This document shows, one piece after another, positions 1 to 64,000 of a DNA stretch of 64,000 nt. Each line of letters begins with the position of its first letter. Within the stretch, counting starts at the first letter, position 1. This DNA comes from a virus: IMG/VR virus record IMGVR_UViG_3300034019_000950, positions 1-64,000 of that record; one strand, written 5' to 3'. The notes below the pieces were generated by a model. The model had not been told where the DNA came from. It worked only from the letters and a program-made list of their open reading frames with translations, and searched no databases. Both the position numbers and the translations under genes were made by a program.

Positions 1-227
1 GGGCCGGGGGGGCGGGGTGGGCCGCCCCGCCTGCGGGGGGGGGCAGGGGGCAGGGGGGTGGGGGGTGGGGGCGGGGCGGGCGGCACCACCCCGGCACCAC
101 CCCCGCGCCACCCCTACAGCCGCCACAGGGGCGCTGCGCGGCCTGCGGCACGCTGCAAGGGGGTGCTGCAAAACGCCAACCCACAGGCCGTTGTTGAGAA
201 TTTTTAAGTTTTTTCCAGGCTGTTTGC

Positions 228-257
228 TTTACAGCCTAACCGCCCCCTTGTTACGCT
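228..257 (+). promoter_or_regulatory. early sigma70-like promoter with TAAC-N9-GTTA dyad
   Basis: TTTACA-18bp-TACGCT; TAAC 237-240, GTTA 250-253; same architecture recurs about 10 times upstream of + strand genes. Confidence 0.7.
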
Positions 258-342
258 GCTGGCATGCAGGGCAGGCACCGGGCCGGCCGGCATAGGGGGG
301 CAACCCCCACCACCACAGCAGCAGCAGCAGGGTACAACCACA

Positions 343-1023
343 ATGGCCACCACCACCACCACCCCCGTCGCCACCACCACCACCACCCCCGCCGCCGCCG
401 CCACGGGCAAGGGCAAGGGCAAGGGCAAGGGCACCACCACCCCGGCCGCCACCAAGGCCAAGGCCGCCCGCGCCGCCGCCGCCACCCCGGCCCCGGCCCC
501 GGTTGCCGCCACCCCGGCCCCGGCCCCTGTGGCGGCCCCGGCCCCGGTGGACAGCCTGTTCTCGGCCCTGGCCCAGCTGGACACCCCCCCGGCCGCCACC
601 ACCCCCGCCACCACCCCCGCCACCACCACCCCGGTCGAGCAGGGCGGGTGGGCCACGGCCGCCGACTGGTCCGCCGCCACGGCCGCCTGGGCGCTGCTGG
701 CGCAGGTGGAAAATTCCGTCGCCGCCGCCACGGCCGCCCCGGCCGCCCCGGCCGCCCCCAAGGCGGCCCGGTGGGCGCGCAACCCCGGCGCCGGCACGGT
801 GGGCCAGCTGGCCGCCCTTATTGCGGCGGCGGGGGGGGGTGACACTGTCGTTCTCGACGCAGCGCTGCTGGCGGCCCACAACATTGCTGCCACGTGGCTG
901 AAAAACACCCCCGCCTTTACCCAGGCCGACGGGGTCCGCAACGTGGCTGCCCTGCAGTGCGGCTACAAGGTTGCTGCGTTCAAGCGCGGTGTGGCTATCA
1001 CCCTGGTGCGCGTGGCTGCGTAG
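343..1023 (+). CDS. hypothetical protein, Ala/Thr/Pro/Lys low-complexity N-terminus and globular C-terminus
   Basis: 226 aa ORF directly downstream of the conserved promoter; GC3-biased codons; C-terminal half has normal amino-acid complexity. Confidence 0.7.
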   Translation: MATTTTTPVATTTTTPAAAATGKGKGKGKGTTTPAATKAKAARAAAATPAPAPVAATPAPAPVAAPAPVDSLFSALAQLDTPPAATTPATTPATTTPVEQGGWATAADWSAATAAWALLAQVENSVAAATAAPAAPAAPKAARWARNPGAGTVGQLAALIAAAGGGDTVVLDAALLAAHNIAATWLKNTPAFTQADGVRNVAALQCGYKVAAFKRGVAITLVRVAA

Positions 1024-1149
1024 CCGCTGCACGGGTGGGGGGCGGCACGTAGCGCCCCCCAGCCCACCCCCACCTGCCCGCCCACCTGCCCGCCCGCTGC
1101 CTGCCCGGCTGCGCGGCGGGCCGCGCCTTTTGGCCCTGCCCGGCCGGGC

Positions 1150-3751
1150 TGCGCGGGGCCGGTGCACGGGGGGTGCACGGGGGGTGCACGGGCCGGGGCG
1201 CCTGCGGGGGGCGCGGGGCGCGGGGCACGGTGGGCGCGCCCACCCCCTGCTGCGCGCCGGGGCACCGGGGCGGGGTGGGCACGGTGCGCGGGGTGGGCAC
1301 GGTGCGCGGTGCCGGTGCGCGGGGGCCACGTGCGGCACGTGCGGCACGTGCGGCACGGGGGGGGCACGGGGGGCACGTGCGGCACGGTGCGCGGGCTGGC
1401 GCGGTGCGGGGCGCACGCTGGCGGGGCCACGTGCGGCAAGGGCCGCCACAGGCACAACGGGCAGCCTGTGGCGTGCGGGCGCCCACCCCTACCGTGTACC
1501 GGGCAGGCTGCCCGTTGTGCCTGCTACGGGCTGCACGGGGGGTGCATACCAGGGAGCAACCCTTGCCGCACGGGCTACGGGGGGTGGTGCAAGCTGGGCA
1601 CGGTGCGGACGGTGCGGACGGTGCGGACGGGAGCACGAGAGGCACCGTCAGCACGTGCGGCACCGGGAGGGGCACGGTCAGCACGTGCGGCACGGTGGAC
1701 GCGGTGAGCACGGTGCGGACGTTGGAGACGGGCTGGTGCAGGGTGGACACGGTGAACACGGAGCACGAGACACGGGCTGGTGCAGGGTGGACACGGTGCA
1801 CGGTGGGCACGGGACACGAGACACGGTGGGCACGGTGCACGGCGGACACGGTGCACGGTGCACGGTGGACGGTGGACGCGGTGCACGATGGACACGGTGG
1901 ACACCGGGGACACGGTGGGCACGGCGGACACGGTGCAGACGGTGGGCAGGATGGACACGGTGCAGACGGTGGGCACGGTGAGCACCGGGGACACGGTGCA
2001 AGGTGCAGACGGCGGACGCGATGGACGCGGTGCGGACGGTGGACACGACGCGGACGGTGGGCAGGATGGACACGGTGGGCACCGGGGACAACGGAGGCAC
2101 CGGGGACACGGTGGGCACGGTGGGCACGGTGGGCACGGGACACGGTGCAAGGTGCAGACGGTGGGCACGGTGGGCACGGTGCAAGGTGCAGACGGTGGAC
2201 ACGATGCACGATGGACACGGTGGGCACGGTGGACACGAGACACGGTGGACGCGGTGCAAGGTGCGGACGGTGGGCACGGTGCGCACCGGGGACACGGTGC
2301 ACGATGGACGCGGTGCGGACGGTGGGCAGGATGGACGCGGTGCAAGGTGCGGACGGTGGGCACCGGGGACACGGTGGGCGCCAGGGGCACGGTCAACATG
2401 TGAGACGCGATGGACGCAGTGCGCGCGGGGTGGACGGTGGACACGGGGCACAGTGGACACGGGGTACGGTGGACGCGGTGCTGGATGGACGCGGTGTGGA
2501 GGGCAGACACGATGGACGCGGTGAGCACGAGACACGGTGGGCACGATGGGGACGGAGCACGGGGCACAGTGGACACGGGGTACGGGGCACAGTGCGGACG
2601 ATGGACACGGGGCACGGGGCACGGTGCGGGATGGACACGGTGCGGGATGGACGCGGTGTGGACACGGGGTACGGTGGACACGGGGTACGGTGGACACGGG
2701 GTACGGTGGACACGGGGTACGGTGCGGACGATGGACACGGGGCAGGATGGAGATGGTGAGGACGGTGAGGACCGTGTGGACCGGCTGATGCACGATGGAC
2801 ACGTGGCACGATGGACGCGGTGTGGACGGCAGACACGATGGACGCGGTGCGGGATGGACACGGTGGACGCGGTGCACGGTGGACGCGGTGTACGGTGTGG
2901 ACGGTGGACACGGGGCAGGATGGTGAGGACCGTGTGGACCGGCCGATACACGATGGACACGGGGCAGGATGGACAAGGGGCAGGATGGACAAGGGGCAGG
3001 ATGGACGCGGTGTAGACGGTGGACACGGGCTGATGCAGGGTGGGGACGTGCGGCACCGGAGGCACCGGAGACACGGTGCAAGCTGGACACGCTGCATGCA
3101 CGATGGACACGGTGCAAGCTGGACACGGTGCACGGGCCACGGTGGACACGGTCCAAGCTGGACACGGTGCATGCACGATGGACACGGTGCAAGGCGCACG
3201 ATCGACGCGGTGTGGATGGCGGACACGGGGCAGGATGGACACGGTGCACGGTGCGCACGGTCAGCACGTGCAGCACGATGGACACGGGGCAGGATGGACA
3301 CGGGACAGGATGGACGCGGTGTAGACGGTGTGGACGGTGGGCACGGTGCAAGCTGGGCACGTGCGGCACCGGAGACACGGTGCACGGTGGACACGGTGCA
3401 AGCTGGACACGGTGTATGATCAGCACGGTGCAAGGTGGACACGGTGCACGGTGGGCACGGTGGGCGCGTGCGGCACCGGGGACAACGGAGGCGCCGGGGG
3501 GGCATCGACTGTAAGGGGACCCGACGCGCCTTACTTCCTCCGATGCGCTGTTCGCCATCTCCGATGCGCGGGGTGTGCTCATGCGGATCGTGCGGCATCC
3601 GGCGCCGGCATCAGCGAGGGGCTGCGCCGCGCACCCTACCCGGCACCGTGCACCCTACCCGGCACCGTGCACCCCTTGCACCGTGCACCCTACCCGGCAC
3701 CGTGCACCCCTTGCACCGTGCACCCCTTGCACCCTACCCGGCCGGGCCGGT
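1150..3751. repeat. non-coding simple-repeat array of 7-9 bp units
   Basis: Shuffled units GGTGGACAC, GGTGGGCAC, GATGGACAC, GGTGCAC, GGTGCGGAC; G-rich top strand to ~3480, then an inverted C-rich block (GCACCGTGCACCCC) at 3630-3740. Confidence 0.9.
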
Positions 3752-3861
3752 GAGGGGGTGTGCTTCGCCTGTTGCGGGCCGGTCCTACACTTGCTCTCGC
3801 CGCAACAAGGGCGGCCCGGCGCATGTTTTAGGAAAATACAGTAAAAGTGTGCGGCTACAGG

Positions 3862-3891
3862 TTGCGCCCCTAACATGTGCCCGGTTACGCT
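3862..3891 (+). promoter_or_regulatory. early promoter with TAAC-N9-GTTA dyad
   Basis: TTGCGC-18bp-TACGCT; TAAC 3871-3874, GTTA 3884-3887. Confidence 0.7.
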
Positions 3892-3947
3892 GTAAGCAAC
3901 GGGGCACGGTGCTCCGCTAAGCAACCCATTCCGCTACAGGTACTGCA

Positions 3948-4022
3948 ATGAACAACGCACTTGACATCGCCCTCGTCCTCAACCAGCTGCTCGCCGTTTC
4001 CCTTTTCTTCCTCGGCCTCTGA
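3948..4022 (+). CDS. 24-aa hydrophobic micropeptide MNNALDIALVLNQLLAVSLFFLGL
   Basis: Translated by hand; directly downstream of a promoter; paralogous to the adjacent ORF; C-ending codon bias like neighbouring genes. Confidence 0.6.
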   Translation: MNNALDIALVLNQLLAVSLFFLGL

Positions 4023-4023
4023 C

Positions 4024-4113
4024 ATGAACAACCGCATCGACGTCACCCTCGTCCTCCACAACCTCGCCGTGCTGCTCGCAACCCTTGCCATCCCGGCCAT
4101 CCTCGGCCTCTAA
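4024..4113 (+). CDS. 29-aa hydrophobic micropeptide MNNRIDVTLVLHNLAVLLATLAIPAILGL
   Basis: Starts 1 nt after the previous stop; shares MNNxxDxxLVL...LGL with it. Confidence 0.6.
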   Translation: MNNRIDVTLVLHNLAVLLATLAIPAILGL

Positions 4114-4136
4114 CCCACAACAGCAGGAAAGTCATC

Positions 4137-5189
4137 ATGCTTCACGCTAACACCGACATCTCCACCGTTACGTCCGGCCTCGCCTCCCTGGTGTGGTGGG
4201 ACTTCCACAACGTCCAGATCACTCCCTCCGACCTGCGCAGCCGGGTTGCGGCTGCTGGCTTCGACCCCTCCACCGTCAGCGACATTGAGCCGACCGACGC
4301 GGTGCGGCAGGCCGTCCGTTCCTTCCGCATCCACAACGCGGGGCGGGTCGTGATGGAGGCGGCGGTCGCGCACGAGGACCACACCGCGATGGTCATCAAC
4401 CTGCTCACCCTCACCCAGCAGGCCCGCGAGCGCGTGGCCAAGCTGCCCACCGACGAGCTGGTGTGGGACAAAATCGGCCGGGTTTGGCTCAGCGTTGGGT
4501 TGACCGCGGAAGCCGCCACGTTGCGCAATGAGGCGGCGGAACTGATGTCCTTCTACGACGGCAACAAGGTGCGCGAACACCTCGTCATGCCGGCCATCGA
4601 AGAATCCAAGGCATTCACTCTCAAGCGCGGCATGTACGTCGTTCCGCACGCGACTGCGGCGCCCATCGAGCGTGTCGCTGCGGCCCTCGCCGATCTCGAA
4701 ACGTTCAAGCTCCGCGTTGCCGTCGTCACCCCCAATCAGGGCTGGGAGGCGCCGCTGGCCGACGCCAGCCGGGCCGAGCTCCGCAACGACTTGCAGGAAC
4801 TGCAGGAACAGATCAACGGGTGGAAGAGCATGGCCAAGCGCGTCCGGTGCGACACGGTCGAAACGGTCATGGCCCGGTTCGCCAGCATCTCCGAGCGGGC
4901 CGCGCTTTACCGCGAAGCCCTGGCCATCAGCATCGAGGACATCGAGGCCGAGGTTCTGGACATGAAGAACATGGCCGAGGCCATCATCAACGACACTGCG
5001 CCCGCCCCGCGCAAGGAAGCGCCTGCGCCTGCGCCCGTCACCCCGCAGCAGGCGCGTCGCGCCGCCCTGCGCGCCATGAACGACGATCAGCTCAATACGC
5101 TGTGGGACGCGCTCGGCAACGGCGAGCAGCCCGCTGAGCGCGAGGCGCTGGTGGAGGCGATCGCTTCCGCAATGGAAGCCTCGCGGTAG
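4137..5189 (+). CDS. DUF6744-like helical protein with short C-terminal HEH/Rho-N-like domain
   Basis: 350 aa, RBS AGGA; N-terminal LVWW...L...GF...DAVRQAV pattern; coiled-coil C half; upstream of an AAA/vWA pair. Confidence 0.5.
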   Translation: MLHANTDISTVTSGLASLVWWDFHNVQITPSDLRSRVAAAGFDPSTVSDIEPTDAVRQAVRSFRIHNAGRVVMEAAVAHEDHTAMVINLLTLTQQARERVAKLPTDELVWDKIGRVWLSVGLTAEAATLRNEAAELMSFYDGNKVREHLVMPAIEESKAFTLKRGMYVVPHATAAPIERVAAALADLETFKLRVAVVTPNQGWEAPLADASRAELRNDLQELQEQINGWKSMAKRVRCDTVETVMARFASISERAALYREALAISIEDIEAEVLDMKNMAEAIINDTAPAPRKEAPAPAPVTPQQARRAALRAMNDDQLNTLWDALGNGEQPAEREALVEAIASAMEASR

Positions 5190-5203
5190 CTTCGCATCCC
5201 TAC

Positions 5204-5243
5204 GGTCCGCGTCGCCTGCTGGCGCGCGGACCTTTCCTTTTTT
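5204..5243 (+). terminator. intrinsic terminator
   Basis: GGTCCGCG...CGCGGACC hairpin followed by TTTCCTTTTTT. Confidence 0.75.
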
Positions 5244-5313
5244 ACGTGCAGCACGTTGGCGCATCTTCCCTTGATGAACCAAACTTTTTTGCAAGTTAGG
5301 CTGCGCGCAACCC

Positions 5314-5343
5314 TTGCAACGGTAACCGCGCACATGTTACGCT
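5314..5343 (+). promoter_or_regulatory. early promoter with TAAC-N9-GTTA dyad
   Basis: TTGCAA-18bp-TACGCT with extended -10 TG; TAAC 5323-5326, GTTA 5336-5339. Confidence 0.75.
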
Positions 5344-5378
5344 TACAGTGCAACGGGCAACGCCCAAGGAGAGCAAAG

Positions 5379-6506
5379 GTGACCACCACCACCATTCACA
5401 ACGCGCACGCCGACCTCACCACCCTTCGCGTCCAGATGAAAAACGCGTTCGTCGCCCGCGACGCCGAGATTGACGGGCTGCTGCTCGCGCTGCTGGCCCG
5501 CACGCACGTTCTGCTGCTGGGGCCTCCCGGAACCGCCAAGTCCCTGGTGACGCAGGTGTTCGCCAGCGCCCTGGGCGGCGACTACTTCCAGCGCCTGCTG
5601 ACCGCCTTCACCGCGCCCGAGGAGCTGTTCGGCCCGTATGACCTCAGCGCCCTCGACGCGGGCCGCTACGAGCGCGCTGTGCAGGGCTACCTGCCGACTG
5701 CCACCGTGGCGTTCTGCGACGAGGTGTTCAAGGCCAACAGTGCGATCCTCAACAGCCTGCTCACCGTGCTGAACGAGCGCCAGTTCGACAACGGCACCAC
5801 CCGGATGCAGCTGCCTCTGGAGCTGTGCGTCGGCGCCAGCAACGAGTACCCCGAGGACGCCAGCTTGGAGGCGCTCTACGACCGCTTCACCCTGCGCTAC
5901 TGGACGCAGTACGTGCCCACCCGCGCCGGGCGGCTCGCGCTGCTGACCGCCGCCGACCCCGCGCAGGTGGTGACGGCCAAGCTGGCGCCCGACGCGGTGC
6001 AGGTGCTGCAGCAGGCCGTTCGTGACGTGGTGGTGCCTCAGAGCGTTCTTGTCCTGCTGTGTGACGTCGCGGACAAGCTGGCTCAGGACAACGGCGTGGT
6101 GGTGAGCGACCGTCGCCTGCGCGGAATGGTGCGGCTGCTGCAGGCCAGCGCCGTTCTGGACGGGCGCGTCACCGTCACCGCGCGCGACTTGCTCGTGCTC
6201 GCGGACAGCGTGTGGCACCGTCACGATCAGCGCCCCGCCGTGCTCGCCACGGTGCTGTCGGTCGCCGCCCCAAAGCTCGCGGCCGCAATGAAACTGTCCG
6301 ACAGCGCGCGCGAGATCTACGACGCGGTCAAGGACGTCAGCAGCGACGGTGCTCGCGCCCTGCAGCGCATCAAGGCCGTTGAGGCGGAGCTGGTCAACAT
6401 GGGTCTTGACGACACCGACGTTCTCAACGCACACCTGTCCGTCGTCGAGCTGCGCAAGGGGCTGGCGCGTCGCTTCATGTCTGCCAGCGGGCTGGGCAAC
6501 GTGTAG
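5379..6506 (+). CDS. MoxR/RavA-family AAA+ ATPase
   Basis: Walker A GPPGTAKS, FCDEVFKANSAILNSLL, ASNE, ALYDRF, SDRR; GTG start after AGGAG. Confidence 0.92.
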   Translation: MTTTTIHNAHADLTTLRVQMKNAFVARDAEIDGLLLALLARTHVLLLGPPGTAKSLVTQVFASALGGDYFQRLLTAFTAPEELFGPYDLSALDAGRYERAVQGYLPTATVAFCDEVFKANSAILNSLLTVLNERQFDNGTTRMQLPLELCVGASNEYPEDASLEALYDRFTLRYWTQYVPTRAGRLALLTAADPAQVVTAKLAPDAVQVLQQAVRDVVVPQSVLVLLCDVADKLAQDNGVVVSDRRLRGMVRLLQASAVLDGRVTVTARDLLVLADSVWHRHDQRPAVLATVLSVAAPKLAAAMKLSDSAREIYDAVKDVSSDGARALQRIKAVEAELVNMGLDDTDVLNAHLSVVELRKGLARRFMSASGLGNV

Positions 6507-6527
6507 TCCTCCGCACCGCTCTGTCTG

Positions 6528-6557
6528 CACCCCCGCATCACCCTGCGGGGGTGTTTT
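6528..6557 (+). terminator. intrinsic terminator
   Basis: CACCCCCGCA/TGCGGGGGTG 10-bp stem followed by TTTT. Confidence 0.75.
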
Positions 6558-6583
6558 CGTCCAAAAAACCTTGCTGGCACAGC

Positions 6584-6613
6584 TTGCACTGCTAACCGGG
6601 CGCATGTTAGGTG
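6584..6613 (+). promoter_or_regulatory. early promoter with TAAC-N9-GTTA dyad
   Basis: TTGCAC; TAAC 6593-6596, GTTA 6606-6609; followed by a GA-less SD-like AAGGGGGG. Confidence 0.7.
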
Positions 6614-6638
6614 TACCTTGCACCGCAAGGGGGGCACA

Positions 6639-8102
6639 ATGGCCAACTTCACCACCACGAAACACGTCAATGCCACGCGCGATGTCTCGCGCTGGGCCGA
6701 CTACCTGTTCACCAGCCGCGCGTCCGCCAGCGCAAGTCTGTCATCGGCTCGTCGTGAGCTCAGCTTCGCATACAAGGCGCAGGGCGGCGGCTCCGACGTT
6801 GAGGATCGTCGCCTTGACGATCTCGCCACTGCAACGGCTCGCGAGGTGTTCGCCGGCCTTTACGACGAGAGCGAGGCGACCGTTCTCGACAAGCCCGCGC
6901 CCGACACTGAGCTGGTCACCCGCGTCCACGGGCAGCTGCAGCAGCTGCCCGAGTATGCTCAGCTGCAGGGGCAGGTTGCCGGCGATCCTGACCTCGCCGC
7001 TATCGCCACGGCTCGCCTTCTTTCCTCTGTTGCGGCTGCGCTGCCCAAAATGGCAAGTGAGGAACGGAAAAAGGCCCAGCAGGAAGCCAGCGGTGCACCT
7101 GTTCGCGGCCCGGCCGCCGACGCTGACGGCGTGCTTCGTCGCATGTTGCGCACGGCCTGCAATGACGCAGCGCAGGCTGCCGCCGAGGCGGCGGAAGGCA
7201 TGGAAGGGCTGGCCCCCGGCCTTGGCGAAGCTCCCGCTCAACATGCGCAACATGACGACGGCCGCATCAAGCTTGCGGAGCGTGTCAGCTCCGACGCGCG
7301 CCTGCGTCGGGTGATGAAGCTGGCGGGCCGCCTGCGCCGCCTTGCCAGCGACGGGCGCAAGGTGCGCGACGAGCTGGGCGCGGACACGCTGGTCGGCACG
7401 ACCATCGGCGGCGACCTTCCGCGCGCCCTGCCCACTGAGCTCGGCCTTTTGCGTCACGCTCGCCTGCGTCGCGTGCAGCTTGCCAAGCTGGCCGATCGCC
7501 GCCTGCAGCAGTATCACGTGGTCGGCAATATCCCCAAAGGTCGCGGTCCCATCATCGTTCTGCTTGACGAGTCCGGCAGCATGGAAGGGGATCGTAACCT
7601 GTGGGCTGCGGCCGTCGCGCTCGCCTGTATCGGCACCGCAGCCCGCGAGCGCCGCGCCTGCACGGTCATTGGATTCAATGGGTCGGTTCGCTACATCGTC
7701 CGCCTTGACACTCACGGCAAGGCGTGGCGTCACGACACCAGCAACGTCGCCAACGCGACTGCAATGGGCGCTTGTGCGGATCTCGCCCTGCACGTGGCCA
7801 GCAGCCGCCCCGATGGCGGCACGCAGTTCGCGCCACCCCTGCAGGCCGCACTGGATCTTGAGGACGGCGTGACCCGCGAGCGTGCCGACCTCGTGCTGGT
7901 CACCGACGGCCATGCCGAGGCGCCGGTTGACATTTTGCAGCGGCTGCAGCAAGCGAAACACGACGGGCTGCGTGTTTTCGGCCTGACTGTCGGTGGCGGG
8001 AGCCTTGGCGCTGCGGTGCGCAAGATCGCAGACCATATCGTTGACCTCGACGACGCAGCGGGGCGCAACGACGGCAAGGAAGTCGCCGGCGCCATTCCGT
8101 AG
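6639..8102 (+). CDS. vWA domain protein (ViaA-like partner of the AAA ATPase)
   Basis: MIDAS DESGSM, GGT and LVTDG; GPII-LLD motif; adjacent to RavA-like ATPase. Confidence 0.9.
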   Translation: MANFTTTKHVNATRDVSRWADYLFTSRASASASLSSARRELSFAYKAQGGGSDVEDRRLDDLATATAREVFAGLYDESEATVLDKPAPDTELVTRVHGQLQQLPEYAQLQGQVAGDPDLAAIATARLLSSVAAALPKMASEERKKAQQEASGAPVRGPAADADGVLRRMLRTACNDAAQAAAEAAEGMEGLAPGLGEAPAQHAQHDDGRIKLAERVSSDARLRRVMKLAGRLRRLASDGRKVRDELGADTLVGTTIGGDLPRALPTELGLLRHARLRRVQLAKLADRRLQQYHVVGNIPKGRGPIIVLLDESGSMEGDRNLWAAAVALACIGTAARERRACTVIGFNGSVRYIVRLDTHGKAWRHDTSNVANATAMGACADLALHVASSRPDGGTQFAPPLQAALDLEDGVTRERADLVLVTDGHAEAPVDILQRLQQAKHDGLRVFGLTVGGGSLGAAVRKIADHIVDLDDAAGRNDGKEVAGAIP

Positions 8103-8123
8103 CATCCAAGGCGCAAACCTCAA

Positions 8124-8162
8124 CCCGCACGGCGCAAGAAAGGCCGTGCGGGACTTCTTTTT
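8124..8162 (+). terminator. intrinsic terminator
   Basis: CCCGCACGGC/GCCGTGCGGG stem followed by a T-run. Confidence 0.75.
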
Positions 8163-8254
8163 GTGAGTTTTTGCCCCTTACACTGCCTCCACACCTTCAT
8201 ACACCTCAACAAGCAACGACTTGTCGGGATACCATCACCCCGGAGGCTGGAAAC

Positions 8255-8689
8255 ATGGAACCACTCGCCGCACTGCTCAACTTGTGGGCTTACCTTCGCG
8301 CCGCGCATCACCTCTACTGGACGCTTCACTGGCAGGCACGTGGTCCCTCCTTTTATGGTGATCATCAGCTGTTTGCGGAGCTGTATGAAGCACGTGTTGG
8401 TGAGATTGATCAGGTCGCAGAGCTTGTGGCCGGACACTACGGGTCTGACAAGCTTGATCCGATTGCAGCATGGAAGGCTGCCGTCCCCGTTGTGGAGGCG
8501 ATGCTGTCAGGATCTTCGCCCACGATCATCGCTCAACTTGTGGTCGCAGCGGCCGAGGAAGCAAACACGGCATGTGCGGAAGGACCTGCACCGGCATCTA
8601 CTCAGAACGTCGTCGCTGACATCGGCAGCGCACACGTGAAAGCACTCTATCTACTACAACAACGGTTCGGCCGGGCGACGAGCAAGTGA
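8255..8689 (+). CDS. Dps/ferritin-like protein
   Basis: HWQARGPSFYGDHQLFAELY...IDQVAE matches the Dps ferroxidase signature; RBS GGAGG. Confidence 0.8.
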   Translation: MEPLAALLNLWAYLRAAHHLYWTLHWQARGPSFYGDHQLFAELYEARVGEIDQVAELVAGHYGSDKLDPIAAWKAAVPVVEAMLSGSSPTIIAQLVVAAAEEANTACAEGPAPASTQNVVADIGSAHVKALYLLQQRFGRATSK

Positions 8690-9156
8690 GCCAGTCGTTA
8701 GCAGCACCAGCATGGAACATGGAAGCGGACGTTGTGCCGCATCCTGCGCACGTAGAGCCGACTGTCGCCATTCCTCAACCTACTGCGGCTGCACGTGCTT
8801 ATCCAAGCCTGTATGACTCCGAGGGCGGCACCCTGCTCGCCATCACCCTTTGCATTGCCATCATCGGCGGTGTGCTGTGGTCGGTAGCTCGCATCTACCA
8901 GCGCAGCCGTGATGAACACGCTGCGCTGACGCAGTTCGTAACAACGATGGTCGCCCTTGTGGTGGGCGCGTTCATTGCGGACCTGCTGGTTGCTGGTCCA
9001 GACACGAGCCTGCTTGCAGACAACGATCACACAAGCATCCTTGCCTTCGTCAAGGACACGTGCCTGATGGTGTTCAGCTACTACTTTGGAACACGCGCTG
9101 TGCCACCTCCGCAGGCTCCACTTCCCTCAGCTGACCCAGGTGCGGAGGCTTCTTGA
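8686..9156 (+). CDS. putative holin
   Basis: 2-3 hydrophobic segments, FSYYFG motif, immediately upstream of the endolysin. Confidence 0.6.
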   Translation: MSQSLAAPAWNMEADVVPHPAHVEPTVAIPQPTAAARAYPSLYDSEGGTLLAITLCIAIIGGVLWSVARIYQRSRDEHAALTQFVTTMVALVVGAFIADLLVAGPDTSLLADNDHTSILAFVKDTCLMVFSYYFGTRAVPPPQAPLPSADPGAEAS

Positions 9157-9959
9157 CTACGCCTTTGACGCTTGTACGTGTGGATGCGTCTATTCTGTCC
9201 AGCTATGGCCGATCTGGCGGAACAGGCGGTCAACGTGCCAATCTCCGTCCTCTTGCCCAGCTTGGACACGCTGGCTTCGCCACACCGGACACTGCTTCTG
9301 CTCTACTGGCGCTGAACGACGTAGTGCTGGCTGCTGGCGGCGACTTTCGCGTAACCGAGCTGCACCGCGACGTGGCCACGCAGCAGAAAGCGCGTATTCG
9401 CTACGATCGGTGGGTTGCCGCTGGCAAGCCGGCACCCGGTTCACCCGGCTTCGACAGCGCAACCATGAAGCCTGCATTCGTTGCAGTGCCGGGCCGGTCA
9501 ATGCACAACGCAGGGCGCGCCATCGACGTTGACCTGAGCGCACTGCGGTTCCCCGGCGTGCCTGCTGACCGGCAGCTGGACCGGCTGTGGGATCTTGCGC
9601 GCCCGCTGGGCTGGGCGCCTGTGATCCGCGCGCCGGACGAACGAGCAAGCGAAGCGTGGCATCTTGACTACTGGGGCGAACTGAAAGGCGTGCTGGCACG
9701 GCTGGGCTACGCTCAGGCTGCATTCGCGGGCGCGCTTTTGGTCGGGCACGCTGGCAACGGAACCAGCTGGGCGAGCATCACACAGGCACTCCTTGCACGT
9801 GCTGGCTATGACCTTGGTGAGATTGACGGCCTGTGGGGCGAGCGTTCCAGGCTTGCGCTAAGCACTGCGCTTGACGTTTCATCCAACGATGCAGTGAGCC
9901 TTGCACTGCGTAGTGATGAAACCATCTGGCCGCGACTGCTTGCACTCACGCCAGGATGA
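9153..9959 (+). CDS. endolysin, M15 peptidase with peptidoglycan-binding domain
   Basis: SMHNAGRAID and EAWH zinc motifs; C-terminal QALLARAGY..GEIDGLWG PG-binding motif. Confidence 0.85.
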   Translation: MTTPLTLVRVDASILSSYGRSGGTGGQRANLRPLAQLGHAGFATPDTASALLALNDVVLAAGGDFRVTELHRDVATQQKARIRYDRWVAAGKPAPGSPGFDSATMKPAFVAVPGRSMHNAGRAIDVDLSALRFPGVPADRQLDRLWDLARPLGWAPVIRAPDERASEAWHLDYWGELKGVLARLGYAQAAFAGALLVGHAGNGTSWASITQALLARAGYDLGEIDGLWGERSRLALSTALDVSSNDAVSLALRSDETIWPRLLALTPG

Positions 9960-9970
9960 TTGAGGTGCGT

Positions 9971-10381
9971 ATGGAACCTGTCTCACTGACCGCGATTGCC
10001 GTGATTGTTGCGCTTGCAGCTGGTTTTGGAGCCGGATGGGGGTTGAGGCCCGACAGCGCCGCGGAAGCACTGGCGGCACAGGCTGACGTTCTGGACGCGC
10101 AAGGTAAGACGCTGGCTGCCTTGCAGGCCGGACAAACTCAGCTTGTGGAAGCATCCAATCGTCCTGTCGTGCTTGATGCTGAGCTGCGGAGTGAGCTTGC
10201 ACGTGTGCCAGTGCAGTGTCGTCGGGATGCGGGCGGCAATCCACGAAGTGCCGAGTGCGCCTGGGCTACATGCCTGCAGTTCGGCCAATCATCATCTCAA
10301 CGACCTGAGTGTCGTGCTATCGAGGCATTGATGGTGCAGGCATTGCAAGGCGATGCGTGCGATCAGTCCAAAAAGCCGTAG
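9971..10381 (+). CDS. membrane-anchored protein, possible spanin
   Basis: N-terminal TM helix, coiled coil, Cys-rich tail; last gene of lysis cassette. Confidence 0.45.
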   Translation: MEPVSLTAIAVIVALAAGFGAGWGLRPDSAAEALAAQADVLDAQGKTLAALQAGQTQLVEASNRPVVLDAELRSELARVPVQCRRDAGGNPRSAECAWATCLQFGQSSSQRPECRAIEALMVQALQGDACDQSKKP

Positions 10382-10624
10382 GAAGTCGTCTTTTTGACGA
10401 TTTGTGTATGTATAGGGGTGGTGGACGGGCTGCTACAAGGCCCGTGCGGGGGCTATGGGGCGCTGCTGGCCCATAGGGCGGGCTGCAGGCCCTGCAAGCC
10501 GGTATGCAGGCCACAAGGGGGCATATTGCGCACCGTTTAGGGCCTGCGGGGGCCTGCGGGGGCCTGCTTACCCCATACAACAGCGCGTATGGGTTAGGGG
10601 GTGGATGAAAATGGTGAGGTAGAC

Positions 10625-11332
10625 GTGCGTTTCCTGCTGAGTGGTGGTTCTGGACGTCTTGGAAGGCTCTTTGTGCCGTGGTTGGAACAACAGGGCCACG
10701 AAGCATTCGCTCCTTCACGTGCTGCCTTGGATTGGTCGTGTCCAGATAGTGTGATGGCCGCCGTCACCGCCCAAAAACCCGACCGCATCGTGATGCTGGC
10801 GGCATGGACGGACGTGAGCGGAGCACAGGCACAGCCAGCCGCCTGCGTGCGGGACACGGTGCTGACAACACAGCATGCAATCGCCGCCGCGAAAGCCAAC
10901 AGTGTCTCGTTACTGTACGTGAGCACTGACTACGTGCACGCAGTTCTCCGACAGGACACGGCTGGCGTTTATGCAGCTGCAAAGCTCGTCGCAGAGCAGA
11001 TGGTTCTACTTGCGAACGGACACGTGGCCCGCGTTGCCTTCACCACCCCGGAACAAGTGGCTGAGTGGAGATGGGTCAACGACTACAGCAAGGCCAACAG
11101 GTGCTGGGTTGAGGATCTGATCCCAATGCTCGGCCTCTGGGCGTCCTTTCCAACTCACCAGCTACAACAGCTGGTGAACCTGGGTGGCCCACACCCTGTC
11201 ACGCCTGCGGAGCTTCTGGCAAGCCGCCATCCTGATCATCCAGCACTGAGGCGCGTGATTGCTTCGCAAGCGGAAGCAATCGCAATCGGTCTGCCAGCAC
11301 AGCCTCACGATACTTGTTGGAGGAAACTATAA
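10625..11332 (+). CDS. rmlD: dTDP-4-dehydrorhamnose reductase-like SDR
   Basis: GGSGRLG, AAWTDV, STDYV, YAAAK. Confidence 0.8.
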   Translation: MRFLLSGGSGRLGRLFVPWLEQQGHEAFAPSRAALDWSCPDSVMAAVTAQKPDRIVMLAAWTDVSGAQAQPAACVRDTVLTTQHAIAAAKANSVSLLYVSTDYVHAVLRQDTAGVYAAAKLVAEQMVLLANGHVARVAFTTPEQVAEWRWVNDYSKANRCWVEDLIPMLGLWASFPTHQLQQLVNLGGPHPVTPAELLASRHPDHPALRRVIASQAEAIAIGLPAQPHDTCWRKL

Positions 11333-11350
11333 AATATGCTGGCGCCCCCC

Positions 11351-11381
11351 TTGCACAGCTAACCCGCACCGCGTTACACCT
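11351..11381 (+). promoter_or_regulatory. early promoter with TAAC-N9-GTTA dyad
   Basis: TTGCAC; TAAC 11360-11363, GTTA 11373-11376. Confidence 0.7.
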
Positions 11382-11421
11382 ATGGTGCAAGCAACGCGGC
11401 AGCAGCCGCAAGGGAGAGTAG

Positions 11422-11631
11422 ATGGTTCCGCACAATATGGGCCTCATTGAGAGCTTCATTGCAATGACCGGCTTCAAGCTCTCAGACATCAGCTACAAGG
11501 TTGTGGGCGACACGATGATCGTCCGCTGCCCCGGTCCCGATGGTGGCTGGGACTTCTACAGCTGGGACGGGTATGACTTCGACTACTCCGACGCTGCTAC
11601 TTTTGAGCAGGCCGACGAGGATCAGGCATGA
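11422..11631 (+). CDS. small acidic hypothetical protein
   Basis: 69 aa after promoter and AGGGAG RBS; coupled to next gene. Confidence 0.65.
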   Translation: MVPHNMGLIESFIAMTGFKLSDISYKVVGDTMIVRCPGPDGGWDFYSWDGYDFDYSDAATFEQADEDQA

Positions 11632-11903
11632 GCCGCGCAGTGGGCGTGCTCGTGTACGCACTGGCCAACATCATCATCGCCGCGCCGTTCGCTCTGCTGG
11701 GCGTCCTCATGTTGTGGGCGTTCTTGCAACCGGACCCGGTTCAGCAGGCCAAGGGCCGAGAGGCGCACGCCGACCTGTCGGAGCGCCTGCAGGTGGACGA
11801 GGAGCGGTGCGTGGACGAGTTTCTGGAGCCGATGCGGGCGACACGAGGCGCCACCGACACCGAGCTGGCTGACGCGCACCGCTGGTGCGACCGTCTCAAC
11901 TAA
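11628..11903 (+). CDS. hypothetical membrane protein
   Basis: ATGA overlap; N-terminal TM segment. Confidence 0.65.
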   Translation: MSRAVGVLVYALANIIIAAPFALLGVLMLWAFLQPDPVQQAKGREAHADLSERLQVDEERCVDEFLEPMRATRGATDTELADAHRWCDRLN

Positions 11904-11917
11904 TCATGGAGACTTCA

Positions 11918-12202
11918 ATGGTTGTCGCGTACATCTACATGGGTGACAGGTGGTGGAGCGCCACTGAAAAGCAGTGGGAGATCATCATCAACACGTTGGA
12001 GGTCAATGTTGCTCCCCCGTGGCAGGAAGTGTTCAGACGGATTGGGCGACCGGCCTGCATTCGCTCCTGCGGCCAGCGTGACGGCCGCTATTGGAGCGAA
12101 GGCGCACCGTTCTTCCGTGTAGCTGACTTCACTTACGGCGACTGGGTTGATGCGCACTTGGACGTCCACCGTTTCATTGAGCGTCAGAAAGTGATGGTGT
12201 GA
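11918..12202 (+). CDS. hypothetical protein
   Basis: GGAG RBS; fills the operon before a hairpin at 12242-12270. Confidence 0.6.
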   Translation: MVVAYIYMGDRWWSATEKQWEIIINTLEVNVAPPWQEVFRRIGRPACIRSCGQRDGRYWSEGAPFFRVADFTYGDWVDAHLDVHRFIERQKVMV

Positions 12203-12271
12203 TTGTGCCTTGATAGCTGAATAAGCTGCTGAACATCATGTCGGGCCGTCAAGTCTTTACTTGCGGCCCGC

Positions 12272-12301
12272 TTGACTTTGTAACTTGCGAAAGGTTACAC
12301 T
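12272..12301 (+). promoter_or_regulatory. sigma70-like promoter with TAAC-N9-GTTA dyad (contains GA, unlike the others)
   Basis: TTGACT-18bp-TACACT; TAAC 12281-12284, GTTA 12294-12297. Confidence 0.7.
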
Positions 12302-12344
12302 GATAACGACAATGATCATCGCAAGGGCGCGTGGAGCAAGCAAC

Positions 12345-12767
12345 GTGAGCAAAAACACTGATCTGGTCGTGTTGAGGCACCCTGTCCTTGTCATCGCGCA
12401 AGTGCTGCAAGCTTGCGCACGACTGCAAGATCTGGCTGGATGGTGGGCGCCCGTTGGATCTCTCTTAGAGGGCGCACGACTGGCGCTTGTCGGCCTTGAC
12501 GGGCTGGATGAAGTGCAGATGCGTCGCCTTTTGCGCTGGGCAGCACGATGGGAAGCAATGGATCCTCGATTGCGAGCTTTGTATGCTCAACATCAGTCCG
12601 CCATTGCTGTTGATGTTGCGCTGTGGCACGTGCTTGACCAGCGAAGCGGACAGCCGAGCGGGGTTGTGTACGGGAAGCTACGCGACCTGTGGGTGAAGGT
12701 ATACGGATACTCACCAAGCATTGAGCTGGTCCCTACAATCACCCTAAACATCAAGGACCAACCGTGA
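12345..12767 (+). CDS. hypothetical protein
   Basis: GTG after GGAG; coupled to rmlC. Confidence 0.55.
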   Translation: MSKNTDLVVLRHPVLVIAQVLQACARLQDLAGWWAPVGSLLEGARLALVGLDGLDEVQMRRLLRWAARWEAMDPRLRALYAQHQSAIAVDVALWHVLDQRSGQPSGVVYGKLRDLWVKVYGYSPSIELVPTITLNIKDQP

Positions 12768-13405
12768 CAACCGACGAGCAAGACATTCACTTGATGTATC
12801 AAGACGCCGGCTACCTGCGCTGGGCCAGCGTTCCGCAGCAGGTGCAGCCGCCGTCTTTCCGCACGCTGGGCGGAACCGAGCCGTGGCACGCTCGTCCAAT
12901 CGAGGTGCGCCCGCTACGCTGGCACGTGGATGCGCGGGGCGCCTTGGTGGAGCTGCATCGCACAAGCTGGCACCGAGAGCGTCTGCCGGGCGAGGTGCAG
13001 CTGCCGCGTCGTGGCGAAGTGGCACAGATCTACGTCAGCACCACAGCCGAGGGTGTAGTCAAGGGCTGGCACCTGCACGCGCAGCAGTCCGATCGCTTCA
13101 CGGTGCTGCGCGGCGCCGTGCTGCTGGCCCTGTACGACTTGCGCGCTCACAATCGCGCCAGCCGGCTTGGTGATGAACTGCCGCCGGTACATGAAGTGAT
13201 GCTTCATGCAGAGCGCAATGCTGCTCAGGTCATTGTTCCCCCCGGCTGGGCGCATGGATGGATGGCACTGCCCGGCTACGGTGAGGCGCACGTGCTGAAC
13301 GCCGTTTCGCACGAGTATGACGGAACCGACGAGTGGCGACGCAATGCACACGCTGGTCCGGCCACGGGCAAAGACTATGACTGGCGTCGTTCTCGTGATG
13401 GATAG
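12764..13405 (+). CDS. rmlC: dTDP-4-dehydrorhamnose 3,5-epimerase
   Basis: DARGALVE, GVVKGWHLH, PPGWAHG cupin motifs. Confidence 0.85.
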   Translation: MTTDEQDIHLMYQDAGYLRWASVPQQVQPPSFRTLGGTEPWHARPIEVRPLRWHVDARGALVELHRTSWHRERLPGEVQLPRRGEVAQIYVSTTAEGVVKGWHLHAQQSDRFTVLRGAVLLALYDLRAHNRASRLGDELPPVHEVMLHAERNAAQVIVPPGWAHGWMALPGYGEAHVLNAVSHEYDGTDEWRRNAHAGPATGKDYDWRRSRDG

Positions 13406-13436
13406 TGTTTTTTGGTTGTGGTTATGGGTGGCGCGC

Positions 13437-13457
13437 TACCCGTTGCGGTGTTATACT
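13437..13457 (+). promoter_or_regulatory. promoter variant TACC-N9-GTTATACT
   Basis: Extended -10 TGTTATACT upstream of the sigma gene. Confidence 0.6.
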
Positions 13458-13497
13458 GCAATGGTCAGCAACAGCGGCATAGCCGCACGGAGGCCAC

Positions 13498-13971
13498 ATG
13501 AGTGAGCATAGTGAAGCCTGGGGATGGGTCCTGCAACATGCACAGGTGGTGAAGTGCGCCGCGTGGCGCATGGCCAGCGGCACCGGCTTGGATGCCGACG
13601 ACCTGCACAGCGCACTGCTGGTGCGGCTGGTGGAGCGGTGGCACGTGTACGACAACACGGTCGCCAAGCCTTCCACATGGGTCTGGTGGCAGGCGCGCGC
13701 AGTTCGTAGTGCGATGATCGACCAGCGACGTCGTCGGATGCAGGAGGACGAGCTGGTAGATGCGTCTCATCCCGTGGTTGCTCCCACCGCTGAGGCGTGG
13801 GTGCTGGCGGCACAGGCCCGGAAGATTGCAGAGCCGGACGAGTGGCAGGCTGCTCTTGCGTATGCGGAAGGGCTTGTCGGCGAAGAACTTGGTCAAGCGT
13901 GCGGGTGCGCGCCGTTCAGCGCCCGTCGTCGTGTGGCGCGCCTGCGCGCGCGTATGGAGGGTGCAGCATGA
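13498..13971 (+). CDS. ECF-type sigma70 factor
   Basis: Region 2 pattern ADDL..ALLVRL....YD....PSTW; region 4-like HTH at C-terminus; RBS GGAGG. Confidence 0.7.
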   Translation: MSEHSEAWGWVLQHAQVVKCAAWRMASGTGLDADDLHSALLVRLVERWHVYDNTVAKPSTWVWWQARAVRSAMIDQRRRRMQEDELVDASHPVVAPTAEAWVLAAQARKIAEPDEWQAALAYAEGLVGEELGQACGCAPFSARRRVARLRARMEGAA

Positions 13972-14300
13972 GTGATGTAGCGGAAGTGGAGCAGGAAGAA
14001 GAAGTGCACGAGGCGCAGCTGCTACGTGAACTGCAAGCGGGGCAAGACCTTCCACTTGTGGAAGTCTTTGCAGAGCTGGCAGCAGAGTGGCATCGTCGCA
14101 ACCCCGGCACCCGGTCGAAAGACCTTGCCGCGCTACTCGGGGTGCGCCCGCAGCTGTGCTCGCAGTGGAAAACGGGCACGGACGATAGGCGCCCGCCTTG
14201 GAGCGCGATCGTTCTACTGTGCCACCTGTGCAAGCGTCAGGTTGTCATTCGACCTGATGGGCTGCACCTTGCACAGCTGCGACGTCAGCGAACCGCGTGA
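13968..14300 (+). CDS. XRE-family HTH regulator
   Basis: KDLAALLGVRPQLCSQWKTG..RRP; ATGA overlap with the sigma gene. Confidence 0.75.
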   Translation: MSDVAEVEQEEEVHEAQLLRELQAGQDLPLVEVFAELAAEWHRRNPGTRSKDLAALLGVRPQLCSQWKTGTDDRRPPWSAIVLLCHLCKRQVVIRPDGLHLAQLRRQRTA

Positions 14301-14833
14301 GTCACGCAAACAGAGGCCGTGCATGGGAACAGCTATTGGAGCTGTGGCACGCACGGTATGAAGCAAGGGGCGAAGCAGTGGTGTTGCGGACACCACCTCC
14401 GATGCGCATCCTTCGCTCAATGTCTGGCGGTCAGTTCGTGGCGGTTTATGCCACGGAAGGTCCGCCAGACTACGTTTTGCTGTCCGATGGCCACGCCATT
14501 GCAGCAGAGGCCAAAGACTGTCTGGCCGATCGCTGGCAGCTCAACAAGCTGCACGCTCATCAGGCCAGACGTCTGACAGCATGGGAAGCACAGGGCGGGC
14601 TTGGGGTCGTGTTGCTACGACATCAGCCGAGTGACACACGATGGGTGCTCCCCTGGTTGCGCCTTGGTCCAGTATGGGCACGATGGCACGAGGCTGCCGA
14701 GGCTGGACGCGAACTGCCGCGTGGTAGTGCAAGCATCAGCCTTCCGCAGCTGCACGATCTGGGCTTGCCATTCTGCCGTATTGGCGGACATCTGCCTGTG
14801 ATTGTAGGGCAGAACAGCAAAAAGTTATGGTAG
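14297..14833 (+). CDS. recU: RecU-family Holliday junction resolvase
   Basis: NRG..WE, PDY, EAK, HQ motifs. Confidence 0.75.
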   Translation: MSHANRGRAWEQLLELWHARYEARGEAVVLRTPPPMRILRSMSGGQFVAVYATEGPPDYVLLSDGHAIAAEAKDCLADRWQLNKLHAHQARRLTAWEAQGGLGVVLLRHQPSDTRWVLPWLRLGPVWARWHEAAEAGRELPRGSASISLPQLHDLGLPFCRIGGHLPVIVGQNSKKLW

Positions 14834-14837
14834 CCCA

Positions 14838-14866
14838 TTGCACTGTAACCCTGCACATGTTACCGT
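14838..14866 (+). promoter_or_regulatory. early promoter with GTAAC-N9-GTTAC dyad
   Basis: TTGCAC-17bp-TACCGT; TAAC 14846-14849, GTTA 14859-14862. Confidence 0.75.
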
Positions 14867-14889
14867 AAACATGTAAGCAGGAGCAGCAC

Positions 14890-15375
14890 ATGGCAACAAA
14901 GAGCAACAAGACCAACGTCACTATCCTTCAACGCGGCGGCAAAAAGCATCACGACGTGCTGGAAAGCGCATCTCTTTTCTTCATGCGCGAGCTTATGAAT
15001 GCCGAGCTTGCGTGCATCCTGAACCTCCGCATTGAGGTGAGGGCTACGAAGATGCAACGGGGCACGGTCGCTATCTCATACCTGCCCGTAAACAGCAACG
15101 AGCCGTGCACGGACTTCACCATCATCCTGCATAGGGATCGCAGGTTGATTGATCAGATACAAGACCTGGCTCACGAGCTGGTTCACGTACAACAATCCGT
15201 TAGCGGCCGGTTGCAATACCACAGGTCGAATGACAGCAAGCTGTATGCGTGGTGGGAAGGAGTAGATATGGGCGCGGTAGAGGATATTCCATACTTCAGT
15301 CGCCCGTGGGAGGTAGAGGCGCGGTGTTTGGAAGTGGCGCTAATGAACAAGCTGCGACAGGCTGTCAGCAGCTGA
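14890..15375 (+). CDS. zincin-like metallopeptidase (HExxH)
   Basis: LAHELVHVQQ and PWEVEA motifs. Confidence 0.7.
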   Translation: MATKSNKTNVTILQRGGKKHHDVLESASLFFMRELMNAELACILNLRIEVRATKMQRGTVAISYLPVNSNEPCTDFTIILHRDRRLIDQIQDLAHELVHVQQSVSGRLQYHRSNDSKLYAWWEGVDMGAVEDIPYFSRPWEVEARCLEVALMNKLRQAVSS

Positions 15376-16867
15376 CGTGCAGCAGGTGTGCACGGTAAGG
15401 CGTACCGTCCACGAGCCTCCAGCCGGGCCGCCTTCCAAAACGACCAGCCGCGCAGGCGCTGGCGTCGGCGTGGCCGCCCTGTGCGCCATGCGCGCGCGCC
15501 GCAACGAGCACCCGCGCGCCCAGCGCAGCGTGCCACGCGCGCACCGCAGGCTGCTGGTGCCACGTGGCCGCGCTGTGACGCGCATAGCGAAGCTCAACCC
15601 ACACTTGCAGCCCGACAGGGCCAGTGCGGACAACCGCACACCTGCCGCTTGCCTCTCCATCCATCACCACTGACGCTGCCAGTGCTTCCGCAAGCCCTGT
15701 AACGTCGTCTGGCAGCACAATATCGTCAATGTCAACCAACACCCAGTCCTGGCATCGCGGCGCTTGCGGAGTATTCCAACCGCCATGAGGCGCGCGGCCC
15801 ATTGTGGAGACGCTAAGCAGACGATCTGGCAATACAGCACGAGCTGGCAGACCATCACCGAACACCGCAGCATCATGGGCGCGCTGTGCGGCTGCCGGCG
15901 TCCGGCTAAGCCTCTCCGCACGCTGCAAGGCCACCAAAACGCCGCCCGTGGCCCGATTGCCGGGTGTTCGCCATGTAGTCGCACGGCCAGAGGCCGATAT
16001 AGAGGCACGCAGCAGCGCGATGGTGTGCCCGCTGCGCACAGGGCCGCTCAACACACACCCCCCAACAGGGGCGCTGTAGCCCGTAAGGGGGGCCGGGCCA
16101 CCCGTGGCAGAGGCAGCGGCCCGCGCAGGGCCGGGGGCCAGTATGGGGGGGCTTTTATTGTGCCGGTAAGGTTGCGATGCCGTGCTGGTGCGGCTTGCAG
16201 GCAACAGGCGCACCTTATGTCCGGCGGCCAGCCACGCCCAACGGGGCGCGGTTCCATCGACTTGCTCACATGCCATGCACATCGCCCCACCATTCGCCCA
16301 AAGCACAAGTGACGGCGTGTTGTCGTCGTGCAGGGGGCAACGTATGGTCGCGGTGCGTGACCCGGCCCGTAGACGAGCCAGCGCATCTGCTGCTTCTACT
16401 TCCAAGTCGGCAGACTGGCATACGCTGGCGCCAGACGCTGCTCGAAGTCCGGCAATCTGCCATCCTTCCAGCACAATATGCCGACCGTATCGGCTTCCCC
16501 ACCGGATGCGTCGTAACTGCGCGCCAAGGACGCGCGCGTGCTCCGTTGCGACCTCTGCCCATCCGACCAAGTGTTGAGCGAAACGCCATGCCAGCGTCGC
16601 GGCCCAGCGGGTACAGCCCTCAACCGTTGCCACGTAGCTTGGACAACTTTCTACATACCACCTACCACACGGAAGGCGCTGCGCTTGACGCAGCTGAACA
16701 GACCAGCCGTACATCGCGGCCCGTAGACCGACGCCAAGCGCACCCACACTTGATGCTGCAGCGCGAAGTGCCGCTTCCAAGCGACGACCCGCCAGTGCAG
16801 CAGGATCAACCGGCAATGCAAGACTCGACACCACACTTGCTGTGTGATAGGGTTTGGCTGTCGCCAT
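15365..16867 (-). CDS. CHC2 zinc finger plus RepB/AEP-like primase domain protein
   Basis: CPLHDDNTPS...CMAC; LVDIDD, VVRTGPVGLQVW, D....GRFGRRPG. Confidence 0.6.
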   Translation of the reverse strand: MATAKPYHTASVVSSLALPVDPAALAGRRLEAALRAAASSVGALGVGLRAAMYGWSVQLRQAQRLPCGRWYVESCPSYVATVEGCTRWAATLAWRFAQHLVGWAEVATEHARVLGAQLRRIRWGSRYGRHIVLEGWQIAGLRAASGASVCQSADLEVEAADALARLRAGSRTATIRCPLHDDNTPSLVLWANGGAMCMACEQVDGTAPRWAWLAAGHKVRLLPASRTSTASQPYRHNKSPPILAPGPARAAASATGGPAPLTGYSAPVGGCVLSGPVRSGHTIALLRASISASGRATTWRTPGNRATGGVLVALQRAERLSRTPAAAQRAHDAAVFGDGLPARAVLPDRLLSVSTMGRAPHGGWNTPQAPRCQDWVLVDIDDIVLPDDVTGLAEALAASVVMDGEASGRCAVVRTGPVGLQVWVELRYARHSAATWHQQPAVRAWHAALGARVLVAARAHGAQGGHADASACAAGRFGRRPGWRLVDGTPYRAHLLHVSC

Positions 16868-17056
16868 GATCGTGAAGGGTCCGTGGTGGCAGCCGTAGGC
16901 GCGTGGTGGCGTTTACGGCAACCTGTTTGTAGCCCGCAGGTGTGCTAAACGCACCCCCTGCGCCTAAAACGGGTCAGGGGCCGGCTGCGCATCTCCCTGC
17001 GCTGCTGACACTGTGCTCCTTGCTGTACGCAGCCGGCCCCCTTTCCCACCACGACA

Positions 17057-18535
17057 ATGCCAAACTCCGCACACATCGCAGCAACACTGGCCCTCCACTC
17101 TCAGGGCCTTCCGTTGCGGTTCGTCCAAGCTGTGCAGGCAATGGTGACTGTTCAGAACCCGGAGCGCGAGCAGATGGCTCGTGCTGGGGTGTCCGCATCA
17201 CACCTGCCCGCCCTGCTGCCGTTGTGGGAGCAGCGAGCAGACTGGCTCCATGTTCCACGTGGAGCAGTGAAGATGGTACGGCAGCAAGCGGCGCTGCACG
17301 GTGCAGAACTGCAGTGGACAAGCTCGGTTGTGAGCCGAGCATTCCGCCGTGTTCCTATCGAAAAGCTACCTGTCAACCTGCGCCCGTACCAACGCGAAGC
17401 TGTGGAAGCGATGTTGTTCGGTGTGCAAGGTCACGTCGTTGCTCCATGCGGAGCAGGCAAGACTGTGATTGCGAGCAGCGCACTGGTTGCCTCTGGCGAG
17501 CCTGGGCTGGTGCTGGTCCACACGCACGATCTGCTTGATCAGTGGACAAAGCTTCTGCGAAGCTGGGGATGCCGAGTACGTGTAGTGTCTGGCGGGCGGT
17601 CGCGTTTCAGCCCCCTTGGATGGGGGCAGGATGGACAGCCAGAGATTGCGGTTGCAATGGTGCAAACACTGGTTCGCGCTGGCGCAGCAGCAGACCCATT
17701 GTTGGGAAGTGCTGGAGCGGTGGTGATGGACGAGTGTCATCATGCGCCAGCCTCTACGTTCCGTTCACTGATGAACAAAGTGCCTGCTCGCCATAGGTGG
17801 GGTGTCACCGCCACGCCCGAGCGCGGCGACGGGATGCGCGTCATGCTGGAGCTGGCGCTGGGCGAGCAGCTGTACGAGATCACAACCCAGCAGCTGCTGG
17901 CGGGTGGCTACCTCATGCAGCCAATCATCCTGCCAGTGTTCAGTGCTGCACGGGTTGATCTGCAAGCTTGCATGACCTCAAAGGGTCAGGTTGTGATTGC
18001 GCGTGCACTGCAGCAGCTGGTAGACGACCCGGAAAGACACGAGCTACTACTGCAGCTGGCAACGATCGCCGCAAGTGTTGGTAGAACAACCCTGCTATTG
18101 GTCCCGCGTGTTGAGCAAGCTCAGCAGCTTGCTGCCCATCTTCGCGCACGTGGCGTCAGCGCGGCTGATGCCACCAGTGCGACAGGGAAGGAAGCAAGAG
18201 CATCGCAACTTCGCCAACTTCGCGCACGACAGCTGCAAGTGCTGGTTGCAACGCAGCTGGCAGACGAGGGACTGGACGTGCCGGTGCTGGACTGCGTGAT
18301 CGTGGCGAGCACCGGGCGAGCGGCAGGGCGAGCGGTGCAGCGCATCGGGCGAGTGATGCGCACGGCGGACGGCAAGGCACAGCCCGTGGTCGTGGACGTA
18401 GTGGACCCGACGCCGTTCCGTGGCCAGTGGCGTGCGCGGGAACAGGCGTATCGGGATGCTCTGGGATTACAGGTCCCAGCGCCAGTGGCGAGGAACAATG
18501 GGCCAGATGCGCTCCGTCGTGCGCTGGGGTGGTAG
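17057..18535 (+). CDS. superfamily 2 DNA helicase
   Basis: LRPYQ, PCGAGKT, DECHH, TATP, EGLDVP, QRIGR. Confidence 0.92.
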   Translation: MPNSAHIAATLALHSQGLPLRFVQAVQAMVTVQNPEREQMARAGVSASHLPALLPLWEQRADWLHVPRGAVKMVRQQAALHGAELQWTSSVVSRAFRRVPIEKLPVNLRPYQREAVEAMLFGVQGHVVAPCGAGKTVIASSALVASGEPGLVLVHTHDLLDQWTKLLRSWGCRVRVVSGGRSRFSPLGWGQDGQPEIAVAMVQTLVRAGAAADPLLGSAGAVVMDECHHAPASTFRSLMNKVPARHRWGVTATPERGDGMRVMLELALGEQLYEITTQQLLAGGYLMQPIILPVFSAARVDLQACMTSKGQVVIARALQQLVDDPERHELLLQLATIAASVGRTTLLLVPRVEQAQQLAAHLRARGVSAADATSATGKEARASQLRQLRARQLQVLVATQLADEGLDVPVLDCVIVASTGRAAGRAVQRIGRVMRTADGKAQPVVVDVVDPTPFRGQWRAREQAYRDALGLQVPAPVARNNGPDALRRALGW

Positions 18536-18619
18536 CCTATAACATTGTGCACCATTACCCTGTGCGGGTTAGTGTGTGGGTGCCTACTATAAGGCAGCCA
18601 CCAACGCAGGAGGTGCACA

Positions 18620-20047
18620 GTGGCTCAACGTGTCAAACGACAGCTGCAGCGGTTTAGGGCGGCGGCAACGCTTGCCCCCCGCTATGAGAGTGGCGTGCTG
18701 GGGCTTCCGCCCGGCGCAATGGTGTTGACGAACAGCGAGCGCAAGTCGGCGTGGTGCCCGCGTCGGTGGTGGTACGAGTACGGCACCGGCCTGCGCGGCG
18801 AAGCCAGCGGCGCGATGCGGTTCGGCAGCGCCTACCATGCCGTCATGGAGCGCGTGCTCGGCTGGCACCAGCACCACGACGGGGAGCTGTTCCCTGTGGA
18901 GGGGCTGGACCGCTGCCTGCACTGCGGCGGCGCCGACAGCGCGTGCCCGCTGTGCTTCGGCACGGGGCTGGGCGCAGTGGAATACGTGGCGCAGCAGCTG
19001 CGGGCCACGCCCGAGGTGTACGACCCTGACGAGGGAGGCGTGGAGGGCGAGGTGGACCGCCTGCGCCGCGCCGTAAACGGATGGCTTCACGTGTACGGCC
19101 AGGGGATGCGCGACGACTGGCAGGTGTTGGCAACGGAGCTGCCTGTGGCGGCGCCGATCACCAGCCCGCGCACGGGCGAGCACTATCGCAGCCGCGTGCC
19201 GGTGGTGACGACGCAGGATGGATGGCGGCTGGCCGATGCTGGTGACACTGCTACGCAGGTCCAAGAAGTGGTGCTGCCCTGGTATCAGCTTGCACAGCTT
19301 GACGCTGTGGTGCTCAACCGTCGTAGCGGCAACCTGTGGCTGTGGGAAACCAAGACCAGCGCCAGCCCGGCCACCTATGGTGAGAACCTGGGCCTCGACA
19401 CTCAGCTTCCCGGCTACCTGCGCGCCCTGTGGTATCTCACGGGCACGGGCCGCTGGGGCGATGGCCGGCAGGTGGAGGGCTACGTGTGGGACGTGGCCAG
19501 CAGCGGGCACCAGCGCGACCCGAAGCGGCTGGCCAGCGGCAAGCTGAGCACCGACAAGCGCCAGCGGGTGCCCAGCTGGGTGATGGATGCGGTGCTCGCA
19601 ACCGAGGACGCGGCCCGCTACAAGCCGGACGAGCTGCAGGCGCTGCGGGATCTGCTGCAGCACCTGCGCGAAAGCGTGGACGGCAGCCTGTACCACCGCG
19701 AGTTCGGTCGCTACCTGCCCGAGCAGCTGCGACGGTACGAGGTGGAGCTGTATGCCGAGGCGGTGCGGCTGTCGGGCTGGCGGCGCGCGGTTGTCGGCAC
19801 CGCTACGGGTATCGGTGGCACGGTAGCCGATGATGAAAGTGTGGCTGAGCAGTGGCCGCGCGTGCCGCTGTGCCGGACGCCGGGTGGCAGCTGCCCGTTC
19901 ACCGGCATCTGTCAGCAAGACAGTGCAGAGGGCCGTGCGGTGTTTGAGCGGCGCCCGTCAGTGCGCTGGCTCACGGCAAACGCGGTGAAGAAACTCAACG
20001 AGCAAGCCGCAAAAGAGGCGGCAGGAGGTGTGGAATGTCCGTTCTGA
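18620..20047 (+). CDS. PD-(D/E)xK exonuclease (RecB/Cas4-like)
   Basis: CPRRWWY, FGSAYH, LD..., ETKT, Q..Y and C-terminal C..C...C cluster. Confidence 0.8.
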   Translation: MAQRVKRQLQRFRAAATLAPRYESGVLGLPPGAMVLTNSERKSAWCPRRWWYEYGTGLRGEASGAMRFGSAYHAVMERVLGWHQHHDGELFPVEGLDRCLHCGGADSACPLCFGTGLGAVEYVAQQLRATPEVYDPDEGGVEGEVDRLRRAVNGWLHVYGQGMRDDWQVLATELPVAAPITSPRTGEHYRSRVPVVTTQDGWRLADAGDTATQVQEVVLPWYQLAQLDAVVLNRRSGNLWLWETKTSASPATYGENLGLDTQLPGYLRALWYLTGTGRWGDGRQVEGYVWDVASSGHQRDPKRLASGKLSTDKRQRVPSWVMDAVLATEDAARYKPDELQALRDLLQHLRESVDGSLYHREFGRYLPEQLRRYEVELYAEAVRLSGWRRAVVGTATGIGGTVADDESVAEQWPRVPLCRTPGGSCPFTGICQQDSAEGRAVFERRPSVRWLTANAVKKLNEQAAKEAAGGVECPF

Positions 20048-20856
20048 ACTGGTCCCGTGTGGGTGAGATGCCTGCCGCAGATGTGAAGGTCAAGGCGCTG
20101 CTGTACGGCGATAGCGGCGCGGGAAAGACGCACGCAGCCAGCACTGCGCCGCGCCCGTGCTACCTTCTGACAGAGGCCAACGGCCTGCCGACCATCAAGG
20201 CGGCGAACCCGGACGCCGTGGTGGTGCAGGCGTCTGACATGGATACCGTGCGCGCGTTCTTCAAGGCTGCGCTGGACGGCTCGCTGGCCAAGGAAACCGG
20301 GTGCCAGACCATCGTGCTGGACAGCCTGACCGAGCTGCAGCGTATGCTGCGAGACGAGATCATCGCCAGCCGCAAGGGGCAGCCGGGCGGCGAGTCGTTC
20401 AGCCTGCAGGACTGGGGCACGCTCACCGACCGGATGCGGAAGCTCGTGCGCACGGTGCGCGACCTGCCGTTCCACGTGGTTTGCATCGCGCTGGCGGCCA
20501 GCGACAACGACGAGGGCACCGGGCAGCGGTACACGCAGCCGTCCTTCGATGGCAAGAAGCTGCCCAACGAGATCGCCGGCTACTTCTCGCTTGTCGGGTA
20601 CGTGTACCGCGAGCGTGCCAAGGCCGAGGACGGCACCATCACCGTGCAGCACCGCGTTCTGTTGCAGGGTCCGCCCACGCTGCTGACCAAGGCGTTGCCG
20701 GGTCTTGACCCGGTGGAGCCGCCCAACATCACGGCATGGTTGGCGAAGCTCAACGGTACGGCGACCAGCAGCGTGGATGGTGCACAGGCGCCGACGGCCC
20801 CTCGCGTGGAGGCCCCGGATCCCAATCAGCCGGCCCGTCGTCGGCGCACGGCTTAG
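20035..20856 (+). CDS. AAA_24/Sak4-like ssDNA-annealing ATPase
   Basis: LLYGDSGAGKT, IVLDSLTE; between exonuclease and SSB. Confidence 0.8.
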   Translation: MSVLNWSRVGEMPAADVKVKALLYGDSGAGKTHAASTAPRPCYLLTEANGLPTIKAANPDAVVVQASDMDTVRAFFKAALDGSLAKETGCQTIVLDSLTELQRMLRDEIIASRKGQPGGESFSLQDWGTLTDRMRKLVRTVRDLPFHVVCIALAASDNDEGTGQRYTQPSFDGKKLPNEIAGYFSLVGYVYRERAKAEDGTITVQHRVLLQGPPTLLTKALPGLDPVEPPNITAWLAKLNGTATSSVDGAQAPTAPRVEAPDPNQPARRRRTA

Positions 20857-20892
20857 TGACAACAGACAACAGGCAAAAGTGAGGGTACAACA

Positions 20893-21453
20893 ATGTCTTT
20901 CATGGTGGATCCCAGCGCGCCTGCGACTGGTGGTGGTGGTGGCAAGCGGCGCCCCGACGTCCGGCCCGGTCGCAAGCTGGTCTGGTGCGCTGACATCGAG
21001 TACGGCAAGAGCAACGCCGGCAACGACAAGATTGACACCCGCTGGTGCGTGGTGGACGACCCCGAGGGTAGCGGCGCCGACGTGCGCGGTCTGTTCTACG
21101 ACACCCTGACCCTGACGCAGCGTGCCGCATGGCGCGTCCAGCAGCTGGCCAAGGCGCTGGGGCAGACCGCGCCCTGGGACGCGCTGGATGGCGAGGCCAC
21201 TTGGTCGGTACTCACCCGGCGCCCGGTGTGGGTGACGCTGGCCGAGGAAACCTACAACGGCAAGACCCGCGTCAAGGTGCAGGAGTTCGGTCACTACGGC
21301 GGCGAAGTGACCGAGGCGATGGAGGACACCATCAACGACGCAGAAAAGTGGTGCCGCGAAGGCAAAAACAAGCGCGCTGCTGCTGGTGGCGGAAGCGGAG
21401 CCGTTGCCCAGGCTGCCGGCGGATACGCGCAGGACGAAGACATCCCGTTCTAA
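20893..21453 (+). CDS. phage single-stranded DNA-binding protein (DUF669-like)
   Basis: Acidic tail DEDIPF; SNAGN and EETYNGK motifs; follows Sak4-like gene. Confidence 0.75.
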   Translation: MSFMVDPSAPATGGGGGKRRPDVRPGRKLVWCADIEYGKSNAGNDKIDTRWCVVDDPEGSGADVRGLFYDTLTLTQRAAWRVQQLAKALGQTAPWDALDGEATWSVLTRRPVWVTLAEETYNGKTRVKVQEFGHYGGEVTEAMEDTINDAEKWCREGKNKRAAAGGGSGAVAQAAGGYAQDEDIPF

Positions 21454-21464
21454 AACACACGATG

Positions 21465-21498
21465 CGCCCGCCCGGCGTCAGCACCGGGCGGGCGTTGT
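21465..21498 (+). terminator. hairpin, probable terminator
   Basis: CGCCCGCCCGG/CCGGGCGGGCG 11-bp stem after SSB; short T tail. Confidence 0.55.
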
Positions 21499-21525
21499 CA
21501 TGTGAAGCAAAGCAGGGAGGAAGTG

Positions 21526-22626
21526 ATGCGCGACGTAGTGTTGCGGGCGACGTGGTGGGACGACGCGAGGGTGCAGCTGCTGGACGCACAGCATCGGATG
21601 GTGCTGCTGTACCTAACTGCGCAGGCCGACAGGGATGGCATCGTGCAGGTGGACAGCGCGCAGCTGGTGCCGCTGCTGCCGCTCGGAGCTGAGCGTCTGG
21701 ACGCGGTGGCCGTGGTGCGCCGGCTGGAGCAGGCGCAGCTGTTGGCGCTGTGGTCGCACAACGACATCATTCGTGGGTCGCAAACATGGGCGTGGCTGGT
21801 GCGGCAGCACGAGGACCAGCCGACTACGGGTGCGCTGGCGCTGCCCCGGTGCAGCGACCGGCCAGCCCCGCCGCGTGACGTGGTGCTGGCACTTCTGGAG
21901 AGGCAGCTGGGGCGCCCGGCCACCGCAGCCGAGGGAAAGCGTGTCAGCCCAAGAAGCTGGGGCCTTGTCAGGCAAGCGGCACCGAGCGCGGCACAGGAAG
22001 TGGAGCGCGTGTGGGCGGCGTGGCGCGACCGGCAGGCACGACCCGGCGCGTGTGTGCTGGCAGAAGCCGTGCAGCGGCAGGTGCGCGCGGCGCTGCAGCA
22101 GGCCACCGCCGATCAGCTGGTTCAGCTGGTGGCGTTCGCCTACGAGGCAGACGAGCCAGCCGCCCGGTTCTGGCGTGGCCAGAACGACCAGCGGCGAACG
22201 TACCTGGGTCTGGACAACCTGCTGCGCCTCGGCAAGCTGGCCGACCGCCTGCAGCTGGTGGAGCAGTGGGCGGCGCGGCAGCAGCCGGCAGCGGGCGGCG
22301 ATGGTACGGACCTGGGGCCGCTGGCAGCGTATCGGCGGCGCGGCCCGGCGGGCACCACCACCAGCCCGGACCCGCGCCCGCCCAGGCTGGCGGCACAGTG
22401 CGCCGCCATGCTGCAGCTGTTCGTGCGGCGCGGCGCCGAGGGTGTGCGCACGCACGAGCTGGCTGAGCTGGCGCTGAAGTATTCCAGCCGTATCAGCGAA
22501 CTGCGCGGGTACGGAGCTGACATTGTGATGGTTGAGCGCAACGAGGACGGTGACAACGTGTACCAACTGATCAACGTTGAGCACGTGGCGCACCTGCTGG
22601 ATGGAGGCGACGGTGGGCTGGATTGA
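21526..22626 (+). CDS. putative replication initiator with C-terminal HTH
   Basis: WWDD..V..L....RMVLLYL...AD.DG N-terminus typical of phage initiators; SRISELR..G HTH; precedes primase-helicase. Confidence 0.6.
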   Translation: MRDVVLRATWWDDARVQLLDAQHRMVLLYLTAQADRDGIVQVDSAQLVPLLPLGAERLDAVAVVRRLEQAQLLALWSHNDIIRGSQTWAWLVRQHEDQPTTGALALPRCSDRPAPPRDVVLALLERQLGRPATAAEGKRVSPRSWGLVRQAAPSAAQEVERVWAAWRDRQARPGACVLAEAVQRQVRAALQQATADQLVQLVAFAYEADEPAARFWRGQNDQRRTYLGLDNLLRLGKLADRLQLVEQWAARQQPAAGGDGTDLGPLAAYRRRGPAGTTTSPDPRPPRLAAQCAAMLQLFVRRGAEGVRTHELAELALKYSSRISELRGYGADIVMVERNEDGDNVYQLINVEHVAHLLDGGDGGLD

Positions 22627-24658
22627 CGAAGTAAAGGGCGCGGCCACCGTGGCGCAGGCGGCTCAGGCCATCAATCTACGTGTGACACGTGGTTCTGGCT
22701 TGACGCCTTGCCCGTCGTGCAAGGCCGAGCAGCGTGGCACCGATGACCGGCGCGGCCCGCTTGGAGCGCGCACGGACGGCCAAGGCTGGCGGTGCTTCCG
22801 GTGCGATGCGTCGGGCGACGTGCCCGACCTGCTGGCGCTGGGCTGGCTGGGCGGGCGGCTGCGTGAGCTGTCGCCCGAGCAGCGCACGCAGCTACGTGAG
22901 CGGTGCGCGGCGCAGGGCTGGTGCACCACCGACGACGCGGGGCGCACCACAGCCGCTAAGGGCGCGCCTGCGGTGCGTAGGCTGCCCACACCGGCACCGG
23001 CTACACCGGCCGCCGCTGGCGCGCCGGGGCCTGTTACGGGGCCTGCCGGGGTTGTGGCACCCACCCCGCAACAGGGCGGCCCGTTTGGATGGAGGACAGA
23101 CCTACCAGCCGAGTGTGAGGCGGCGCTATGGGCAGACGAGGGTGCACAGGTGCTCGCCTACCTGCAGGGGCGCGGGTTTAGTGACGAGACACTGAAACAC
23201 TGGCGCGTTGGTGCACACTTTTTGCGCGCAGCAGACGGTCGAGTGTTGGAGCAGTACGTGGCGCTGCCGGTGCTGGATGCACAAGGCCAGCCGATGAACA
23301 TGCGCTTCCGTAGCGTTCCAGGCACATGCCTGCGGTGCGGCGGCGCTGGGTGTGATCGCTGCAAGGCCGGGCAGGTGAAAAAGATATACCTACGATGCCC
23401 AGGCGCCACGAGCACACTGTTTGGCATTCATCAACTTGATGGTGATCCAAACAGTGAAGTGATCGTAACCGAGGGTGAGCTGGACGTGCTCGCACTTTGG
23501 CAGTACGGGCTGCGGTCCAACGTGGTCACGGGCACTGCTGGTGCAGGCACGTGGTTGGACGAATGGCTGGACACATTGGAGCCTTACCGCTCCTTTCTAC
23601 TGGCATACGATGCTGATGATGCAGGCGAGCAGGGCGCCCTGGCACTTGCCGCTAAGCTTGGCAGGGAAAGGTGTAGTCGCGTCAAGTTACCGGCAAAGGA
23701 TGCCGCCGACTGCCTTGCAGCGTGCGTTGGTCAGCGGACGGTCCACGCTGCGCTTGATGCCGCAGCGCCGATGCTGGACGTCAAGCTTGTCCGCGTAGAC
23801 GCCTACGCCGATGCAATCGAGCAGCTGGTGCAGCGACCGGCTGAGCTGCGAGGGCTGCCTATTGGAAGCGCCAAGCTGGACGAGGCGCTGGGCGGCTGGC
23901 GTCCCGGCCTTGTGGTTGTGACGGGCGACACGGCAGCCGGCAAGACATCGTGGACGACGTGGGTGGCGCGCGAGCAGGCACTGCGCGGCGTGCCCGTGAT
24001 GCTGACCAGCTTCGAACAGCGCCCAATCGGCACGGTGCAGAAGCTGCTGCGCGCACAGCTGGGTGGCGACTTTTCACATGCAAGCGAGCACGAACGGCGC
24101 GCGGCGATGGCGCAGCTGGGCCAGCTGCCAATCTACGTGCTGGATCACTACGGCGAGCTTGGTGTGGAGCAAGTGCTGGAGGCTGTCGGCTACGCCGTCC
24201 GGCGGCGTGGTGTAAAGATGGCAGTCATTGACCACCTCGGCTTCCTTGTGACAGGGGCAGAGGATGAGCGCAGGGCCATTGAGGATGCTGTGCGCAAGAT
24301 GGCTGTGTTTGCGGTGCAAAGGGAAGTGACGCTGGTTCTAATCTGCCACCCCAACAACCTGTCAGTGACGCAACAGCGCCGCGTCATGCTCGGTGACCTC
24401 AAAGGCGCGAGCGCCATCAGACAGGATGCACACGTAGGCATCGTGGTAGAGCGCATTTTGCCAGGACGGGCAGTGCAGCACCCCGCGACGGCGGTTTACG
24501 TGGACAAGTGCCGATCAGAGTTCGGTCTACAAGGCGCGCGCGTCGTTCAGTTCTATGACCCGGAAAGCTGCGTGTATGCCGACACCTGGGAGGGCACACC
24601 AGCCGGCCGTTCTGGGCGTGGCTCCGCGCTCGCAGCACATACTGACCCGAGCGCATGA
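22613..24658 (+). CDS. T7 gp4/Twinkle-like DNA primase-helicase
   Basis: Zn finger CPSC...CFRC; TOPRIM TEGELD, YDADDAG, KDAAD; SF4 helicase GDTAAGKT, IDHL, LKGASAIRQDA. Confidence 0.9.
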   Translation: MGWIDEVKGAATVAQAAQAINLRVTRGSGLTPCPSCKAEQRGTDDRRGPLGARTDGQGWRCFRCDASGDVPDLLALGWLGGRLRELSPEQRTQLRERCAAQGWCTTDDAGRTTAAKGAPAVRRLPTPAPATPAAAGAPGPVTGPAGVVAPTPQQGGPFGWRTDLPAECEAALWADEGAQVLAYLQGRGFSDETLKHWRVGAHFLRAADGRVLEQYVALPVLDAQGQPMNMRFRSVPGTCLRCGGAGCDRCKAGQVKKIYLRCPGATSTLFGIHQLDGDPNSEVIVTEGELDVLALWQYGLRSNVVTGTAGAGTWLDEWLDTLEPYRSFLLAYDADDAGEQGALALAAKLGRERCSRVKLPAKDAADCLAACVGQRTVHAALDAAAPMLDVKLVRVDAYADAIEQLVQRPAELRGLPIGSAKLDEALGGWRPGLVVVTGDTAAGKTSWTTWVAREQALRGVPVMLTSFEQRPIGTVQKLLRAQLGGDFSHASEHERRAAMAQLGQLPIYVLDHYGELGVEQVLEAVGYAVRRRGVKMAVIDHLGFLVTGAEDERRAIEDAVRKMAVFAVQREVTLVLICHPNNLSVTQQRRVMLGDLKGASAIRQDAHVGIVVERILPGRAVQHPATAVYVDKCRSEFGLQGARVVQFYDPESCVYADTWEGTPAGRSGRGSALAAHTDPSA

Positions 24659-24704
24659 CGGGTTTAGTCGTGCAGTGGAACAGTAAAAACTTGCAGTGCG
24701 CCTA

Positions 24705-24734
24705 TTGCAAGCGTAACGGGTTGCATGTTACCCT
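24705..24734 (+). promoter_or_regulatory. early promoter with GTAAC-N9-GTTAC dyad
   Basis: TTGCAA-18bp-TACCCT; TAAC 24714-24717, GTTA 24727-24730. Confidence 0.75.
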
Positions 24735-24760
24735 TGTGGTATAGCAATGGGGCCGACATA

Positions 24761-25504
24761 ATGAGCCGCAAGACCAGCAACATCACTCGCACCCGTGCCG
24801 TCGCGTACCTGCGCGTGAGCACAGACAAACAAGCAGATACTGGCGTAAGCCTTGACGCACAGCGCGCCAAGGTGCAGCTCTACGCCGATCTCTACGACGT
24901 GGAGCTGGTCGAGGTGGTGGTGGACGCGGGCGCAAGCGCCAAGACGCTGGAGCGCGAGGGCCTGCAGCGCGCGCTGGCCATGCTGGACAGCGGCAAGGCT
25001 GACGCCCTGCTGGTGTGCAAGCTGGACCGCCTCACGCGCAGCGTGCGCGACCTGGGCGCGCTGCTGGACGGCTGGTTCGGGCGCAAGGACGGCCCGGCGC
25101 TGCTGTCGGTGCAGGAGCAGGTGGACACCCGCACGGCAGGCGGGCGGCTCGTCCTCAACGTGCTGATGTCCGTGGCACAGTGGGAGCGTGAAACCATCGG
25201 AGAGCGCACCAGCGCGGCGATGGCGCACATGAAGGCAGAGGGTGCGTACACGGGCGGGCGCGCGCCCTATGGGTGGCAGGCCGACGCCGAGGGGCAGCTG
25301 CACCCGGTGCCTGCCGAGCAGGCAGCCATCGTGCTGGCGCAGCAGCTGCACGCCGAGGGGAACAGCCTGCGCCGGGTGGGCGCGCTGCTGTTGGAAGCGG
25401 GACACCTGCCCCGTATCGGTAGTGCATGGCACGCGAGCAGCATCAGGGTTGTTCTGGCTGCACGGGTCGCAACGGCTACAAGTGTGGATCAGTCGGCTGC
25501 GTAA
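24761..25504 (+). CDS. serine recombinase (resolvase family)
   Basis: YLRVSTDKQ, D.G.S, R.GL, KLDRLTRS, APYGW. Confidence 0.92.
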   Translation: MSRKTSNITRTRAVAYLRVSTDKQADTGVSLDAQRAKVQLYADLYDVELVEVVVDAGASAKTLEREGLQRALAMLDSGKADALLVCKLDRLTRSVRDLGALLDGWFGRKDGPALLSVQEQVDTRTAGGRLVLNVLMSVAQWERETIGERTSAAMAHMKAEGAYTGGRAPYGWQADAEGQLHPVPAEQAAIVLAQQLHAEGNSLRRVGALLLEAGHLPRIGSAWHASSIRVVLAARVATATSVDQSAA

Positions 25505-25556
25505 GTCACCTGTGCGCGTTGGAAGCAAACGCCCTATGACTTCTGCAGGAGGGCTG

Positions 25557-26441
25557 ATGCTCGATCTGCGAAACCTACCGACCAGCGCGGTCATGCGACT
25601 GGTCCGCGCCACCCCTCGGAGGGATGGCGCCGGCATCGTGTGGGACTACGACCTTTCTATTGAGGTTCCAGACGAACAGGCGGCTGCATTGGTGGACAGC
25701 TACGTGCCCGGTGCTGCACGAGCATTCGCCAGTGGTGGTGATGGTGCGCGTGGCAAGGCGAGCACAACCGGGGGCTTTGACCTGTGTGCGTTGGAGCTAT
25801 CCGCAGAGGACGGGCGTCACCTTGCGCGAGGTCATGCCGAGGTGCGGCAGGCTACGGTCAGCGTGACGGCATCACAGGCAGTGCTGGTGGTGCGCGTGCG
25901 CGTGCACGGACTGTTGGAAAGAGCGGCGACTGATGTTGTGTATCAGCTTGACGAAGTGCTGCAGGTGTCTTTGACGACACAGCACGCTGCACGACTGACG
26001 GTTGCGGAAGCTGTGGGCGCTGGGCAGCGGCCCGCTCAAAGTGTGGGTGGCTTGATTGGCAGGCTGGTTGTCGTCCAGCATGGAACAGAGCTGATGGCTG
26101 GCATTGTTGTCCATCAGGATGGAACAAGCCTGCATCTTGAGTCATTGGACGAGGGCGTGTCGCTGGTGGACCTGGGAACCGGAAAGCCGGCAACGGTGTT
26201 GGACGTGGTTCCTCCTCCTGGCGAGGCGATGAGCGAGCTTGTGTCGTTCTACTCGGTCAGCTGTGCTCATGCCGGTGTGCGTGCAAGCTGGCACGACGTA
26301 ATCACGGCAATCGGCCTGCTGTATGCTGAACAAAAGCTGCAAGCGTTGCCTGACTACAGCTGGCAGCTTGACCCCGAGGTCTGGGAAGCTGCACTGGAGC
26401 ACGCAATCACAAACGCGGGGCCGACAACGGCAGAGGCGTGA
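25557..26441 (+). CDS. hypothetical protein
   Basis: GGAGG RBS; 294 aa; coupled to next gene. Confidence 0.65.
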   Translation: MLDLRNLPTSAVMRLVRATPRRDGAGIVWDYDLSIEVPDEQAAALVDSYVPGAARAFASGGDGARGKASTTGGFDLCALELSAEDGRHLARGHAEVRQATVSVTASQAVLVVRVRVHGLLERAATDVVYQLDEVLQVSLTTQHAARLTVAEAVGAGQRPAQSVGGLIGRLVVVQHGTELMAGIVVHQDGTSLHLESLDEGVSLVDLGTGKPATVLDVVPPPGEAMSELVSFYSVSCAHAGVRASWHDVITAIGLLYAEQKLQALPDYSWQLDPEVWEAALEHAITNAGPTTAEA

Positions 26442-26713
26442 CCACCTATCAAGTGCAGTGCAAGGTGATTTTCATGCTAAACGGTTCGACGCGAGAGCAG
26501 GTAGTGCTGGAGCATGGCGACATCGTGCAAGGTGCAACACTGGGGAGCGTGTCCGCAAGAGATCTGCGCGAATACACTCGCATGGAGCAGCAGCATTCCA
26601 TCTTCCATAGGAATGAGCGCATCGTTTGGGTGCAAGTGTATGGCGCAGTGCGCGGACTGATTGTTGGAAAGCAGTGCGTACCTTCCAATCTTACGGCGAC
26701 GGTGCCGCTGTGA
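26438..26713 (+). CDS. hypothetical protein
   Basis: GTGA overlaps on both sides. Confidence 0.6.
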   Translation: MTTYQVQCKVIFMLNGSTREQVVLEHGDIVQGATLGSVSARDLREYTRMEQQHSIFHRNERIVWVQVYGAVRGLIVGKQCVPSNLTATVPL

Positions 26714-27006
26714 CGACAAGCAATCTGCCAGAGCGAGCTACGGTCCTATCGCTGCCGATGGACGACCCGGAAACAAGCGTGCGCAGTCCTGCACTGGCGG
26801 CACTGCTGTCAGAAGGATGGAAAGTCATCGCCAGTCTGCCGGCAGCTCGTGGTGATCGTACCGAGCTATTGCTGGTGCTGGCACCACCGCGCCCGCACTA
26901 TGCCCCGCAAGTGCCCCCGGCGCCCTTATGGGCTTACTTGCTTGCTGCGCTGGCCTGCGGTGTGGGGGCCGCCGCTGGCAGCCTGCTGGCTGGCCTTGCA
27001 AACTGA
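26710..27006 (+). CDS. hypothetical membrane protein
   Basis: GTGA overlap; C-terminal hydrophobic helix. Confidence 0.55.
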   Translation: MTTSNLPERATVLSLPMDDPETSVRSPALAALLSEGWKVIASLPAARGDRTELLLVLAPPRPHYAPQVPPAPLWAYLLAALACGVGAAAGSLLAGLAN

Positions 27007-27021
27007 CAACTGGAGTATTCG

Positions 27022-27762
27022 ATGCCGACCACTGAGCTGAACCTGACGACCGTGGCGCTTTCTGAACTGCGCCCCGACCCTGCCAATCCGCGCACGCACG
27101 ATGCGCGAAACATCGCGGCCATCGCAGCCAGCCTGCGAGAGCACGGTCAGGTAGAGCCGCTGCTGGTTCAGCGTTCCACGATGATGGTGATCGGCGGCAA
27201 CGGACGTGCAGAGGCCATGCGCTCCCTTGGCTGGAAGCAGGCCCGCGTGGCGTTGCTTGATGTCAGCGACACGGAGGCTCGCAAGCTTTCCATTGCACTG
27301 AACCGCACGGGCGAACTGGCCGGATGGGATGAAGCTGTGCTGGCGCGGCACCTTGCCGACCTGTCGGCGTTGGATGGTTTCGTTGTCGAGGACCTGGGCT
27401 TCAACACGGCTGAGCTGGACGCCTTGGTGGCCGCCTATGTTGGTGAAGTCGATCAGATGCACTTGGAAGAGCCGCCGCCGCGCGACACCAGCAAACTTCC
27501 AATCAACCAGCTGACTGCCGCACAGACCGATCAGCCTGCTTCCCCTGTCACGTCGTCCGTCATGCCCGCTACGCCCGAGCACACCGTTCCTGCGCCGATG
27601 CCGACCAGCAGCGTTCGCCTTGTCCAGCTGTTCTTGGATGATGAAACCATCGACGGCTTTCAGATGGCCGTGCGCAAGCTTGCCGACCAGTACGTGACCG
27701 ACAACATCACCGACACCGTGCGTCGTGCTGTGCTGACGGCAGCCGGCGATTGGAAGGACTGA
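27022..27762 (+). CDS. ParB/Srx N-terminal domain protein
   Basis: LRPDPANPR.H, SL..HGQVEPLLV, GNGR..A, ALNR..E...WD. Confidence 0.85.
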   Translation: MPTTELNLTTVALSELRPDPANPRTHDARNIAAIAASLREHGQVEPLLVQRSTMMVIGGNGRAEAMRSLGWKQARVALLDVSDTEARKLSIALNRTGELAGWDEAVLARHLADLSALDGFVVEDLGFNTAELDALVAAYVGEVDQMHLEEPPPRDTSKLPINQLTAAQTDQPASPVTSSVMPATPEHTVPAPMPTSSVRLVQLFLDDETIDGFQMAVRKLADQYVTDNITDTVRRAVLTAAGDWKD

Positions 27763-28655
27763 TGCGGGCGGTCCTACGGACCAAGGTGCCTGAGCATGAA
27801 GTGGCTGCATGGAAGGGCAGGCACCCGCAGGCAAGCCAGTTCGACATGCTGGTTACTGGTGAGTGCGACCTGTATGGGCCGGATGGATCACCTTTGCTGT
27901 TTGTCCGACGCGGCAAGCTGAACAGCGAGGCAATAGAACAAGCAAGGCCGACACTGCACTGGATGCGTCGCTTCACAAGCGACAACCGCGCTGACTACGC
28001 TGGCGGCATTGCAGCCAAGGCCGTCAACGCAGATGGCACAGTGGCGAAGCAGAGCCGGACATACGATGAGCAAGGCAACGTGATGAGTGTGCCGAGCTGC
28101 ATTGCCGGCTTCTTTGAGCCGCAAGGCGGCCGGCATCCGTTCTGCAGGGCCACAGCATTCCTGCGCTCCTTCCCTGATCAATGGGCCAGTCTGCAGCCGA
28201 TGCTTAGGGACGTCGGCGCACTCTATCGACGCACTGTTCCGCTGCGATGGAAGCAGCAGATGGAAGTGGTGGACAAGTCAGACCCAGCGTGGGTCATTCC
28301 TGGCACACCCTTCACTACGATTACCGTCAACAACACAGTGCCGGCTGCCTACCACCGAGATGGTGGCGACCTCAAAGAAGGCTTTGGTGTCCTTGTCGTC
28401 TTGTCAAAGGGTCAGTTCGACGGATTCGATCTCGTCGTTCCAGAGTACCGTGTGGCTACCCACCTGCGCGACGGCGACGTTCTGTTCTTTGACCCGACTG
28501 TGTGGCATGGCAACACCCTGCCGACCAACATGGTTGGAGAGAAAGACGAGGACTGGTATCGCATCAGCCTTGTGGCTTACTACCGAGAGGGCATCGTCGG
28601 CTGCGGCAGCCCGCAGGCAGAGCTGCAAAAAGCAAAGGCCAGGGGTGCGCTGTGA
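27762..28655 (+). CDS. TET/JBP-family 2OG-Fe(II) dioxygenase
   Basis: TPFTTITVN, HRD (HxD), PEYRVA, WHGN, RISLVAYYRE. Confidence 0.85.
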   Translation: MRAVLRTKVPEHEVAAWKGRHPQASQFDMLVTGECDLYGPDGSPLLFVRRGKLNSEAIEQARPTLHWMRRFTSDNRADYAGGIAAKAVNADGTVAKQSRTYDEQGNVMSVPSCIAGFFEPQGGRHPFCRATAFLRSFPDQWASLQPMLRDVGALYRRTVPLRWKQQMEVVDKSDPAWVIPGTPFTTITVNNTVPAAYHRDGGDLKEGFGVLVVLSKGQFDGFDLVVPEYRVATHLRDGDVLFFDPTVWHGNTLPTNMVGEKDEDWYRISLVAYYREGIVGCGSPQAELQKAKARGAL

Positions 28656-36724: not shown

Positions 36725-38044
36725 TCAGCCCAGGTAGTTCGCGGTGATCACGTCATCCACGGTCGGCGCGGTGCCGCCCAGGGTGACGCGGGTCTTGCTG
36801 GTGCCGGTGTTGCGATCCACCACGAACTCGCCATCGCCGGGCGTGCTGGCCACGGAGAGAAGAAGCTGGCCGTTCAGGGCCACCATGACGCCGGGGTAGA
36901 ACTCGCTGCGGATGTCCTGCGACAAGTCGTAAGCGAGCGCGGTGCCGCCGGTGAAGCTCTGCGCGTAGGGCCGGAACCCGGCCTTTGCGAGCGTCACGGC
37001 GTTGTCGGCGATCTTGCCCGTGACCACCGCCCCGTTCGCCAGCTGCGTGGTGCCCACGCCACCGTCGGCGATCTTGACACCCGTACCGCTCTGGCCCAGG
37101 GTGCCACCGTCGAGCAGAAGGGTGACGAACCCGCTGCCGTCGATCTGCACACCACCCGTGGCCTTGACGGCCAGCGCGCCGGACGAGAACTCCAGACCCT
37201 TGTTTGCGGCAAGGCCAACGGAAAGACCGTCTCCATCCTTGATGATGCCGCTGTTCGACTTGATGCGGACGGTCAGTCCGTTGCTGTCCGCGATCAGGCC
37301 GGGGTTGCTGGCGTTGAGCTTCAGCTGCACGCTGTCGGACAGCACCTGCACGCCGTTGCTGGTGTTCACCGACAGGGTGTTCCCCGTTTTGGCCAGACCG
37401 TCGCCGGCCACAATGCTGGCGGCACCAGTGAACTGAACGAACGTGATGGCCGTGCTGCCCAGCGTCACAGCGTCGTTCGTGCACACCCAGCCGGTGTCGG
37501 CGTTGCCCGTGCCCTCGCTGACGAAGATGGCGGCGCTCGGGAACTCGCTGCCGGCGTCGAGGTCGGCAGCGCGCGAGGCGGCACCGGACGCGGGCGCCAC
37601 GTACACGCCGTTTTGGCTGCCCGTGGACTGGCCGATCAGCAGGATGCGGTCGCCTTCCACCAGCGTCACGCCGTCCACGGTCTGCCCCGCCGCCAGCGCC
37701 GTGCTGATGTCCACGTTGGCGATGGCCACCACGCGGGCGGGCTGCTTCCACTTGATGCCCTGGGCCACGCCGTCCACGTAGGACTTCGTCGCCACGTCGT
37801 CGGACGCGCTCGGGGCCGCAGCGCGCAGGGTGCCGCTGGTGAAGCTCCACGTGCCGGTGAGGTCAGCCTTGCCGGCGGTCACGGCGTTGGCCGCGAGCTT
37901 TCCGGTGGTGACGTTCAGATCAAGGATGGCGGCGGTATCCACCGCATCGTTCGCGAGCTTGCCGGCGGTGACGGCGTTGTCAGCCAGCTTGCCGGTGGTG
38001 ATGCTGAGGTCTGCGAACTGCCGGGTAACGAACTGCAGGGCCAT
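36725..38044 (-). CDS. tail fibre/virion fibre protein
   Basis: AVT.GK(L/I)A repeats, ATKSYVD, DGVTL..GDRILL..Q....NGVY domain, Gly-rich fibre repeats. Confidence 0.75.
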   Translation of the reverse strand: MALQFVTRQFADLSITTGKLADNAVTAGKLANDAVDTAAILDLNVTTGKLAANAVTAGKADLTGTWSFTSGTLRAAAPSASDDVATKSYVDGVAQGIKWKQPARVVAIANVDISTALAAGQTVDGVTLVEGDRILLIGQSTGSQNGVYVAPASGAASRAADLDAGSEFPSAAIFVSEGTGNADTGWVCTNDAVTLGSTAITFVQFTGAASIVAGDGLAKTGNTLSVNTSNGVQVLSDSVQLKLNASNPGLIADSNGLTVRIKSNSGIIKDGDGLSVGLAANKGLEFSSGALAVKATGGVQIDGSGFVTLLLDGGTLGQSGTGVKIADGGVGTTQLANGAVVTGKIADNAVTLAKAGFRPYAQSFTGGTALAYDLSQDIRSEFYPGVMVALNGQLLLSVASTPGDGEFVVDRNTGTSKTRVTLGGTAPTVDDVITANYLG

Positions 38045-38092
38045 GACTGCTCCAAGCGGTGAGTGCCGTTGAGTGCTGTGCTGGTGGCCCGT

Positions 38093-38467
38093 CTACGCAG
38101 GTCGGTAAGCCACCTCTATACCGCTTGGAGAGGCTGGGGGGAAGGGTAGTGTGAAGGTGGTGGACGAGCTTTCCGAAAAGTCTGTTAGCCGTAGCCGCTG
38201 GCCGCTGTCATATACTTGGAGGCTACCGGGATAATACGCAGCAGGCACAGTGAACACGGTGCGCACACCATCCACCTGAGCGGTCAGGTCGGCACGCAGC
38301 AGCGCGGCGCGCACGGCGCGCGTAGCCACCACCACCGCGCCAGTGTAGTCCTGGGCGGGGCTGGGCGCTGTGGTCGCCTGCAGCAGCGGGTCCGGGTTGT
38401 CCTCGGTTGTCCAATACACCAGCACGCCATCACTTACCCGACGTGCACGGTTTACGTACTGCAGCAC
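38093..38467 (-). CDS. putative virion protein
   Basis: GGAGG RBS; beta-rich C-terminus; tail region. Confidence 0.55.
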   Translation of the reverse strand: MLQYVNRARRVSDGVLVYWTTEDNPDPLLQATTAPSPAQDYTGAVVVATRAVRAALLRADLTAQVDGVRTVFTVPAAYYPGSLQVYDSGQRLRLTDFSESSSTTFTLPFPPASPSGIEVAYRPA

Positions 38468-38476
38468 GATGCCTCC

Positions 38477-39310
38477 CTACTCGATGCGCAGGCCGGCGAA
38501 GCCAACGATGCCAAGGTCGTCCGGGTCGCTGGCGTCCACGAGATCGGCGTGCAGCTCGTACACTCGCGAGCTGGACCGCAGGTTACCCGGCTGCGTGCCA
38601 ACGGTCAGGCCCGCGCTGAGCACGGCCACGGGCGCAGCCCCCGTGCGCGCCACCACAGCACCCGTCACGTACTCGGCATCGCCCACGTTCCACAGCCGGA
38701 CCCGCACCTGCCACCCGCCGGCAGTGCTGAGCACGGACTGCAGGCGCACCGTGCGCCCGTCAGGGTAGTCGGCAGGGTTCCACGGCACGGCAGCCAGCAC
38801 GCGCACACCGTCGCGGTCTGTGACAAGCTGCTGCCCGCACCACACCATCGGCTGATGCAGCGGCGCCGGCACGTAGCTGGGCAGCTGCCCCGCGCCCTGG
38901 CTTGCCAGCACTCGGCCAGCCGTGCCCACCGCAAGGCGCGCCCACGTGCCTTGTGTATCGCGTACCAGCAGGTCGCCCGTGGTCTGCCCGGCGACGCCTA
39001 CGGCCAGAGACACAGGACCACCAGGGCCGCCATCGGCCAAGGTAAGGCCAACACCTGCGGTCAGCACTCGTTCTGCAGTAAGGCCCGCGCTTGTCCCGAT
39101 GACCACGTAGCTGGCGTCGGTGGGCGCGCCGCCACCCTGACCACCAGACACAAGGTCGAACGACAGCGTAGCCGGGTTCCACGAAAGCGTGGACCCCTCG
39201 GCTGTCTGCACCGTAGCACTTGATCCAAGCTTAGGCGCGTGACCGGCAAGGTTGAGTAGCGCGATGCGCTCGGCAGGGCTACCACCGCCACCAGCACGAC
39301 CGGACATCAT
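38477..39310 (-). CDS. putative tail fibre protein
   Basis: ERVLTAG.GL, GDLLVR....W.RL..GT.G.VL fibre motifs. Confidence 0.6.
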   Translation of the reverse strand: MMSGRAGGGGSPAERIALLNLAGHAPKLGSSATVQTAEGSTLSWNPATLSFDLVSGGQGGGAPTDASYVVIGTSAGLTAERVLTAGVGLTLADGGPGGPVSLAVGVAGQTTGDLLVRDTQGTWARLAVGTAGRVLASQGAGQLPSYVPAPLHQPMVWCGQQLVTDRDGVRVLAAVPWNPADYPDGRTVRLQSVLSTAGGWQVRVRLWNVGDAEYVTGAVVARTGAAPVAVLSAGLTVGTQPGNLRSSSRVYELHADLVDASDPDDLGIVGFAGLRIE

Positions 39311-40962
39311 GCACCCCCGGCCATGCTTGCTGATGCACTACCGCCGCCGAGGGCGTAGTAGCGCGCCCACACGCGCAGTCCAAGCGTGCACGCAGACGGT
39401 GTGTAGGTGATTGACTCAACCGTTGCGCGCTGCTCTGACCACCCAAACTCGGCATCCGTCAGCAACACTGTGTCGCCACGCCGCAGATGAAGCAAAACCC
39501 AAGGTGCAGCAAGATAATCGACACGATAGCTGGGCAGCGCCGTATGCTCCACCAGCCAGTCCACCACCGCCTCTGCCACCTGCTGTTCAGCAATCCACAG
39601 GCTCTCCACAACGTCGCCTTGACGCTCGCCCACCATCTGCCGGCTAATCTGACACAGCAGGCTGTTCGTCGGGTCACGCTGCACGACGCCAGTGTAGGCA
39701 TCGGTCAGCGGGTCGTATCCGTACTGCATGGTGAAGGTGTTTTGCAGATTGGAACGTGGGCTTTCTGAAACGCTCGTGGCCCTATCAAGCAGGGGCCACT
39801 GGTCAGCGACCAAAGACAACACGGGTGGAGCACGCCTGTCAGTGACAATCGGGCCGTACCCACCACCTTCCCAGATCATCGACACCATCGGAAAGCTTGT
39901 AAGGAACTCCCCCTCGATGAAGGCAATGACAGTCGTGTTGGATGCGCCGCTGGCGTTGACGGCGCAGCGTGCAGCCATACGTGAGCCGAGCTTTGCCTGC
40001 GCCTCCGCAAACAAGCCGTGTGAGGCTCCAGCAGGTCCAAGTGTGGTGTAGCCCTCCACAAGCTCACGAATGATGGTTGTGGGCGTGCCATCACTCGGCC
40101 CACCGCTAACCGACACATATACAGCTTCATCACCAGAAAAGCCAGATAGTCCGCCGGTAAAGGACAGACGAGTGTATGGCTCGCCCATTGCGTCCACCGC
40201 GTTGACCTGCGCCCACGGGTAGTAAATGGAGGTTGACGTATAGGCAGCACCATCCACATACACGGCTGTAATCGTCAGGTGTCCGTGGCACACAGCATAG
40301 GCGGGCGTCGAAACAGACGACGAGACGAGGATGGCAGGAAGCGGGTCGAACGAAGGCAGAACGACTGGTAGCCGTTGGCCCTCACTTGCCGATGGCAGTC
40401 CGCTGATGCGCTCGGAAGTCAAAACATACGGTGGTAACTGCTGGTCACAGCTGGCCAGCGGGTCAGTCACGGTGCAGGAAACAACCTGAGCGATAGCGCC
40501 AAACTGAACATCATCCATATCACCACGGATGAGAACAATGCGCTGGTCGTGATCTCCACCGTCTACGTTCAGCGACACCTCTGCCACGCCAGACAGCAAC
40601 CGACCCGCCGCAATCAGCCCCGCTGCGTTGACCAGTGCGTTGGGAACAGTGACAGACAACGTCTTTGCCGTGCTGGACCCGCTCGCAAGCTGATAGTCCA
40701 TCGTGATGCTGATGCTGTCGCTCAACAACCCGTGCCAGGACTGAACCTCGCCCGTCAGGCTGCTACGTGTGCTGCACTGCCTGTTCGCAACCCGCACCAC
40801 ATGATCATCGCCAAAGACAAGCTCTACACAAACGGCAAGGCCATATAGCTGAGGGTCGATCTGCAGCACGCCCTGCCAGTAGCTGCTGCTCAACCCACGA
40901 GCGCCAAAGCGCCCGGTGCGCCAGCGAGTGAAAGCCGGGTGCTGCAGGTAAAGACTGCTCAC
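39307..40962 (-). CDS. minor tail/baseplate hub protein
   Basis: 551 aa downstream of tape measure; C-terminal L..GD.V.L hub motif. Confidence 0.6.
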   Translation of the reverse strand: MSSLYLQHPAFTRWRTGRFGARGLSSSYWQGVLQIDPQLYGLAVCVELVFGDDHVVRVANRQCSTRSSLTGEVQSWHGLLSDSISITMDYQLASGSSTAKTLSVTVPNALVNAAGLIAAGRLLSGVAEVSLNVDGGDHDQRIVLIRGDMDDVQFGAIAQVVSCTVTDPLASCDQQLPPYVLTSERISGLPSASEGQRLPVVLPSFDPLPAILVSSSVSTPAYAVCHGHLTITAVYVDGAAYTSTSIYYPWAQVNAVDAMGEPYTRLSFTGGLSGFSGDEAVYVSVSGGPSDGTPTTIIRELVEGYTTLGPAGASHGLFAEAQAKLGSRMAARCAVNASGASNTTVIAFIEGEFLTSFPMVSMIWEGGGYGPIVTDRRAPPVLSLVADQWPLLDRATSVSESPRSNLQNTFTMQYGYDPLTDAYTGVVQRDPTNSLLCQISRQMVGERQGDVVESLWIAEQQVAEAVVDWLVEHTALPSYRVDYLAAPWVLLHLRRGDTVLLTDAEFGWSEQRATVESITYTPSACTLGLRVWARYYALGGGSASASMAGGA

Positions 40963-43900
40963 ACCTCCTCCTCAAAGGTCACTGCCAAGTCGCCCACCTG
41001 CACCCACCTCTGGAGCGTTGTATCGTACCGCCATCCGGCATTCGCCAGCTCGGTGCTACCCATGAAGCGTGAGTAAAGCATGGAGAGGCTTTGCTTTTGA
41101 TCGTCGCTGCACAGCACGAGTGGATGCGCGCCATACCGGCCAAGGTGACGCATCGTTGCACGGAAAGCCTCACGCCAACGCTCAACATCACCTTGACTGT
41201 TCCCAGTAACGACACGACGCGGAGTGCCGGCGACGTAAGCTGTACGGGCGCCAGAAACAGCGGTTGTAAACTCAACATTCCCTGACTGTTCATCCCCGGT
41301 GTTCCAGTCAAGCGGAACGCTAAACGGCAAGGTCATGCCAGCGACAATCGAACCGATACGCCAATAGCCCTCGGGCGGCGCACCCTGCACAGCATCGGAT
41401 GGAATGGTGATGCGCAGGTAGCGAGGGAAGTCGTTGTCGGCGCGCCGTGTACCAGTGCCAGATGCGTCCGCAATAACCCGTACACCTTGCGGGTAGTCAG
41501 CGAAGGCCAGAAGGTGCCGATCCGCCCAGATGTCCAGGGTCACACCGCTGGTGATCCCATAGCTAAACAGACCCTGCGTCAATCCGGCAAAGTGGATTGT
41601 GTCGCCGTGGTTGGTGGCGATGCGAATGATGCTCGGGTTGGTGCTGAGCGCGTGCACCTGTGCCCGGCAGTAGTGCCCCGCCAGCTCTCCATCACGCCAC
41701 TGCGCCGCCTGCGATGCGTTGACCCGCACGCTGTTGCTTGCAAGACCCTGGGATTGCAAGGTGGCGATGTACCGCAGACCGTCTACGTAGATGCGCGAGG
41801 GTGATGAAAGGGTGGCATCATCACCGTACTCCAGTGTGAAGTAGCGGCTGTTGGTTCCAACGACGGCAAAGCCACTGTGCCGGAAGCGAACGACATCGCC
41901 AGTGACGGAGGCTCGCTGTGCGTCAAGCAGCAGCTGTTGTTCAGCCTCCGTTGTGCTGCGCCACCCGCTCTCCGGGCTGGGCGTCACAAGCTGGTCGCCA
42001 CCATACTGATACTGAACCGGGGCAACGAAAGTATCGCCATCAAAACCGCCGCCACCGCCCCACCGGATGCTGATACCCTGCGCCACGTGTTGCGGCTCGG
42101 CCGCAGCAAGCCATCCACGCAGATTGCTCGGATTGGTCAGGCCATATTGCCCCAGGCTGCTGACGCGCGACCACCATGCTTCGCGCCATTCATGTGTGAA
42201 TGTAGCGGTTGCCTGGACAGCAAGGTGTCCCCACTCAACACGCTGAAACGCGGTCGGCAGGACTGCGCTTGTTAGCGTCAGCGGCCCGGTGGTGTTCCAC
42301 ACGTTGTCGCCGGCACGCGACCACGAAAGCTCGGCACTTGTGGTGCTGACCTGGGTTTGGATGGCAACACGGAAGTCATACCAGCTGCCGGTCGTGATGC
42401 CAGCGAGCGCGTTTTGCGGGCTGAGGAACAGAGTTGTGACAGCGTTGGGGTCGTAGATGCCGACGCTCCCATCGCTGGAGAGGTGGACGCCAACAGCAAA
42501 GGATAGACCCGCGCTTGACAGTGCCTGGATGCCAGCCCCCCAGCGGGGCGCCCGCATAGCCGCCCCAGTCACGGCAGACGGCTGCGTGCTGCTCGTTCCT
42601 GCCGTTGCGCGGGTTGTCCATCCCAGCACACCATCGTCGGCCATAAACTGCGTGACGGCCGCAGCCGCTTGCGAGACGCTGATGGAGAGGCGGCTGGGCG
42701 TTCCTACAGTGAACTGGGTTGCGTCCGCTACCCATGTGAGCAACGGCGTGCCAGCGGAGGATGCCCCCCAGGGAGTGAACGCGCTGGCACCGCTGTAGGC
42801 TGGTGGCCCGTATTGTGAACTCCAATAGTTAGTGAACATGCTGCCGAACTCGTCGGACAGCACGCCAGCTTCACGGTGCACGGGTCGTCGGCTGTAGCCC
42901 GACCAGTAAGCAAGTGTTCCTGCCTTCCAGTCTGCCGTGCCTGTTCCAGTTTCACGGTCGATGCCGCCCGCCAGGAAGCCCAGCCGATCGCCCAGCCATG
43001 CCAGCGTGCCGCCCTTGGGGCCGTAGCGCATGGACCCGGTGTGACCCAGGATATCGTCGCCCCACAGCACCCACTCTCCGACACGCGGCGCGGTGGCGCT
43101 CCATCCTGCCTGAATGCGATCTACAGGAATGAGGAAGCTGTAGTTGGCGAAACGGTTGTTCCCAGCCGCATCATCTGTATGAACAAGCAGGTAGACGTAG
43201 GCGCCGCCACGAGCCAGATACAGCGCCTTGCTGTTACCGACTGCACTAATCAAGCCAACGGTGAAGCCAGACGGCGCCCAGGCACCGCCACGGCTTGCGA
43301 ACTCATACCTCCACGTGCCAGCAGCCAGCGCACGGACACGGAAAAAGGCCCCATCAAGGGTTCCAAGTCCAACGATGTCGTTCAGCTCGTTAGCGTTGAA
43401 GCTGTCGCCATTGGAAAGGTCGTCCAGCCCATCCGGCTCGGCCACCGCCGCGCCCCACGTGGCACCGCGATCACCGCTATAAACGCTGGCAATCCCCTGC
43501 GTCGCCGTGCTGCCAAGCCAAAGCTCCATTCTGAGCCAGTCGCCGCTCACGGCTGCACGCATGGCGAAGATCTGATGGGTGCGACCGTAGATGGCAGAAA
43601 CGATGCCCGGCGTTGCCAGTGTCCACGTTGCGCCACCATCACGGCTGGTCAGCATGTCAACATCAGACATGCCGGGGGCGCCGGAAGGGTCGGGCACGTA
43701 GGTATAAAACCACCGCAAGCTGCCGTCAGGCAGCTCTACAATCGCAGAGTAGCCAGTGAAGGCAGGAACGCGCCCGATTGCAGGCGTGTATGTCGTGGTG
43801 GTGTAGTTAGCGGAGGGATCAGAAGTGGACAGGCTGCGGTAAGCAATGTCAAAGACGGACGTTCCGCTTCTCAACCGCACCGCGACAACACGATTGAACG

Positions 43901-44396
43901 CGGAGCTGTAGGCAAGCGCATAGTGTCCAGCGGCCGTTTTCGCCGTGTTCCACGGATGATGGACGCCCTGTTCATATCGCAGGTCGTGGGCGCCGCGCGT
44001 CTGTGACTGGTCGTCCGTTTGGTATCGCCAGCCCCACTCGGCACCCTCAAACAGACCGCCCGTAGACAACAGCTGTGCCACCATCCCGGTAGGCGAAGGT
44101 TGCGGTGTTGATGGCGTAGTATCCCAAGCTCCAGCCAAGAAAGGCAGCAGATCGCCCTCGTTGGTGGCGTCAGGGTAGGCGGTTCCAAGTCGCGGGCCTT
44201 GCTGACTGGTGGCAGTGGACAACACGTTGCTGCGCAGCGCCGCGTCCTGGGTCAGCAGAAATGAGCGAGGTTCCGCCCTGTCTGCCTGCAGATCAAGGTC
44301 GGCCCATACAACCTCTGCCGTTGCTCCAAACGCGGTGCCACTGGTGATGCCGAAGTGGACGACAGACGCAACAGCGCCAGAGGCAGGGGTAGCCAT
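40959..44396 (-). CDS. large tail protein with BNR/Asp-box repeats
   Basis: 1145 aa; SRDGGATW and SGDRGATW motifs. Confidence 0.65.
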   Translation of the reverse strand: MATPASGAVASVVHFGITSGTAFGATAEVVWADLDLQADRAEPRSFLLTQDAALRSNVLSTATSQQGPRLGTAYPDATNEGDLLPFLAGAWDTTPSTPQPSPTGMVAQLLSTGGLFEGAEWGWRYQTDDQSQTRGAHDLRYEQGVHHPWNTAKTAAGHYALAYSSAFNRVVAVRLRSGTSVFDIAYRSLSTSDPSANYTTTTYTPAIGRVPAFTGYSAIVELPDGSLRWFYTYVPDPSGAPGMSDVDMLTSRDGGATWTLATPGIVSAIYGRTHQIFAMRAAVSGDWLRMELWLGSTATQGIASVYSGDRGATWGAAVAEPDGLDDLSNGDSFNANELNDIVGLGTLDGAFFRVRALAAGTWRYEFASRGGAWAPSGFTVGLISAVGNSKALYLARGGAYVYLLVHTDDAAGNNRFANYSFLIPVDRIQAGWSATAPRVGEWVLWGDDILGHTGSMRYGPKGGTLAWLGDRLGFLAGGIDRETGTGTADWKAGTLAYWSGYSRRPVHREAGVLSDEFGSMFTNYWSSQYGPPAYSGASAFTPWGASSAGTPLLTWVADATQFTVGTPSRLSISVSQAAAAVTQFMADDGVLGWTTRATAGTSSTQPSAVTGAAMRAPRWGAGIQALSSAGLSFAVGVHLSSDGSVGIYDPNAVTTLFLSPQNALAGITTGSWYDFRVAIQTQVSTTSAELSWSRAGDNVWNTTGPLTLTSAVLPTAFQRVEWGHLAVQATATFTHEWREAWWSRVSSLGQYGLTNPSNLRGWLAAAEPQHVAQGISIRWGGGGGFDGDTFVAPVQYQYGGDQLVTPSPESGWRSTTEAEQQLLLDAQRASVTGDVVRFRHSGFAVVGTNSRYFTLEYGDDATLSSPSRIYVDGLRYIATLQSQGLASNSVRVNASQAAQWRDGELAGHYCRAQVHALSTNPSIIRIATNHGDTIHFAGLTQGLFSYGITSGVTLDIWADRHLLAFADYPQGVRVIADASGTGTRRADNDFPRYLRITIPSDAVQGAPPEGYWRIGSIVAGMTLPFSVPLDWNTGDEQSGNVEFTTAVSGARTAYVAGTPRRVVTGNSQGDVERWREAFRATMRHLGRYGAHPLVLCSDDQKQSLSMLYSRFMGSTELANAGWRYDTTLQRWVQVGDLAVTFEEEV

Positions 44397-45442
44397 CAGG
44401 AAGCCCCGTACCGAAGGGTCAGGTTGTCAAGGTCAGCAGCGGCCCAGCCGGTGCCGCCGGGCTTATCGGTGCGCAAGAAGGTGCACAGCCCACCACTGGG
44501 AGACATTGCCGTTCCAGTGCCCGACGCAGTGCTTCCGCCCAAGGCCATCCCAGCAGTTCCAGTCGGCAGTGTTCCATCACCCGCAGCGGCCACGTTGACC
44601 TGTACCGCTTGCACAGCAGGTGAGGTCCAGGCAGCGTTGATGTTCGTGCGGTTTTGGAGGTTCACTTGGAAGGTGCTTGCGGTCGGTGTGGAAGTGTACG
44701 ATGCGTCAGCGGCATCTTCCAGCGCCTGCCAGTTGCTCGGAGCACCAGTCGGCAACCACGCGCCGTTGATGTCGTCCGCGTTTGGCCGCAAGCCCTGGAT
44801 CCATGTGGTGCTCGTCACTGGATCACTGCTACTGCCCCACACAACCGTATGATCATGGTAGGCGACCACTGTACCAGCGCCGCCGCCAGCCATCGGCGCG
44901 CCCCATCGCGCAACATCAACCCCACTGACTGTAGTGAGGGCCGTGCTGCGGCTCAGCACCTGCACGCCGTCCACCCACAGCGTCAAGGTGACGGTGCCGC
45001 CCACGATGGCCCAGCGAAGCGCAAGCCGGATCCATCGGGCAGTCGTCACTGTTGCGCTGGTAGTGCCCACAGTCACGCCATTGTGCTTGACCGTCAGCCG
45101 TGTGCTTACCCCCGTATCGGCGGCGTAGACGCCAGCCATCTCCAGGCCACCAGTGTCATACACGGCGACCAGCGGAACGGTGGAAGCACCATTGAAGTTT
45201 TGTGCAGCTTGGAAAGTTGTGTTGATGCCACCCCCGCTGGGAACGGAAAACACAGGCGCAGTGCGAAGCCAGCTATCAGCCGTCAAGGACAGGCTGGTGT
45301 TGCCGCCGCCATACCCGCTCGGGTGCTGGTGGGTGACTGTGCGCTCGTTTGGATCAACGCCCCCGACTGACGACCAAGCGGTGTTTGTGTAGAAGGCAAG
45401 CGGTGCACGAACTTCCCAGCCCCAAGCCCAGATGATGGCCAT
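44396..45442 (-). CDS. tail protein, ConA/LamG-like
   Basis: Beta-rich with W.RLALRW...TLWVDG; follows tape measure. Confidence 0.55.
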   Translation of the reverse strand: MAIIWAWGWEVRAPLAFYTNTAWSSVGGVDPNERTVTHQHPSGYGGGNTSLSLTADSWLRTAPVFSVPSGGGINTTFQAAQNFNGASTVPLVAVYDTGGLEMAGVYAADTGVSTRLTVKHNGVTVGTTSATVTTARWIRLALRWAIVGGTVTLTLWVDGVQVLSRSTALTTVSGVDVARWGAPMAGGGAGTVVAYHDHTVVWGSSSDPVTSTTWIQGLRPNADDINGAWLPTGAPSNWQALEDAADASYTSTPTASTFQVNLQNRTNINAAWTSPAVQAVQVNVAAAGDGTLPTGTAGMALGGSTASGTGTAMSPSGGLCTFLRTDKPGGTGWAAADLDNLTLRYGAS

Positions 45443-45460
45443 GCTTCACTCCTGCCGCCG

Positions 45461-48400
45461 TTAGAACTTGCCACGGTCGAAGCCGACGTGCACGCCCGCC
45501 CGCAGTGTAGTGCGTCGAAGCTCACGCTGCAGCCTCGGTGCCTCTCCACGCTGGCCAGCCGTAAACAGCACCTCGTCCAAAGTGCGCCCGTTTGCCTGCA
45601 CCACCACCTGCACCCGTTGGCCGCCCATGCCCCCACCACCACCGCCGGCAGCGCCTTGCATAGCCGTGGCGGCCTGTAGCATGGCACTGGCAAGGCCAGC
45701 CGCCGCAGGCACCTCCACCTCGCCGGGCAGGTAACCACGCGCGGCGGGCGCCAGCCCGTTGGCAAGCTGACCACGCATTGCATCGAGAGCCTGCTGGAGC
45801 AGATCTGCCGGACGCTGGGCGGCGATGATGTAGTCGCCGGGTGCAAACCGGGCAGCCATGCCCTCAGCGCCCGCCTTCACCGCTCCGGGCGTGTCCCCGA
45901 ACGTGGCAGTTTCTGCCTTGCCAAGCGTGAAAATCTCGGCCAGCACGTCGCGGAAGAACTGCACCAGCTTCTGCAAGCCAAGGACGATGGCCTCACCGAT
46001 GCCCCGTGCAAGGTAGCCGAGTGCCTGCCCGATGGCCAACAGCAGCCCGACCGTGACCTCATACAGAATGACAGGCAAAGCCTTGATAAAGGCAGGCACG
46101 AACTGCGTGATGAACGCAACGATGAAGGTGGGGATCAGGTTGATGACTGCAGTGACAATCTGCGGTAGCGCGCGTGCAATACCAAGGATGATCGCGGGGA
46201 TCAGGCGCACGACGGCAACAATCAGGTCAGGCAGCATGATGATGATGGCCGCAATCAGGCGCGGCAGCATGGCGATGATGCCAACCACGATGTCAGTCGT
46301 AGCCATCAGCAGGTTTTCGATGATGGATGGCAGCTGGCGAACCAGCTCCAAGATCAACATCGTAGCCGCCTGCATCAAGCCAGCGACGATAGCCGGCAGC
46401 ATATCAACCACCGCCAGCACCAACCGGGGCACCTCTGCAATCAGCATGGCCACGAGTTGAAGCGCGCCGGCTGTCAATGCCTGGATGATGCGTGGAAGCT
46501 CCAGCACGACGGCGCCAACGACACCGATCGCTGCATCAACAAGCGCCGGCACCAGCGCCTGCAACACCTGCATCAAGGCTTGCACCAGCTGCGGCAACGC
46601 GCGCGCCACGGCGCCGACAAGCACCGGAACCAAGTCCACCACGGCCAGCACGGCTCGTAACAGTGAAGGCAGGGCAGCTTGCAGGGACGCCACCAGCTGA
46701 TCCACGATCAGCGGCAAGTCCTCAATCAGTGCCTGGACCAGCAGCACCACGCTATCGGCCAGGGCGCCGATGATGGCAGGAAGCTCAGCAATGATGGCAG
46801 ACGCGAGCTGACCAGCCGCCTGCGCAAGTGTTGACGCAAGCATGGGAAGGGCGTCTGCGAACTGCTGCAGCAGCGACGGCAGCTGATTGGCCAGCGCCTC
46901 CAACGCTGCGGGCGCCGCCTCTACGAAAGTGGCCAGCAGCTCGCTTGCGCCATTCACAAGCTCGGTGACGTATGCTTCTGCACCAGCCACTGCAGTCATG
47001 GGCAGTGCGGCCAGCTTTTCCTCATACTCGTCAACCGAGATCTCACCAGCGGCCAGCTGCTCTTGCAGGGCTGCTACTTCCTCCATCCCCTTCTTGGCTT
47101 TCTCCATTGCGTCTGAAAGGCTGAAACTGAAGCCAGTCAGCTCCTCAAAGAGCGTCAACACGCCCATCGCGGCCTTGCCGATGCCGATGCCGATTGCACG
47201 CGCAACATCAACCGCAGCGGCCCGCACATTCTCCATCACCTGCTTGGCCACATCACCGAATGTATCAACGCCTTCCTCCGCTTTTGCCAGCGCGTCGGCA
47301 ATCGCGGCGTTGTAGTAGGCAATGACTGCCTCACGCTCTGCCAGCTGATCCTCTGCCAGCCGTGAAAGCAGTTGGTCACGCTCCTTCTCCAGCTCATAGA
47401 CCCGCCGGTAGTCACCCGCCGTCAGCATACGCACTTCCTCTGACAGTGCGCGCTTTTGGTTCAGCACTCGCTGGTCATACACAGCGTTGATCTCGGCAAC
47501 CTGACGCCCGGTCGCGTTTGCGCTCTCTACCAGCGTGCGCAAACGCTCCAGCTCGATGCGCTGCAGCTCGTTCATCTGCGCTTCTGCATCAGAAAGCTGC
47601 AGCTGCTCAATGATCTGATTGATGCGTGTGTAGGTGTCACGCACACGCTGTTGCGCCTCTGCCGCCTCCACTTCTTCGAGCTTTGTACGTGCCTGCATGA
47701 AGCGCAGCAGCACGTCAAGCCGTTCCGTTGCGCCACGCTCGTAAAGCGCCAGCTCTTGCTCAAACTCCAGTCGCAGCGCCTCGCGTCGGGTGTTGATGCG
47801 AGACTGAAGCTCAAACGCTTCCCGGTCTGCTTCATCCCTGCCAGCGGCTGCCAACGCCTCACGGAGCTGTTTCAGTACCGCTTCTTGTTCTTCCTGCTGC
47901 TGGCGCGCCGCGTCGGCACGCACGACGGCCACAATCCGGGCGCGTTCCAGCTCTGCCGCACGGATCTTGTCCGTCTGCTTGCCATAGGCCAACACCTCGG
48001 CATCAAACAGACGATTGAGTTCTTCCAGCTGCAAGCGAAGCTCAATCGCCGCCTGCTCGCTCGCCTTTGCGCGTCGTCTGGCGATGTCGTCCTCGGCCTT
48101 CTGAACCGCGCGCACCCGCGCCTCATAGGCCCGTCGCCATTCCTCCGACGCGTCTCGTGCCTGACGTGCGGATTGCTCGTCAACATCGCCCATCATGGCC
48201 GTCTTTTTGGCGGCCAGCTCTGCTGCAATCTCCTTCTTTGCCAGCGCCTGCGCCGCAAGCTCAGCACCCTGCGCAAGCCCTTCTATCTTCGCTTGCGCAT
48301 CCTTGACCTGTTGGCCCAGGTCCTCCTGCCGCTTGCGCACTTCCTCAACCGTTGCGCCGAACGTCGAAAGAACGCCCTTGTAGGCGACAGTTTCGTTGCC

Positions 48401-50374
48401 ACCGGCCTCCACGAAAGTGTCGTAGTCATTGATCGCAATATTGAGCTTGTCAAGCTGACGCTTGCTGTTGGCAAGTTCACGCTGCGCATCCATCTGCGTA
48501 GTCTTGAAGCTCGCCGCTGCAGCGTCTGCTTGTGATGTACCGTCATACTGAAGCTGCAACGCGGTGGCGTGGTCAAGCACAACCTTTGTGCCATTCATGG
48601 TGGCAGTGAACAGCTGACCACTTGACAAGCCGGCTTGGATGGTTGCGCTGTCAAGACCCTGCAACCGCTGGATCTGTTGCTCCAGACTCACGTTTAGCGT
48701 GTTTTCTGTTTGCAGCAGCAGTTCCAGATTGCCCATGCGCAGGGCTTGCTGTGCAGCCAGCTCTGCTGCTGCCTGACGCTGCTTGTTTGCCCTTGCCTCC
48801 TGCTCTACAGCCAGCTTTTCCTCTGCTGCACGCAAGCGTTCCGTTGCCGCCTCAGCCTCTCTGCTCACTGTTGCAAAGTAGACCAGCCCCGCAATCAGGG
48901 TGCCGACCGCCGCAACCACAGCGTAGATGCCACCCGAAGCTGCGGTAAGAGACAGCATAAGAGTGCGAACACTGCCGCTAACCACGCCGATTGCGCTGGC
49001 GGCACTGCTCAACGATGCGACGAACACGCGCACACGATCTGCCGCCCACACAACGATCATCACCTTGGAGATCTGCAACAGCACGGGCAGTAGTCGTGCC
49101 AGCGTCTCGGTAGCCCCACGCACGCTCTTGATGAAGTCAATGAAGGTCGTAGCAATCATGGCCCGGTTGTCGCGCAGGTACGCCACCGCACGGCCGACCA
49201 TGTCCTCAAAGCTGCGGCCGATAGTGCCAGCCTCACGGTTGAACACCTGAGCGACGTAGGCGATTGTGTTCGCAACCTCGTCCAGCAGGTCCGCCATCGG
49301 ACCTTTCATGGTGTCGAACAGCGACAACATCAGCTCTTGGAAGGCAGACAACGCGATGTCAAGGCGCCCCTGCACCGTGTTCGTCATTGAGCCGTACAGT
49401 GCTTCTGCCTCACCTGCGCCATTCTTCATGGCATCCAGCAGCGTGTAGTATTCAGTCGTTCCGTCTGCGAACTGACGCGCAATGTTGGCGATGTTTGCGC
49501 CGCTACGCAGACCGAACACCTCCAACATATCGGTGGTCGTCATGGCTGCCTTGCCGACAGTCTCCATGATCTCTGCAAAGCTGTGTAGCTCAGGGTTGAT
49601 GTCCTCTGCCGTCAAACCATACTTTGCAAGCACCTTCCTTGATTCATCTGTAGCGTTGGCGGCTGCCGCCATCGACATACGGAAGTTGGTGCCGGCCATC
49701 GACCCTTCGAGGCCAAGGTTGCGGAACATGGCCAGCGCGGCGGTCGTTTCCTCCAACGCATAGCCAAAGCCTGCACCCACAGTGCCGCCGTACTTCATGG
49801 CCTCGCGCAAGCTGTCCACCTCAAACAGTGACTTGCGCAGAGCGATGCTGAACACGTCGGACACACGCCCGGCCTGGGTCGCGTCAAGCTGAAACTGAGA
49901 CAGCGTGGCTGCCGTCAGGGCGGTTGCGGTCGCCATATCGGTGCCCGCGCCACCAGCGAACAGCATGGCGGGGCCGGTGGATGCCAGCACCTCATTGACA
50001 CTCATTCCGGCCTGGGCCAGAAACTTCATAGCGTCTGCGGCTTCCGTAGCTGTGAACTTGGTGGACGCTCCAAGCTCCCGCGCTCTGTCCGTCAGTCGCT
50101 CCAGATCATTGTCACTTGCGTTAGCGATCGCTCCTACGTTCGTAATCGCCTGCTCAAAGTCAATGCCGGTCTTGACAGTGGCAACGCCGAACGCTGCCAT
50201 CGCCGCACCAGCAGCCGCCAGTGCGCCGGTTACAGCTTTATCAAGCGCGCCACCGAACATGAGACTGGTCTGCTGCAGCTGTTCCAGGGCCGCAGTCGCG
50301 GACTTGACGCCACCCTTGAAGTTGGTGTCATCAAGTCCAAGCTCAACAAGCAGCTTGCCGATGGTGCTTGCCAT
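45461..50374 (-). CDS. tape measure protein (TP901 family)
   Basis: 1637 aa; FEQAI..V.A, T.FTATEAA, G..GS.AGT core; coiled coil and Leu-Pro repeats. Confidence 0.95.
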   Translation of the reverse strand: MASTIGKLLVELGLDDTNFKGGVKSATAALEQLQQTSLMFGGALDKAVTGALAAAGAAMAAFGVATVKTGIDFEQAITNVGAIANASDNDLERLTDRARELGASTKFTATEAADAMKFLAQAGMSVNEVLASTGPAMLFAGGAGTDMATATALTAATLSQFQLDATQAGRVSDVFSIALRKSLFEVDSLREAMKYGGTVGAGFGYALEETTAALAMFRNLGLEGSMAGTNFRMSMAAAANATDESRKVLAKYGLTAEDINPELHSFAEIMETVGKAAMTTTDMLEVFGLRSGANIANIARQFADGTTEYYTLLDAMKNGAGEAEALYGSMTNTVQGRLDIALSAFQELMLSLFDTMKGPMADLLDEVANTIAYVAQVFNREAGTIGRSFEDMVGRAVAYLRDNRAMIATTFIDFIKSVRGATETLARLLPVLLQISKVMIVVWAADRVRVFVASLSSAASAIGVVSGSVRTLMLSLTAASGGIYAVVAAVGTLIAGLVYFATVSREAEAATERLRAAEEKLAVEQEARANKQRQAAAELAAQQALRMGNLELLLQTENTLNVSLEQQIQRLQGLDSATIQAGLSSGQLFTATMNGTKVVLDHATALQLQYDGTSQADAAAASFKTTQMDAQRELANSKRQLDKLNIAINDYDTFVEAGGNETVAYKGVLSTFGATVEEVRKRQEDLGQQVKDAQAKIEGLAQGAELAAQALAKKEIAAELAAKKTAMMGDVDEQSARQARDASEEWRRAYEARVRAVQKAEDDIARRRAKASEQAAIELRLQLEELNRLFDAEVLAYGKQTDKIRAAELERARIVAVVRADAARQQQEEQEAVLKQLREALAAAGRDEADREAFELQSRINTRREALRLEFEQELALYERGATERLDVLLRFMQARTKLEEVEAAEAQQRVRDTYTRINQIIEQLQLSDAEAQMNELQRIELERLRTLVESANATGRQVAEINAVYDQRVLNQKRALSEEVRMLTAGDYRRVYELEKERDQLLSRLAEDQLAEREAVIAYYNAAIADALAKAEEGVDTFGDVAKQVMENVRAAAVDVARAIGIGIGKAAMGVLTLFEELTGFSFSLSDAMEKAKKGMEEVAALQEQLAAGEISVDEYEEKLAALPMTAVAGAEAYVTELVNGASELLATFVEAAPAALEALANQLPSLLQQFADALPMLASTLAQAAGQLASAIIAELPAIIGALADSVVLLVQALIEDLPLIVDQLVASLQAALPSLLRAVLAVVDLVPVLVGAVARALPQLVQALMQVLQALVPALVDAAIGVVGAVVLELPRIIQALTAGALQLVAMLIAEVPRLVLAVVDMLPAIVAGLMQAATMLILELVRQLPSIIENLLMATTDIVVGIIAMLPRLIAAIIIMLPDLIVAVVRLIPAIILGIARALPQIVTAVINLIPTFIVAFITQFVPAFIKALPVILYEVTVGLLLAIGQALGYLARGIGEAIVLGLQKLVQFFRDVLAEIFTLGKAETATFGDTPGAVKAGAEGMAARFAPGDYIIAAQRPADLLQQALDAMRGQLANGLAPAARGYLPGEVEVPAAAGLASAMLQAATAMQGAAGGGGGGMGGQRVQVVVQANGRTLDEVLFTAGQRGEAPRLQRELRRTTLRAGVHVGFDRGKF

Positions 50375-50422
50375 GCCCGCGCCCCTTGTTCATCGTATCG
50401 CGCGAGGGCGCAAGATGCGTGC

Positions 50423-50806
50423 CTACACGTCCTCTACCGGAAGCCCAAGGGCTGCCAGCTGTGATGCCAGATCACGCTTCTGCTTACCTGCACCCTCCTG
50501 CTTATTATCAACCCTTGCGGCGCGCGGCTTCGCTTGCTTCTTTACCTTGCCTCCAAGCGCCGAGCTGATGGCACCCATGACAAGGTTCGCTTGCTCTGCC
50601 TTGTAGGCTACGACGCACTGGCTGACAACCTGTAACTGCTGCCACGTTAGACCAAGAACGTCGTCAAGCGTCCAGCCGCTTGCGAACAACATGCCAAGTC
50701 CCTGCTGTAGCTGCTCAATCGTCAGCCCGGCACCTTCACGTTCATGCCGCTGGCGATCACCTGCACCCCCTGCCCCAGCCTCCGAACGAAACGCTCCGAG
50801 AAAGGG
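50423..50806 (-). CDS. tail assembly chaperone, -1 frameshift extension (T part)
   Basis: -1 frame open from slippery C CCT TTC (50806-50800) through ORF 50423..50692. Confidence 0.75.
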   Translation of the reverse strand, partial: PFLGAFRSEAGAGGAGDRQRHEREGAGLTIEQLQQGLGMLFASGWTLDDVLGLTWQQLQVVSQCVVAYKAEQANLVMGAISSALGGKVKKQAKPRAARVDNKQEGAGKQKRDLASQLAALGLPVEDV

Positions 50807-51216
50807 ACGAGGGACACAGCCAGCTCCTCGATCGCCAGCGCGTCAAGCGGGTCACGGCCACCAAGCGCATCCGGGTAGGCTTCACTGAACGCCTTGCCCA
50901 GTAGATCGGCCACCTGTTCGTCGGTAGCCAGCTGCACCACTGCGTCCACCAGCCCGGCAGTGCCAGAACCACGCACGAGCGCCACAGCGCCGGACAGCTG
51001 CGGAAGCTCGGCCATCTGCTTGATGGTACGGAACACCTGCACCTGCCGACGTGCAGAGATTGCGCCGGGAAGCGTGATGTCCTGGCCATCCACGGTGCGG
51101 ACGTGAAGCTGGTCAGGCGGCACAAGCTTGTCCAGCAGGGCCGACAGCTGCGCGTTGAAGTCGGAAGGCGAAAGAGTGTTGTCGGTGGTCTGGGCGTGGT
51201 TTTCGTTCTGGCTCAT
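50722..51216 (-). CDS. tail assembly chaperone (G)
   Basis: Between tail tube and tape measure; AGGAGG RBS; slippery heptamer near 3' end. Confidence 0.8.
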   Translation of the reverse strand: MSQNENHAQTTDNTLSPSDFNAQLSALLDKLVPPDQLHVRTVDGQDITLPGAISARRQVQVFRTIKQMAELPQLSGAVALVRGSGTAGLVDAVVQLATDEQVADLLGKAFSEAYPDALGGRDPLDALAIEELAVSLVPFSERFVRRLGQGVQVIASGMNVKVPG

Positions 51217-51338
51217 GTGCACCTCCTACGGCGTCGCCGCGACTGTATCACGGGTGCACACAGGCCGGAACGCAAGAGCGGCGCAGTGTGGCATGGTTTG
51301 CCACCCCTGCGCCGCTTGGAACGCACCACCAGATCAGA

Positions 51339-51890
51339 TCAAAGCTGACGCTCCAGCTTGATCAGCTGAACACGCGGTCCCAGCGTGGCGCCGTTCCAGT
51401 CCGTGTTGGAGCGCAGCGCGGTGTAGGAATACTCGAACTGGTGCTCATCCTGGCCGAGCGGCAGGTTCAGCCCCATGTCCGAGCTGGCCTTCCACACGTA
51501 CACGTTCATGGTGTTGCCGGTCACAGCCATGTAGTGCTGAATGTGCAACGCGCACTCGGTGACGATGGGATCACCACCAAAGCTGAACGTCTCCGCGCTG
51601 CCGGAAACGGTCGTGGTGCCTGCACCCATTGCGCGAGCAAAGTTGTCGAAGTTCCACTCGATGCCCGTGACCGTCACCTTCGCGCCCTGGGTCTGGCTGA
51701 AGTTGTAGACGGGGATCTTGGGGTTGCCCTGGGAGATGTACCGCTTTTCGCTGGTGATCTCGATGCTGACGCCATCCTCGGTGATGGAGCCGACATCGAC
51801 GGTCGGGGTCGCTCCAGCGACGCCGAGGTACAGTACGGCAGGGCCGAAGCTGATGTCGTTGGTCGTGACTGTAGGAATGTTGAACGGCAC
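51339..51890 (-). CDS. major tail tube protein
   Basis: 183 aa beta-rich, FGPAVLY...DVG...GV; synteny. Confidence 0.8.
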   Translation of the reverse strand: MPFNIPTVTTNDISFGPAVLYLGVAGATPTVDVGSITEDGVSIEITSEKRYISQGNPKIPVYNFSQTQGAKVTVTGIEWNFDNFARAMGAGTTTVSGSAETFSFGGDPIVTECALHIQHYMAVTGNTMNVYVWKASSDMGLNLPLGQDEHQFEYSYTALRSNTDWNGATLGPRVQLIKLERQL

Positions 51891-51991
51891 GGGTGCCTCC
51901 CTTGCATTGTGTGCTTGATGCTTGGCACCGCTCGCGCCTTCCAGCGTCTACTGCGGGATAACCGCACGTTATCACAGACCAGCGCCCTGGG

Positions 51992-52336
51992 CTATGGCCT
52001 ACGCGCATCCTCCAACCTGTTGCGCTGACCGCAGCGACGGCACGGCACTTCCACCACACCACCAGCGCCGGGCCGCACGTAGCAGATGAAATCCTTGTAG
52101 CGCACGCGCAGCTCGTCCGACTTCTCATCGTAGATGCCAAGTCGTGCTGCACAGCTTGCGCACGACCACACCGTATCGCGCATCGTGGTGGCCTCGTCAG
52201 TGTCGCCACCACCACCGCTATTGGAAGTGGCAGCAGCCACCATCGCAAGCTGGCCGGAAAGACCCTGGACGGCCGCTTGCAGCTCGTCGATCACCACTTC
52301 CAGTCGATGAATGCGTGCGTCAGCGTTGGCTGCCAT
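51992..52336 (-). CDS. coiled coil plus Com-like zinc ribbon protein
   Basis: CASC...LG ... CRRCG..N. Confidence 0.6.
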   Translation of the reverse strand: MAANADARIHRLEVVIDELQAAVQGLSGQLAMVAAATSNSGGGGDTDEATTMRDTVWSCASCAARLGIYDEKSDELRVRYKDFICYVRPGAGGVVEVPCRRCGQRNRLEDARRP

Positions 52337-52523
52337 TCTGCACCCCCAGCCGCACAGTGCGGCCACACGCGTCACAGCACAGGGCCGTATCGGTGCCATC
52401 CCCACGGGCACGCGCGGCCGTAATGGGGGCGGGTAGCGTTGCCAGCGTGGCCCCACAGGCGCACCGCAGCCGCAAGGCTGGCCCCGCCGGGGCATTGCTG
52501 GCCTGCCAATCATGCGTCCTCAT
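52320..52523 (-). CDS. small zinc-ribbon protein
   Basis: RCACG..LA ... CDACG; AGGAG RBS. Confidence 0.5.
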   Translation of the reverse strand: MRTHDWQASNAPAGPALRLRCACGATLATLPAPITAARARGDGTDTALCCDACGRTVRLGVQNGSQR

Positions 52524-52957
52524 TGTCCACTCCTGTAACTTACGCGCATCGTCCACTGTCCACGCACGTAGTAAGCCCGCGTCAGTTCATTCCATCCATC
52601 GTCTGGCCGCTCTGCTTCTACACAATAGCCGGCCACCGATATGCCATCCCTTCTCAACAGCTGGTGCTGCAGCGCGGCGGCACACGCATCATAGACCCGT
52701 GCCGCCAGACCGGAGCTATCTCTGCTGTATGCGTAAACGTCCACCCTGATGGCCTGATAGGTGCTTGTTGGTCCCGTTCTACCAGTGATTAGCTCAAACA
52801 CGACCAGCGGATAGAGCGCGTTCACGGCATCCGGTGTTTGCAGGTGAGCGCCGTGCACCTGCGCGCCCACAAGTGCGCTAACAGCCGCATCTGTAAGCAG
52901 ATGGCTGCGAAGCAAAAGCTTGACCTGCTCGATGCTCGGTGCGGGACTAAGGGACAT
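52520..52957 (-). CDS. tail terminator (DUF3168-like)
   Basis: L.D.AV.ALVG..V, YP.VVF, RVDVYA; synteny. Confidence 0.7.
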   Translation of the reverse strand: MSLSPAPSIEQVKLLLRSHLLTDAAVSALVGAQVHGAHLQTPDAVNALYPLVVFELITGRTGPTSTYQAIRVDVYAYSRDSSGLAARVYDACAAALQHQLLRRDGISVAGYCVEAERPDDGWNELTRAYYVRGQWTMRVSYRSGQ

Positions 52958-53492
52958 TGGGTCCTCCACTACCGAAACGGATGCCAGCCTGGGTGCGTAG
53001 CTCGGCACCCATCACCAGCACAAATGCACGCAGCAATGCTGGTCGCAAAGCCGGATCGCTTACCGTCCACCACAACACGTCACGCCCCTGCATGACGCGC
53101 GTTCCTTCCACAACCCACGGAGCGTGGGTTGGAACCTGCACCATCCAGCCGACTAAGTAGTATGGGCGTGAACCGCCACCACCACCAGCACGAAACTTCA
53201 GAAGGCCCTGCAGCCGTGCGGCCATCAGGCCAGTGCGCTCATGGACGACGTGCGGCTGACTGGGATGAATGTTGATTGAGCCATGACGCTTTGCGTATGG
53301 GTGATCCATGCGGCGCAGCTGCGCAAGGCTGTGGTCATTGCGTGTAAGGTTGGCATATACCGCCGTCATCGCGACTCCACCAACCTTGGTCAATGCCCTG
53401 CCAGCCGCCGCACGGATGAACTTGTCTTTCAGATCACGGAGGTTGATGACCGTTGCCTCGATCCCAACCACACGTGTCTTGTCACGTGGCAT
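52947..53492 (-). CDS. HK97 gp10-like neck protein
   Basis: Basic; RTG.M, APWVVEGTRVM..R motif. Confidence 0.65.
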   Translation of the reverse strand: MPRDKTRVVGIEATVINLRDLKDKFIRAAAGRALTKVGGVAMTAVYANLTRNDHSLAQLRRMDHPYAKRHGSINIHPSQPHVVHERTGLMAARLQGLLKFRAGGGGGSRPYYLVGWMVQVPTHAPWVVEGTRVMQGRDVLWWTVSDPALRPALLRAFVLVMGAELRTQAGIRFGSGGPNVP

Positions 53493-56310
53493 CCTTGCCG
53501 CCCTCACCAACAGTATGCGGCGAGGTCAATGCCGCGTCCAGTGCATCCAGCAAGCTGTGCAGATCCACACCATCCGGCACCGCCGTCCGGCCCGCGCCCA
53601 ACACGGGCTGGTCAGGCGCGTGCTCGCGCAGCCACCCGTGCATTGCTTCGACCTGCGGCATCAGTGTGTGTGCGGGCGCGAGCCTTCGCTGAGCCTCACC
53701 AACAAGCAGGCGAGCGGCCCGTAGATGGTAAAGCGCCGCCTCACGGAAAGGCAGGTAGCCGGTGCCCGCGCAGCGCATTGCGGCTTCGTAGCACTCCCAC
53801 TGCTCGGCACGTCGCCCGTCGTTGCCGTATTGCAAGCCCAGGCTCACCCACGCGCCAGGGCTTGCCGGCTCGTCGGCAATCTGCTTGACCAACAGGCGCG
53901 TGTACCTTTCCAGCTTCCCCTGCATCGCATCGGGTCCGCCGGCCAGCCCACGGTGATCAACCGTAAAGGGCGCATAGCGCACCTGCGGGTGGATGCCGCG
54001 CCGACCCAGCTCGGCCATGCCGCGCTCCAAAGTCTCATGGACGCGGAAGTTGAAGCGGAGGATGCCACCGGCAAGCCGGAACAGCCGAGTATTCTCAGAC
54101 CAGTTCCACTGCCCGTCTGCTCGCCAGTTGCGGAAGCGGAACATCCACGCCCAGCTGTCCGTGACCTCAACCATGCGGCGCAGCGCCACCGTGGCCAGGA
54201 ACGTGCTCTCGTATTGCTCGTCCGGGTCCATCACAAGGCACCACGCGCATCCGTGCGCGCGCAGCCGGTCCACGCCCGCGTTCCGCGCCGTGCCCAGGTC
54301 GTCGTTCAGCGGCTGGTACACCCATTCGGCGCCGTAGCGCGCTGCCACGTACTGCACGTCGGCGCTGGGCGCGGTGCCCTCCGGGCCAGTCCACACCAGC
54401 ACCACATGATCGGCAAGTGCGTAGACGCTGTCGAGGTGACGATGCAGGTCGAACAGCTGCTCGCCAGCGTGCCACAGCATCGTAAAGCCGATGCCGTTGT
54501 CGGGCTGCCACGGGGCCAGCTGCATCCCTTCCTCTCTCACGAGGTGGTCGTACCCGCCACCGCCACTGGTGCGGCCTTGCGTGAGCACACTGTCAGGCTG
54601 CGCGTCCTTCTCGCGGTAGAAACGGAACTTGCGCAGCCGGTCGGCGTGGCGCAGGTAGCCATAGTGACGGAACCGCAGCGCCGCCACGCGCTTGGCGTTC
54701 TCGCCCGCGTCGGGCACGTTGCCGCAGTGCAGGCCGATGGCGTTGCCCGCCTGCACCTGCTGCACGCTCGGGTGCGTCACGCGCCACAGGCGGAACCCGC
54801 GCATCGAGCTGCGGTAGTCGGGGCCGCACCAGGGCACGTCCACGCGGCACAGGCGCGGGCTGTCCCAGTGGTTCGCCCAGCCCACGTCGTAGTGCGTGAC
54901 CAGCGGGTCAGGGTGTCGCATCCACTTCTGCAAAAGCTCGCGGTCAACGCGTTCCTCCACCACCTCATCGTGGTCCACCGACATCATCCAGTCGGGGGCC
55001 AGCTGCAGGCCCAGGCGGATCGCCGCGTTGCGCTCGTCGCGCTCGTTCCACTCGCCAGCCCACCCGCGCACCAGCACGGGAACCTCGCGCCCTGCACTGG
55101 CTTGCGCGAGATCGAAGGCGTACCGCTGCAGCGCATCGGCCTGTGCGTCCAGCGTGGCGCCCTGGCACGCATCCAACAGCGCCTGCTCGGCGGGCGGCAT
55201 CATGCCAGCCTGCCACTCCGGGCTGGCCAGCACGTCGGCGGGATTGCCGGTAAGCAGGATGGCCATGCCGTTCACCAGCTGCGCCGTGCGCCCCAAGCTC
55301 GCGCGCAGCATGGCAAGGTCGTTCGGCACGTGCAGCTTGACGCGCCACACCGCAACCAGCCGCTGCTCTCGGCTGGTGTACGCTTCCCAGGTGCGCAGGT
55401 ACGTCGGCAGGTTGGCCAGCCCGCGCTGCGCCTCGGGGAACACGCTGTCCAGCGTCTGGTGCCCCAGGTGGTGCACGTAGCAGTTCGTCGCGATGGCCAT
55501 GCGCCAGCCCAGCAGCTGCGCGCGCGCCGCGATGTCGTTGTCGTCGTACCCGCCCACGCCGTACTGCGGGCGCACAAGGCACACGCGACCCTCGTGCTGC
55601 TCCAGCAGCTGCAGCAGGCACTCGCGGTCATACAGCACGCACAGCCCGGACAGGAAGCTGGCCGCCATCGGGGTCCACCCGTTCTGCTCCGCGTAGCTGC
55701 CGGCGAACTGGTCCAGCATAGTGTCGGCGTCGGCGGTGAAGGCGCTGCCGGTGGGCAGCTTCACGTCGGGCGCGCGCACCTGCTGCATCCCCGCCACCAC
55801 GTTGGACACGGGGCCGACCATGCCGATCCGACCGTACCCGGCGACCGGGTGCGCAGGCGCCTGTAGGCCGTAGCCGGCCACCTCGCCCTGCAGCTTGATG
55901 TCGGGGCTGGTGAGCGCGCCGTGCAGCCGGTGCAGCCAGCTCGGCGTCACGCGCACGTCGTCGTTCATCACCACCACCGTAGGCGGAAGGCCACCGTGCT
56001 GCAGCGCGGCCTGGACGCCAGCGTTCACCGCGCCCGTCCAGCCGACAGGGCCGGGTAGCTGCACCCACTGCAGCTCCACCTGCTGCGGGCTGGTCGCGTT
56101 CGCCAGCTGCACCAGCGCCGACACCTGCTGGTGCAGCGCCTCGATGGTTCCGTCCTCCATCGCCTGCGGCAGCGGATTCACCACCAGCATCAGGCGCCAG
56201 CGATCAACCTGTGTGCAGCTGACCAGCCGCTGAACGCACGGCAGCACGAGGTCGGGGCGGCCCATCGTGGGCACGATGATGATGGCGTTGTTGGCGTCGT
56301 CGTGGTTCAT
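53482..56310 (-). CDS. multi-domain GT2 glycosyltransferase with C-terminal TPR-like region
   Basis: Three GT-A-like modules (NAG..MNDD..YDDND; RN...VDHDE..HYGY; ARNAG...MDPDE..VHE..H.G). Confidence 0.85.
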   Translation of the reverse strand: MNHDDANNAIIIVPTMGRPDLVLPCVQRLVSCTQVDRWRLMLVVNPLPQAMEDGTIEALHQQVSALVQLANATSPQQVELQWVQLPGPVGWTGAVNAGVQAALQHGGLPPTVVVMNDDVRVTPSWLHRLHGALTSPDIKLQGEVAGYGLQAPAHPVAGYGRIGMVGPVSNVVAGMQQVRAPDVKLPTGSAFTADADTMLDQFAGSYAEQNGWTPMAASFLSGLCVLYDRECLLQLLEQHEGRVCLVRPQYGVGGYDDNDIAARAQLLGWRMAIATNCYVHHLGHQTLDSVFPEAQRGLANLPTYLRTWEAYTSREQRLVAVWRVKLHVPNDLAMLRASLGRTAQLVNGMAILLTGNPADVLASPEWQAGMMPPAEQALLDACQGATLDAQADALQRYAFDLAQASAGREVPVLVRGWAGEWNERDERNAAIRLGLQLAPDWMMSVDHDEVVEERVDRELLQKWMRHPDPLVTHYDVGWANHWDSPRLCRVDVPWCGPDYRSSMRGFRLWRVTHPSVQQVQAGNAIGLHCGNVPDAGENAKRVAALRFRHYGYLRHADRLRKFRFYREKDAQPDSVLTQGRTSGGGGYDHLVREEGMQLAPWQPDNGIGFTMLWHAGEQLFDLHRHLDSVYALADHVVLVWTGPEGTAPSADVQYVAARYGAEWVYQPLNDDLGTARNAGVDRLRAHGCAWCLVMDPDEQYESTFLATVALRRMVEVTDSWAWMFRFRNWRADGQWNWSENTRLFRLAGGILRFNFRVHETLERGMAELGRRGIHPQVRYAPFTVDHRGLAGGPDAMQGKLERYTRLLVKQIADEPASPGAWVSLGLQYGNDGRRAEQWECYEAAMRCAGTGYLPFREAALYHLRAARLLVGEAQRRLAPAHTLMPQVEAMHGWLREHAPDQPVLGAGRTAVPDGVDLHSLLDALDAALTSPHTVGEGGKDAT

Positions 56311-56382
56311 GCTGGCTCCCCGCCTCCTGGGCGTGTGTGGGTGCACAGCGTATCTCACATCAGCCGGATTGTGAACGGCTGA

Positions 56383-57015
56383 TCACTTAGGACCGTAACG
56401 GTCTGCCCGGCAGTGCCAGTGATGCGGCCGGAAACCGAAGCCAACGCGGATCTCTCGCACACCACCTACAAGCCACTGGTCGCCAGTGTCATCTTCGATG
56501 AAGAAGTCCTGCGCGCTCGGTGCCCAAGTTTCCTCATAGTCAATAAGGAAGATTGCCGCATCTTCCTCCTTTGTGCCCTGATTGTAGACGGGCACCTTGA
56601 TCCAGCCTGACCATCCAAGCACTGCGGGCTTGCTTTCCGCCACGGTCACGAGCATGAACTGTGGCGTACCGTCCGCGCTCACTGCCTGCACGGAAACCGT
56701 TGGAATAACTGCTTCATTCGCAAGCCCTGTGGTCACCACACTTGTCAACGTCGCAAAACGCTTGGTAGAAACCTGAGTTCCGTTTGCTGCAAACGTCAGC
56801 GTTTCTGACTGTGAAGCACCACCCGGCGCTGTACCGACCAGCTGCACGGTTCCACTTCCAGTCGTTCCGTTTGCTACCGTGACCTGTAAGAACGCCTGAC
56901 CGAGCAAAGCGCGTGTCGGGGTCATGTTGGCCGCAGCTGGCGAAGCAACGAGAGCGAAAGCAGTCTTTCGCTGTACGGTGATGTAACGATTGGCACTGCT
57001 GCTAACCGTGCTCAC
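56383..57015 (-). CDS. putative head-closure/structural protein
   Basis: GTGA coupling; position after head-tail connector; C-terminal HH. Confidence 0.5.
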   Translation of the reverse strand: MSTVSSSANRYITVQRKTAFALVASPAAANMTPTRALLGQAFLQVTVANGTTGSGTVQLVGTAPGGASQSETLTFAANGTQVSTKRFATLTSVVTTGLANEAVIPTVSVQAVSADGTPQFMLVTVAESKPAVLGWSGWIKVPVYNQGTKEEDAAIFLIDYEETWAPSAQDFFIEDDTGDQWLVGGVREIRVGFGFRPHHWHCRADRYGPK

Positions 57016-57521
57016 GCCCGCACACCCCAAACGAAAGTGTCCAACCCGTTGCGCTCCAGTCGGCCATGCAGGCTCGACCACTCGCACTCTTTCCGCAAGA
57101 CTTCCAGCATCTCGTCAGGATCACGCCCACCGTAGTATCCCGGCGTTGGACTATCCTCCAGATGATGCTCGGGGCGCGCCCGGCTCGCGCAGCTGAACGC
57201 CAGCAGGCCGCCCGGCCGCAGGTGCGCCGCCGCCGCCTGCAGGGTCTGCTGCCAGAACGGGTCGTGCTCCAGCATCTCCGTGGATACCACCACGTCCACG
57301 GGGCCGCCCTCGGGCGGGTGCTCGTGGGCGATGCCCACCACGTCCACGCCAGCGCCCGCATAAGCGTCGATGCCCAGGTAGTACGACGGGGCCGGGAACA
57401 GCCGGCGCGGGCTGCCGTTGATGTCGCGGCTGCCGTATTCCAGCACCCGCGCGCCCGGCGCGAACAGTGCGGGATGCGCAAGGCGCAGCCCCTGCAGCCA
57501 ATCCATCACGGTGCTGTGCAT
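57012..57521 (-). CDS. class I SAM-dependent methyltransferase
   Basis: VLEYGS.DING, GID...G.GVDVV, EMLEHD, LRPGG. Confidence 0.85.
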   Translation of the reverse strand: MHSTVMDWLQGLRLAHPALFAPGARVLEYGSRDINGSPRRLFPAPSYYLGIDAYAGAGVDVVGIAHEHPPEGGPVDVVVSTEMLEHDPFWQQTLQAAAAHLRPGGLLAFSCASRARPEHHLEDSPTPGYYGGRDPDEMLEVLRKECEWSSLHGRLERNGLDTFVWGVRA

Positions 57522-57523
57522 AA

Positions 57524-58189
57524 TCAATCCTCGTCCTGCTCGGCCTGTTCTTCACTGGTGTCGCTGTCGCTGGCCAAGTTGTCAGCCATCAACTCAGGCG
57601 GCACCAGTATCTCGTCAGGTGGTGCCGGCAGCTGGGCGGACACGTCGGGCGCTACAGGCGCCAAAGGCGCGCCGGGGTGCGCCGCAGCCTCCGGGGCAGC
57701 CGCCCCTACCCCCGGCACCGCCGCAGCGCCCTGGTGGGCGCTTACGGGCCGCATCAGGGTGGGTACTGGTTGCCAACCGCCCGGCCCATAAGCCTGCACC
57801 GCAACCTGGGCAGCATCCGACACCACCACTCTCAAGGCTGCGCTACCCACATCAACCACATGCACTTCGTGGTGCGAAGTAAGCGACTGAGCGGCATCCC
57901 GTACCGCCGGGGCATCGCCATACACCAACAACACCACCGCCGCACGCAGGTCGCCCACCGCCAGCGCGCGCAAAAGGTAGGGTTGTGCGCCTGCTAACAG
58001 GCTGGCGCGCCCCACCTGCGCCCGGTAGCCGTGCCGGGCTGCAACCGCCCTACCGCGCCCCACGGCCGGTAACGGGGCACCGCCGGGCTGGTCGGTAAAC
58101 AACACGTGCCGCGCATAGTGCAGGCCCGGCTGAGCAAGTGGAAGCAGGTCCAGGGAAGGCACAATGCCCACCACATCAGTTTGGCTCAC
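57524..58189 (-). CDS. hypothetical protein
   Basis: GGAGG RBS; coupled to rmlB. Confidence 0.55.
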   Translation of the reverse strand: MSQTDVVGIVPSLDLLPLAQPGLHYARHVLFTDQPGGAPLPAVGRGRAVAARHGYRAQVGRASLLAGAQPYLLRALAVGDLRAAVVLLVYGDAPAVRDAAQSLTSHHEVHVVDVGSAALRVVVSDAAQVAVQAYGPGGWQPVPTLMRPVSAHQGAAAVPGVGAAAPEAAAHPGAPLAPVAPDVSAQLPAPPDEILVPPELMADNLASDSDTSEEQAEQDED

Positions 58190-59184
58190 GTTGCCTCCAC
58201 ATAAGATGCAAGCTGAACATCACTGCCACGGTACGCGGCAAGCAGCCTGTCAAGATGCTGCGGATCCAACAGGCGCTGCCGTGCCTCCCATCCCAGCCGG
58301 CGCAGATAGTCACCTGTCACGCAGTAAGCCCGGTCTTGACCGGGCCGGTCGCGGCTGTCCACCACCGCAGCGTGCGCTGGTACACCCGCCCGCTCAGCCA
58401 GCGCGAGCACCACCTGTCGCACACTGGCCACGCACGGGCCTGCGATGTTGACGGTCGTGCCCGCTTGCAACCTTCCGGCTGCAAGCCACGTGGAAACGGT
58501 GCACAAGGCGTCAGCAAACTCGCCAACCGCGATCCACTGGCGAAGCTGGTGCCCGCCACCGTGCAGCGGCACGGGGCGCCCAGCCTGGAGTAGCGCGCAG
58601 GCGATAGGCACCAGCTTCTCGCCCAGCTGGCCCTCGCCCCATGCGTTGCACCCGCGCGTGATTGCGTAGCGCAGGCCCGCGCTCGTGCCCATCGCCCGCA
58701 CTGCAAGCTCCCCGGCGGCCTTCCCGGCGCTGTATGGGCTGCTTGGGTTTAGTGCAGATCCCTCGCTAAATCCTTCGAACGACGGTTGCCCCTCAACCAC
58801 GGGTCCATACACCTCGTCGGTGGAGCAGTAGACCAGCGGCACGCCAGCGGTCGCGCAAGCGGAAGCAACAACCTGTGTGCCGTAGCCGTTGACGATCATG
58901 GCTTCGTTTGGTTGTTGTAAGCTACGATCTACATGACTTTGTGCAGCCAGATGCAGCACTACATCAGGCTGCGCGTCCAACATCGACACACGCACTTCAT
59001 GCGGATCGCACACGTCACCGCGCCACAGCTGGTCGTCAATCATACCTTGCACGGCATCCCATCCGGTCGCCGCGCGCGTGCGCGCGTCCAGCACGGTCAC
59101 GCTGCGCGCGCCGTGCCTTTGCACAAGCTGTCGAACCACGTGCTGACCGATGAAGCCAGCTCCACCTGTGACAAGGAAGCGCAT
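58186..59184 (-). CDS. rmlB: dTDP-glucose 4,6-dehydratase
   Basis: VTGGAGFIG, HLAAQSHVDRS, STDEVYG, PSSPYSAGK, EKLVP. Confidence 0.92.
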   Translation of the reverse strand: MRFLVTGGAGFIGQHVVRQLVQRHGARSVTVLDARTRAATGWDAVQGMIDDQLWRGDVCDPHEVRVSMLDAQPDVVLHLAAQSHVDRSLQQPNEAMIVNGYGTQVVASACATAGVPLVYCSTDEVYGPVVEGQPSFEGFSEGSALNPSSPYSAGKAAGELAVRAMGTSAGLRYAITRGCNAWGEGQLGEKLVPIACALLQAGRPVPLHGGGHQLRQWIAVGEFADALCTVSTWLAAGRLQAGTTVNIAGPCVASVRQVVLALAERAGVPAHAAVVDSRDRPGQDRAYCVTGDYLRRLGWEARQRLLDPQHLDRLLAAYRGSDVQLASYVEAT

Positions 59185-59417
59185 CAGCCACCACTCTTGC
59201 GGCGTCGGGTCTTTGCTTCTGTCACTGGCTGCACAGGGGGCTGAACGGCCTGCCATCGCTTCCGCAGCAATACTGCCTCAGCCGTGGTTGTGTGCGCTTC
59301 CGCGATCCAGCTTCCGTCCGCATTACGTGTGGCGACGACGGCTTCCTCTGGCGTATACACCACCATTCCATCATCAGGATCGCCATAGACGTGCGGGCGT
59401 GTCCAAAAGGTGCTCAT
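59184..59417 (-). CDS. small hypothetical protein
   Basis: Coupled on both sides. Confidence 0.55.
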   Translation of the reverse strand: MSTFWTRPHVYGDPDDGMVVYTPEEAVVATRNADGSWIAEAHTTTAEAVLLRKRWQAVQPPVQPVTEAKTRRRKSGG

Positions 59418-59983
59418 GCTGTTGCGTCCGTCGGCATGACCCGAATGTAACGGGCAAGTATGGTAAGGGCTGCAGCAGGAAGGCCGCTGGTATCAACGCT
59501 GTAGCGGTATCCGGTTGCGCCTTCATTCCGCAGGCCCGCGTGGCGTGCGCGGTTGAACTCGGCCACAGCGATAAGGGTGGCTGCGTGTTGCAGATCAGCA
59601 GGCGGCGTAGCGTAGCCGAACGTGTAGGTCACACTCACACGTTGCCGCCCCTCAGGGAAGTAGTAGCCACTTGGAGCAAGCCGCACGATGCCGGGCCGCT
59701 TGTCCACGTACCACTGGTCAACCCCAAGTGTTGATCCAGCTGCTACCACTGCAGCAACACTGATCACCGGGAACGCGCGCAGCCGTAGCTCGCTGGTTCC
59801 AGCCGCCTCAATGTCGTAGATCTCGGTGACCGTGGTGGACGTAAGGGCAGCCATCCCGCAGTAGTTGATGACTGCTTCCTCCCCCACATCTATAAGGTCG
59901 TCCAGCAGCGCATCGTGCATGGTGACACCCGCAGGGATGCCAAGAACTCGCTTGCAGCGTGCAGTGCTGGTCAGGGTCGCCAC
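59414..59983 (-). CDS. head-tail connector (gp6-like)
   Basis: K..LGI.....D.LL..LI......NYC; V.YT.GY..PP.DL..A; downstream of capsid. Confidence 0.8.
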   Translation of the reverse strand: MATLTSTARCKRVLGIPAGVTMHDALLDDLIDVGEEAVINYCGMAALTSTTVTEIYDIEAAGTSELRLRAFPVISVAAVVAAGSTLGVDQWYVDKRPGIVRLAPSGYYFPEGRQRVSVTYTFGYATPPADLQHAATLIAVAEFNRARHAGLRNEGATGYRYSVDTSGLPAAALTILARYIRVMPTDATA

Positions 59984-59984
59984 T

Positions 59985-60491
59985 TCACACCTCGTCTGCG
60001 CGCGGGCCGCGCCGGTAGCGATATCCCACGTTGCCATGCTGGGCTGCATGCCGACGCTGGCGAGCCGTCAGGTTGCATTCAGCCAGCCCACGTTCCTCCA
60101 GCAGCCGGATCGTCGTGCGCCATTCACCATCACTGATGCCGCTGGCCTGCATCAGTTGCTGCTTGCTTTGCCACTGATCACTAAGCGCAGCGAAGATTGC
60201 TCGCTGAGCAGGCGTGCTGATGCGCGGTTTTGCATCCTCCAACGCTTGCAGCCACTCGTCAGTCGCGTCCTGCCAGCCCTGGCACAGTGCGCGATGCCGA
60301 GCCGTTTCGCCTTGCAAGAACAGCGTGTGAGCTATCGTACCGTTCAGCTCAATCGCGCGGCTGTCGGTCGCCTCGTCGTAGCTCGCAAAGGCGATCGGCT
60401 GTGCATCGCTATTGGATGCGTCCCTATCGTAACGCCGTAGAACGAAACGATAGGCGTCCGCTGCAGGCGGCGTGTCACTGATTGCGCTCAT
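59985..60491 (-). CDS. hypothetical protein with winged-HTH C-terminus
   Basis: QRAIF..L.....KQQL...SGIS...W..TIR.L...GL; AGGAGG RBS. Confidence 0.55.
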   Translation of the reverse strand: MSAISDTPPAADAYRFVLRRYDRDASNSDAQPIAFASYDEATDSRAIELNGTIAHTLFLQGETARHRALCQGWQDATDEWLQALEDAKPRISTPAQRAIFAALSDQWQSKQQLMQASGISDGEWRTTIRLLEERGLAECNLTARQRRHAAQHGNVGYRYRRGPRADEV

Positions 60492-60596
60492 GCTGTGCGC
60501 CCTCCTGGCCGGACTGTATCACACGCTTCGCCCTGGTGCGCAGCGCAATGACACTTACTGCGCAGCTGCGCCACGTTTAGTGAACGCCCGCGCAGC

Positions 60597-60630
60597 AAAA
60601 CGCCCGCCCCAGCGGGTGCTGGAGCGGGCG
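60597..60630 (-). terminator. intrinsic terminator after capsid gene
   Basis: 13-bp GC stem followed by TTTT on - strand. Confidence 0.75.
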
Positions 60631-60646
60631 CCTATGGCCACAGCCG

Positions 60647-61654
60647 TCAGTTGGCAGCGATGCCGGCCAGGATCGACGCGCCCTTCGTGTTGGCGAGGAC
60701 AACCGCGCCGTCCCAGTAGATGTCGAACTGGTCGAACTGGCTGTCGGTGGTCGCCAGCGGCATCATGGTCATCGGGGTCAGCTCTTCGAGGTACGCGAAC
60801 CGCTTGTTGACCACGACCAGCGCGGTGGTGGGGTTCGTGACTTCGCCGCCGAACGCGGTGATGCTGGTGCCGGACCACGACATCGCATCGGACATGCCGG
60901 TGGACACGACGAGCGGAACGCCATCGTAGGTGCGGACGCGGAAGCCGGCCGCAATCTCCACCTCGTTGATGAACTGCTGCTGGGCCTGCAGGGCAGCGTT
61001 GAGCTTGCGGATGCCCTTGAAGGAACCGTAGATCACCAGATCGGAGCGGTTGCCCGCGCCGCGCACGGCGTCGATGGTTTCGTCAAGCTTGGCGAGCGTG
61101 AGCGCCGACCCGGAGGTGGCGGACGTCTGCGCGACAACCTGACCGCTCACAGCGTTGATGAGCGTCAGCAAGCCGTTCATCATGTTGGCGTCGCCGCCCG
61201 AGCCGCTGTTCCCCACAAAGATGCAGAGTTCCAACGCCTCGTTGAAGTCGTCAGCCTTCTGCATCATTTCTTCGGCGAGGATGTCGATGTAGGACCGACC
61301 ACGAGCGCGCATCTTGCGGGTCACCTTGCCGCGCGTGGCGAGCGTGGCGTAGGTGAAGGTCGCCTGAGCGTAGCTGCCCGTGCTCTCAACAACGCTGTCG
61401 GTGTCCGACACCCACACGTCGCCCACGGTCATGCTGGACGCGGTGCGGCGGTTGATGATGGCCGCCGACCCGGAACCCGGCTTGCGGTCCATCGTGCCCA
61501 GCGCGCCGAACTCGCGGATCGACAGCTGCTGGATGATGCGGTTGGTGAAGTTTTGCACCAGCACGGAGCCGGCACCGGAGACGTTGATGGCGCGGGCGAA
61601 AGCCTCGCGCTTGGACGGGTCAAGGCCCGCCCACACAGTCGGGGTGGTGGTCAT
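60647..61654 (-). CDS. major capsid protein (HK97 fold)
   Basis: 335 aa after prohead protease; E...F.GN, NGLL, YDGVP.V motifs; strong codon bias. Confidence 0.85.
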   Translation of the reverse strand: MTTTPTVWAGLDPSKREAFARAINVSGAGSVLVQNFTNRIIQQLSIREFGALGTMDRKPGSGSAAIINRRTASSMTVGDVWVSDTDSVVESTGSYAQATFTYATLATRGKVTRKMRARGRSYIDILAEEMMQKADDFNEALELCIFVGNSGSGGDANMMNGLLTLINAVSGQVVAQTSATSGSALTLAKLDETIDAVRGAGNRSDLVIYGSFKGIRKLNAALQAQQQFINEVEIAAGFRVRTYDGVPLVVSTGMSDAMSWSGTSITAFGGEVTNPTTALVVVNKRFAYLEELTPMTMMPLATTDSQFDQFDIYWDGAVVLANTKGASILAGIAAN

Positions 61655-61658
61655 TGGC

Positions 61659-63692
61659 TCACGCCTCCATCGAGTCGGTGATCACGCCGTCCGCGAACGC
61701 GGCGGCGAGCAGGCTGCGCAGGTCGGCCTCCAGCTGGGCGCGCGTCTGCAGCACGGTGCTGTCGCGGCGCTCGGCCTGGGCGCGAGCCACCTGCACCAGC
61801 GCGGACTGGCTGCCCATCGTGCGCTCTACGGTGCGGATCAGCCCACCGTGACCGCCGACGTCGGTGTGACGGCTGGCGTGAGGGCTGTGCGCCACACCCT
61901 GACGGCTGGCAGCGGCAAGGGCGCGGCTCAGCTGCGCCTCCTTGGCTTCCAGCTGTGCGCGGAGCTGTGCCGCTTCATCGGCAACGCTGCCGGAAGCGGT
62001 GGGGGTGGTGGAAGGAGCGACGCGCTCGACCAGCTTGGACAGAACACCATTGAGCTCGCCGATGGCGCGCTCGATGTTGTCCATGCGCTGGGTGTCGGTC
62101 GCCGTGCGGTTATCGGGCATGGCGTTGTCCTCGCTGGGGGTGAGTTGCTGCAGTGCTGCGCTTTGCACGGCGTCCGACTGGCTGATGGCAGTAGAACCCT
62201 GCACATCCTCATTGTCAAGAGCCGTATCACCCGCGCGCAGTTCGGGCGGTTCTTTGTCGAAGCGTTGATAGAGTTTGGTGATGCGGTCGTACACCTTGGA
62301 ACGGTCGGCATCGGGAATGTCCACGCCACCGCGCGCACCGTTGAGCGCACCCATCGCCGCCGCCACACCACGAAACACGATGTGCAGCTCCCCATTCACC
62401 ATCTTGGCAAACGGCAGCTTGTAGCTGGCGCGTCGCTCAGGGTTCGCGGTGTCCACCCACAGGTGCGCCATCGCGTACCGCTCCCAGTCCGGCGGGTCGC
62501 CCAGCACCTCGTTCGCGGTGTCGGTGTCCCAGCCCCAAGCGGTGTCCTCGGGCGCAAGCGGGAGGTCGGTGTTGCCGCTCACCGCGCGCTGTTCGTCGGG
62601 CTGCGTTGGCGCGTTGCCATCGCTGCCCCCGTTGACCAGCTCGTCCGCGCTGGCGCGCTCCCATCCGTCGCACACCCACTCCGCACTGCAGGCAAAGTTG
62701 AACGCCTTGCACCAGCCGTCGCGGGTGCGGTGCGTGCACGTGCCGCACTGCTGCGTCGTGCTGTCAGACAGGTGGTAGTTAGGAGCATCACCCACAGCGC
62801 GCTCACTGCCCATCGCATCGCTGTACGGCATGGCCTCGCCCCCCTCGGTGCCCTCGGCCTCGGCCTCCTCGGCCTCCACCTCGGTTTCGTTCTTGTGCTG
62901 GCAGACGCTGATGTTGACGTTGACGTTCATGCCACGGTTGTCCATCGCCTGACCCGCACCGCCCAGGTAGCCGGTATCACCAGCAGCACGCGCAGCTGCC
63001 ATTGCGGTGCCCGTGGAACGGGCAAGGCCAGAGATCCAGCTGTCCGGGTTGCTGGGCCGGCGGGTGACGGCAAGGTGGTCCAGCTCTACTTCCTTGATGT
63101 AGATCCGCTCCACCTCGTCATTCTCGTTGGTCACAACCTCCGCGTCGGTAAACCACCCACCGATGCTCATACCAACGACCTGACCGCGTTTCATGGCTTT
63201 CATCAACAGCTGCGCGCGCGGGTGCTCTGGATACACCTCTACCCGCACGGCCAGCCGATAGCCCTCGGCCTGACGCCCAGTGGCGCCATCGCGCAGCACG
63301 GTGCCTTGTTCCACACGGGCCTCCACCGTGCGGCCCATCACCTGCTCCCACTCGTCCTCATAGTGCCCCGGCACGTAGGGAACACCAGCCGCCATCTGGC
63401 GCGCCATGCTGTCCAGCGCCTCGCGGGTCATCTCGGTTCCGTGCCAGTCCATGCTGGTGCTGCTGGCGTAGCCCTCCAACAACACGGGGCCATCACCATC
63501 TGCGCCGCTGGACACCGGGACCGTTGCACCTTCCTGCCTTACAGCAGCATCCCGCTGTGCAAGCGTACCCGCCAGCAGGCCAGCCATCGGTAGACGGCAC
63601 CGAGCCGTCCAGACGCGCTTGCCATCACGAACACCTGCAGGCTGCAGGTCGAGCTGATGCTGTTCATTGCCAACGGGCACGGTCACGCGCAT
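61659..63692 (-). CDS. prohead protease/scaffold fusion with inserted domains
   Basis: EGYAS....D, H, GMSIGG, LDHLAV...PSN; Cys cluster; YKLPFA..GARGGVDIP domain; coiled-coil tail. Confidence 0.85.
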   Translation of the reverse strand: MRVTVPVGNEQHQLDLQPAGVRDGKRVWTARCRLPMAGLLAGTLAQRDAAVRQEGATVPVSSGADGDGPVLLEGYASSTSMDWHGTEMTREALDSMARQMAAGVPYVPGHYEDEWEQVMGRTVEARVEQGTVLRDGATGRQAEGYRLAVRVEVYPEHPRAQLLMKAMKRGQVVGMSIGGWFTDAEVVTNENDEVERIYIKEVELDHLAVTRRPSNPDSWISGLARSTGTAMAAARAAGDTGYLGGAGQAMDNRGMNVNVNISVCQHKNETEVEAEEAEAEGTEGGEAMPYSDAMGSERAVGDAPNYHLSDSTTQQCGTCTHRTRDGWCKAFNFACSAEWVCDGWERASADELVNGGSDGNAPTQPDEQRAVSGNTDLPLAPEDTAWGWDTDTANEVLGDPPDWERYAMAHLWVDTANPERRASYKLPFAKMVNGELHIVFRGVAAAMGALNGARGGVDIPDADRSKVYDRITKLYQRFDKEPPELRAGDTALDNEDVQGSTAISQSDAVQSAALQQLTPSEDNAMPDNRTATDTQRMDNIERAIGELNGVLSKLVERVAPSTTPTASGSVADEAAQLRAQLEAKEAQLSRALAAASRQGVAHSPHASRHTDVGGHGGLIRTVERTMGSQSALVQVARAQAERRDSTVLQTRAQLEADLRSLLAAAFADGVITDSMEA

Positions 63693-63759
63693 GGCGTCCT
63701 CCAAACGGGTGCAGCGCCTTGCAGCGTCTGCTTGTTTTTACCACTTTGCTAACCTTTCA

Positions 63760-64000
63760 TCAACCACCAGCGCCGGGAGCACGAGCTGACAAAGCGATGG
63801 CAGCCCCACTGCTGACCTCAGCGCGGGTCCAGAACACCAGCACACAGCGGCAGCGGCCACGACACAACGTATCCTCACCGGGGCGCCGCTGTAGCTCACT
63901 CAAAGGAATGAACCCGCGAGCACCTTCCGTTTCGCACGTGGGGCAGCTGTCACCACCCGCGCTTACCCACTCCACCATCCAATCCACGGGCGTTTCATTC
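63760..64000 (-). CDS. head morphogenesis (MuF-like) protein, C-terminal part only
   Basis: W......CPTC...PG..T.C..RCRC; upstream of protease; truncated by window edge. Confidence 0.65.
   Translation of the reverse strand, partial: NETPVDWMVEWVSAGGDSCPTCETEGARGFIPLSELQRRPGEDTLCRGRCRCVLVFWTRAEVSSGAAIALSARAPGAGG

Follow-up and report, generated by a model that had tools for sequence, protein, structure and literature searches.

GA/TC-free islands on promoters and 5' leaders of an uncultured lake-water phage: a possible footprint of context-specific DNA modification

The DNA analysed here, a window of 64,000 nucleotides, belongs to a phage whose complete genome measures 79,355 bp (~79.4 kb, labelled G000) and which, recurring in a single lake system, was recovered in at least 20 lake-water DNA sequencing runs between 2020 and 2024; none of the runs listed with the phage is an RNA run. 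Assembled contigs covering 16001-36000 are identical across four runs, with 0 variants of the phage itself. A megablast search with 40 kb of the window gave 0 matches among GenBank phages.

A six-gene modification cassette occupies one part of the early region (Table 1). The TET/JBP-kinase-ADDT cluster described in the initial annotation is real, with matches to Tet_JBP, a Ploopntkinase3-like kinase and ADDT, joined by a ParB_N protein. The TET/JBP protein has 844 homologues at E <= 1e-10, and its H..D motif and later H are invariant across the 33 that were compared. The kinase probably starts near 28652. Exact peptide patterns of the sulfotransferase-like protein retrieved no relatives directly; one surfaced through the ADDT search. 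No C5-methyltransferase (PF00145) was found in the complete 79,355-bp genome, whereas control genomes do match, so that thymine rather than 5mC is the likely TET substrate. Outside the cassette, a methyltransferase-like protein with FxGxG-like ELCAGTA and DPPY motifs (the DPPY protein) is encoded between terS and terL; its Pfam match is weak (D12, 14 residues only, E 0.07), and searches of PHROG and PDB returned no relative.

Interspersed with these genes are stretches devoid of GA and TC. The 15 that had been listed all contain 0 GA and 0 TC, the listed limits understating the true runs by 1-2 bp. Most islands consist of a promoter and its 5' leader. The promoter islands carry a GA-less -35 element (TTGCA instead of TTGACA) and a TAAC-N9-GTTA dyad, and they stop at a Shine-Dalgarno (SD) GGAG or at the start codon. 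Boundaries are sharp and coincide with the first functionally required GA, in the SD or in coding sequence; some SDs within islands are themselves GA-less. Windows of 50-90 bp had been claimed for almost every early promoter, and indeed 8 of the 10 TAAC-N9-GTTA promoters lie in GA/TC-free windows of 55-154 bp. The second promoter class at 18518-18610 recurs at genome positions 78425-78527 on the minus strand. The variable parts of islands are as free of GA/TC as the conserved motifs, and scans of the window for Rfam families and tRNAs found nothing; known RNAs therefore do not account for the long islands.

Table 1. Islands, repeats, promoters and cassette genes, in window coordinates.
Position	Strand	Feature	Details
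1-196	.	GA/TC-free island	G-rich low-complexity contig start, 82% G+C repeat DNA
215-550	+	Two GA/TC-free runs	215-368 and 369-550
999-1554	.	GA/TC-free block, 556 bp	Several different CACGGTG-type repeat units
1555-3480	+	Strand-asymmetric array	~9-nt units (CACGGTGGA)
3617-3752	.	GA/TC-free block of GCACCGTGCACCC repeats	Reverse-complement vocabulary of the 1555-3480 array
3833-3913	+	Early promoter island	A-rich upstream element, GA-less -35, TAAC-N9-GTTA dyad, leader
5277-5369	+	Early promoter island	Stops at AAGG/AG (SD)
6561-6649	+	Early promoter island	GA-less SD (AAGGGGGG), extends past ATG
10425-10604	+	Intergenic island, 180 bp	GGGCCTGCGGG x3 iterons, stops at start codon region
11324-11414	+	Early promoter island	Stops at AAGGG/AG
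12281-12297	+	Exception: same dyad promoter outside any island	Canonical TTGACT -35, GA/TC nearby
13402-13465	+	Short intergenic island	T-rich start, TATACT -10-like element
14813-14881	+	Early promoter island	Stops at GCAGG/AG
16049-16176	+	Two adjoining runs, 62 + 66 bp	Single GA between, terminator-like, stop at ATG
16881-16974	+	Intergenic island	Upstream of helicase gene
18518-18610	+	Second promoter class (GTGCGGGTTAGTG..TGCCTACTA)	Stops at CAGG/AGG
22935-23088	+	Coding island, primase-helicase gene linker	aa 121-171; P(no GA/TC given aa sequence) ~1e-4
24679-24755	+	Early promoter island	
26864-27005	+	Coding island	Last 46 codons of gene 26626-27006; P ~4e-4
27022-27762	+	ParB-like protein	ParB_N; stop/start overlap with TET gene
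27750-28655	+	TET/JBP 2OG-Fe(II) dioxygenase	Tet_JBP PF12851, E 8e-25, residues 127-280
28502-29179	+	P-loop kinase (ORF limits)	AAA_33 and Ploopntkinase3 matches
29176-30219	+	Sulfotransferase-like protein	Weak: Sulfotransfer_3 E 0.04, RSGSS loop
30213-31046	+	Pentein (arginine deiminase/amidinotransferase fold)	C-terminal match only
31031-31999	+	Amino-acid:DNA transferase (ADDT/aGPT-Pplase)	ADDT 1.6e-17
32003-32057	+	Early promoter island	GA-less SD, stops just past ATG
32376-32551	+	Intergenic island, 176 bp	GCGCRYAGGGGC iterons, TACAAT-like -10, stops 8 nt short of ATG
35830-35995	.	Island, 166 bp	Junction of convergent early (+) and late (-) modules
45577-45714	-	Coding island near tape-measure gene 3' end	P ~4e-4
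52400-52510	-	Late-region island	Stops at ATG
57691-58092	-	Coding islands in gene 57524-58189	P ~1e-4 to 3e-4

The left end stands apart. Positions 1-1554 are G+C-rich low-complexity repeats, and as independent evidence the four left-end islands accordingly weigh less than the ones past 3.6 kb. Within the runs at 215-550 lie both the low-complexity N-terminus encoded by gene 343-1023 and, at 237, a TAAC-N9-GTTA promoter. The array at 1555-3480 holds 175 GA versus 7 TC on its plus strand, 92 GGAC, and 20 exact copies of ACGGTGGAC, a word present in 3 copies or fewer in relatives.

Further islands lie inside genes. The one at 26864-27005 stops at the SD of the ParB gene, and gene 57524-58189 holds two, at 57691-57816 (one GA/TC within) and 57952-58092. 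The orthologous primase-helicase linker of L002, the closest TET-bearing relative, carries GA/TC near the L002 genome-average density (5 in 130 nt; 13 in 219 nt with short flanks), and the orthologue of the tape-measure island in the sister phage G005 has 2 GA/TC versus 10 expected. The coding islands show no excess of K, N or F, and some of them fall in Ala/Pro/Gly-rich linkers.

The mean spacing of GA/TC, put by eye at roughly 10 bp outside the islands, was measured at 10.2 bp overall, and the expectation that runs above 130 bp should essentially not arise by chance held. From 3901 to the genome end, runs of at least 60, 90 and 130 bp number 33, 15 and 8, compared with geometric expectations of 14.3, 0.63 and 0.010. 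Over the same span, 200 dinucleotide-preserving shuffles in 2-kb blocks gave a mean of 0.67 runs of at least 90 bp (maximum 3), an excess of roughly 22-fold. Only GA/TC behaves in this way: runs of at least 90 bp free of AG/CT, CG, AC/GT, CA/TG, GC or CC/GG number 0 each, and for AA/TT the excess is no more than slight (40 vs 26). As had been stated, AG, CT, AC, GT and TA do occur inside islands (o/e 0.73-1.61); AA/TT is mildly enriched there (o/e 1.3), and islands have a higher G+C content (68%) than the remaining genome (63%). Codon-preserving shuffles likewise left the coding runs beyond the null, with 0.02 runs of at least 120 bp inside genes under synonymous-codon shuffling versus 4 observed. 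Since the runs persist with the protein sequence held fixed, selection acts on the DNA. Avoidance is symmetric between the strands, as expected of a duplex-level target.

The constraint is local, as GA/TC is not avoided genome-wide: GA and TC have an o/e of 0.85 across the genome, with no restriction-type word depletion, and ATC and TTC are the preferred codons for Ile (72%) and Phe (71%). Restriction-site avoidance offers a partial parallel, in that short words are selected out and palindromes are avoided to an extreme degree in this genome too. However, such avoidance is genome-wide and concerns whole sites, whereas here a dinucleotide of normal frequency is missing only from discrete windows. 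Moreover, 6-bp palindromes are avoided equally with and without GA/TC (o/e 0.20 vs 0.10, p=0.9), giving no sign that GA/TC sites are shielded from restriction.

On balance, and with little more than even confidence, we read the islands as windows kept free of a TC/GA-specific modification. The phage DNA would carry a modification that targets the GA/TC step. Most likely, the ParB-dependent TET/JBP enzyme would act post-replicatively on the T of 5'-TC-3' and oxidise it to 5hmU. The kinase, ADDT, pentein and sulfotransferase-like protein and/or a TET-associated glycosyltransferase may then turn 5hmU into a bulky adduct. If such an adduct blocks protein binding, GA/TC would be selected out wherever the duplex, on both strands, must be bound or melted unmodified. 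The cleared stretches would comprise promoters together with the elements upstream of them and the 5' leaders, intergenic regions that bear iterons, and a small number of sites within genes that would act as internal promoters or an origin. The initial annotation placed the islands where host proteins must read incoming virion DNA, and such a limit may apply; islands are found in the late region too.

Known systems lend this reading some precedent. Post-replicative, context-dependent oxidation of T is documented for the ParB-dependent 5mYOX clade C1 (O'Toole et al., PNAS 2026, PMC13229309), which the present locus resembles in that ParB adjoins TET/JBP, the accompanying genes include those for a P-loop kinase and an amino-acid:DNA transferase, and a C5-methyltransferase is missing; the sulfotransferase-like and pentein genes are extra to the clade C1 pathways. 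The phage T-dioxygenase 5mYOX97 prefers NTC and is ParB-independent, whereas 5mYOX176, the sole characterised ParB-dependent enzyme, prefers NTG (PMC13229309). A genomic footprint is not reported in that work, from which the words promoter, island, depleted and avoid are absent. Kinases acting on 5hmU with a TC or TG preference have been published, and in M6, ViI and phiW-14 the hypermodified T is found in TG/TC contexts (PMC6449724). M6, ViI, phiW-14 and SH-Ab 15599 share with this phage kinase and transferase chemistry on 5hmU, which here is predicted from genes, the TG/TC preference being theirs; their 5hmU derives from the nucleotide pool, not from TET (PMC6449724, PMC8989533, PMC13458397). 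The islands also recall vertebrate CpG islands in being promoter-associated windows that are defined by one dinucleotide and by an absence, here putative, of DNA modification, but the logic is inverted. In vertebrates the target survives, unmethylated, inside the islands and CpG is lost by mutation everywhere else; in this phage it is the islands that have shed their target, GA/TC, which persists outside them.

Relatives complicate the picture. No island for any dinucleotide was found in L002, whose TET is 78% identical, in the complete phage G001, whose cassette comprises the same six genes, or in ~55 other TET-encoding viral loci (~80 were fetched, of which ~55 were long enough for the island test). 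Dinucleotide-free islands are likewise absent from the known T-hypermodified phages M6, phiW-14, PaMx11 and SH-Ab 15599, ViI lying outside this comparison. The GA-modified phage 9g has no GA/TC-free islands and CAjan gives a marginal signal, whereas iggy shows islands to a moderate degree, with 12 GA/TC-free runs of at least 80 bp versus 3.1 expected (maximum 6), the long ones measuring 171, 161, 157 and 152 bp, and the early control region at its right end is GA/TC-poor with a GA-less -35 (TTGCGC). In iggy, DpdA installs dPreQ0 at a strict GA motif, modifying ~97% of GA sites (PMC10484667); the words promoter, intergenic and underrepresented are absent from that paper. Iggy thus has as its target the dinucleotide step that is the putative target here, and an excess of free runs too, but its chemistry is a 7-deazaguanine inserted by DpdA and its signal is roughly 4-fold, against roughly 22-fold here. 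Relatives of 70% G+C show longer GA/TC-free runs through composition alone.

The sister phage G005 is complete and TET-less, and carries a DpdA/QueCDE (7-deazaguanine) cassette: QueE-FolE-QueD-QueC and a DSGAF-motif protein, probably DpdA, lie directly behind an orthologous ParB that is 72% identical to that of G000. Leaky islands occur in G005 at orthologous places, with 0.023 GA/TC per nt versus 0.060 in the flanks (G000 has zero), and its excess of GA/TC-free runs is two-fold. Possession of TET is thus insufficient for islands. The initial annotation had counted islands persisting in relatives without modification genes against its reading, and G005 comes near to this case, except that it has another modification system, one that in other phages is known to target GA. 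The excess in a TET-less phage implies that the footprint may be older than the TET cassette, or may hinge on a trait common to both phages. In sum, modification at TC is favoured by the cassette, the lack of a C5-methyltransferase, the position of islands on promoters and leaders and the published TC/TG enzymes, and is opposed by the island-free TET-bearing genomes and the islands of TET-less G005; the interpretation is plausible, with part of the evidence behind it.

The islands could instead record a GA/TC-specific modification other than TET-made modified T in TC, either as a footprint that arose under a GA-specific 7-deazaguanine system (DpdA) and is kept up to this day or as the work of a clade enzyme such as the DPPY protein, acting on A in GA. 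The probable DpdA cassette and weaker islands of G005, and the islands of iggy together with the strict GA motif published for phage DpdA (PMC10484667), argue for this. The DPPY protein is present in G000, G005 and L007, each with some excess; island-free G001 lacks it, as does the covered part of the L002 record. On the other hand, tblastn with the QueC/D/E, FolE and DpdA-like proteins of G005 gave 0 matches in G000, so whatever keeps the islands of that phage perfect must be among the products it does encode. Being in both G000 and G005, the DPPY protein cannot explain why islands are perfect in one and leaky in the other; its family assignment is weak, and the DPPY/DpdA comparison draws on tiny, phylogeny-confounded samples. 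To our knowledge there is no GA-specific adenine methyltransferase, and m6A rarely blocks promoters. We consider this alternative unlikely.

Comparably improbable, in our estimate, is that the islands have nothing to do with modification and reflect a regulatory or structural grammar of the clade (binding arrays, avoidance of TC sites of a primase or nuclease, easy melting) or mutation that is locally biased, for instance by deamination directed at TC in exposed ssDNA. Islands do track clade rather than cassette, they lie where DNA is melted or bound, and their mild AA/TT enrichment fits. But we know of no protein that requires 60-200 bp lacking one dinucleotide on both strands, variable parts are as clean as conserved motifs, and boundaries are sharp, at the first functionally required GA. 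The higher G+C of islands also speaks against it, and the lack of K, N and F enrichment in coding islands is contrary to TC>TT or GA>AA decay. Deamination of TC to TT was rejected as a cause on composition; a primase-site (GTC) reading was rejected because all TC/GA is missing and not just GTC/GAC. Chance or composition in a G+C-rich genome with biased codon usage, to which the low-complexity left 1.5 kb, the Ala/Pro/Gly-rich linkers and the longer runs of 70% G+C relatives might point, is highly improbable, as local dinucleotide shuffles, the geometric expectation and synonymous-codon shuffles all reject it, for GA/TC only, and for the islands beyond 3.6 kb shuffles and geometric expectation effectively refute it.

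Should the reading of the islands as unmodified windows be correct, the context specificity of phage hypermodification could be predicted from sequence only, a task that today needs LC-MS and kinetic sequencing. More tentatively, and with somewhat less than even confidence, we propose that the genome encodes the complement of its own modification map, so that the specificity (5'-TC-3'/5'-GA-3') and all regulatory sites may be readable from raw sequence, and that one ParB locus can swap T-oxidising and G-replacing cassettes for the same step. Comparison of G000 with its sister G005 hints that the base-modifying enzymes served by ParB-like proteins, TET in one case and DpdA in the other, can be exchanged, which bears on the role of ParB in these cassettes. 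Bulky adducts would be incompatible with promoter recognition or melting, which bears on the transcribability of modified phages by host polymerase, and the islands would show at once where the promoters, leaders and candidate origins of this uncultured phage lie.

Stretches free of any GA or TC, a single dinucleotide step read on both strands, are a real and striking feature of phage G000, whose 79,355-bp IMG/VR record is rated complete by CheckV; the window (64% G+C) spans its first 64 kb. All 15 such islands named in the initial annotation contain neither GA nor TC, and its estimate of one step about every 10 bp elsewhere agrees with the computed mean spacing of 10.2 bp. Genome-wide the step is ordinary (observed/expected 0.85), ATC and TTC being the preferred Ile and Phe codons. 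That long runs should not arise by chance is borne out in counts leaving out the repetitive first 3.9 kb: runs of at least 60, 90 and 130 bp number 33, 15 and 8 against geometric expectations of 14.3, 0.63 and 0.010, and dinucleotide-preserving shuffles (200, in 2-kb blocks) give a mean of 0.67 and a maximum of 3 runs of at least 90 bp. The other nine strand-symmetric dinucleotide classes show nothing like this excess; AG/CT and CG, similar in frequency, yield no run of at least 90 bp. The suggested codon-preserving control, in which synonymous codons are permuted inside each gene, leads to the same result, with 4 genic runs of at least 120 bp observed against 0.02, 5 of at least 90 bp against 0.3, and P of about 1e-4 to 4e-4 per long coding island given amino-acid sequence and genome codon usage. 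From these run-count nulls and synonymous-codon tests it follows that the avoidance acts on DNA, on both strands, and that it is not a side effect of composition. Less weight falls on the left-end islands (1-1554), which are placed in low-complexity repeats.

Past 3.6 kb, islands are for the most part intergenic. The proposed short windows on early promoters are found at 8 of the 10 genomic copies of TAAC-N9-GTTA (spacings of 7, 8, 10 and 11 give none), in GA/TC-free windows of 55-154 bp. Their common layout begins with an upstream A/T-rich element and continues with a -35 of TTGCA or TTGCG, not TTGACA, the dyad spanning spacer and extended -10, and a leader of 20-40 nt. Islands end at the first functionally needed GA, either a GGAG Shine-Dalgarno sequence (AAGG/AG, CAGG/AGG, GTTGG/AGG) or the coding-sequence start; in three cases the Shine-Dalgarno lacks GA (AAGGGGGG) and the island continues past the ATG. 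The sole early-family member not in an island, at 12281-12297, has a canonical TTGACT -35 with GA/TC in and around it and could be a modification-sensitive switch.

Because the avoidance is symmetric, local and absolute, overriding promoter consensus and synonymous codon choice, its simplest account would be a duplex-level, dinucleotide-specific agent, harmful within regulatory DNA. To our knowledge, context-specific base modification is the only precedented agent of such a kind. The TET/JBP-kinase-ADDT cluster to which the islands had been attributed is present, in a cassette of six genes linked by stop/start overlaps (Table; gene calls are from an ORF-based map, uncertain for several of the short ORFs). 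Between terS and terL, outside the window, lie genes for a TET-associated glycosyltransferase and a DPPY methyltransferase-like protein. Since no C5-cytosine methyltransferase was found in G000, thymine is, from gene content, the likely TET substrate; DpdA and Que genes were not found either. Characterised relatives of the pathway discriminate the base 3' of T. Phage T-dioxygenases are context-selective and post-replicative, 5mYOX97 preferring NTC and the ParB-dependent 5mYOX176 NTG and, after it, NTA, and kinases and AADTs co-occur with the ParB-dependent enzymes (PMC13229309). Resistant restriction sites indicate a TG/TC context in M6, ViI and phiW-14 (PMC6449724), and dapT is located at TG (PMC13458397).

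Features of G000 (window positions unless stated) and of phage iggy
Feature	Position	Strand	Remarks
Low-complexity first gene	343-1023		226 aa, rich in Ala/Thr/Pro/Lys; GC3 0.91; GA/TC-free over N-terminal half
Non-coding array	1555-3480		1.9 kb, ~200 units of ~9 nt (CACGGTGGA); 175 GA vs only 7 TC on + strand; most units read GTGTCC on bottom strand; between GA/TC-free blocks of like vocabulary (999-1554, 3617-3752); not in relatives; Logan assemblies break here
MoxR-type AAA+ ATPase, then VWA-domain protein	5256-8102		early genes; bpMoxR, 1e-59
RmlD-like and dTDP-sugar isomerase-like genes	10601-11332, 12764-13405		early region
Iteron-bearing longer intergenic islands	10425-10604, 32376-32551, 35830-35995, genome 73577-73783
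Second promoter class (GTGCGGGTTAGTG...TGCCTACTA)	18518-18610	+	common to genome 78425-78527(-)
Coding island	22935-23088		linker of primase-helicase gene
Coding island	26864-27005		final 46 codons of gene directly upstream of ParB; ends at ParB Shine-Dalgarno
ParB_N	27022-27762		six-gene cassette
Tet_JBP	27750-28655		six-gene cassette
P-loop kinase	to 29179		six-gene cassette; Ploopntkinase3/AAA_33
Sulfotransferase-like protein			six-gene cassette; weak match
Pentein			six-gene cassette
Amino-acid:DNA transferase (ADDT)			six-gene cassette
Coding island	45577-45714		3' end of tape-measure gene
Glycosylation set	53482-59256		among head-tail genes; 958-aa GT2-family protein; SAM methyltransferase 57012-57527; NAD-dependent sugar dehydratase/epimerase 58186-59256
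Coding islands	gene 57524-58189
iggy GA/TC-free runs	MN029011 27694-27854, 39300-39456, 42700-42870		longest genome-wide: 171, 161, 157, 152 bp

Islands do not track the cluster among relatives. Of 80 viral TET loci fetched, some 55 others were long enough for the island test, and none has islands of any dinucleotide except the fragmentary relative L007, the only one with a mild GA/TC-free excess. Islands are absent from L002, syntenic with G000 (TET 78%, primase 82% identical; cassette ParB-TET-TAGT-APH-HAD), whose primase linker has a GA/TC density near its genome average. They are likewise absent from the complete phage G001 (79.2 kb, 42% G+C), with the same replication module and six-gene cassette (33-45% identity), and from M6, phiW-14, PaMx11 and SH-Ab 15599, known for T hypermodification (genome identity was confirmed from database records for the first three, CAjan and 9g). 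Presence of TET, even of the exact cassette, is no predictor of islands, and for this reason we infer with only somewhat more confidence than doubt that they are linked to modification of T in TC.

GA is the target of phage DpdA enzymes, strictly so in the Pseudomonas phage iggy, with about 97% of sites occupied (PMC10484667). With dPreQ0 experimentally mapped at GA, iggy demonstrates that a footprint of this type can accompany a modification proven to target GA: a moderate 12 GA/TC-free runs of at least 80 bp are found against 3.1 expected (maximum 6), the right-end early control region (MN029011 59949-60628) is GA/TC-poor, and a promoter reads TTGCGC-N17-TACAAT. CAjan (dPreQ0 at GA and GGC) has a marginal excess and 9g (7-deazaguanine, archaeosine) no islands. 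No mention of the iggy runs was found in the text of PMC10484667, nor, by word search, of target-free promoter islands in publications on these modification systems; the footprint appears previously undescribed.

It is less probable that a GA/TC-specific modification is responsible but falls on another base or comes from another enzyme, and a cause unrelated to modification is similarly unlikely. The palindrome test lends the modification reading no support, 6-bp palindromes being near-absent with or without GA/TC, and the cassette fails to predict islands; on the other side stand the encoded pathway and the iggy precedent. Modification at TC, as initially proposed, is plausible and supported in part.

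Palindromes are avoided to an extreme degree: CTAG is absent from the whole genome (about 111-138 expected), TTAA occurs once, AATT twice and GANTC 23 times, and 6-bp palindromes are mostly missing (median observed/expected 0.10-0.20), likewise in L002 and the sister phage G005. The phage forms a clonal population that persists over years: at least 20 metagenome runs of lake water (2020-2024) contain 99-100% of its sampled words, and the four runs compared show 0 differences over 20 kb (window 16001-36000).

G005 (locus L101; complete, 74.9 kb, terminal repeats) shares 70-94% protein identity with G000 genome-wide. Between the two genomes the whole early/replication module (window 4000-36000 vs G005 8300-34700) is flipped with respect to the late one: the modules converge in G000 and are co-directional in G005. 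Behind an orthologous ParB (72% identical) the cassettes are swapped, TET-kinase-sulfotransferase-pentein-ADDT (window 27022-31999) against QueE-FolE-QueD-QueC and a DSGAF-motif protein, probably DpdA (L101 11116-15175); TET, kinase, ADDT and TAGT are absent. Persistence of islands without the cluster had been named as evidence against the proposal, and G005 does keep a roughly two-fold excess (14 runs of at least 90 bp against 6.7 expected, maximum 13), but it has the alternative DpdA-type cassette. At orthologues of 20 G000 islands, where G000 has zero, G005 has 38 GA/TC in 1,624 nt, a density of 0.023 per nt compared with 0.060 for the aligned flanks. Both ParB-linked cassettes plausibly address the GA/TC step, and two histories fit: the constraint may be strict under the cassette of G000 and relaxed in G005, or it may have originated under a GA-directed deazaguanine system and tightened after the swap to one acting on the paired TC.

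Follow-up and report, generated by a model that had tools for sequence, protein, structure and literature searches.

A strand-asymmetric array of 7- and 9-base repeats in a lake-water phage: a possible lineage-specific minisatellite sharing its vocabulary with an early-leader hairpin

Close to the left end of the IMG/VR virus record IMGVR_UViG_3300034019_000950, from a lake-water phage of which positions 1 to 64,000 were analysed here (the window), approximately 2.5 kb is given over to 7- and 9-base repeats with one G-rich strand, lying in a large non-coding zone between divergent transcription units. A first-pass annotation of this DNA proposed an origin, a packaging or terminus signal, a ParB-N loading array or a protein sponge, and the question is which of these, if any, the array may be. 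The reading we favour, which has about an even chance of being right, is that the array is a lineage-specific non-coding minisatellite, amplified by slippage and unequal exchange from a palindromic seed derived from a nearby leader, and that it has no sequence-specific function. If so, it cautions against taking every kilobase-long, strand-asymmetric array of a compact phage for an origin, packaging or protein-loading site, and this locus would be a concrete example of a palindromic regulatory element seeding a large minisatellite.

Dinucleotide counts confirmed the three zones first described, a GA-free left zone, a GA-dense but TC-poor core and an inverted GA-free block (Table 1). Bases 998-1554 contain neither GA nor TC (approximately 20 of each are expected in 1000-1553), and this 556-nt run is the longest of its kind in the 79,355-bp genome; bases 3616-3752 similarly contain none of either (4 GA and 8.5 TC expected in 3618-3751). 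On the top strand of the core (1600-3480) GA occurs 175 times against 174 expected and TC 7 times against 46 expected, and the vocabulary is also restricted in CC (20 against 99), AA (17 against 74) and TT (1 against 21). The words GGACAC, GATGGAC and CACGGTG, quoted in the annotation, are present in the core in 47, 28 and 51 copies, with no copies of their reverse complements, and CACCGTG occurs five times in the inverted block. Strand asymmetry also held when GC skew was computed (+0.22 to +0.44 over approximately 1600-3500, with positive AT skew and G and C contents of 46% and 23% in the core), the sign reversing in 3500-3800. The start of the array required correction, as 1000-1023 is the end of the open reading frame at 343-1023; the repeats proper stand, but begin near 1140.

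Table 1. Features in and around the repeat array (positions in the window)
Feature	Position	Strand	Remarks
ORFan, 226 aa	343..1023	+	upstream context, outside array
C-rich lead-in, CCCACCTGCCCG x3	1024..1140	.	TRF
GC hairpin then CTTTT, within lead-in	~1113-1135		weak terminator candidate only; spotted by eye
Left zone, GA/TC-free, G-cluster-rich repeats	1140..1445	+	GGTGCACGGGG x3, GCGGGGTGGGCACGGTGC x2, CACGTGCGG x5
Perfect 20-bp inverted repeat, CAGGCACAACGGGCAGCCTG and complement, 35-nt spacer	1449..1523	.	
First core unit GCAAGCTGGGCACGGTGC	1589..1606	+	aligns with early-leader element 3896-3912
Core, ~160 degenerate units, single orientation	1600..3480	+	7 nt (ACGGTGC), 9 nt (ACGGTGGRC)
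Spacer, 137 bp, ordinary composition, found once	3481..3617	.	
Inverted GA/TC-free block, GCACCGTGCACCC-type units, 35-nt super-unit x2.4	3618..3751	-	
Early promoter TTGCGC then TAAC-N9-GTTA dyad, and leader element AGCAACGGGGCACGGTGC	3861..3912	+	

The flanks of the array are not special in lacking GA and TC: runs of 140-207 nt free of both are found in other intergenic or low-complexity stretches of the same phage, all five relatives compared are depleted in the two dinucleotides (observed/expected 0.70-0.86) and four of the five have such runs of 130-170 nt. The strand bias arises because an asymmetric unit was copied head-to-tail, and this copying would also account for the flanks being GA-free and, through GGGC to GGAC changes among the units, for the GA-rich core. 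Array words were neither over-represented nor skewed elsewhere in this genome, leaving a Chi-like role unsupported. Within the core, autocorrelation peaks were found only at 7, 9, 16, 18, 23, 25, 27 and further sums of 7 and 9, TRF reported periods of 7, 9, 16 and 25 over 1691-3414, and sub-blocks have been re-amplified locally (for example a 16-mer four times at 2661-2724). The spacer has no copy elsewhere, a unique 24-mer from it giving zero matches in a search for relatives by DNA, and it loops out between the end of the core and the inverted block, which pair as a long imperfect hairpin (inverted pairs I1-I11; fold of 3330-3790, z -2.5). The 20-bp inverted repeat, with an RNA fold of -55.7 kcal/mol (z -4.7), occurs once in the genome and has no copy in the relatives.

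Spacings between units are 7 nt, 9 nt and their sums only, and as this mixture keeps no reading frame, translations of the array are mixtures of HRV, PCP and TVS frames. Minus-strand frames of 634 and 555 amino acids are open across the array because TTA, CTA and TCA are nearly absent from its top strand, and a translated repeat protein was rejected since the 7/9 mix cannot hold a frame and the open frames stem from composition. The array, described as non-coding from the start, is on this sequence evidence not plausibly translated. It also proved real in k-mer and contig comparisons: words sampled from bases 1-8000 were present at 0.89-0.98 in 24 lake-water metagenome runs, and in four of these runs the Logan contigs tile 445-3672 with no differences, at depths close to those of the flanks (X1, 6.9-10.7 against 11.6; X13, 24-50 against 37.7), so the assembly artefact that the annotation had named as a way in which it could fail was not seen. 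Contigs broke at identical repeat junctions in every run examined (four runs), and hence the total length of the array and the order of its units still rest on the original assembly. These breaks and the long minus-strand frames could be taken to suggest an artefact or a coding repeat, but with identical contigs at single-copy depth in four runs, and units that break every frame, either is extremely unlikely.

The array was absent from eight related loci, including that of a complete relative (G004, 74,873 bp) with 60-94% amino-acid identity to this phage over nearly all genes. Genome-wide, G004 has no window with |GC skew| of at least 0.25 and no non-coding tandem array; its equivalent slot (3.3-6.9 kb) is occupied by four small genes that have promoters of their own, and the early block at 4.1-35.3 kb is inverted relative to it. 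The seven further loci have ordinary genes and composition in the 2-10 kb upstream of the orthologous early promoter. A CACGGTG-triplet pattern search of IMG/VR gave no array, only matches of 3-6 copies, mostly of coding type, there was no DNA match in the phage collection, and no relative of the flanking protein was found among cultured phages. TerL is only approximately 30% identical to SPO1-like terminases, and a profile of the MCP gave one match among 185,579 species genomes (an unclassified MAG, 34%).

An origin, a packaging or terminus signal or a ParB-N loading array would each suit the position between divergent transcription units, and the parS core CACGTG does recur in the left zone, but G004 shares the replication genes at 72-86% identity (primase-helicase 86%), TerL at 90%, the portal at 82%, the MCP at 94% and the ParB_N protein at 71%, all with no array, and TerL is 81% identical in a second array-less relative (G002). 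None of the three roles was borne out and together they are very improbable, the array appearing dispensable for replication, packaging and ParB-linked DNA modification. An iteron-type origin was rejected on the irregular 7/9 spacing, the lack of an AT-rich element (GC content is 0.67-0.72 throughout the core) and the absence from G004; a cos or pac signal was rejected as the array is not co-conserved with the terminase. A 16-bp parS-like palindrome was looked for and only its 6-bp centre, CACGTG, was matched (five times, in the left zone). The sole ParB_N protein is encoded at 27043-27297, with its homologue in G004, and searches of this phage found no AAA_31 ParA and no RHH_1 gene. Arrays bound by ribbon-helix-helix (RHH) proteins, such as the omega heptads of pSM19035, the MetJ met-boxes and the ParG/ParR centromeres, have 2-20 sites at fixed spacing and a cognate RHH gene, with ParA for the centromeres; the array is like them in its contiguous 7-9-bp sub-sites in direct and inverted orientation, but has approximately 130 sites of mixed spacing and no RHH_1 or ParA-type gene.

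A kilobase-scale non-coding region of repeats and inverted repeats, following a single promoter-equipped gene near the left contig end, could also be an injection-stop or genome-end structure, with the ORFan end entering first and the repeat and palindrome block pausing entry. In phage T5 the injection stop signal (iss) lies within 1662 bp of non-coding DNA dense in repeats and palindromes, which is in the terminal repeat, has paired DnaA boxes and is conserved in order in 25 relatives (Davison, bioRxiv 10.1101/866236). The likeness ends with the large repeat-rich block: the array is absent in relatives, Logan contigs extend past position 1 with no doubled depth indicating a terminal repeat, the IMG/VR record is classed as linear without end repeats, and the DnaA box TGTGGACAA, allowing up to one mismatch, matched once in the array with a whole-window count at the chance level. 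This reading is therefore also highly unlikely.

The leader of the first early operon suggests a source for the repeats. Directly 3' of the promoter of this operon, CGGUGC-N4(-6)-GCACCG is retained in six relatives. All six stem pairs are kept in six of six sequences, one relative having substitutions in both partners of two pairs, and a conserved single-stranded box follows the stem-loop. Lambdoid phages have an early-leader RNA hairpin, nut boxB, which is likewise a short conserved stem-loop just 3' of an early promoter with compensatory changes; it is an analogue for the seed element only, the likeness extending neither to an N-like protein nor to antitermination, and this phage has no intact copy of the hairpin anywhere. 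Comparison with the relatives thereby reveals the hairpin, with its compensatory stem changes, and the promoter dyad family (TAAC-N9-GTTA, 10 sites against 1 in the control) as genuine regulatory elements in this group of uncultured phages. CACGGTGC, the left arm of the relatives' hairpin CGGUGC-N4-GCACCG, occurs 26 times in the core and is among its commonest 8-mers, and the inverted block carries the right arm (GCACCGTG, five times). The leader of this phage retains GGGGCACGGTGC, which can be aligned with the first core unit; the local alignment of that unit to 3896-3912 scored 24, compared with a mean of 14.6 for shuffles (sd 2.2, maximum 23). The leader element at 3896-3912 is probably the source of the repeat vocabulary.

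The minisatellite that we propose would have been formed as follows. The palindromic leader element, through its hairpin arm, would have seeded a tandem duplication, replication slippage and unequal exchange would have multiplied the left-arm words head to tail into 7- and 9-base units spanning 2.3 kb, and the right-arm words would have been amplified into the short inverted block, all at the junction where the gene order departs from that of the relatives. The array is then most likely tolerated, with no role beyond that of spacing the early promoter from the ORFan upstream. Slippage appears to be ongoing, as there are perfect local re-amplifications and the inverted block of strain contig L055 is one 35-nt unit shorter; minor contigs also have indels at 3717/3718, within the same block.

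Non-coding minisatellites are known in bacteria and phages, for example the STRR heptamers of cyanobacteria. The array resembles these in its intergenic, head-to-tail, degenerate units of 7-9 nt with a detectable period and local re-amplification, in being (by its sequence) untranslated, in varying between strains in copy number (the 35-nt unit) and in presence (eight array-less loci), and in being confined to one lineage and absent in close relatives, with no gene, RNA family or promoter. It differs in its size (approximately 2.3 kb and an inverted block), in its strict mix of two unit lengths and in a vocabulary traceable to a conserved regulatory hairpin next door. No functional signature was found: no terminator and no sigma-70 promoter was called in scans over the array, the phage-type promoter dyad, allowing up to two mismatches, was absent inside 1024-3860, the lead-in hairpin was not called by the terminator scan and folds no better than shuffles, and Rfam 15 (E up to 1) gave nothing beyond two sub-threshold miRNA-model matches to the 20-bp inverted repeat, at 26 bits where the gathering thresholds are 60 and 82. 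Against neutrality, a phage rarely retains 3% of its genome as useless DNA, the array is letter-identical in four runs and its last 166 nt are unchanged in a diverged strain that has SNPs in the flanks, so that it is not visibly unstable, and the restricted vocabulary with its sharp 7/9 quantisation could mean constraint rather than youth.

The likeness to a conserved regulatory hairpin also fits a decoy. Here the array, as DNA or as read-through RNA, would present approximately 130 copies or near-copies of the early-leader element and titrate its reader, which may be a regulator of the phage itself, a host factor that binds or processes RNA, or a sensor of host defence, so tuning early expression or blunting a host response. 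This is possible but unlikely. It draws on the identity of the unit with an arm of the hairpin that compensatory changes have preserved in the relatives' early leader, on the interrupted palindrome CACNGTG, 40-fold enriched in the core (28.7 per kb, compared with 0.71 per kb elsewhere in this genome), on top-strand RNA of 1800-2400 that is far more self-complementary than shuffles (z -8.7), on sequence identity across samples and on a location in the variable early region where G004 has small accessory genes. However, neither promoter nor terminator brackets the array, its half-sites are all direct repeats whose irregular 7/9 spacing would fit badly with either a symmetric dimer or a regular filament, no candidate binder was found (the ORFan shows no recognisable fold, and RHH and ParA genes are absent) and relatives manage without it. 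The fuller version, a working high-capacity decoy in which the single leader hairpin has been lost and its reader is soaked up by the approximately 130 amplified arm copies, is distinctly doubtful; if it were correct, a phage would have arrived at counter-defence or early-gene control by expanding a non-coding repeat.

Two known kinds of RNA were compared with the array. CsrB and RsmZ are sponge RNAs that titrate proteins, and like them the array has many GGA-containing words on one strand (GGA 119 times and CAGGATGG 11 times), but it differs from them in lacking a promoter, a terminator and an Rfam match, and the likeness does not extend to GGA being presented regularly in hairpin loops. The vrRNAs of VIPR have units of approximately 100 nt with 9-16 YNNGG pentamers and a conserved tail, in arrays adjoining a Vipr (RAMP/Cas7-like) gene (bioRxiv 10.64898/2026.04.26.720920). 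The array is similarly a G-rich, strand-asymmetric, non-coding phage repeat tract beside a small gene; it has no 5-nt period and no tail modules and is approximately 20 times longer, and a pentamer code was rejected on a GGY autocorrelation of 1.2 at lag 5 against 3.3 at lag 9 and a base identity at lag 5 (0.26) equal to background.

Transcription through the array from the promoter at 237 could instead yield a G-rich transcript, which would remain on the C-rich template in stable R-loops or G-quadruplex hybrids. In class-switch regions G clusters initiate R-loops and G-dense sequence extends them; here the G clusters of 1140-1440 (G runs of 4-8 in the left zone) would initiate and the G-dense core would extend, and the product may act as a roadblock or insulator, a recombination hot spot or a primer. 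The orientation is suitable, the non-template strand for rightward transcription being 46% G, only a weak terminator follows the ORF and two-tetrad G4 motifs number 50 on the top strand and 0 on the bottom. The simple R-loop predictor, however, fires throughout the genomes of this phage and its relatives (64-72% GC) and so does not discriminate, core single-stranded DNA folds no better than shuffles (z +0.9) and relatives sharing the replication genes have no array, leaving this reading improbable.

The ORFan upstream has, like the array, been found in this phage only. Its product has a Thr/Pro/Ala-rich N-terminus and gave no Pfam or PHROG match, itself as the only match among 5.8 billion proteins, and nothing by tblastn against the relatives or in an Atlas search; a single-sequence AlphaFold2 model of the C-terminal 102 residues was all-helical, with a pLDDT of 60.

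The first-pass annotation had also held that the core would be densely modified on one strand only. The arithmetic is correct if thymine is modified in TC context, a rule which is itself hypothetical, as the core then has 175 sites on the bottom strand and 7 on the top. The one characterised ParB-dependent enzyme reportedly prefers NTG, and under that rule the strands are alike (181 and 170 TG). If thymine modification is context-specific and the array is a decoy, it would also be a uniquely modified landmark. On the top strand 90% of array thymines are in TG context and on the bottom strand approximately half are in TC context, making the array a natural test piece in which mapping of modification would reveal the sequence rule of the enzyme for thymine hypermodification in this phage.

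Logan contigs from four runs tiled positions 445-3672 of the phage with 0 differing letters and at approximately the depth of the unique flank, which at the k-mer and contig level excludes a chimeric or collapsed multi-copy artefact (the first-pass annotation had named an assembly artefact as one outcome that would refute its reading); 24 lake-water runs contained 89-98% of the words sampled from bases 1-8000. The Logan contigs are interrupted at the same internal repeats, so the overall length and unit order of the array rest on the original assembly. A second strain contig (protein 99% identical) has the same array end with an inverted block one 35-nt unit shorter. The phage itself, from lake-water metagenomes, is a single contig of 79,355 bp (linear by IMG/VR class, 100% complete by CheckV), of which the window covers bases 1-64000. 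Its genes point rightward between about 3.9 and 35 kb and leftward over the stretch between about 78.5 and 36 kb, and so the array lies in a large non-coding zone separating divergent units. This zone also holds one ORF, known only from this phage, with no homologue among 5.8 billion proteins or, by tblastn, in the relatives. The terminase is of GpA type and shares only some 30% identity with SPO1-like enzymes, and neither a DNA search of a phage collection nor protein searches found cultured relatives.

Successive ACG anchors in the array are spaced by 9 (59 times), 7 (41), 16 (19) or 18 (12) nt, and the autocorrelation of base identity has its only peaks at 7, 9, 16, 18, 23, 25, 27, 32 and 34, all sums of 7 and 9, with 5, 8 and 10 at background. 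The units are ACGGTGC and ACGGTGGRC and vary widely, the 181 parsed units taking 95 distinct forms, with perfect local re-amplification in places, such as a 16-mer present four times at 2661-2724. VIPR guide-RNA arrays are defined as alternating GGY/NN pentamers (bioRxiv 10.64898/2026.04.26.720920), and the absence of a 5-nt period by autocorrelation ruled out an array of that kind. The mixture of 7 and 9 nt means that a reading frame cannot be held, and the array is non-coding, as had been proposed. Minus-strand ORFs of 634 and 555 amino acids were rejected as genes; they translate into a mixture of HRV, PCP and TVS frames and owe their open frames solely to the near-absence of TC, CT and TT from the top strand. 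No Rfam family reached threshold in the array, a scan for sigma-70-like promoters and intrinsic terminators called 0, and the phage's TAAC-N9-GTTA dyad was absent from it even with two mismatches allowed, although dyad sites at 237 and 3871 flank it.

Features of the array region and of its counterparts in related phages
Feature	Location	Description
ORF without homologues	343-1023	TTTTTP / GKGKGKGK / APAP low-complexity N-terminus; C-terminal 100 residues predicted helical
Inverted repeat	between left zone and core	perfect, 20 bp, unique
Spacer	between core end and inverted block	unique, 137 bp; core end and inverted block able to pair around it (inverted-pair search and fold)
Dyad sites	window 237, 3871, 5323, 6593, 11360, 12281, 14846, 24714, 32014, 50633	TAAC-N9-GTTA
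Leader hairpin of relatives	L033:9905-9945, L030, L031, L032, L057, L060	CGGUGC-N4(-6)-GCACCG then AGUCAGCAACC; upstream of DUF6744-like gene
Slot counterpart in complete relative (G004)	3.3-6.9 kb	four small genes, all carrying a dyad promoter of their own

Top-strand RNA of the array is predicted to be highly self-complementary (z -8.7) because CACGGTG is itself an interrupted palindrome, CAC-N-GTG, and is dense here (28.7 sites per kb compared to 0.71 elsewhere); predicted folds of the bottom-strand RNA (z -2.0) and of single-stranded DNA (z +0.9) are unremarkable. We consider it improbable that the array acts through a G-rich RNA or R-loop structure coupled to transcription, a reading on which a simple predictor did not discriminate. 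Still less credible is an entry-pause region like that of T5, whose injection-stop region has a DnaA-box array (10.1101/866236), whereas a box scan found no such array here.

The strand asymmetry and GA distribution reported by the first-pass annotation were reproduced. GC skew is +0.22 to +0.44 through the core (1600-3480) and reverses sign past 3500; the core has 51 CACGGTG and 0 of its complement, while the right-hand block has 5 CACCGTG. Any array that repeats an asymmetric unit head to tail would show such a bias to one strand. Dinucleotide counts gave 0 GA and 0 TC at 1000-1553 (about 20 of each expected) and again at 3618-3751, compared to 175 GA (174 expected) and 7 TC (46 expected) in the core. 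GA-free flanks are thus present, the run at 998-1554 being the longest free of GA and TC in the genome, but they are not special. GA/TC-free runs of 140-207 nt occur in further intergenic and low-complexity stretches of the phage (AG/CT-free runs outside the array are 81 nt or less), runs of 130-170 nt occur in 4 of 5 related genomes, including the complete relative, and all 5 are depleted in GA/TC (observed/expected 0.70-0.86, against 0.96-1.11 for AG/CT), so that such flanks are the ordinary non-coding style of the clade. The core is exceptional only in carrying GA at the expected level. Dense one-strand modification, as had been suggested, would depend on the rule chosen: target thymines in the core would number 175 on the bottom strand and 7 on the top under an NTC rule, but the strands are alike (181 and 170) under NTG, which is the reported preference of the only ParB-dependent enzyme so far characterised. 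Depletion does not obviously track the 27.8-32.4 kb part of the modification operon, since it is equal or stronger in the complete relative, where an ORF comparison gave no tblastn match to that segment.

Related contigs were reached through homologues (48-65% identity) of the DUF6744-like protein encoded just downstream of the array. The complete relative (74,873 bp, circular by a 127-bp end overlap) has nearly all genes in common with the phage (60-94% identity; MCP 94%, TerL 90%, primase-helicase 86%, portal 82%, ParB_N protein 71%), and it shows neither a strongly GC-skewed window nor a tandem array in non-coding sequence. Composition was ordinary across the 2-10 kb preceding the orthologous early promoter in 8 of 8 distinct related loci. 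Related phages manage without the array although their replication, packaging and ParB-N proteins are the same, so the earlier suggestions that it is an origin, a packaging signal or a ParB loading site for those proteins appear unlikely. A profile search found neither a ParA-type nor an RHH gene in the phage. Compared with the complete relative, the whole early gene block is in inverted orientation (window 4137-35346 corresponding to 8290-34699), placing the array at a rearranged junction. A lysis and sugar-gene block (8686-11332) is also placed elsewhere in that relative, whose genes are nearly all on one strand. Downstream of its VanY-like endolysin gene an ORF (L033:8723-9115), with a hydrophobic N-terminal segment and an Ala/Gln-rich coiled region, is spanin-like by eye, hinting at a Gram-negative host. 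Another relative, IMGVR_UViG_3300032240_001128, has a 150-bp tandem repeat (3.3 copies) at 6009-6496.

Directly after the promoter of the first early operon, six relatives have CACGGTGC-N4(-6)-GCACCG and then AGTCAGCAACC. All six stem pairs are kept in 6 of 6 sequences, one relative having two pairs altered on both sides (CGACGC/GCGTCG) and another a G-U pair. This hairpin is a candidate nut-like or processing element. The phage has no intact copy anywhere in its genome, but the counterpart leader (window 3888-3930) retains AGCAACGGGGCACGGTGC, which aligns to the first core unit, GCAAGCTGGGCACGGTGC, with a score of 24 (shuffles 14.6 +/- 2.2, maximum 23). The left arm, CACGGTGC, is among the commonest core 8-mers and the right arm, GCACCGTG, makes up the inverted block. 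The simplest account is that a palindromic leader element seeded the array, with slippage and unequal exchange amplifying it; nothing found requires a function, and we give a tolerated repeat expansion about an even chance. Its size for a compact genome, letter-perfect identity across samples, very restricted vocabulary and kinship to a conserved regulatory hairpin cast doubt on this, and for these reasons we retain a decoy or sponge role as a lesser, rather unlikely, alternative to tolerated expansion.

The dyad that precedes this leader occurs at 10 sites, compared to 1 for a reversed-pattern control, and at 12 in the complete relative. Nearly all sites are preceded by A/T-rich sequence and TTGC(A/G)C and followed by a gene start, and by sequence pattern this looks like a promoter/operator family common to the phage group.

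At the far end of the genome, 78,470-78,770 (L029:16470-16770) is non-coding and contains GCGCGGGT repeats, runs of A and an inverted repeat formed by a C-run and a G-run (78,660-78,675 / 78,723-78,738). Positions 3330-3650 of the complete relative and the end of IMGVR_UViG_3300032240_001128 resemble it by eye, with no blastn match. A long Logan contig of one run appears to stop near 78,770 and the IMGVR_UViG_3300032240_001128 contig stops in seemingly the same region, which may serve in packaging or control or may simply break assemblies. Within window 4137-35346 and genome 38093-78469, the E. coli Chi word, GCTGGTGG, is found 25 times in the coding strand and 4 times in the template strand, with 6 for the reversed control; this bias probably reflects CTG-GTG codon pairs, though its polarity reverses with gene orientation.
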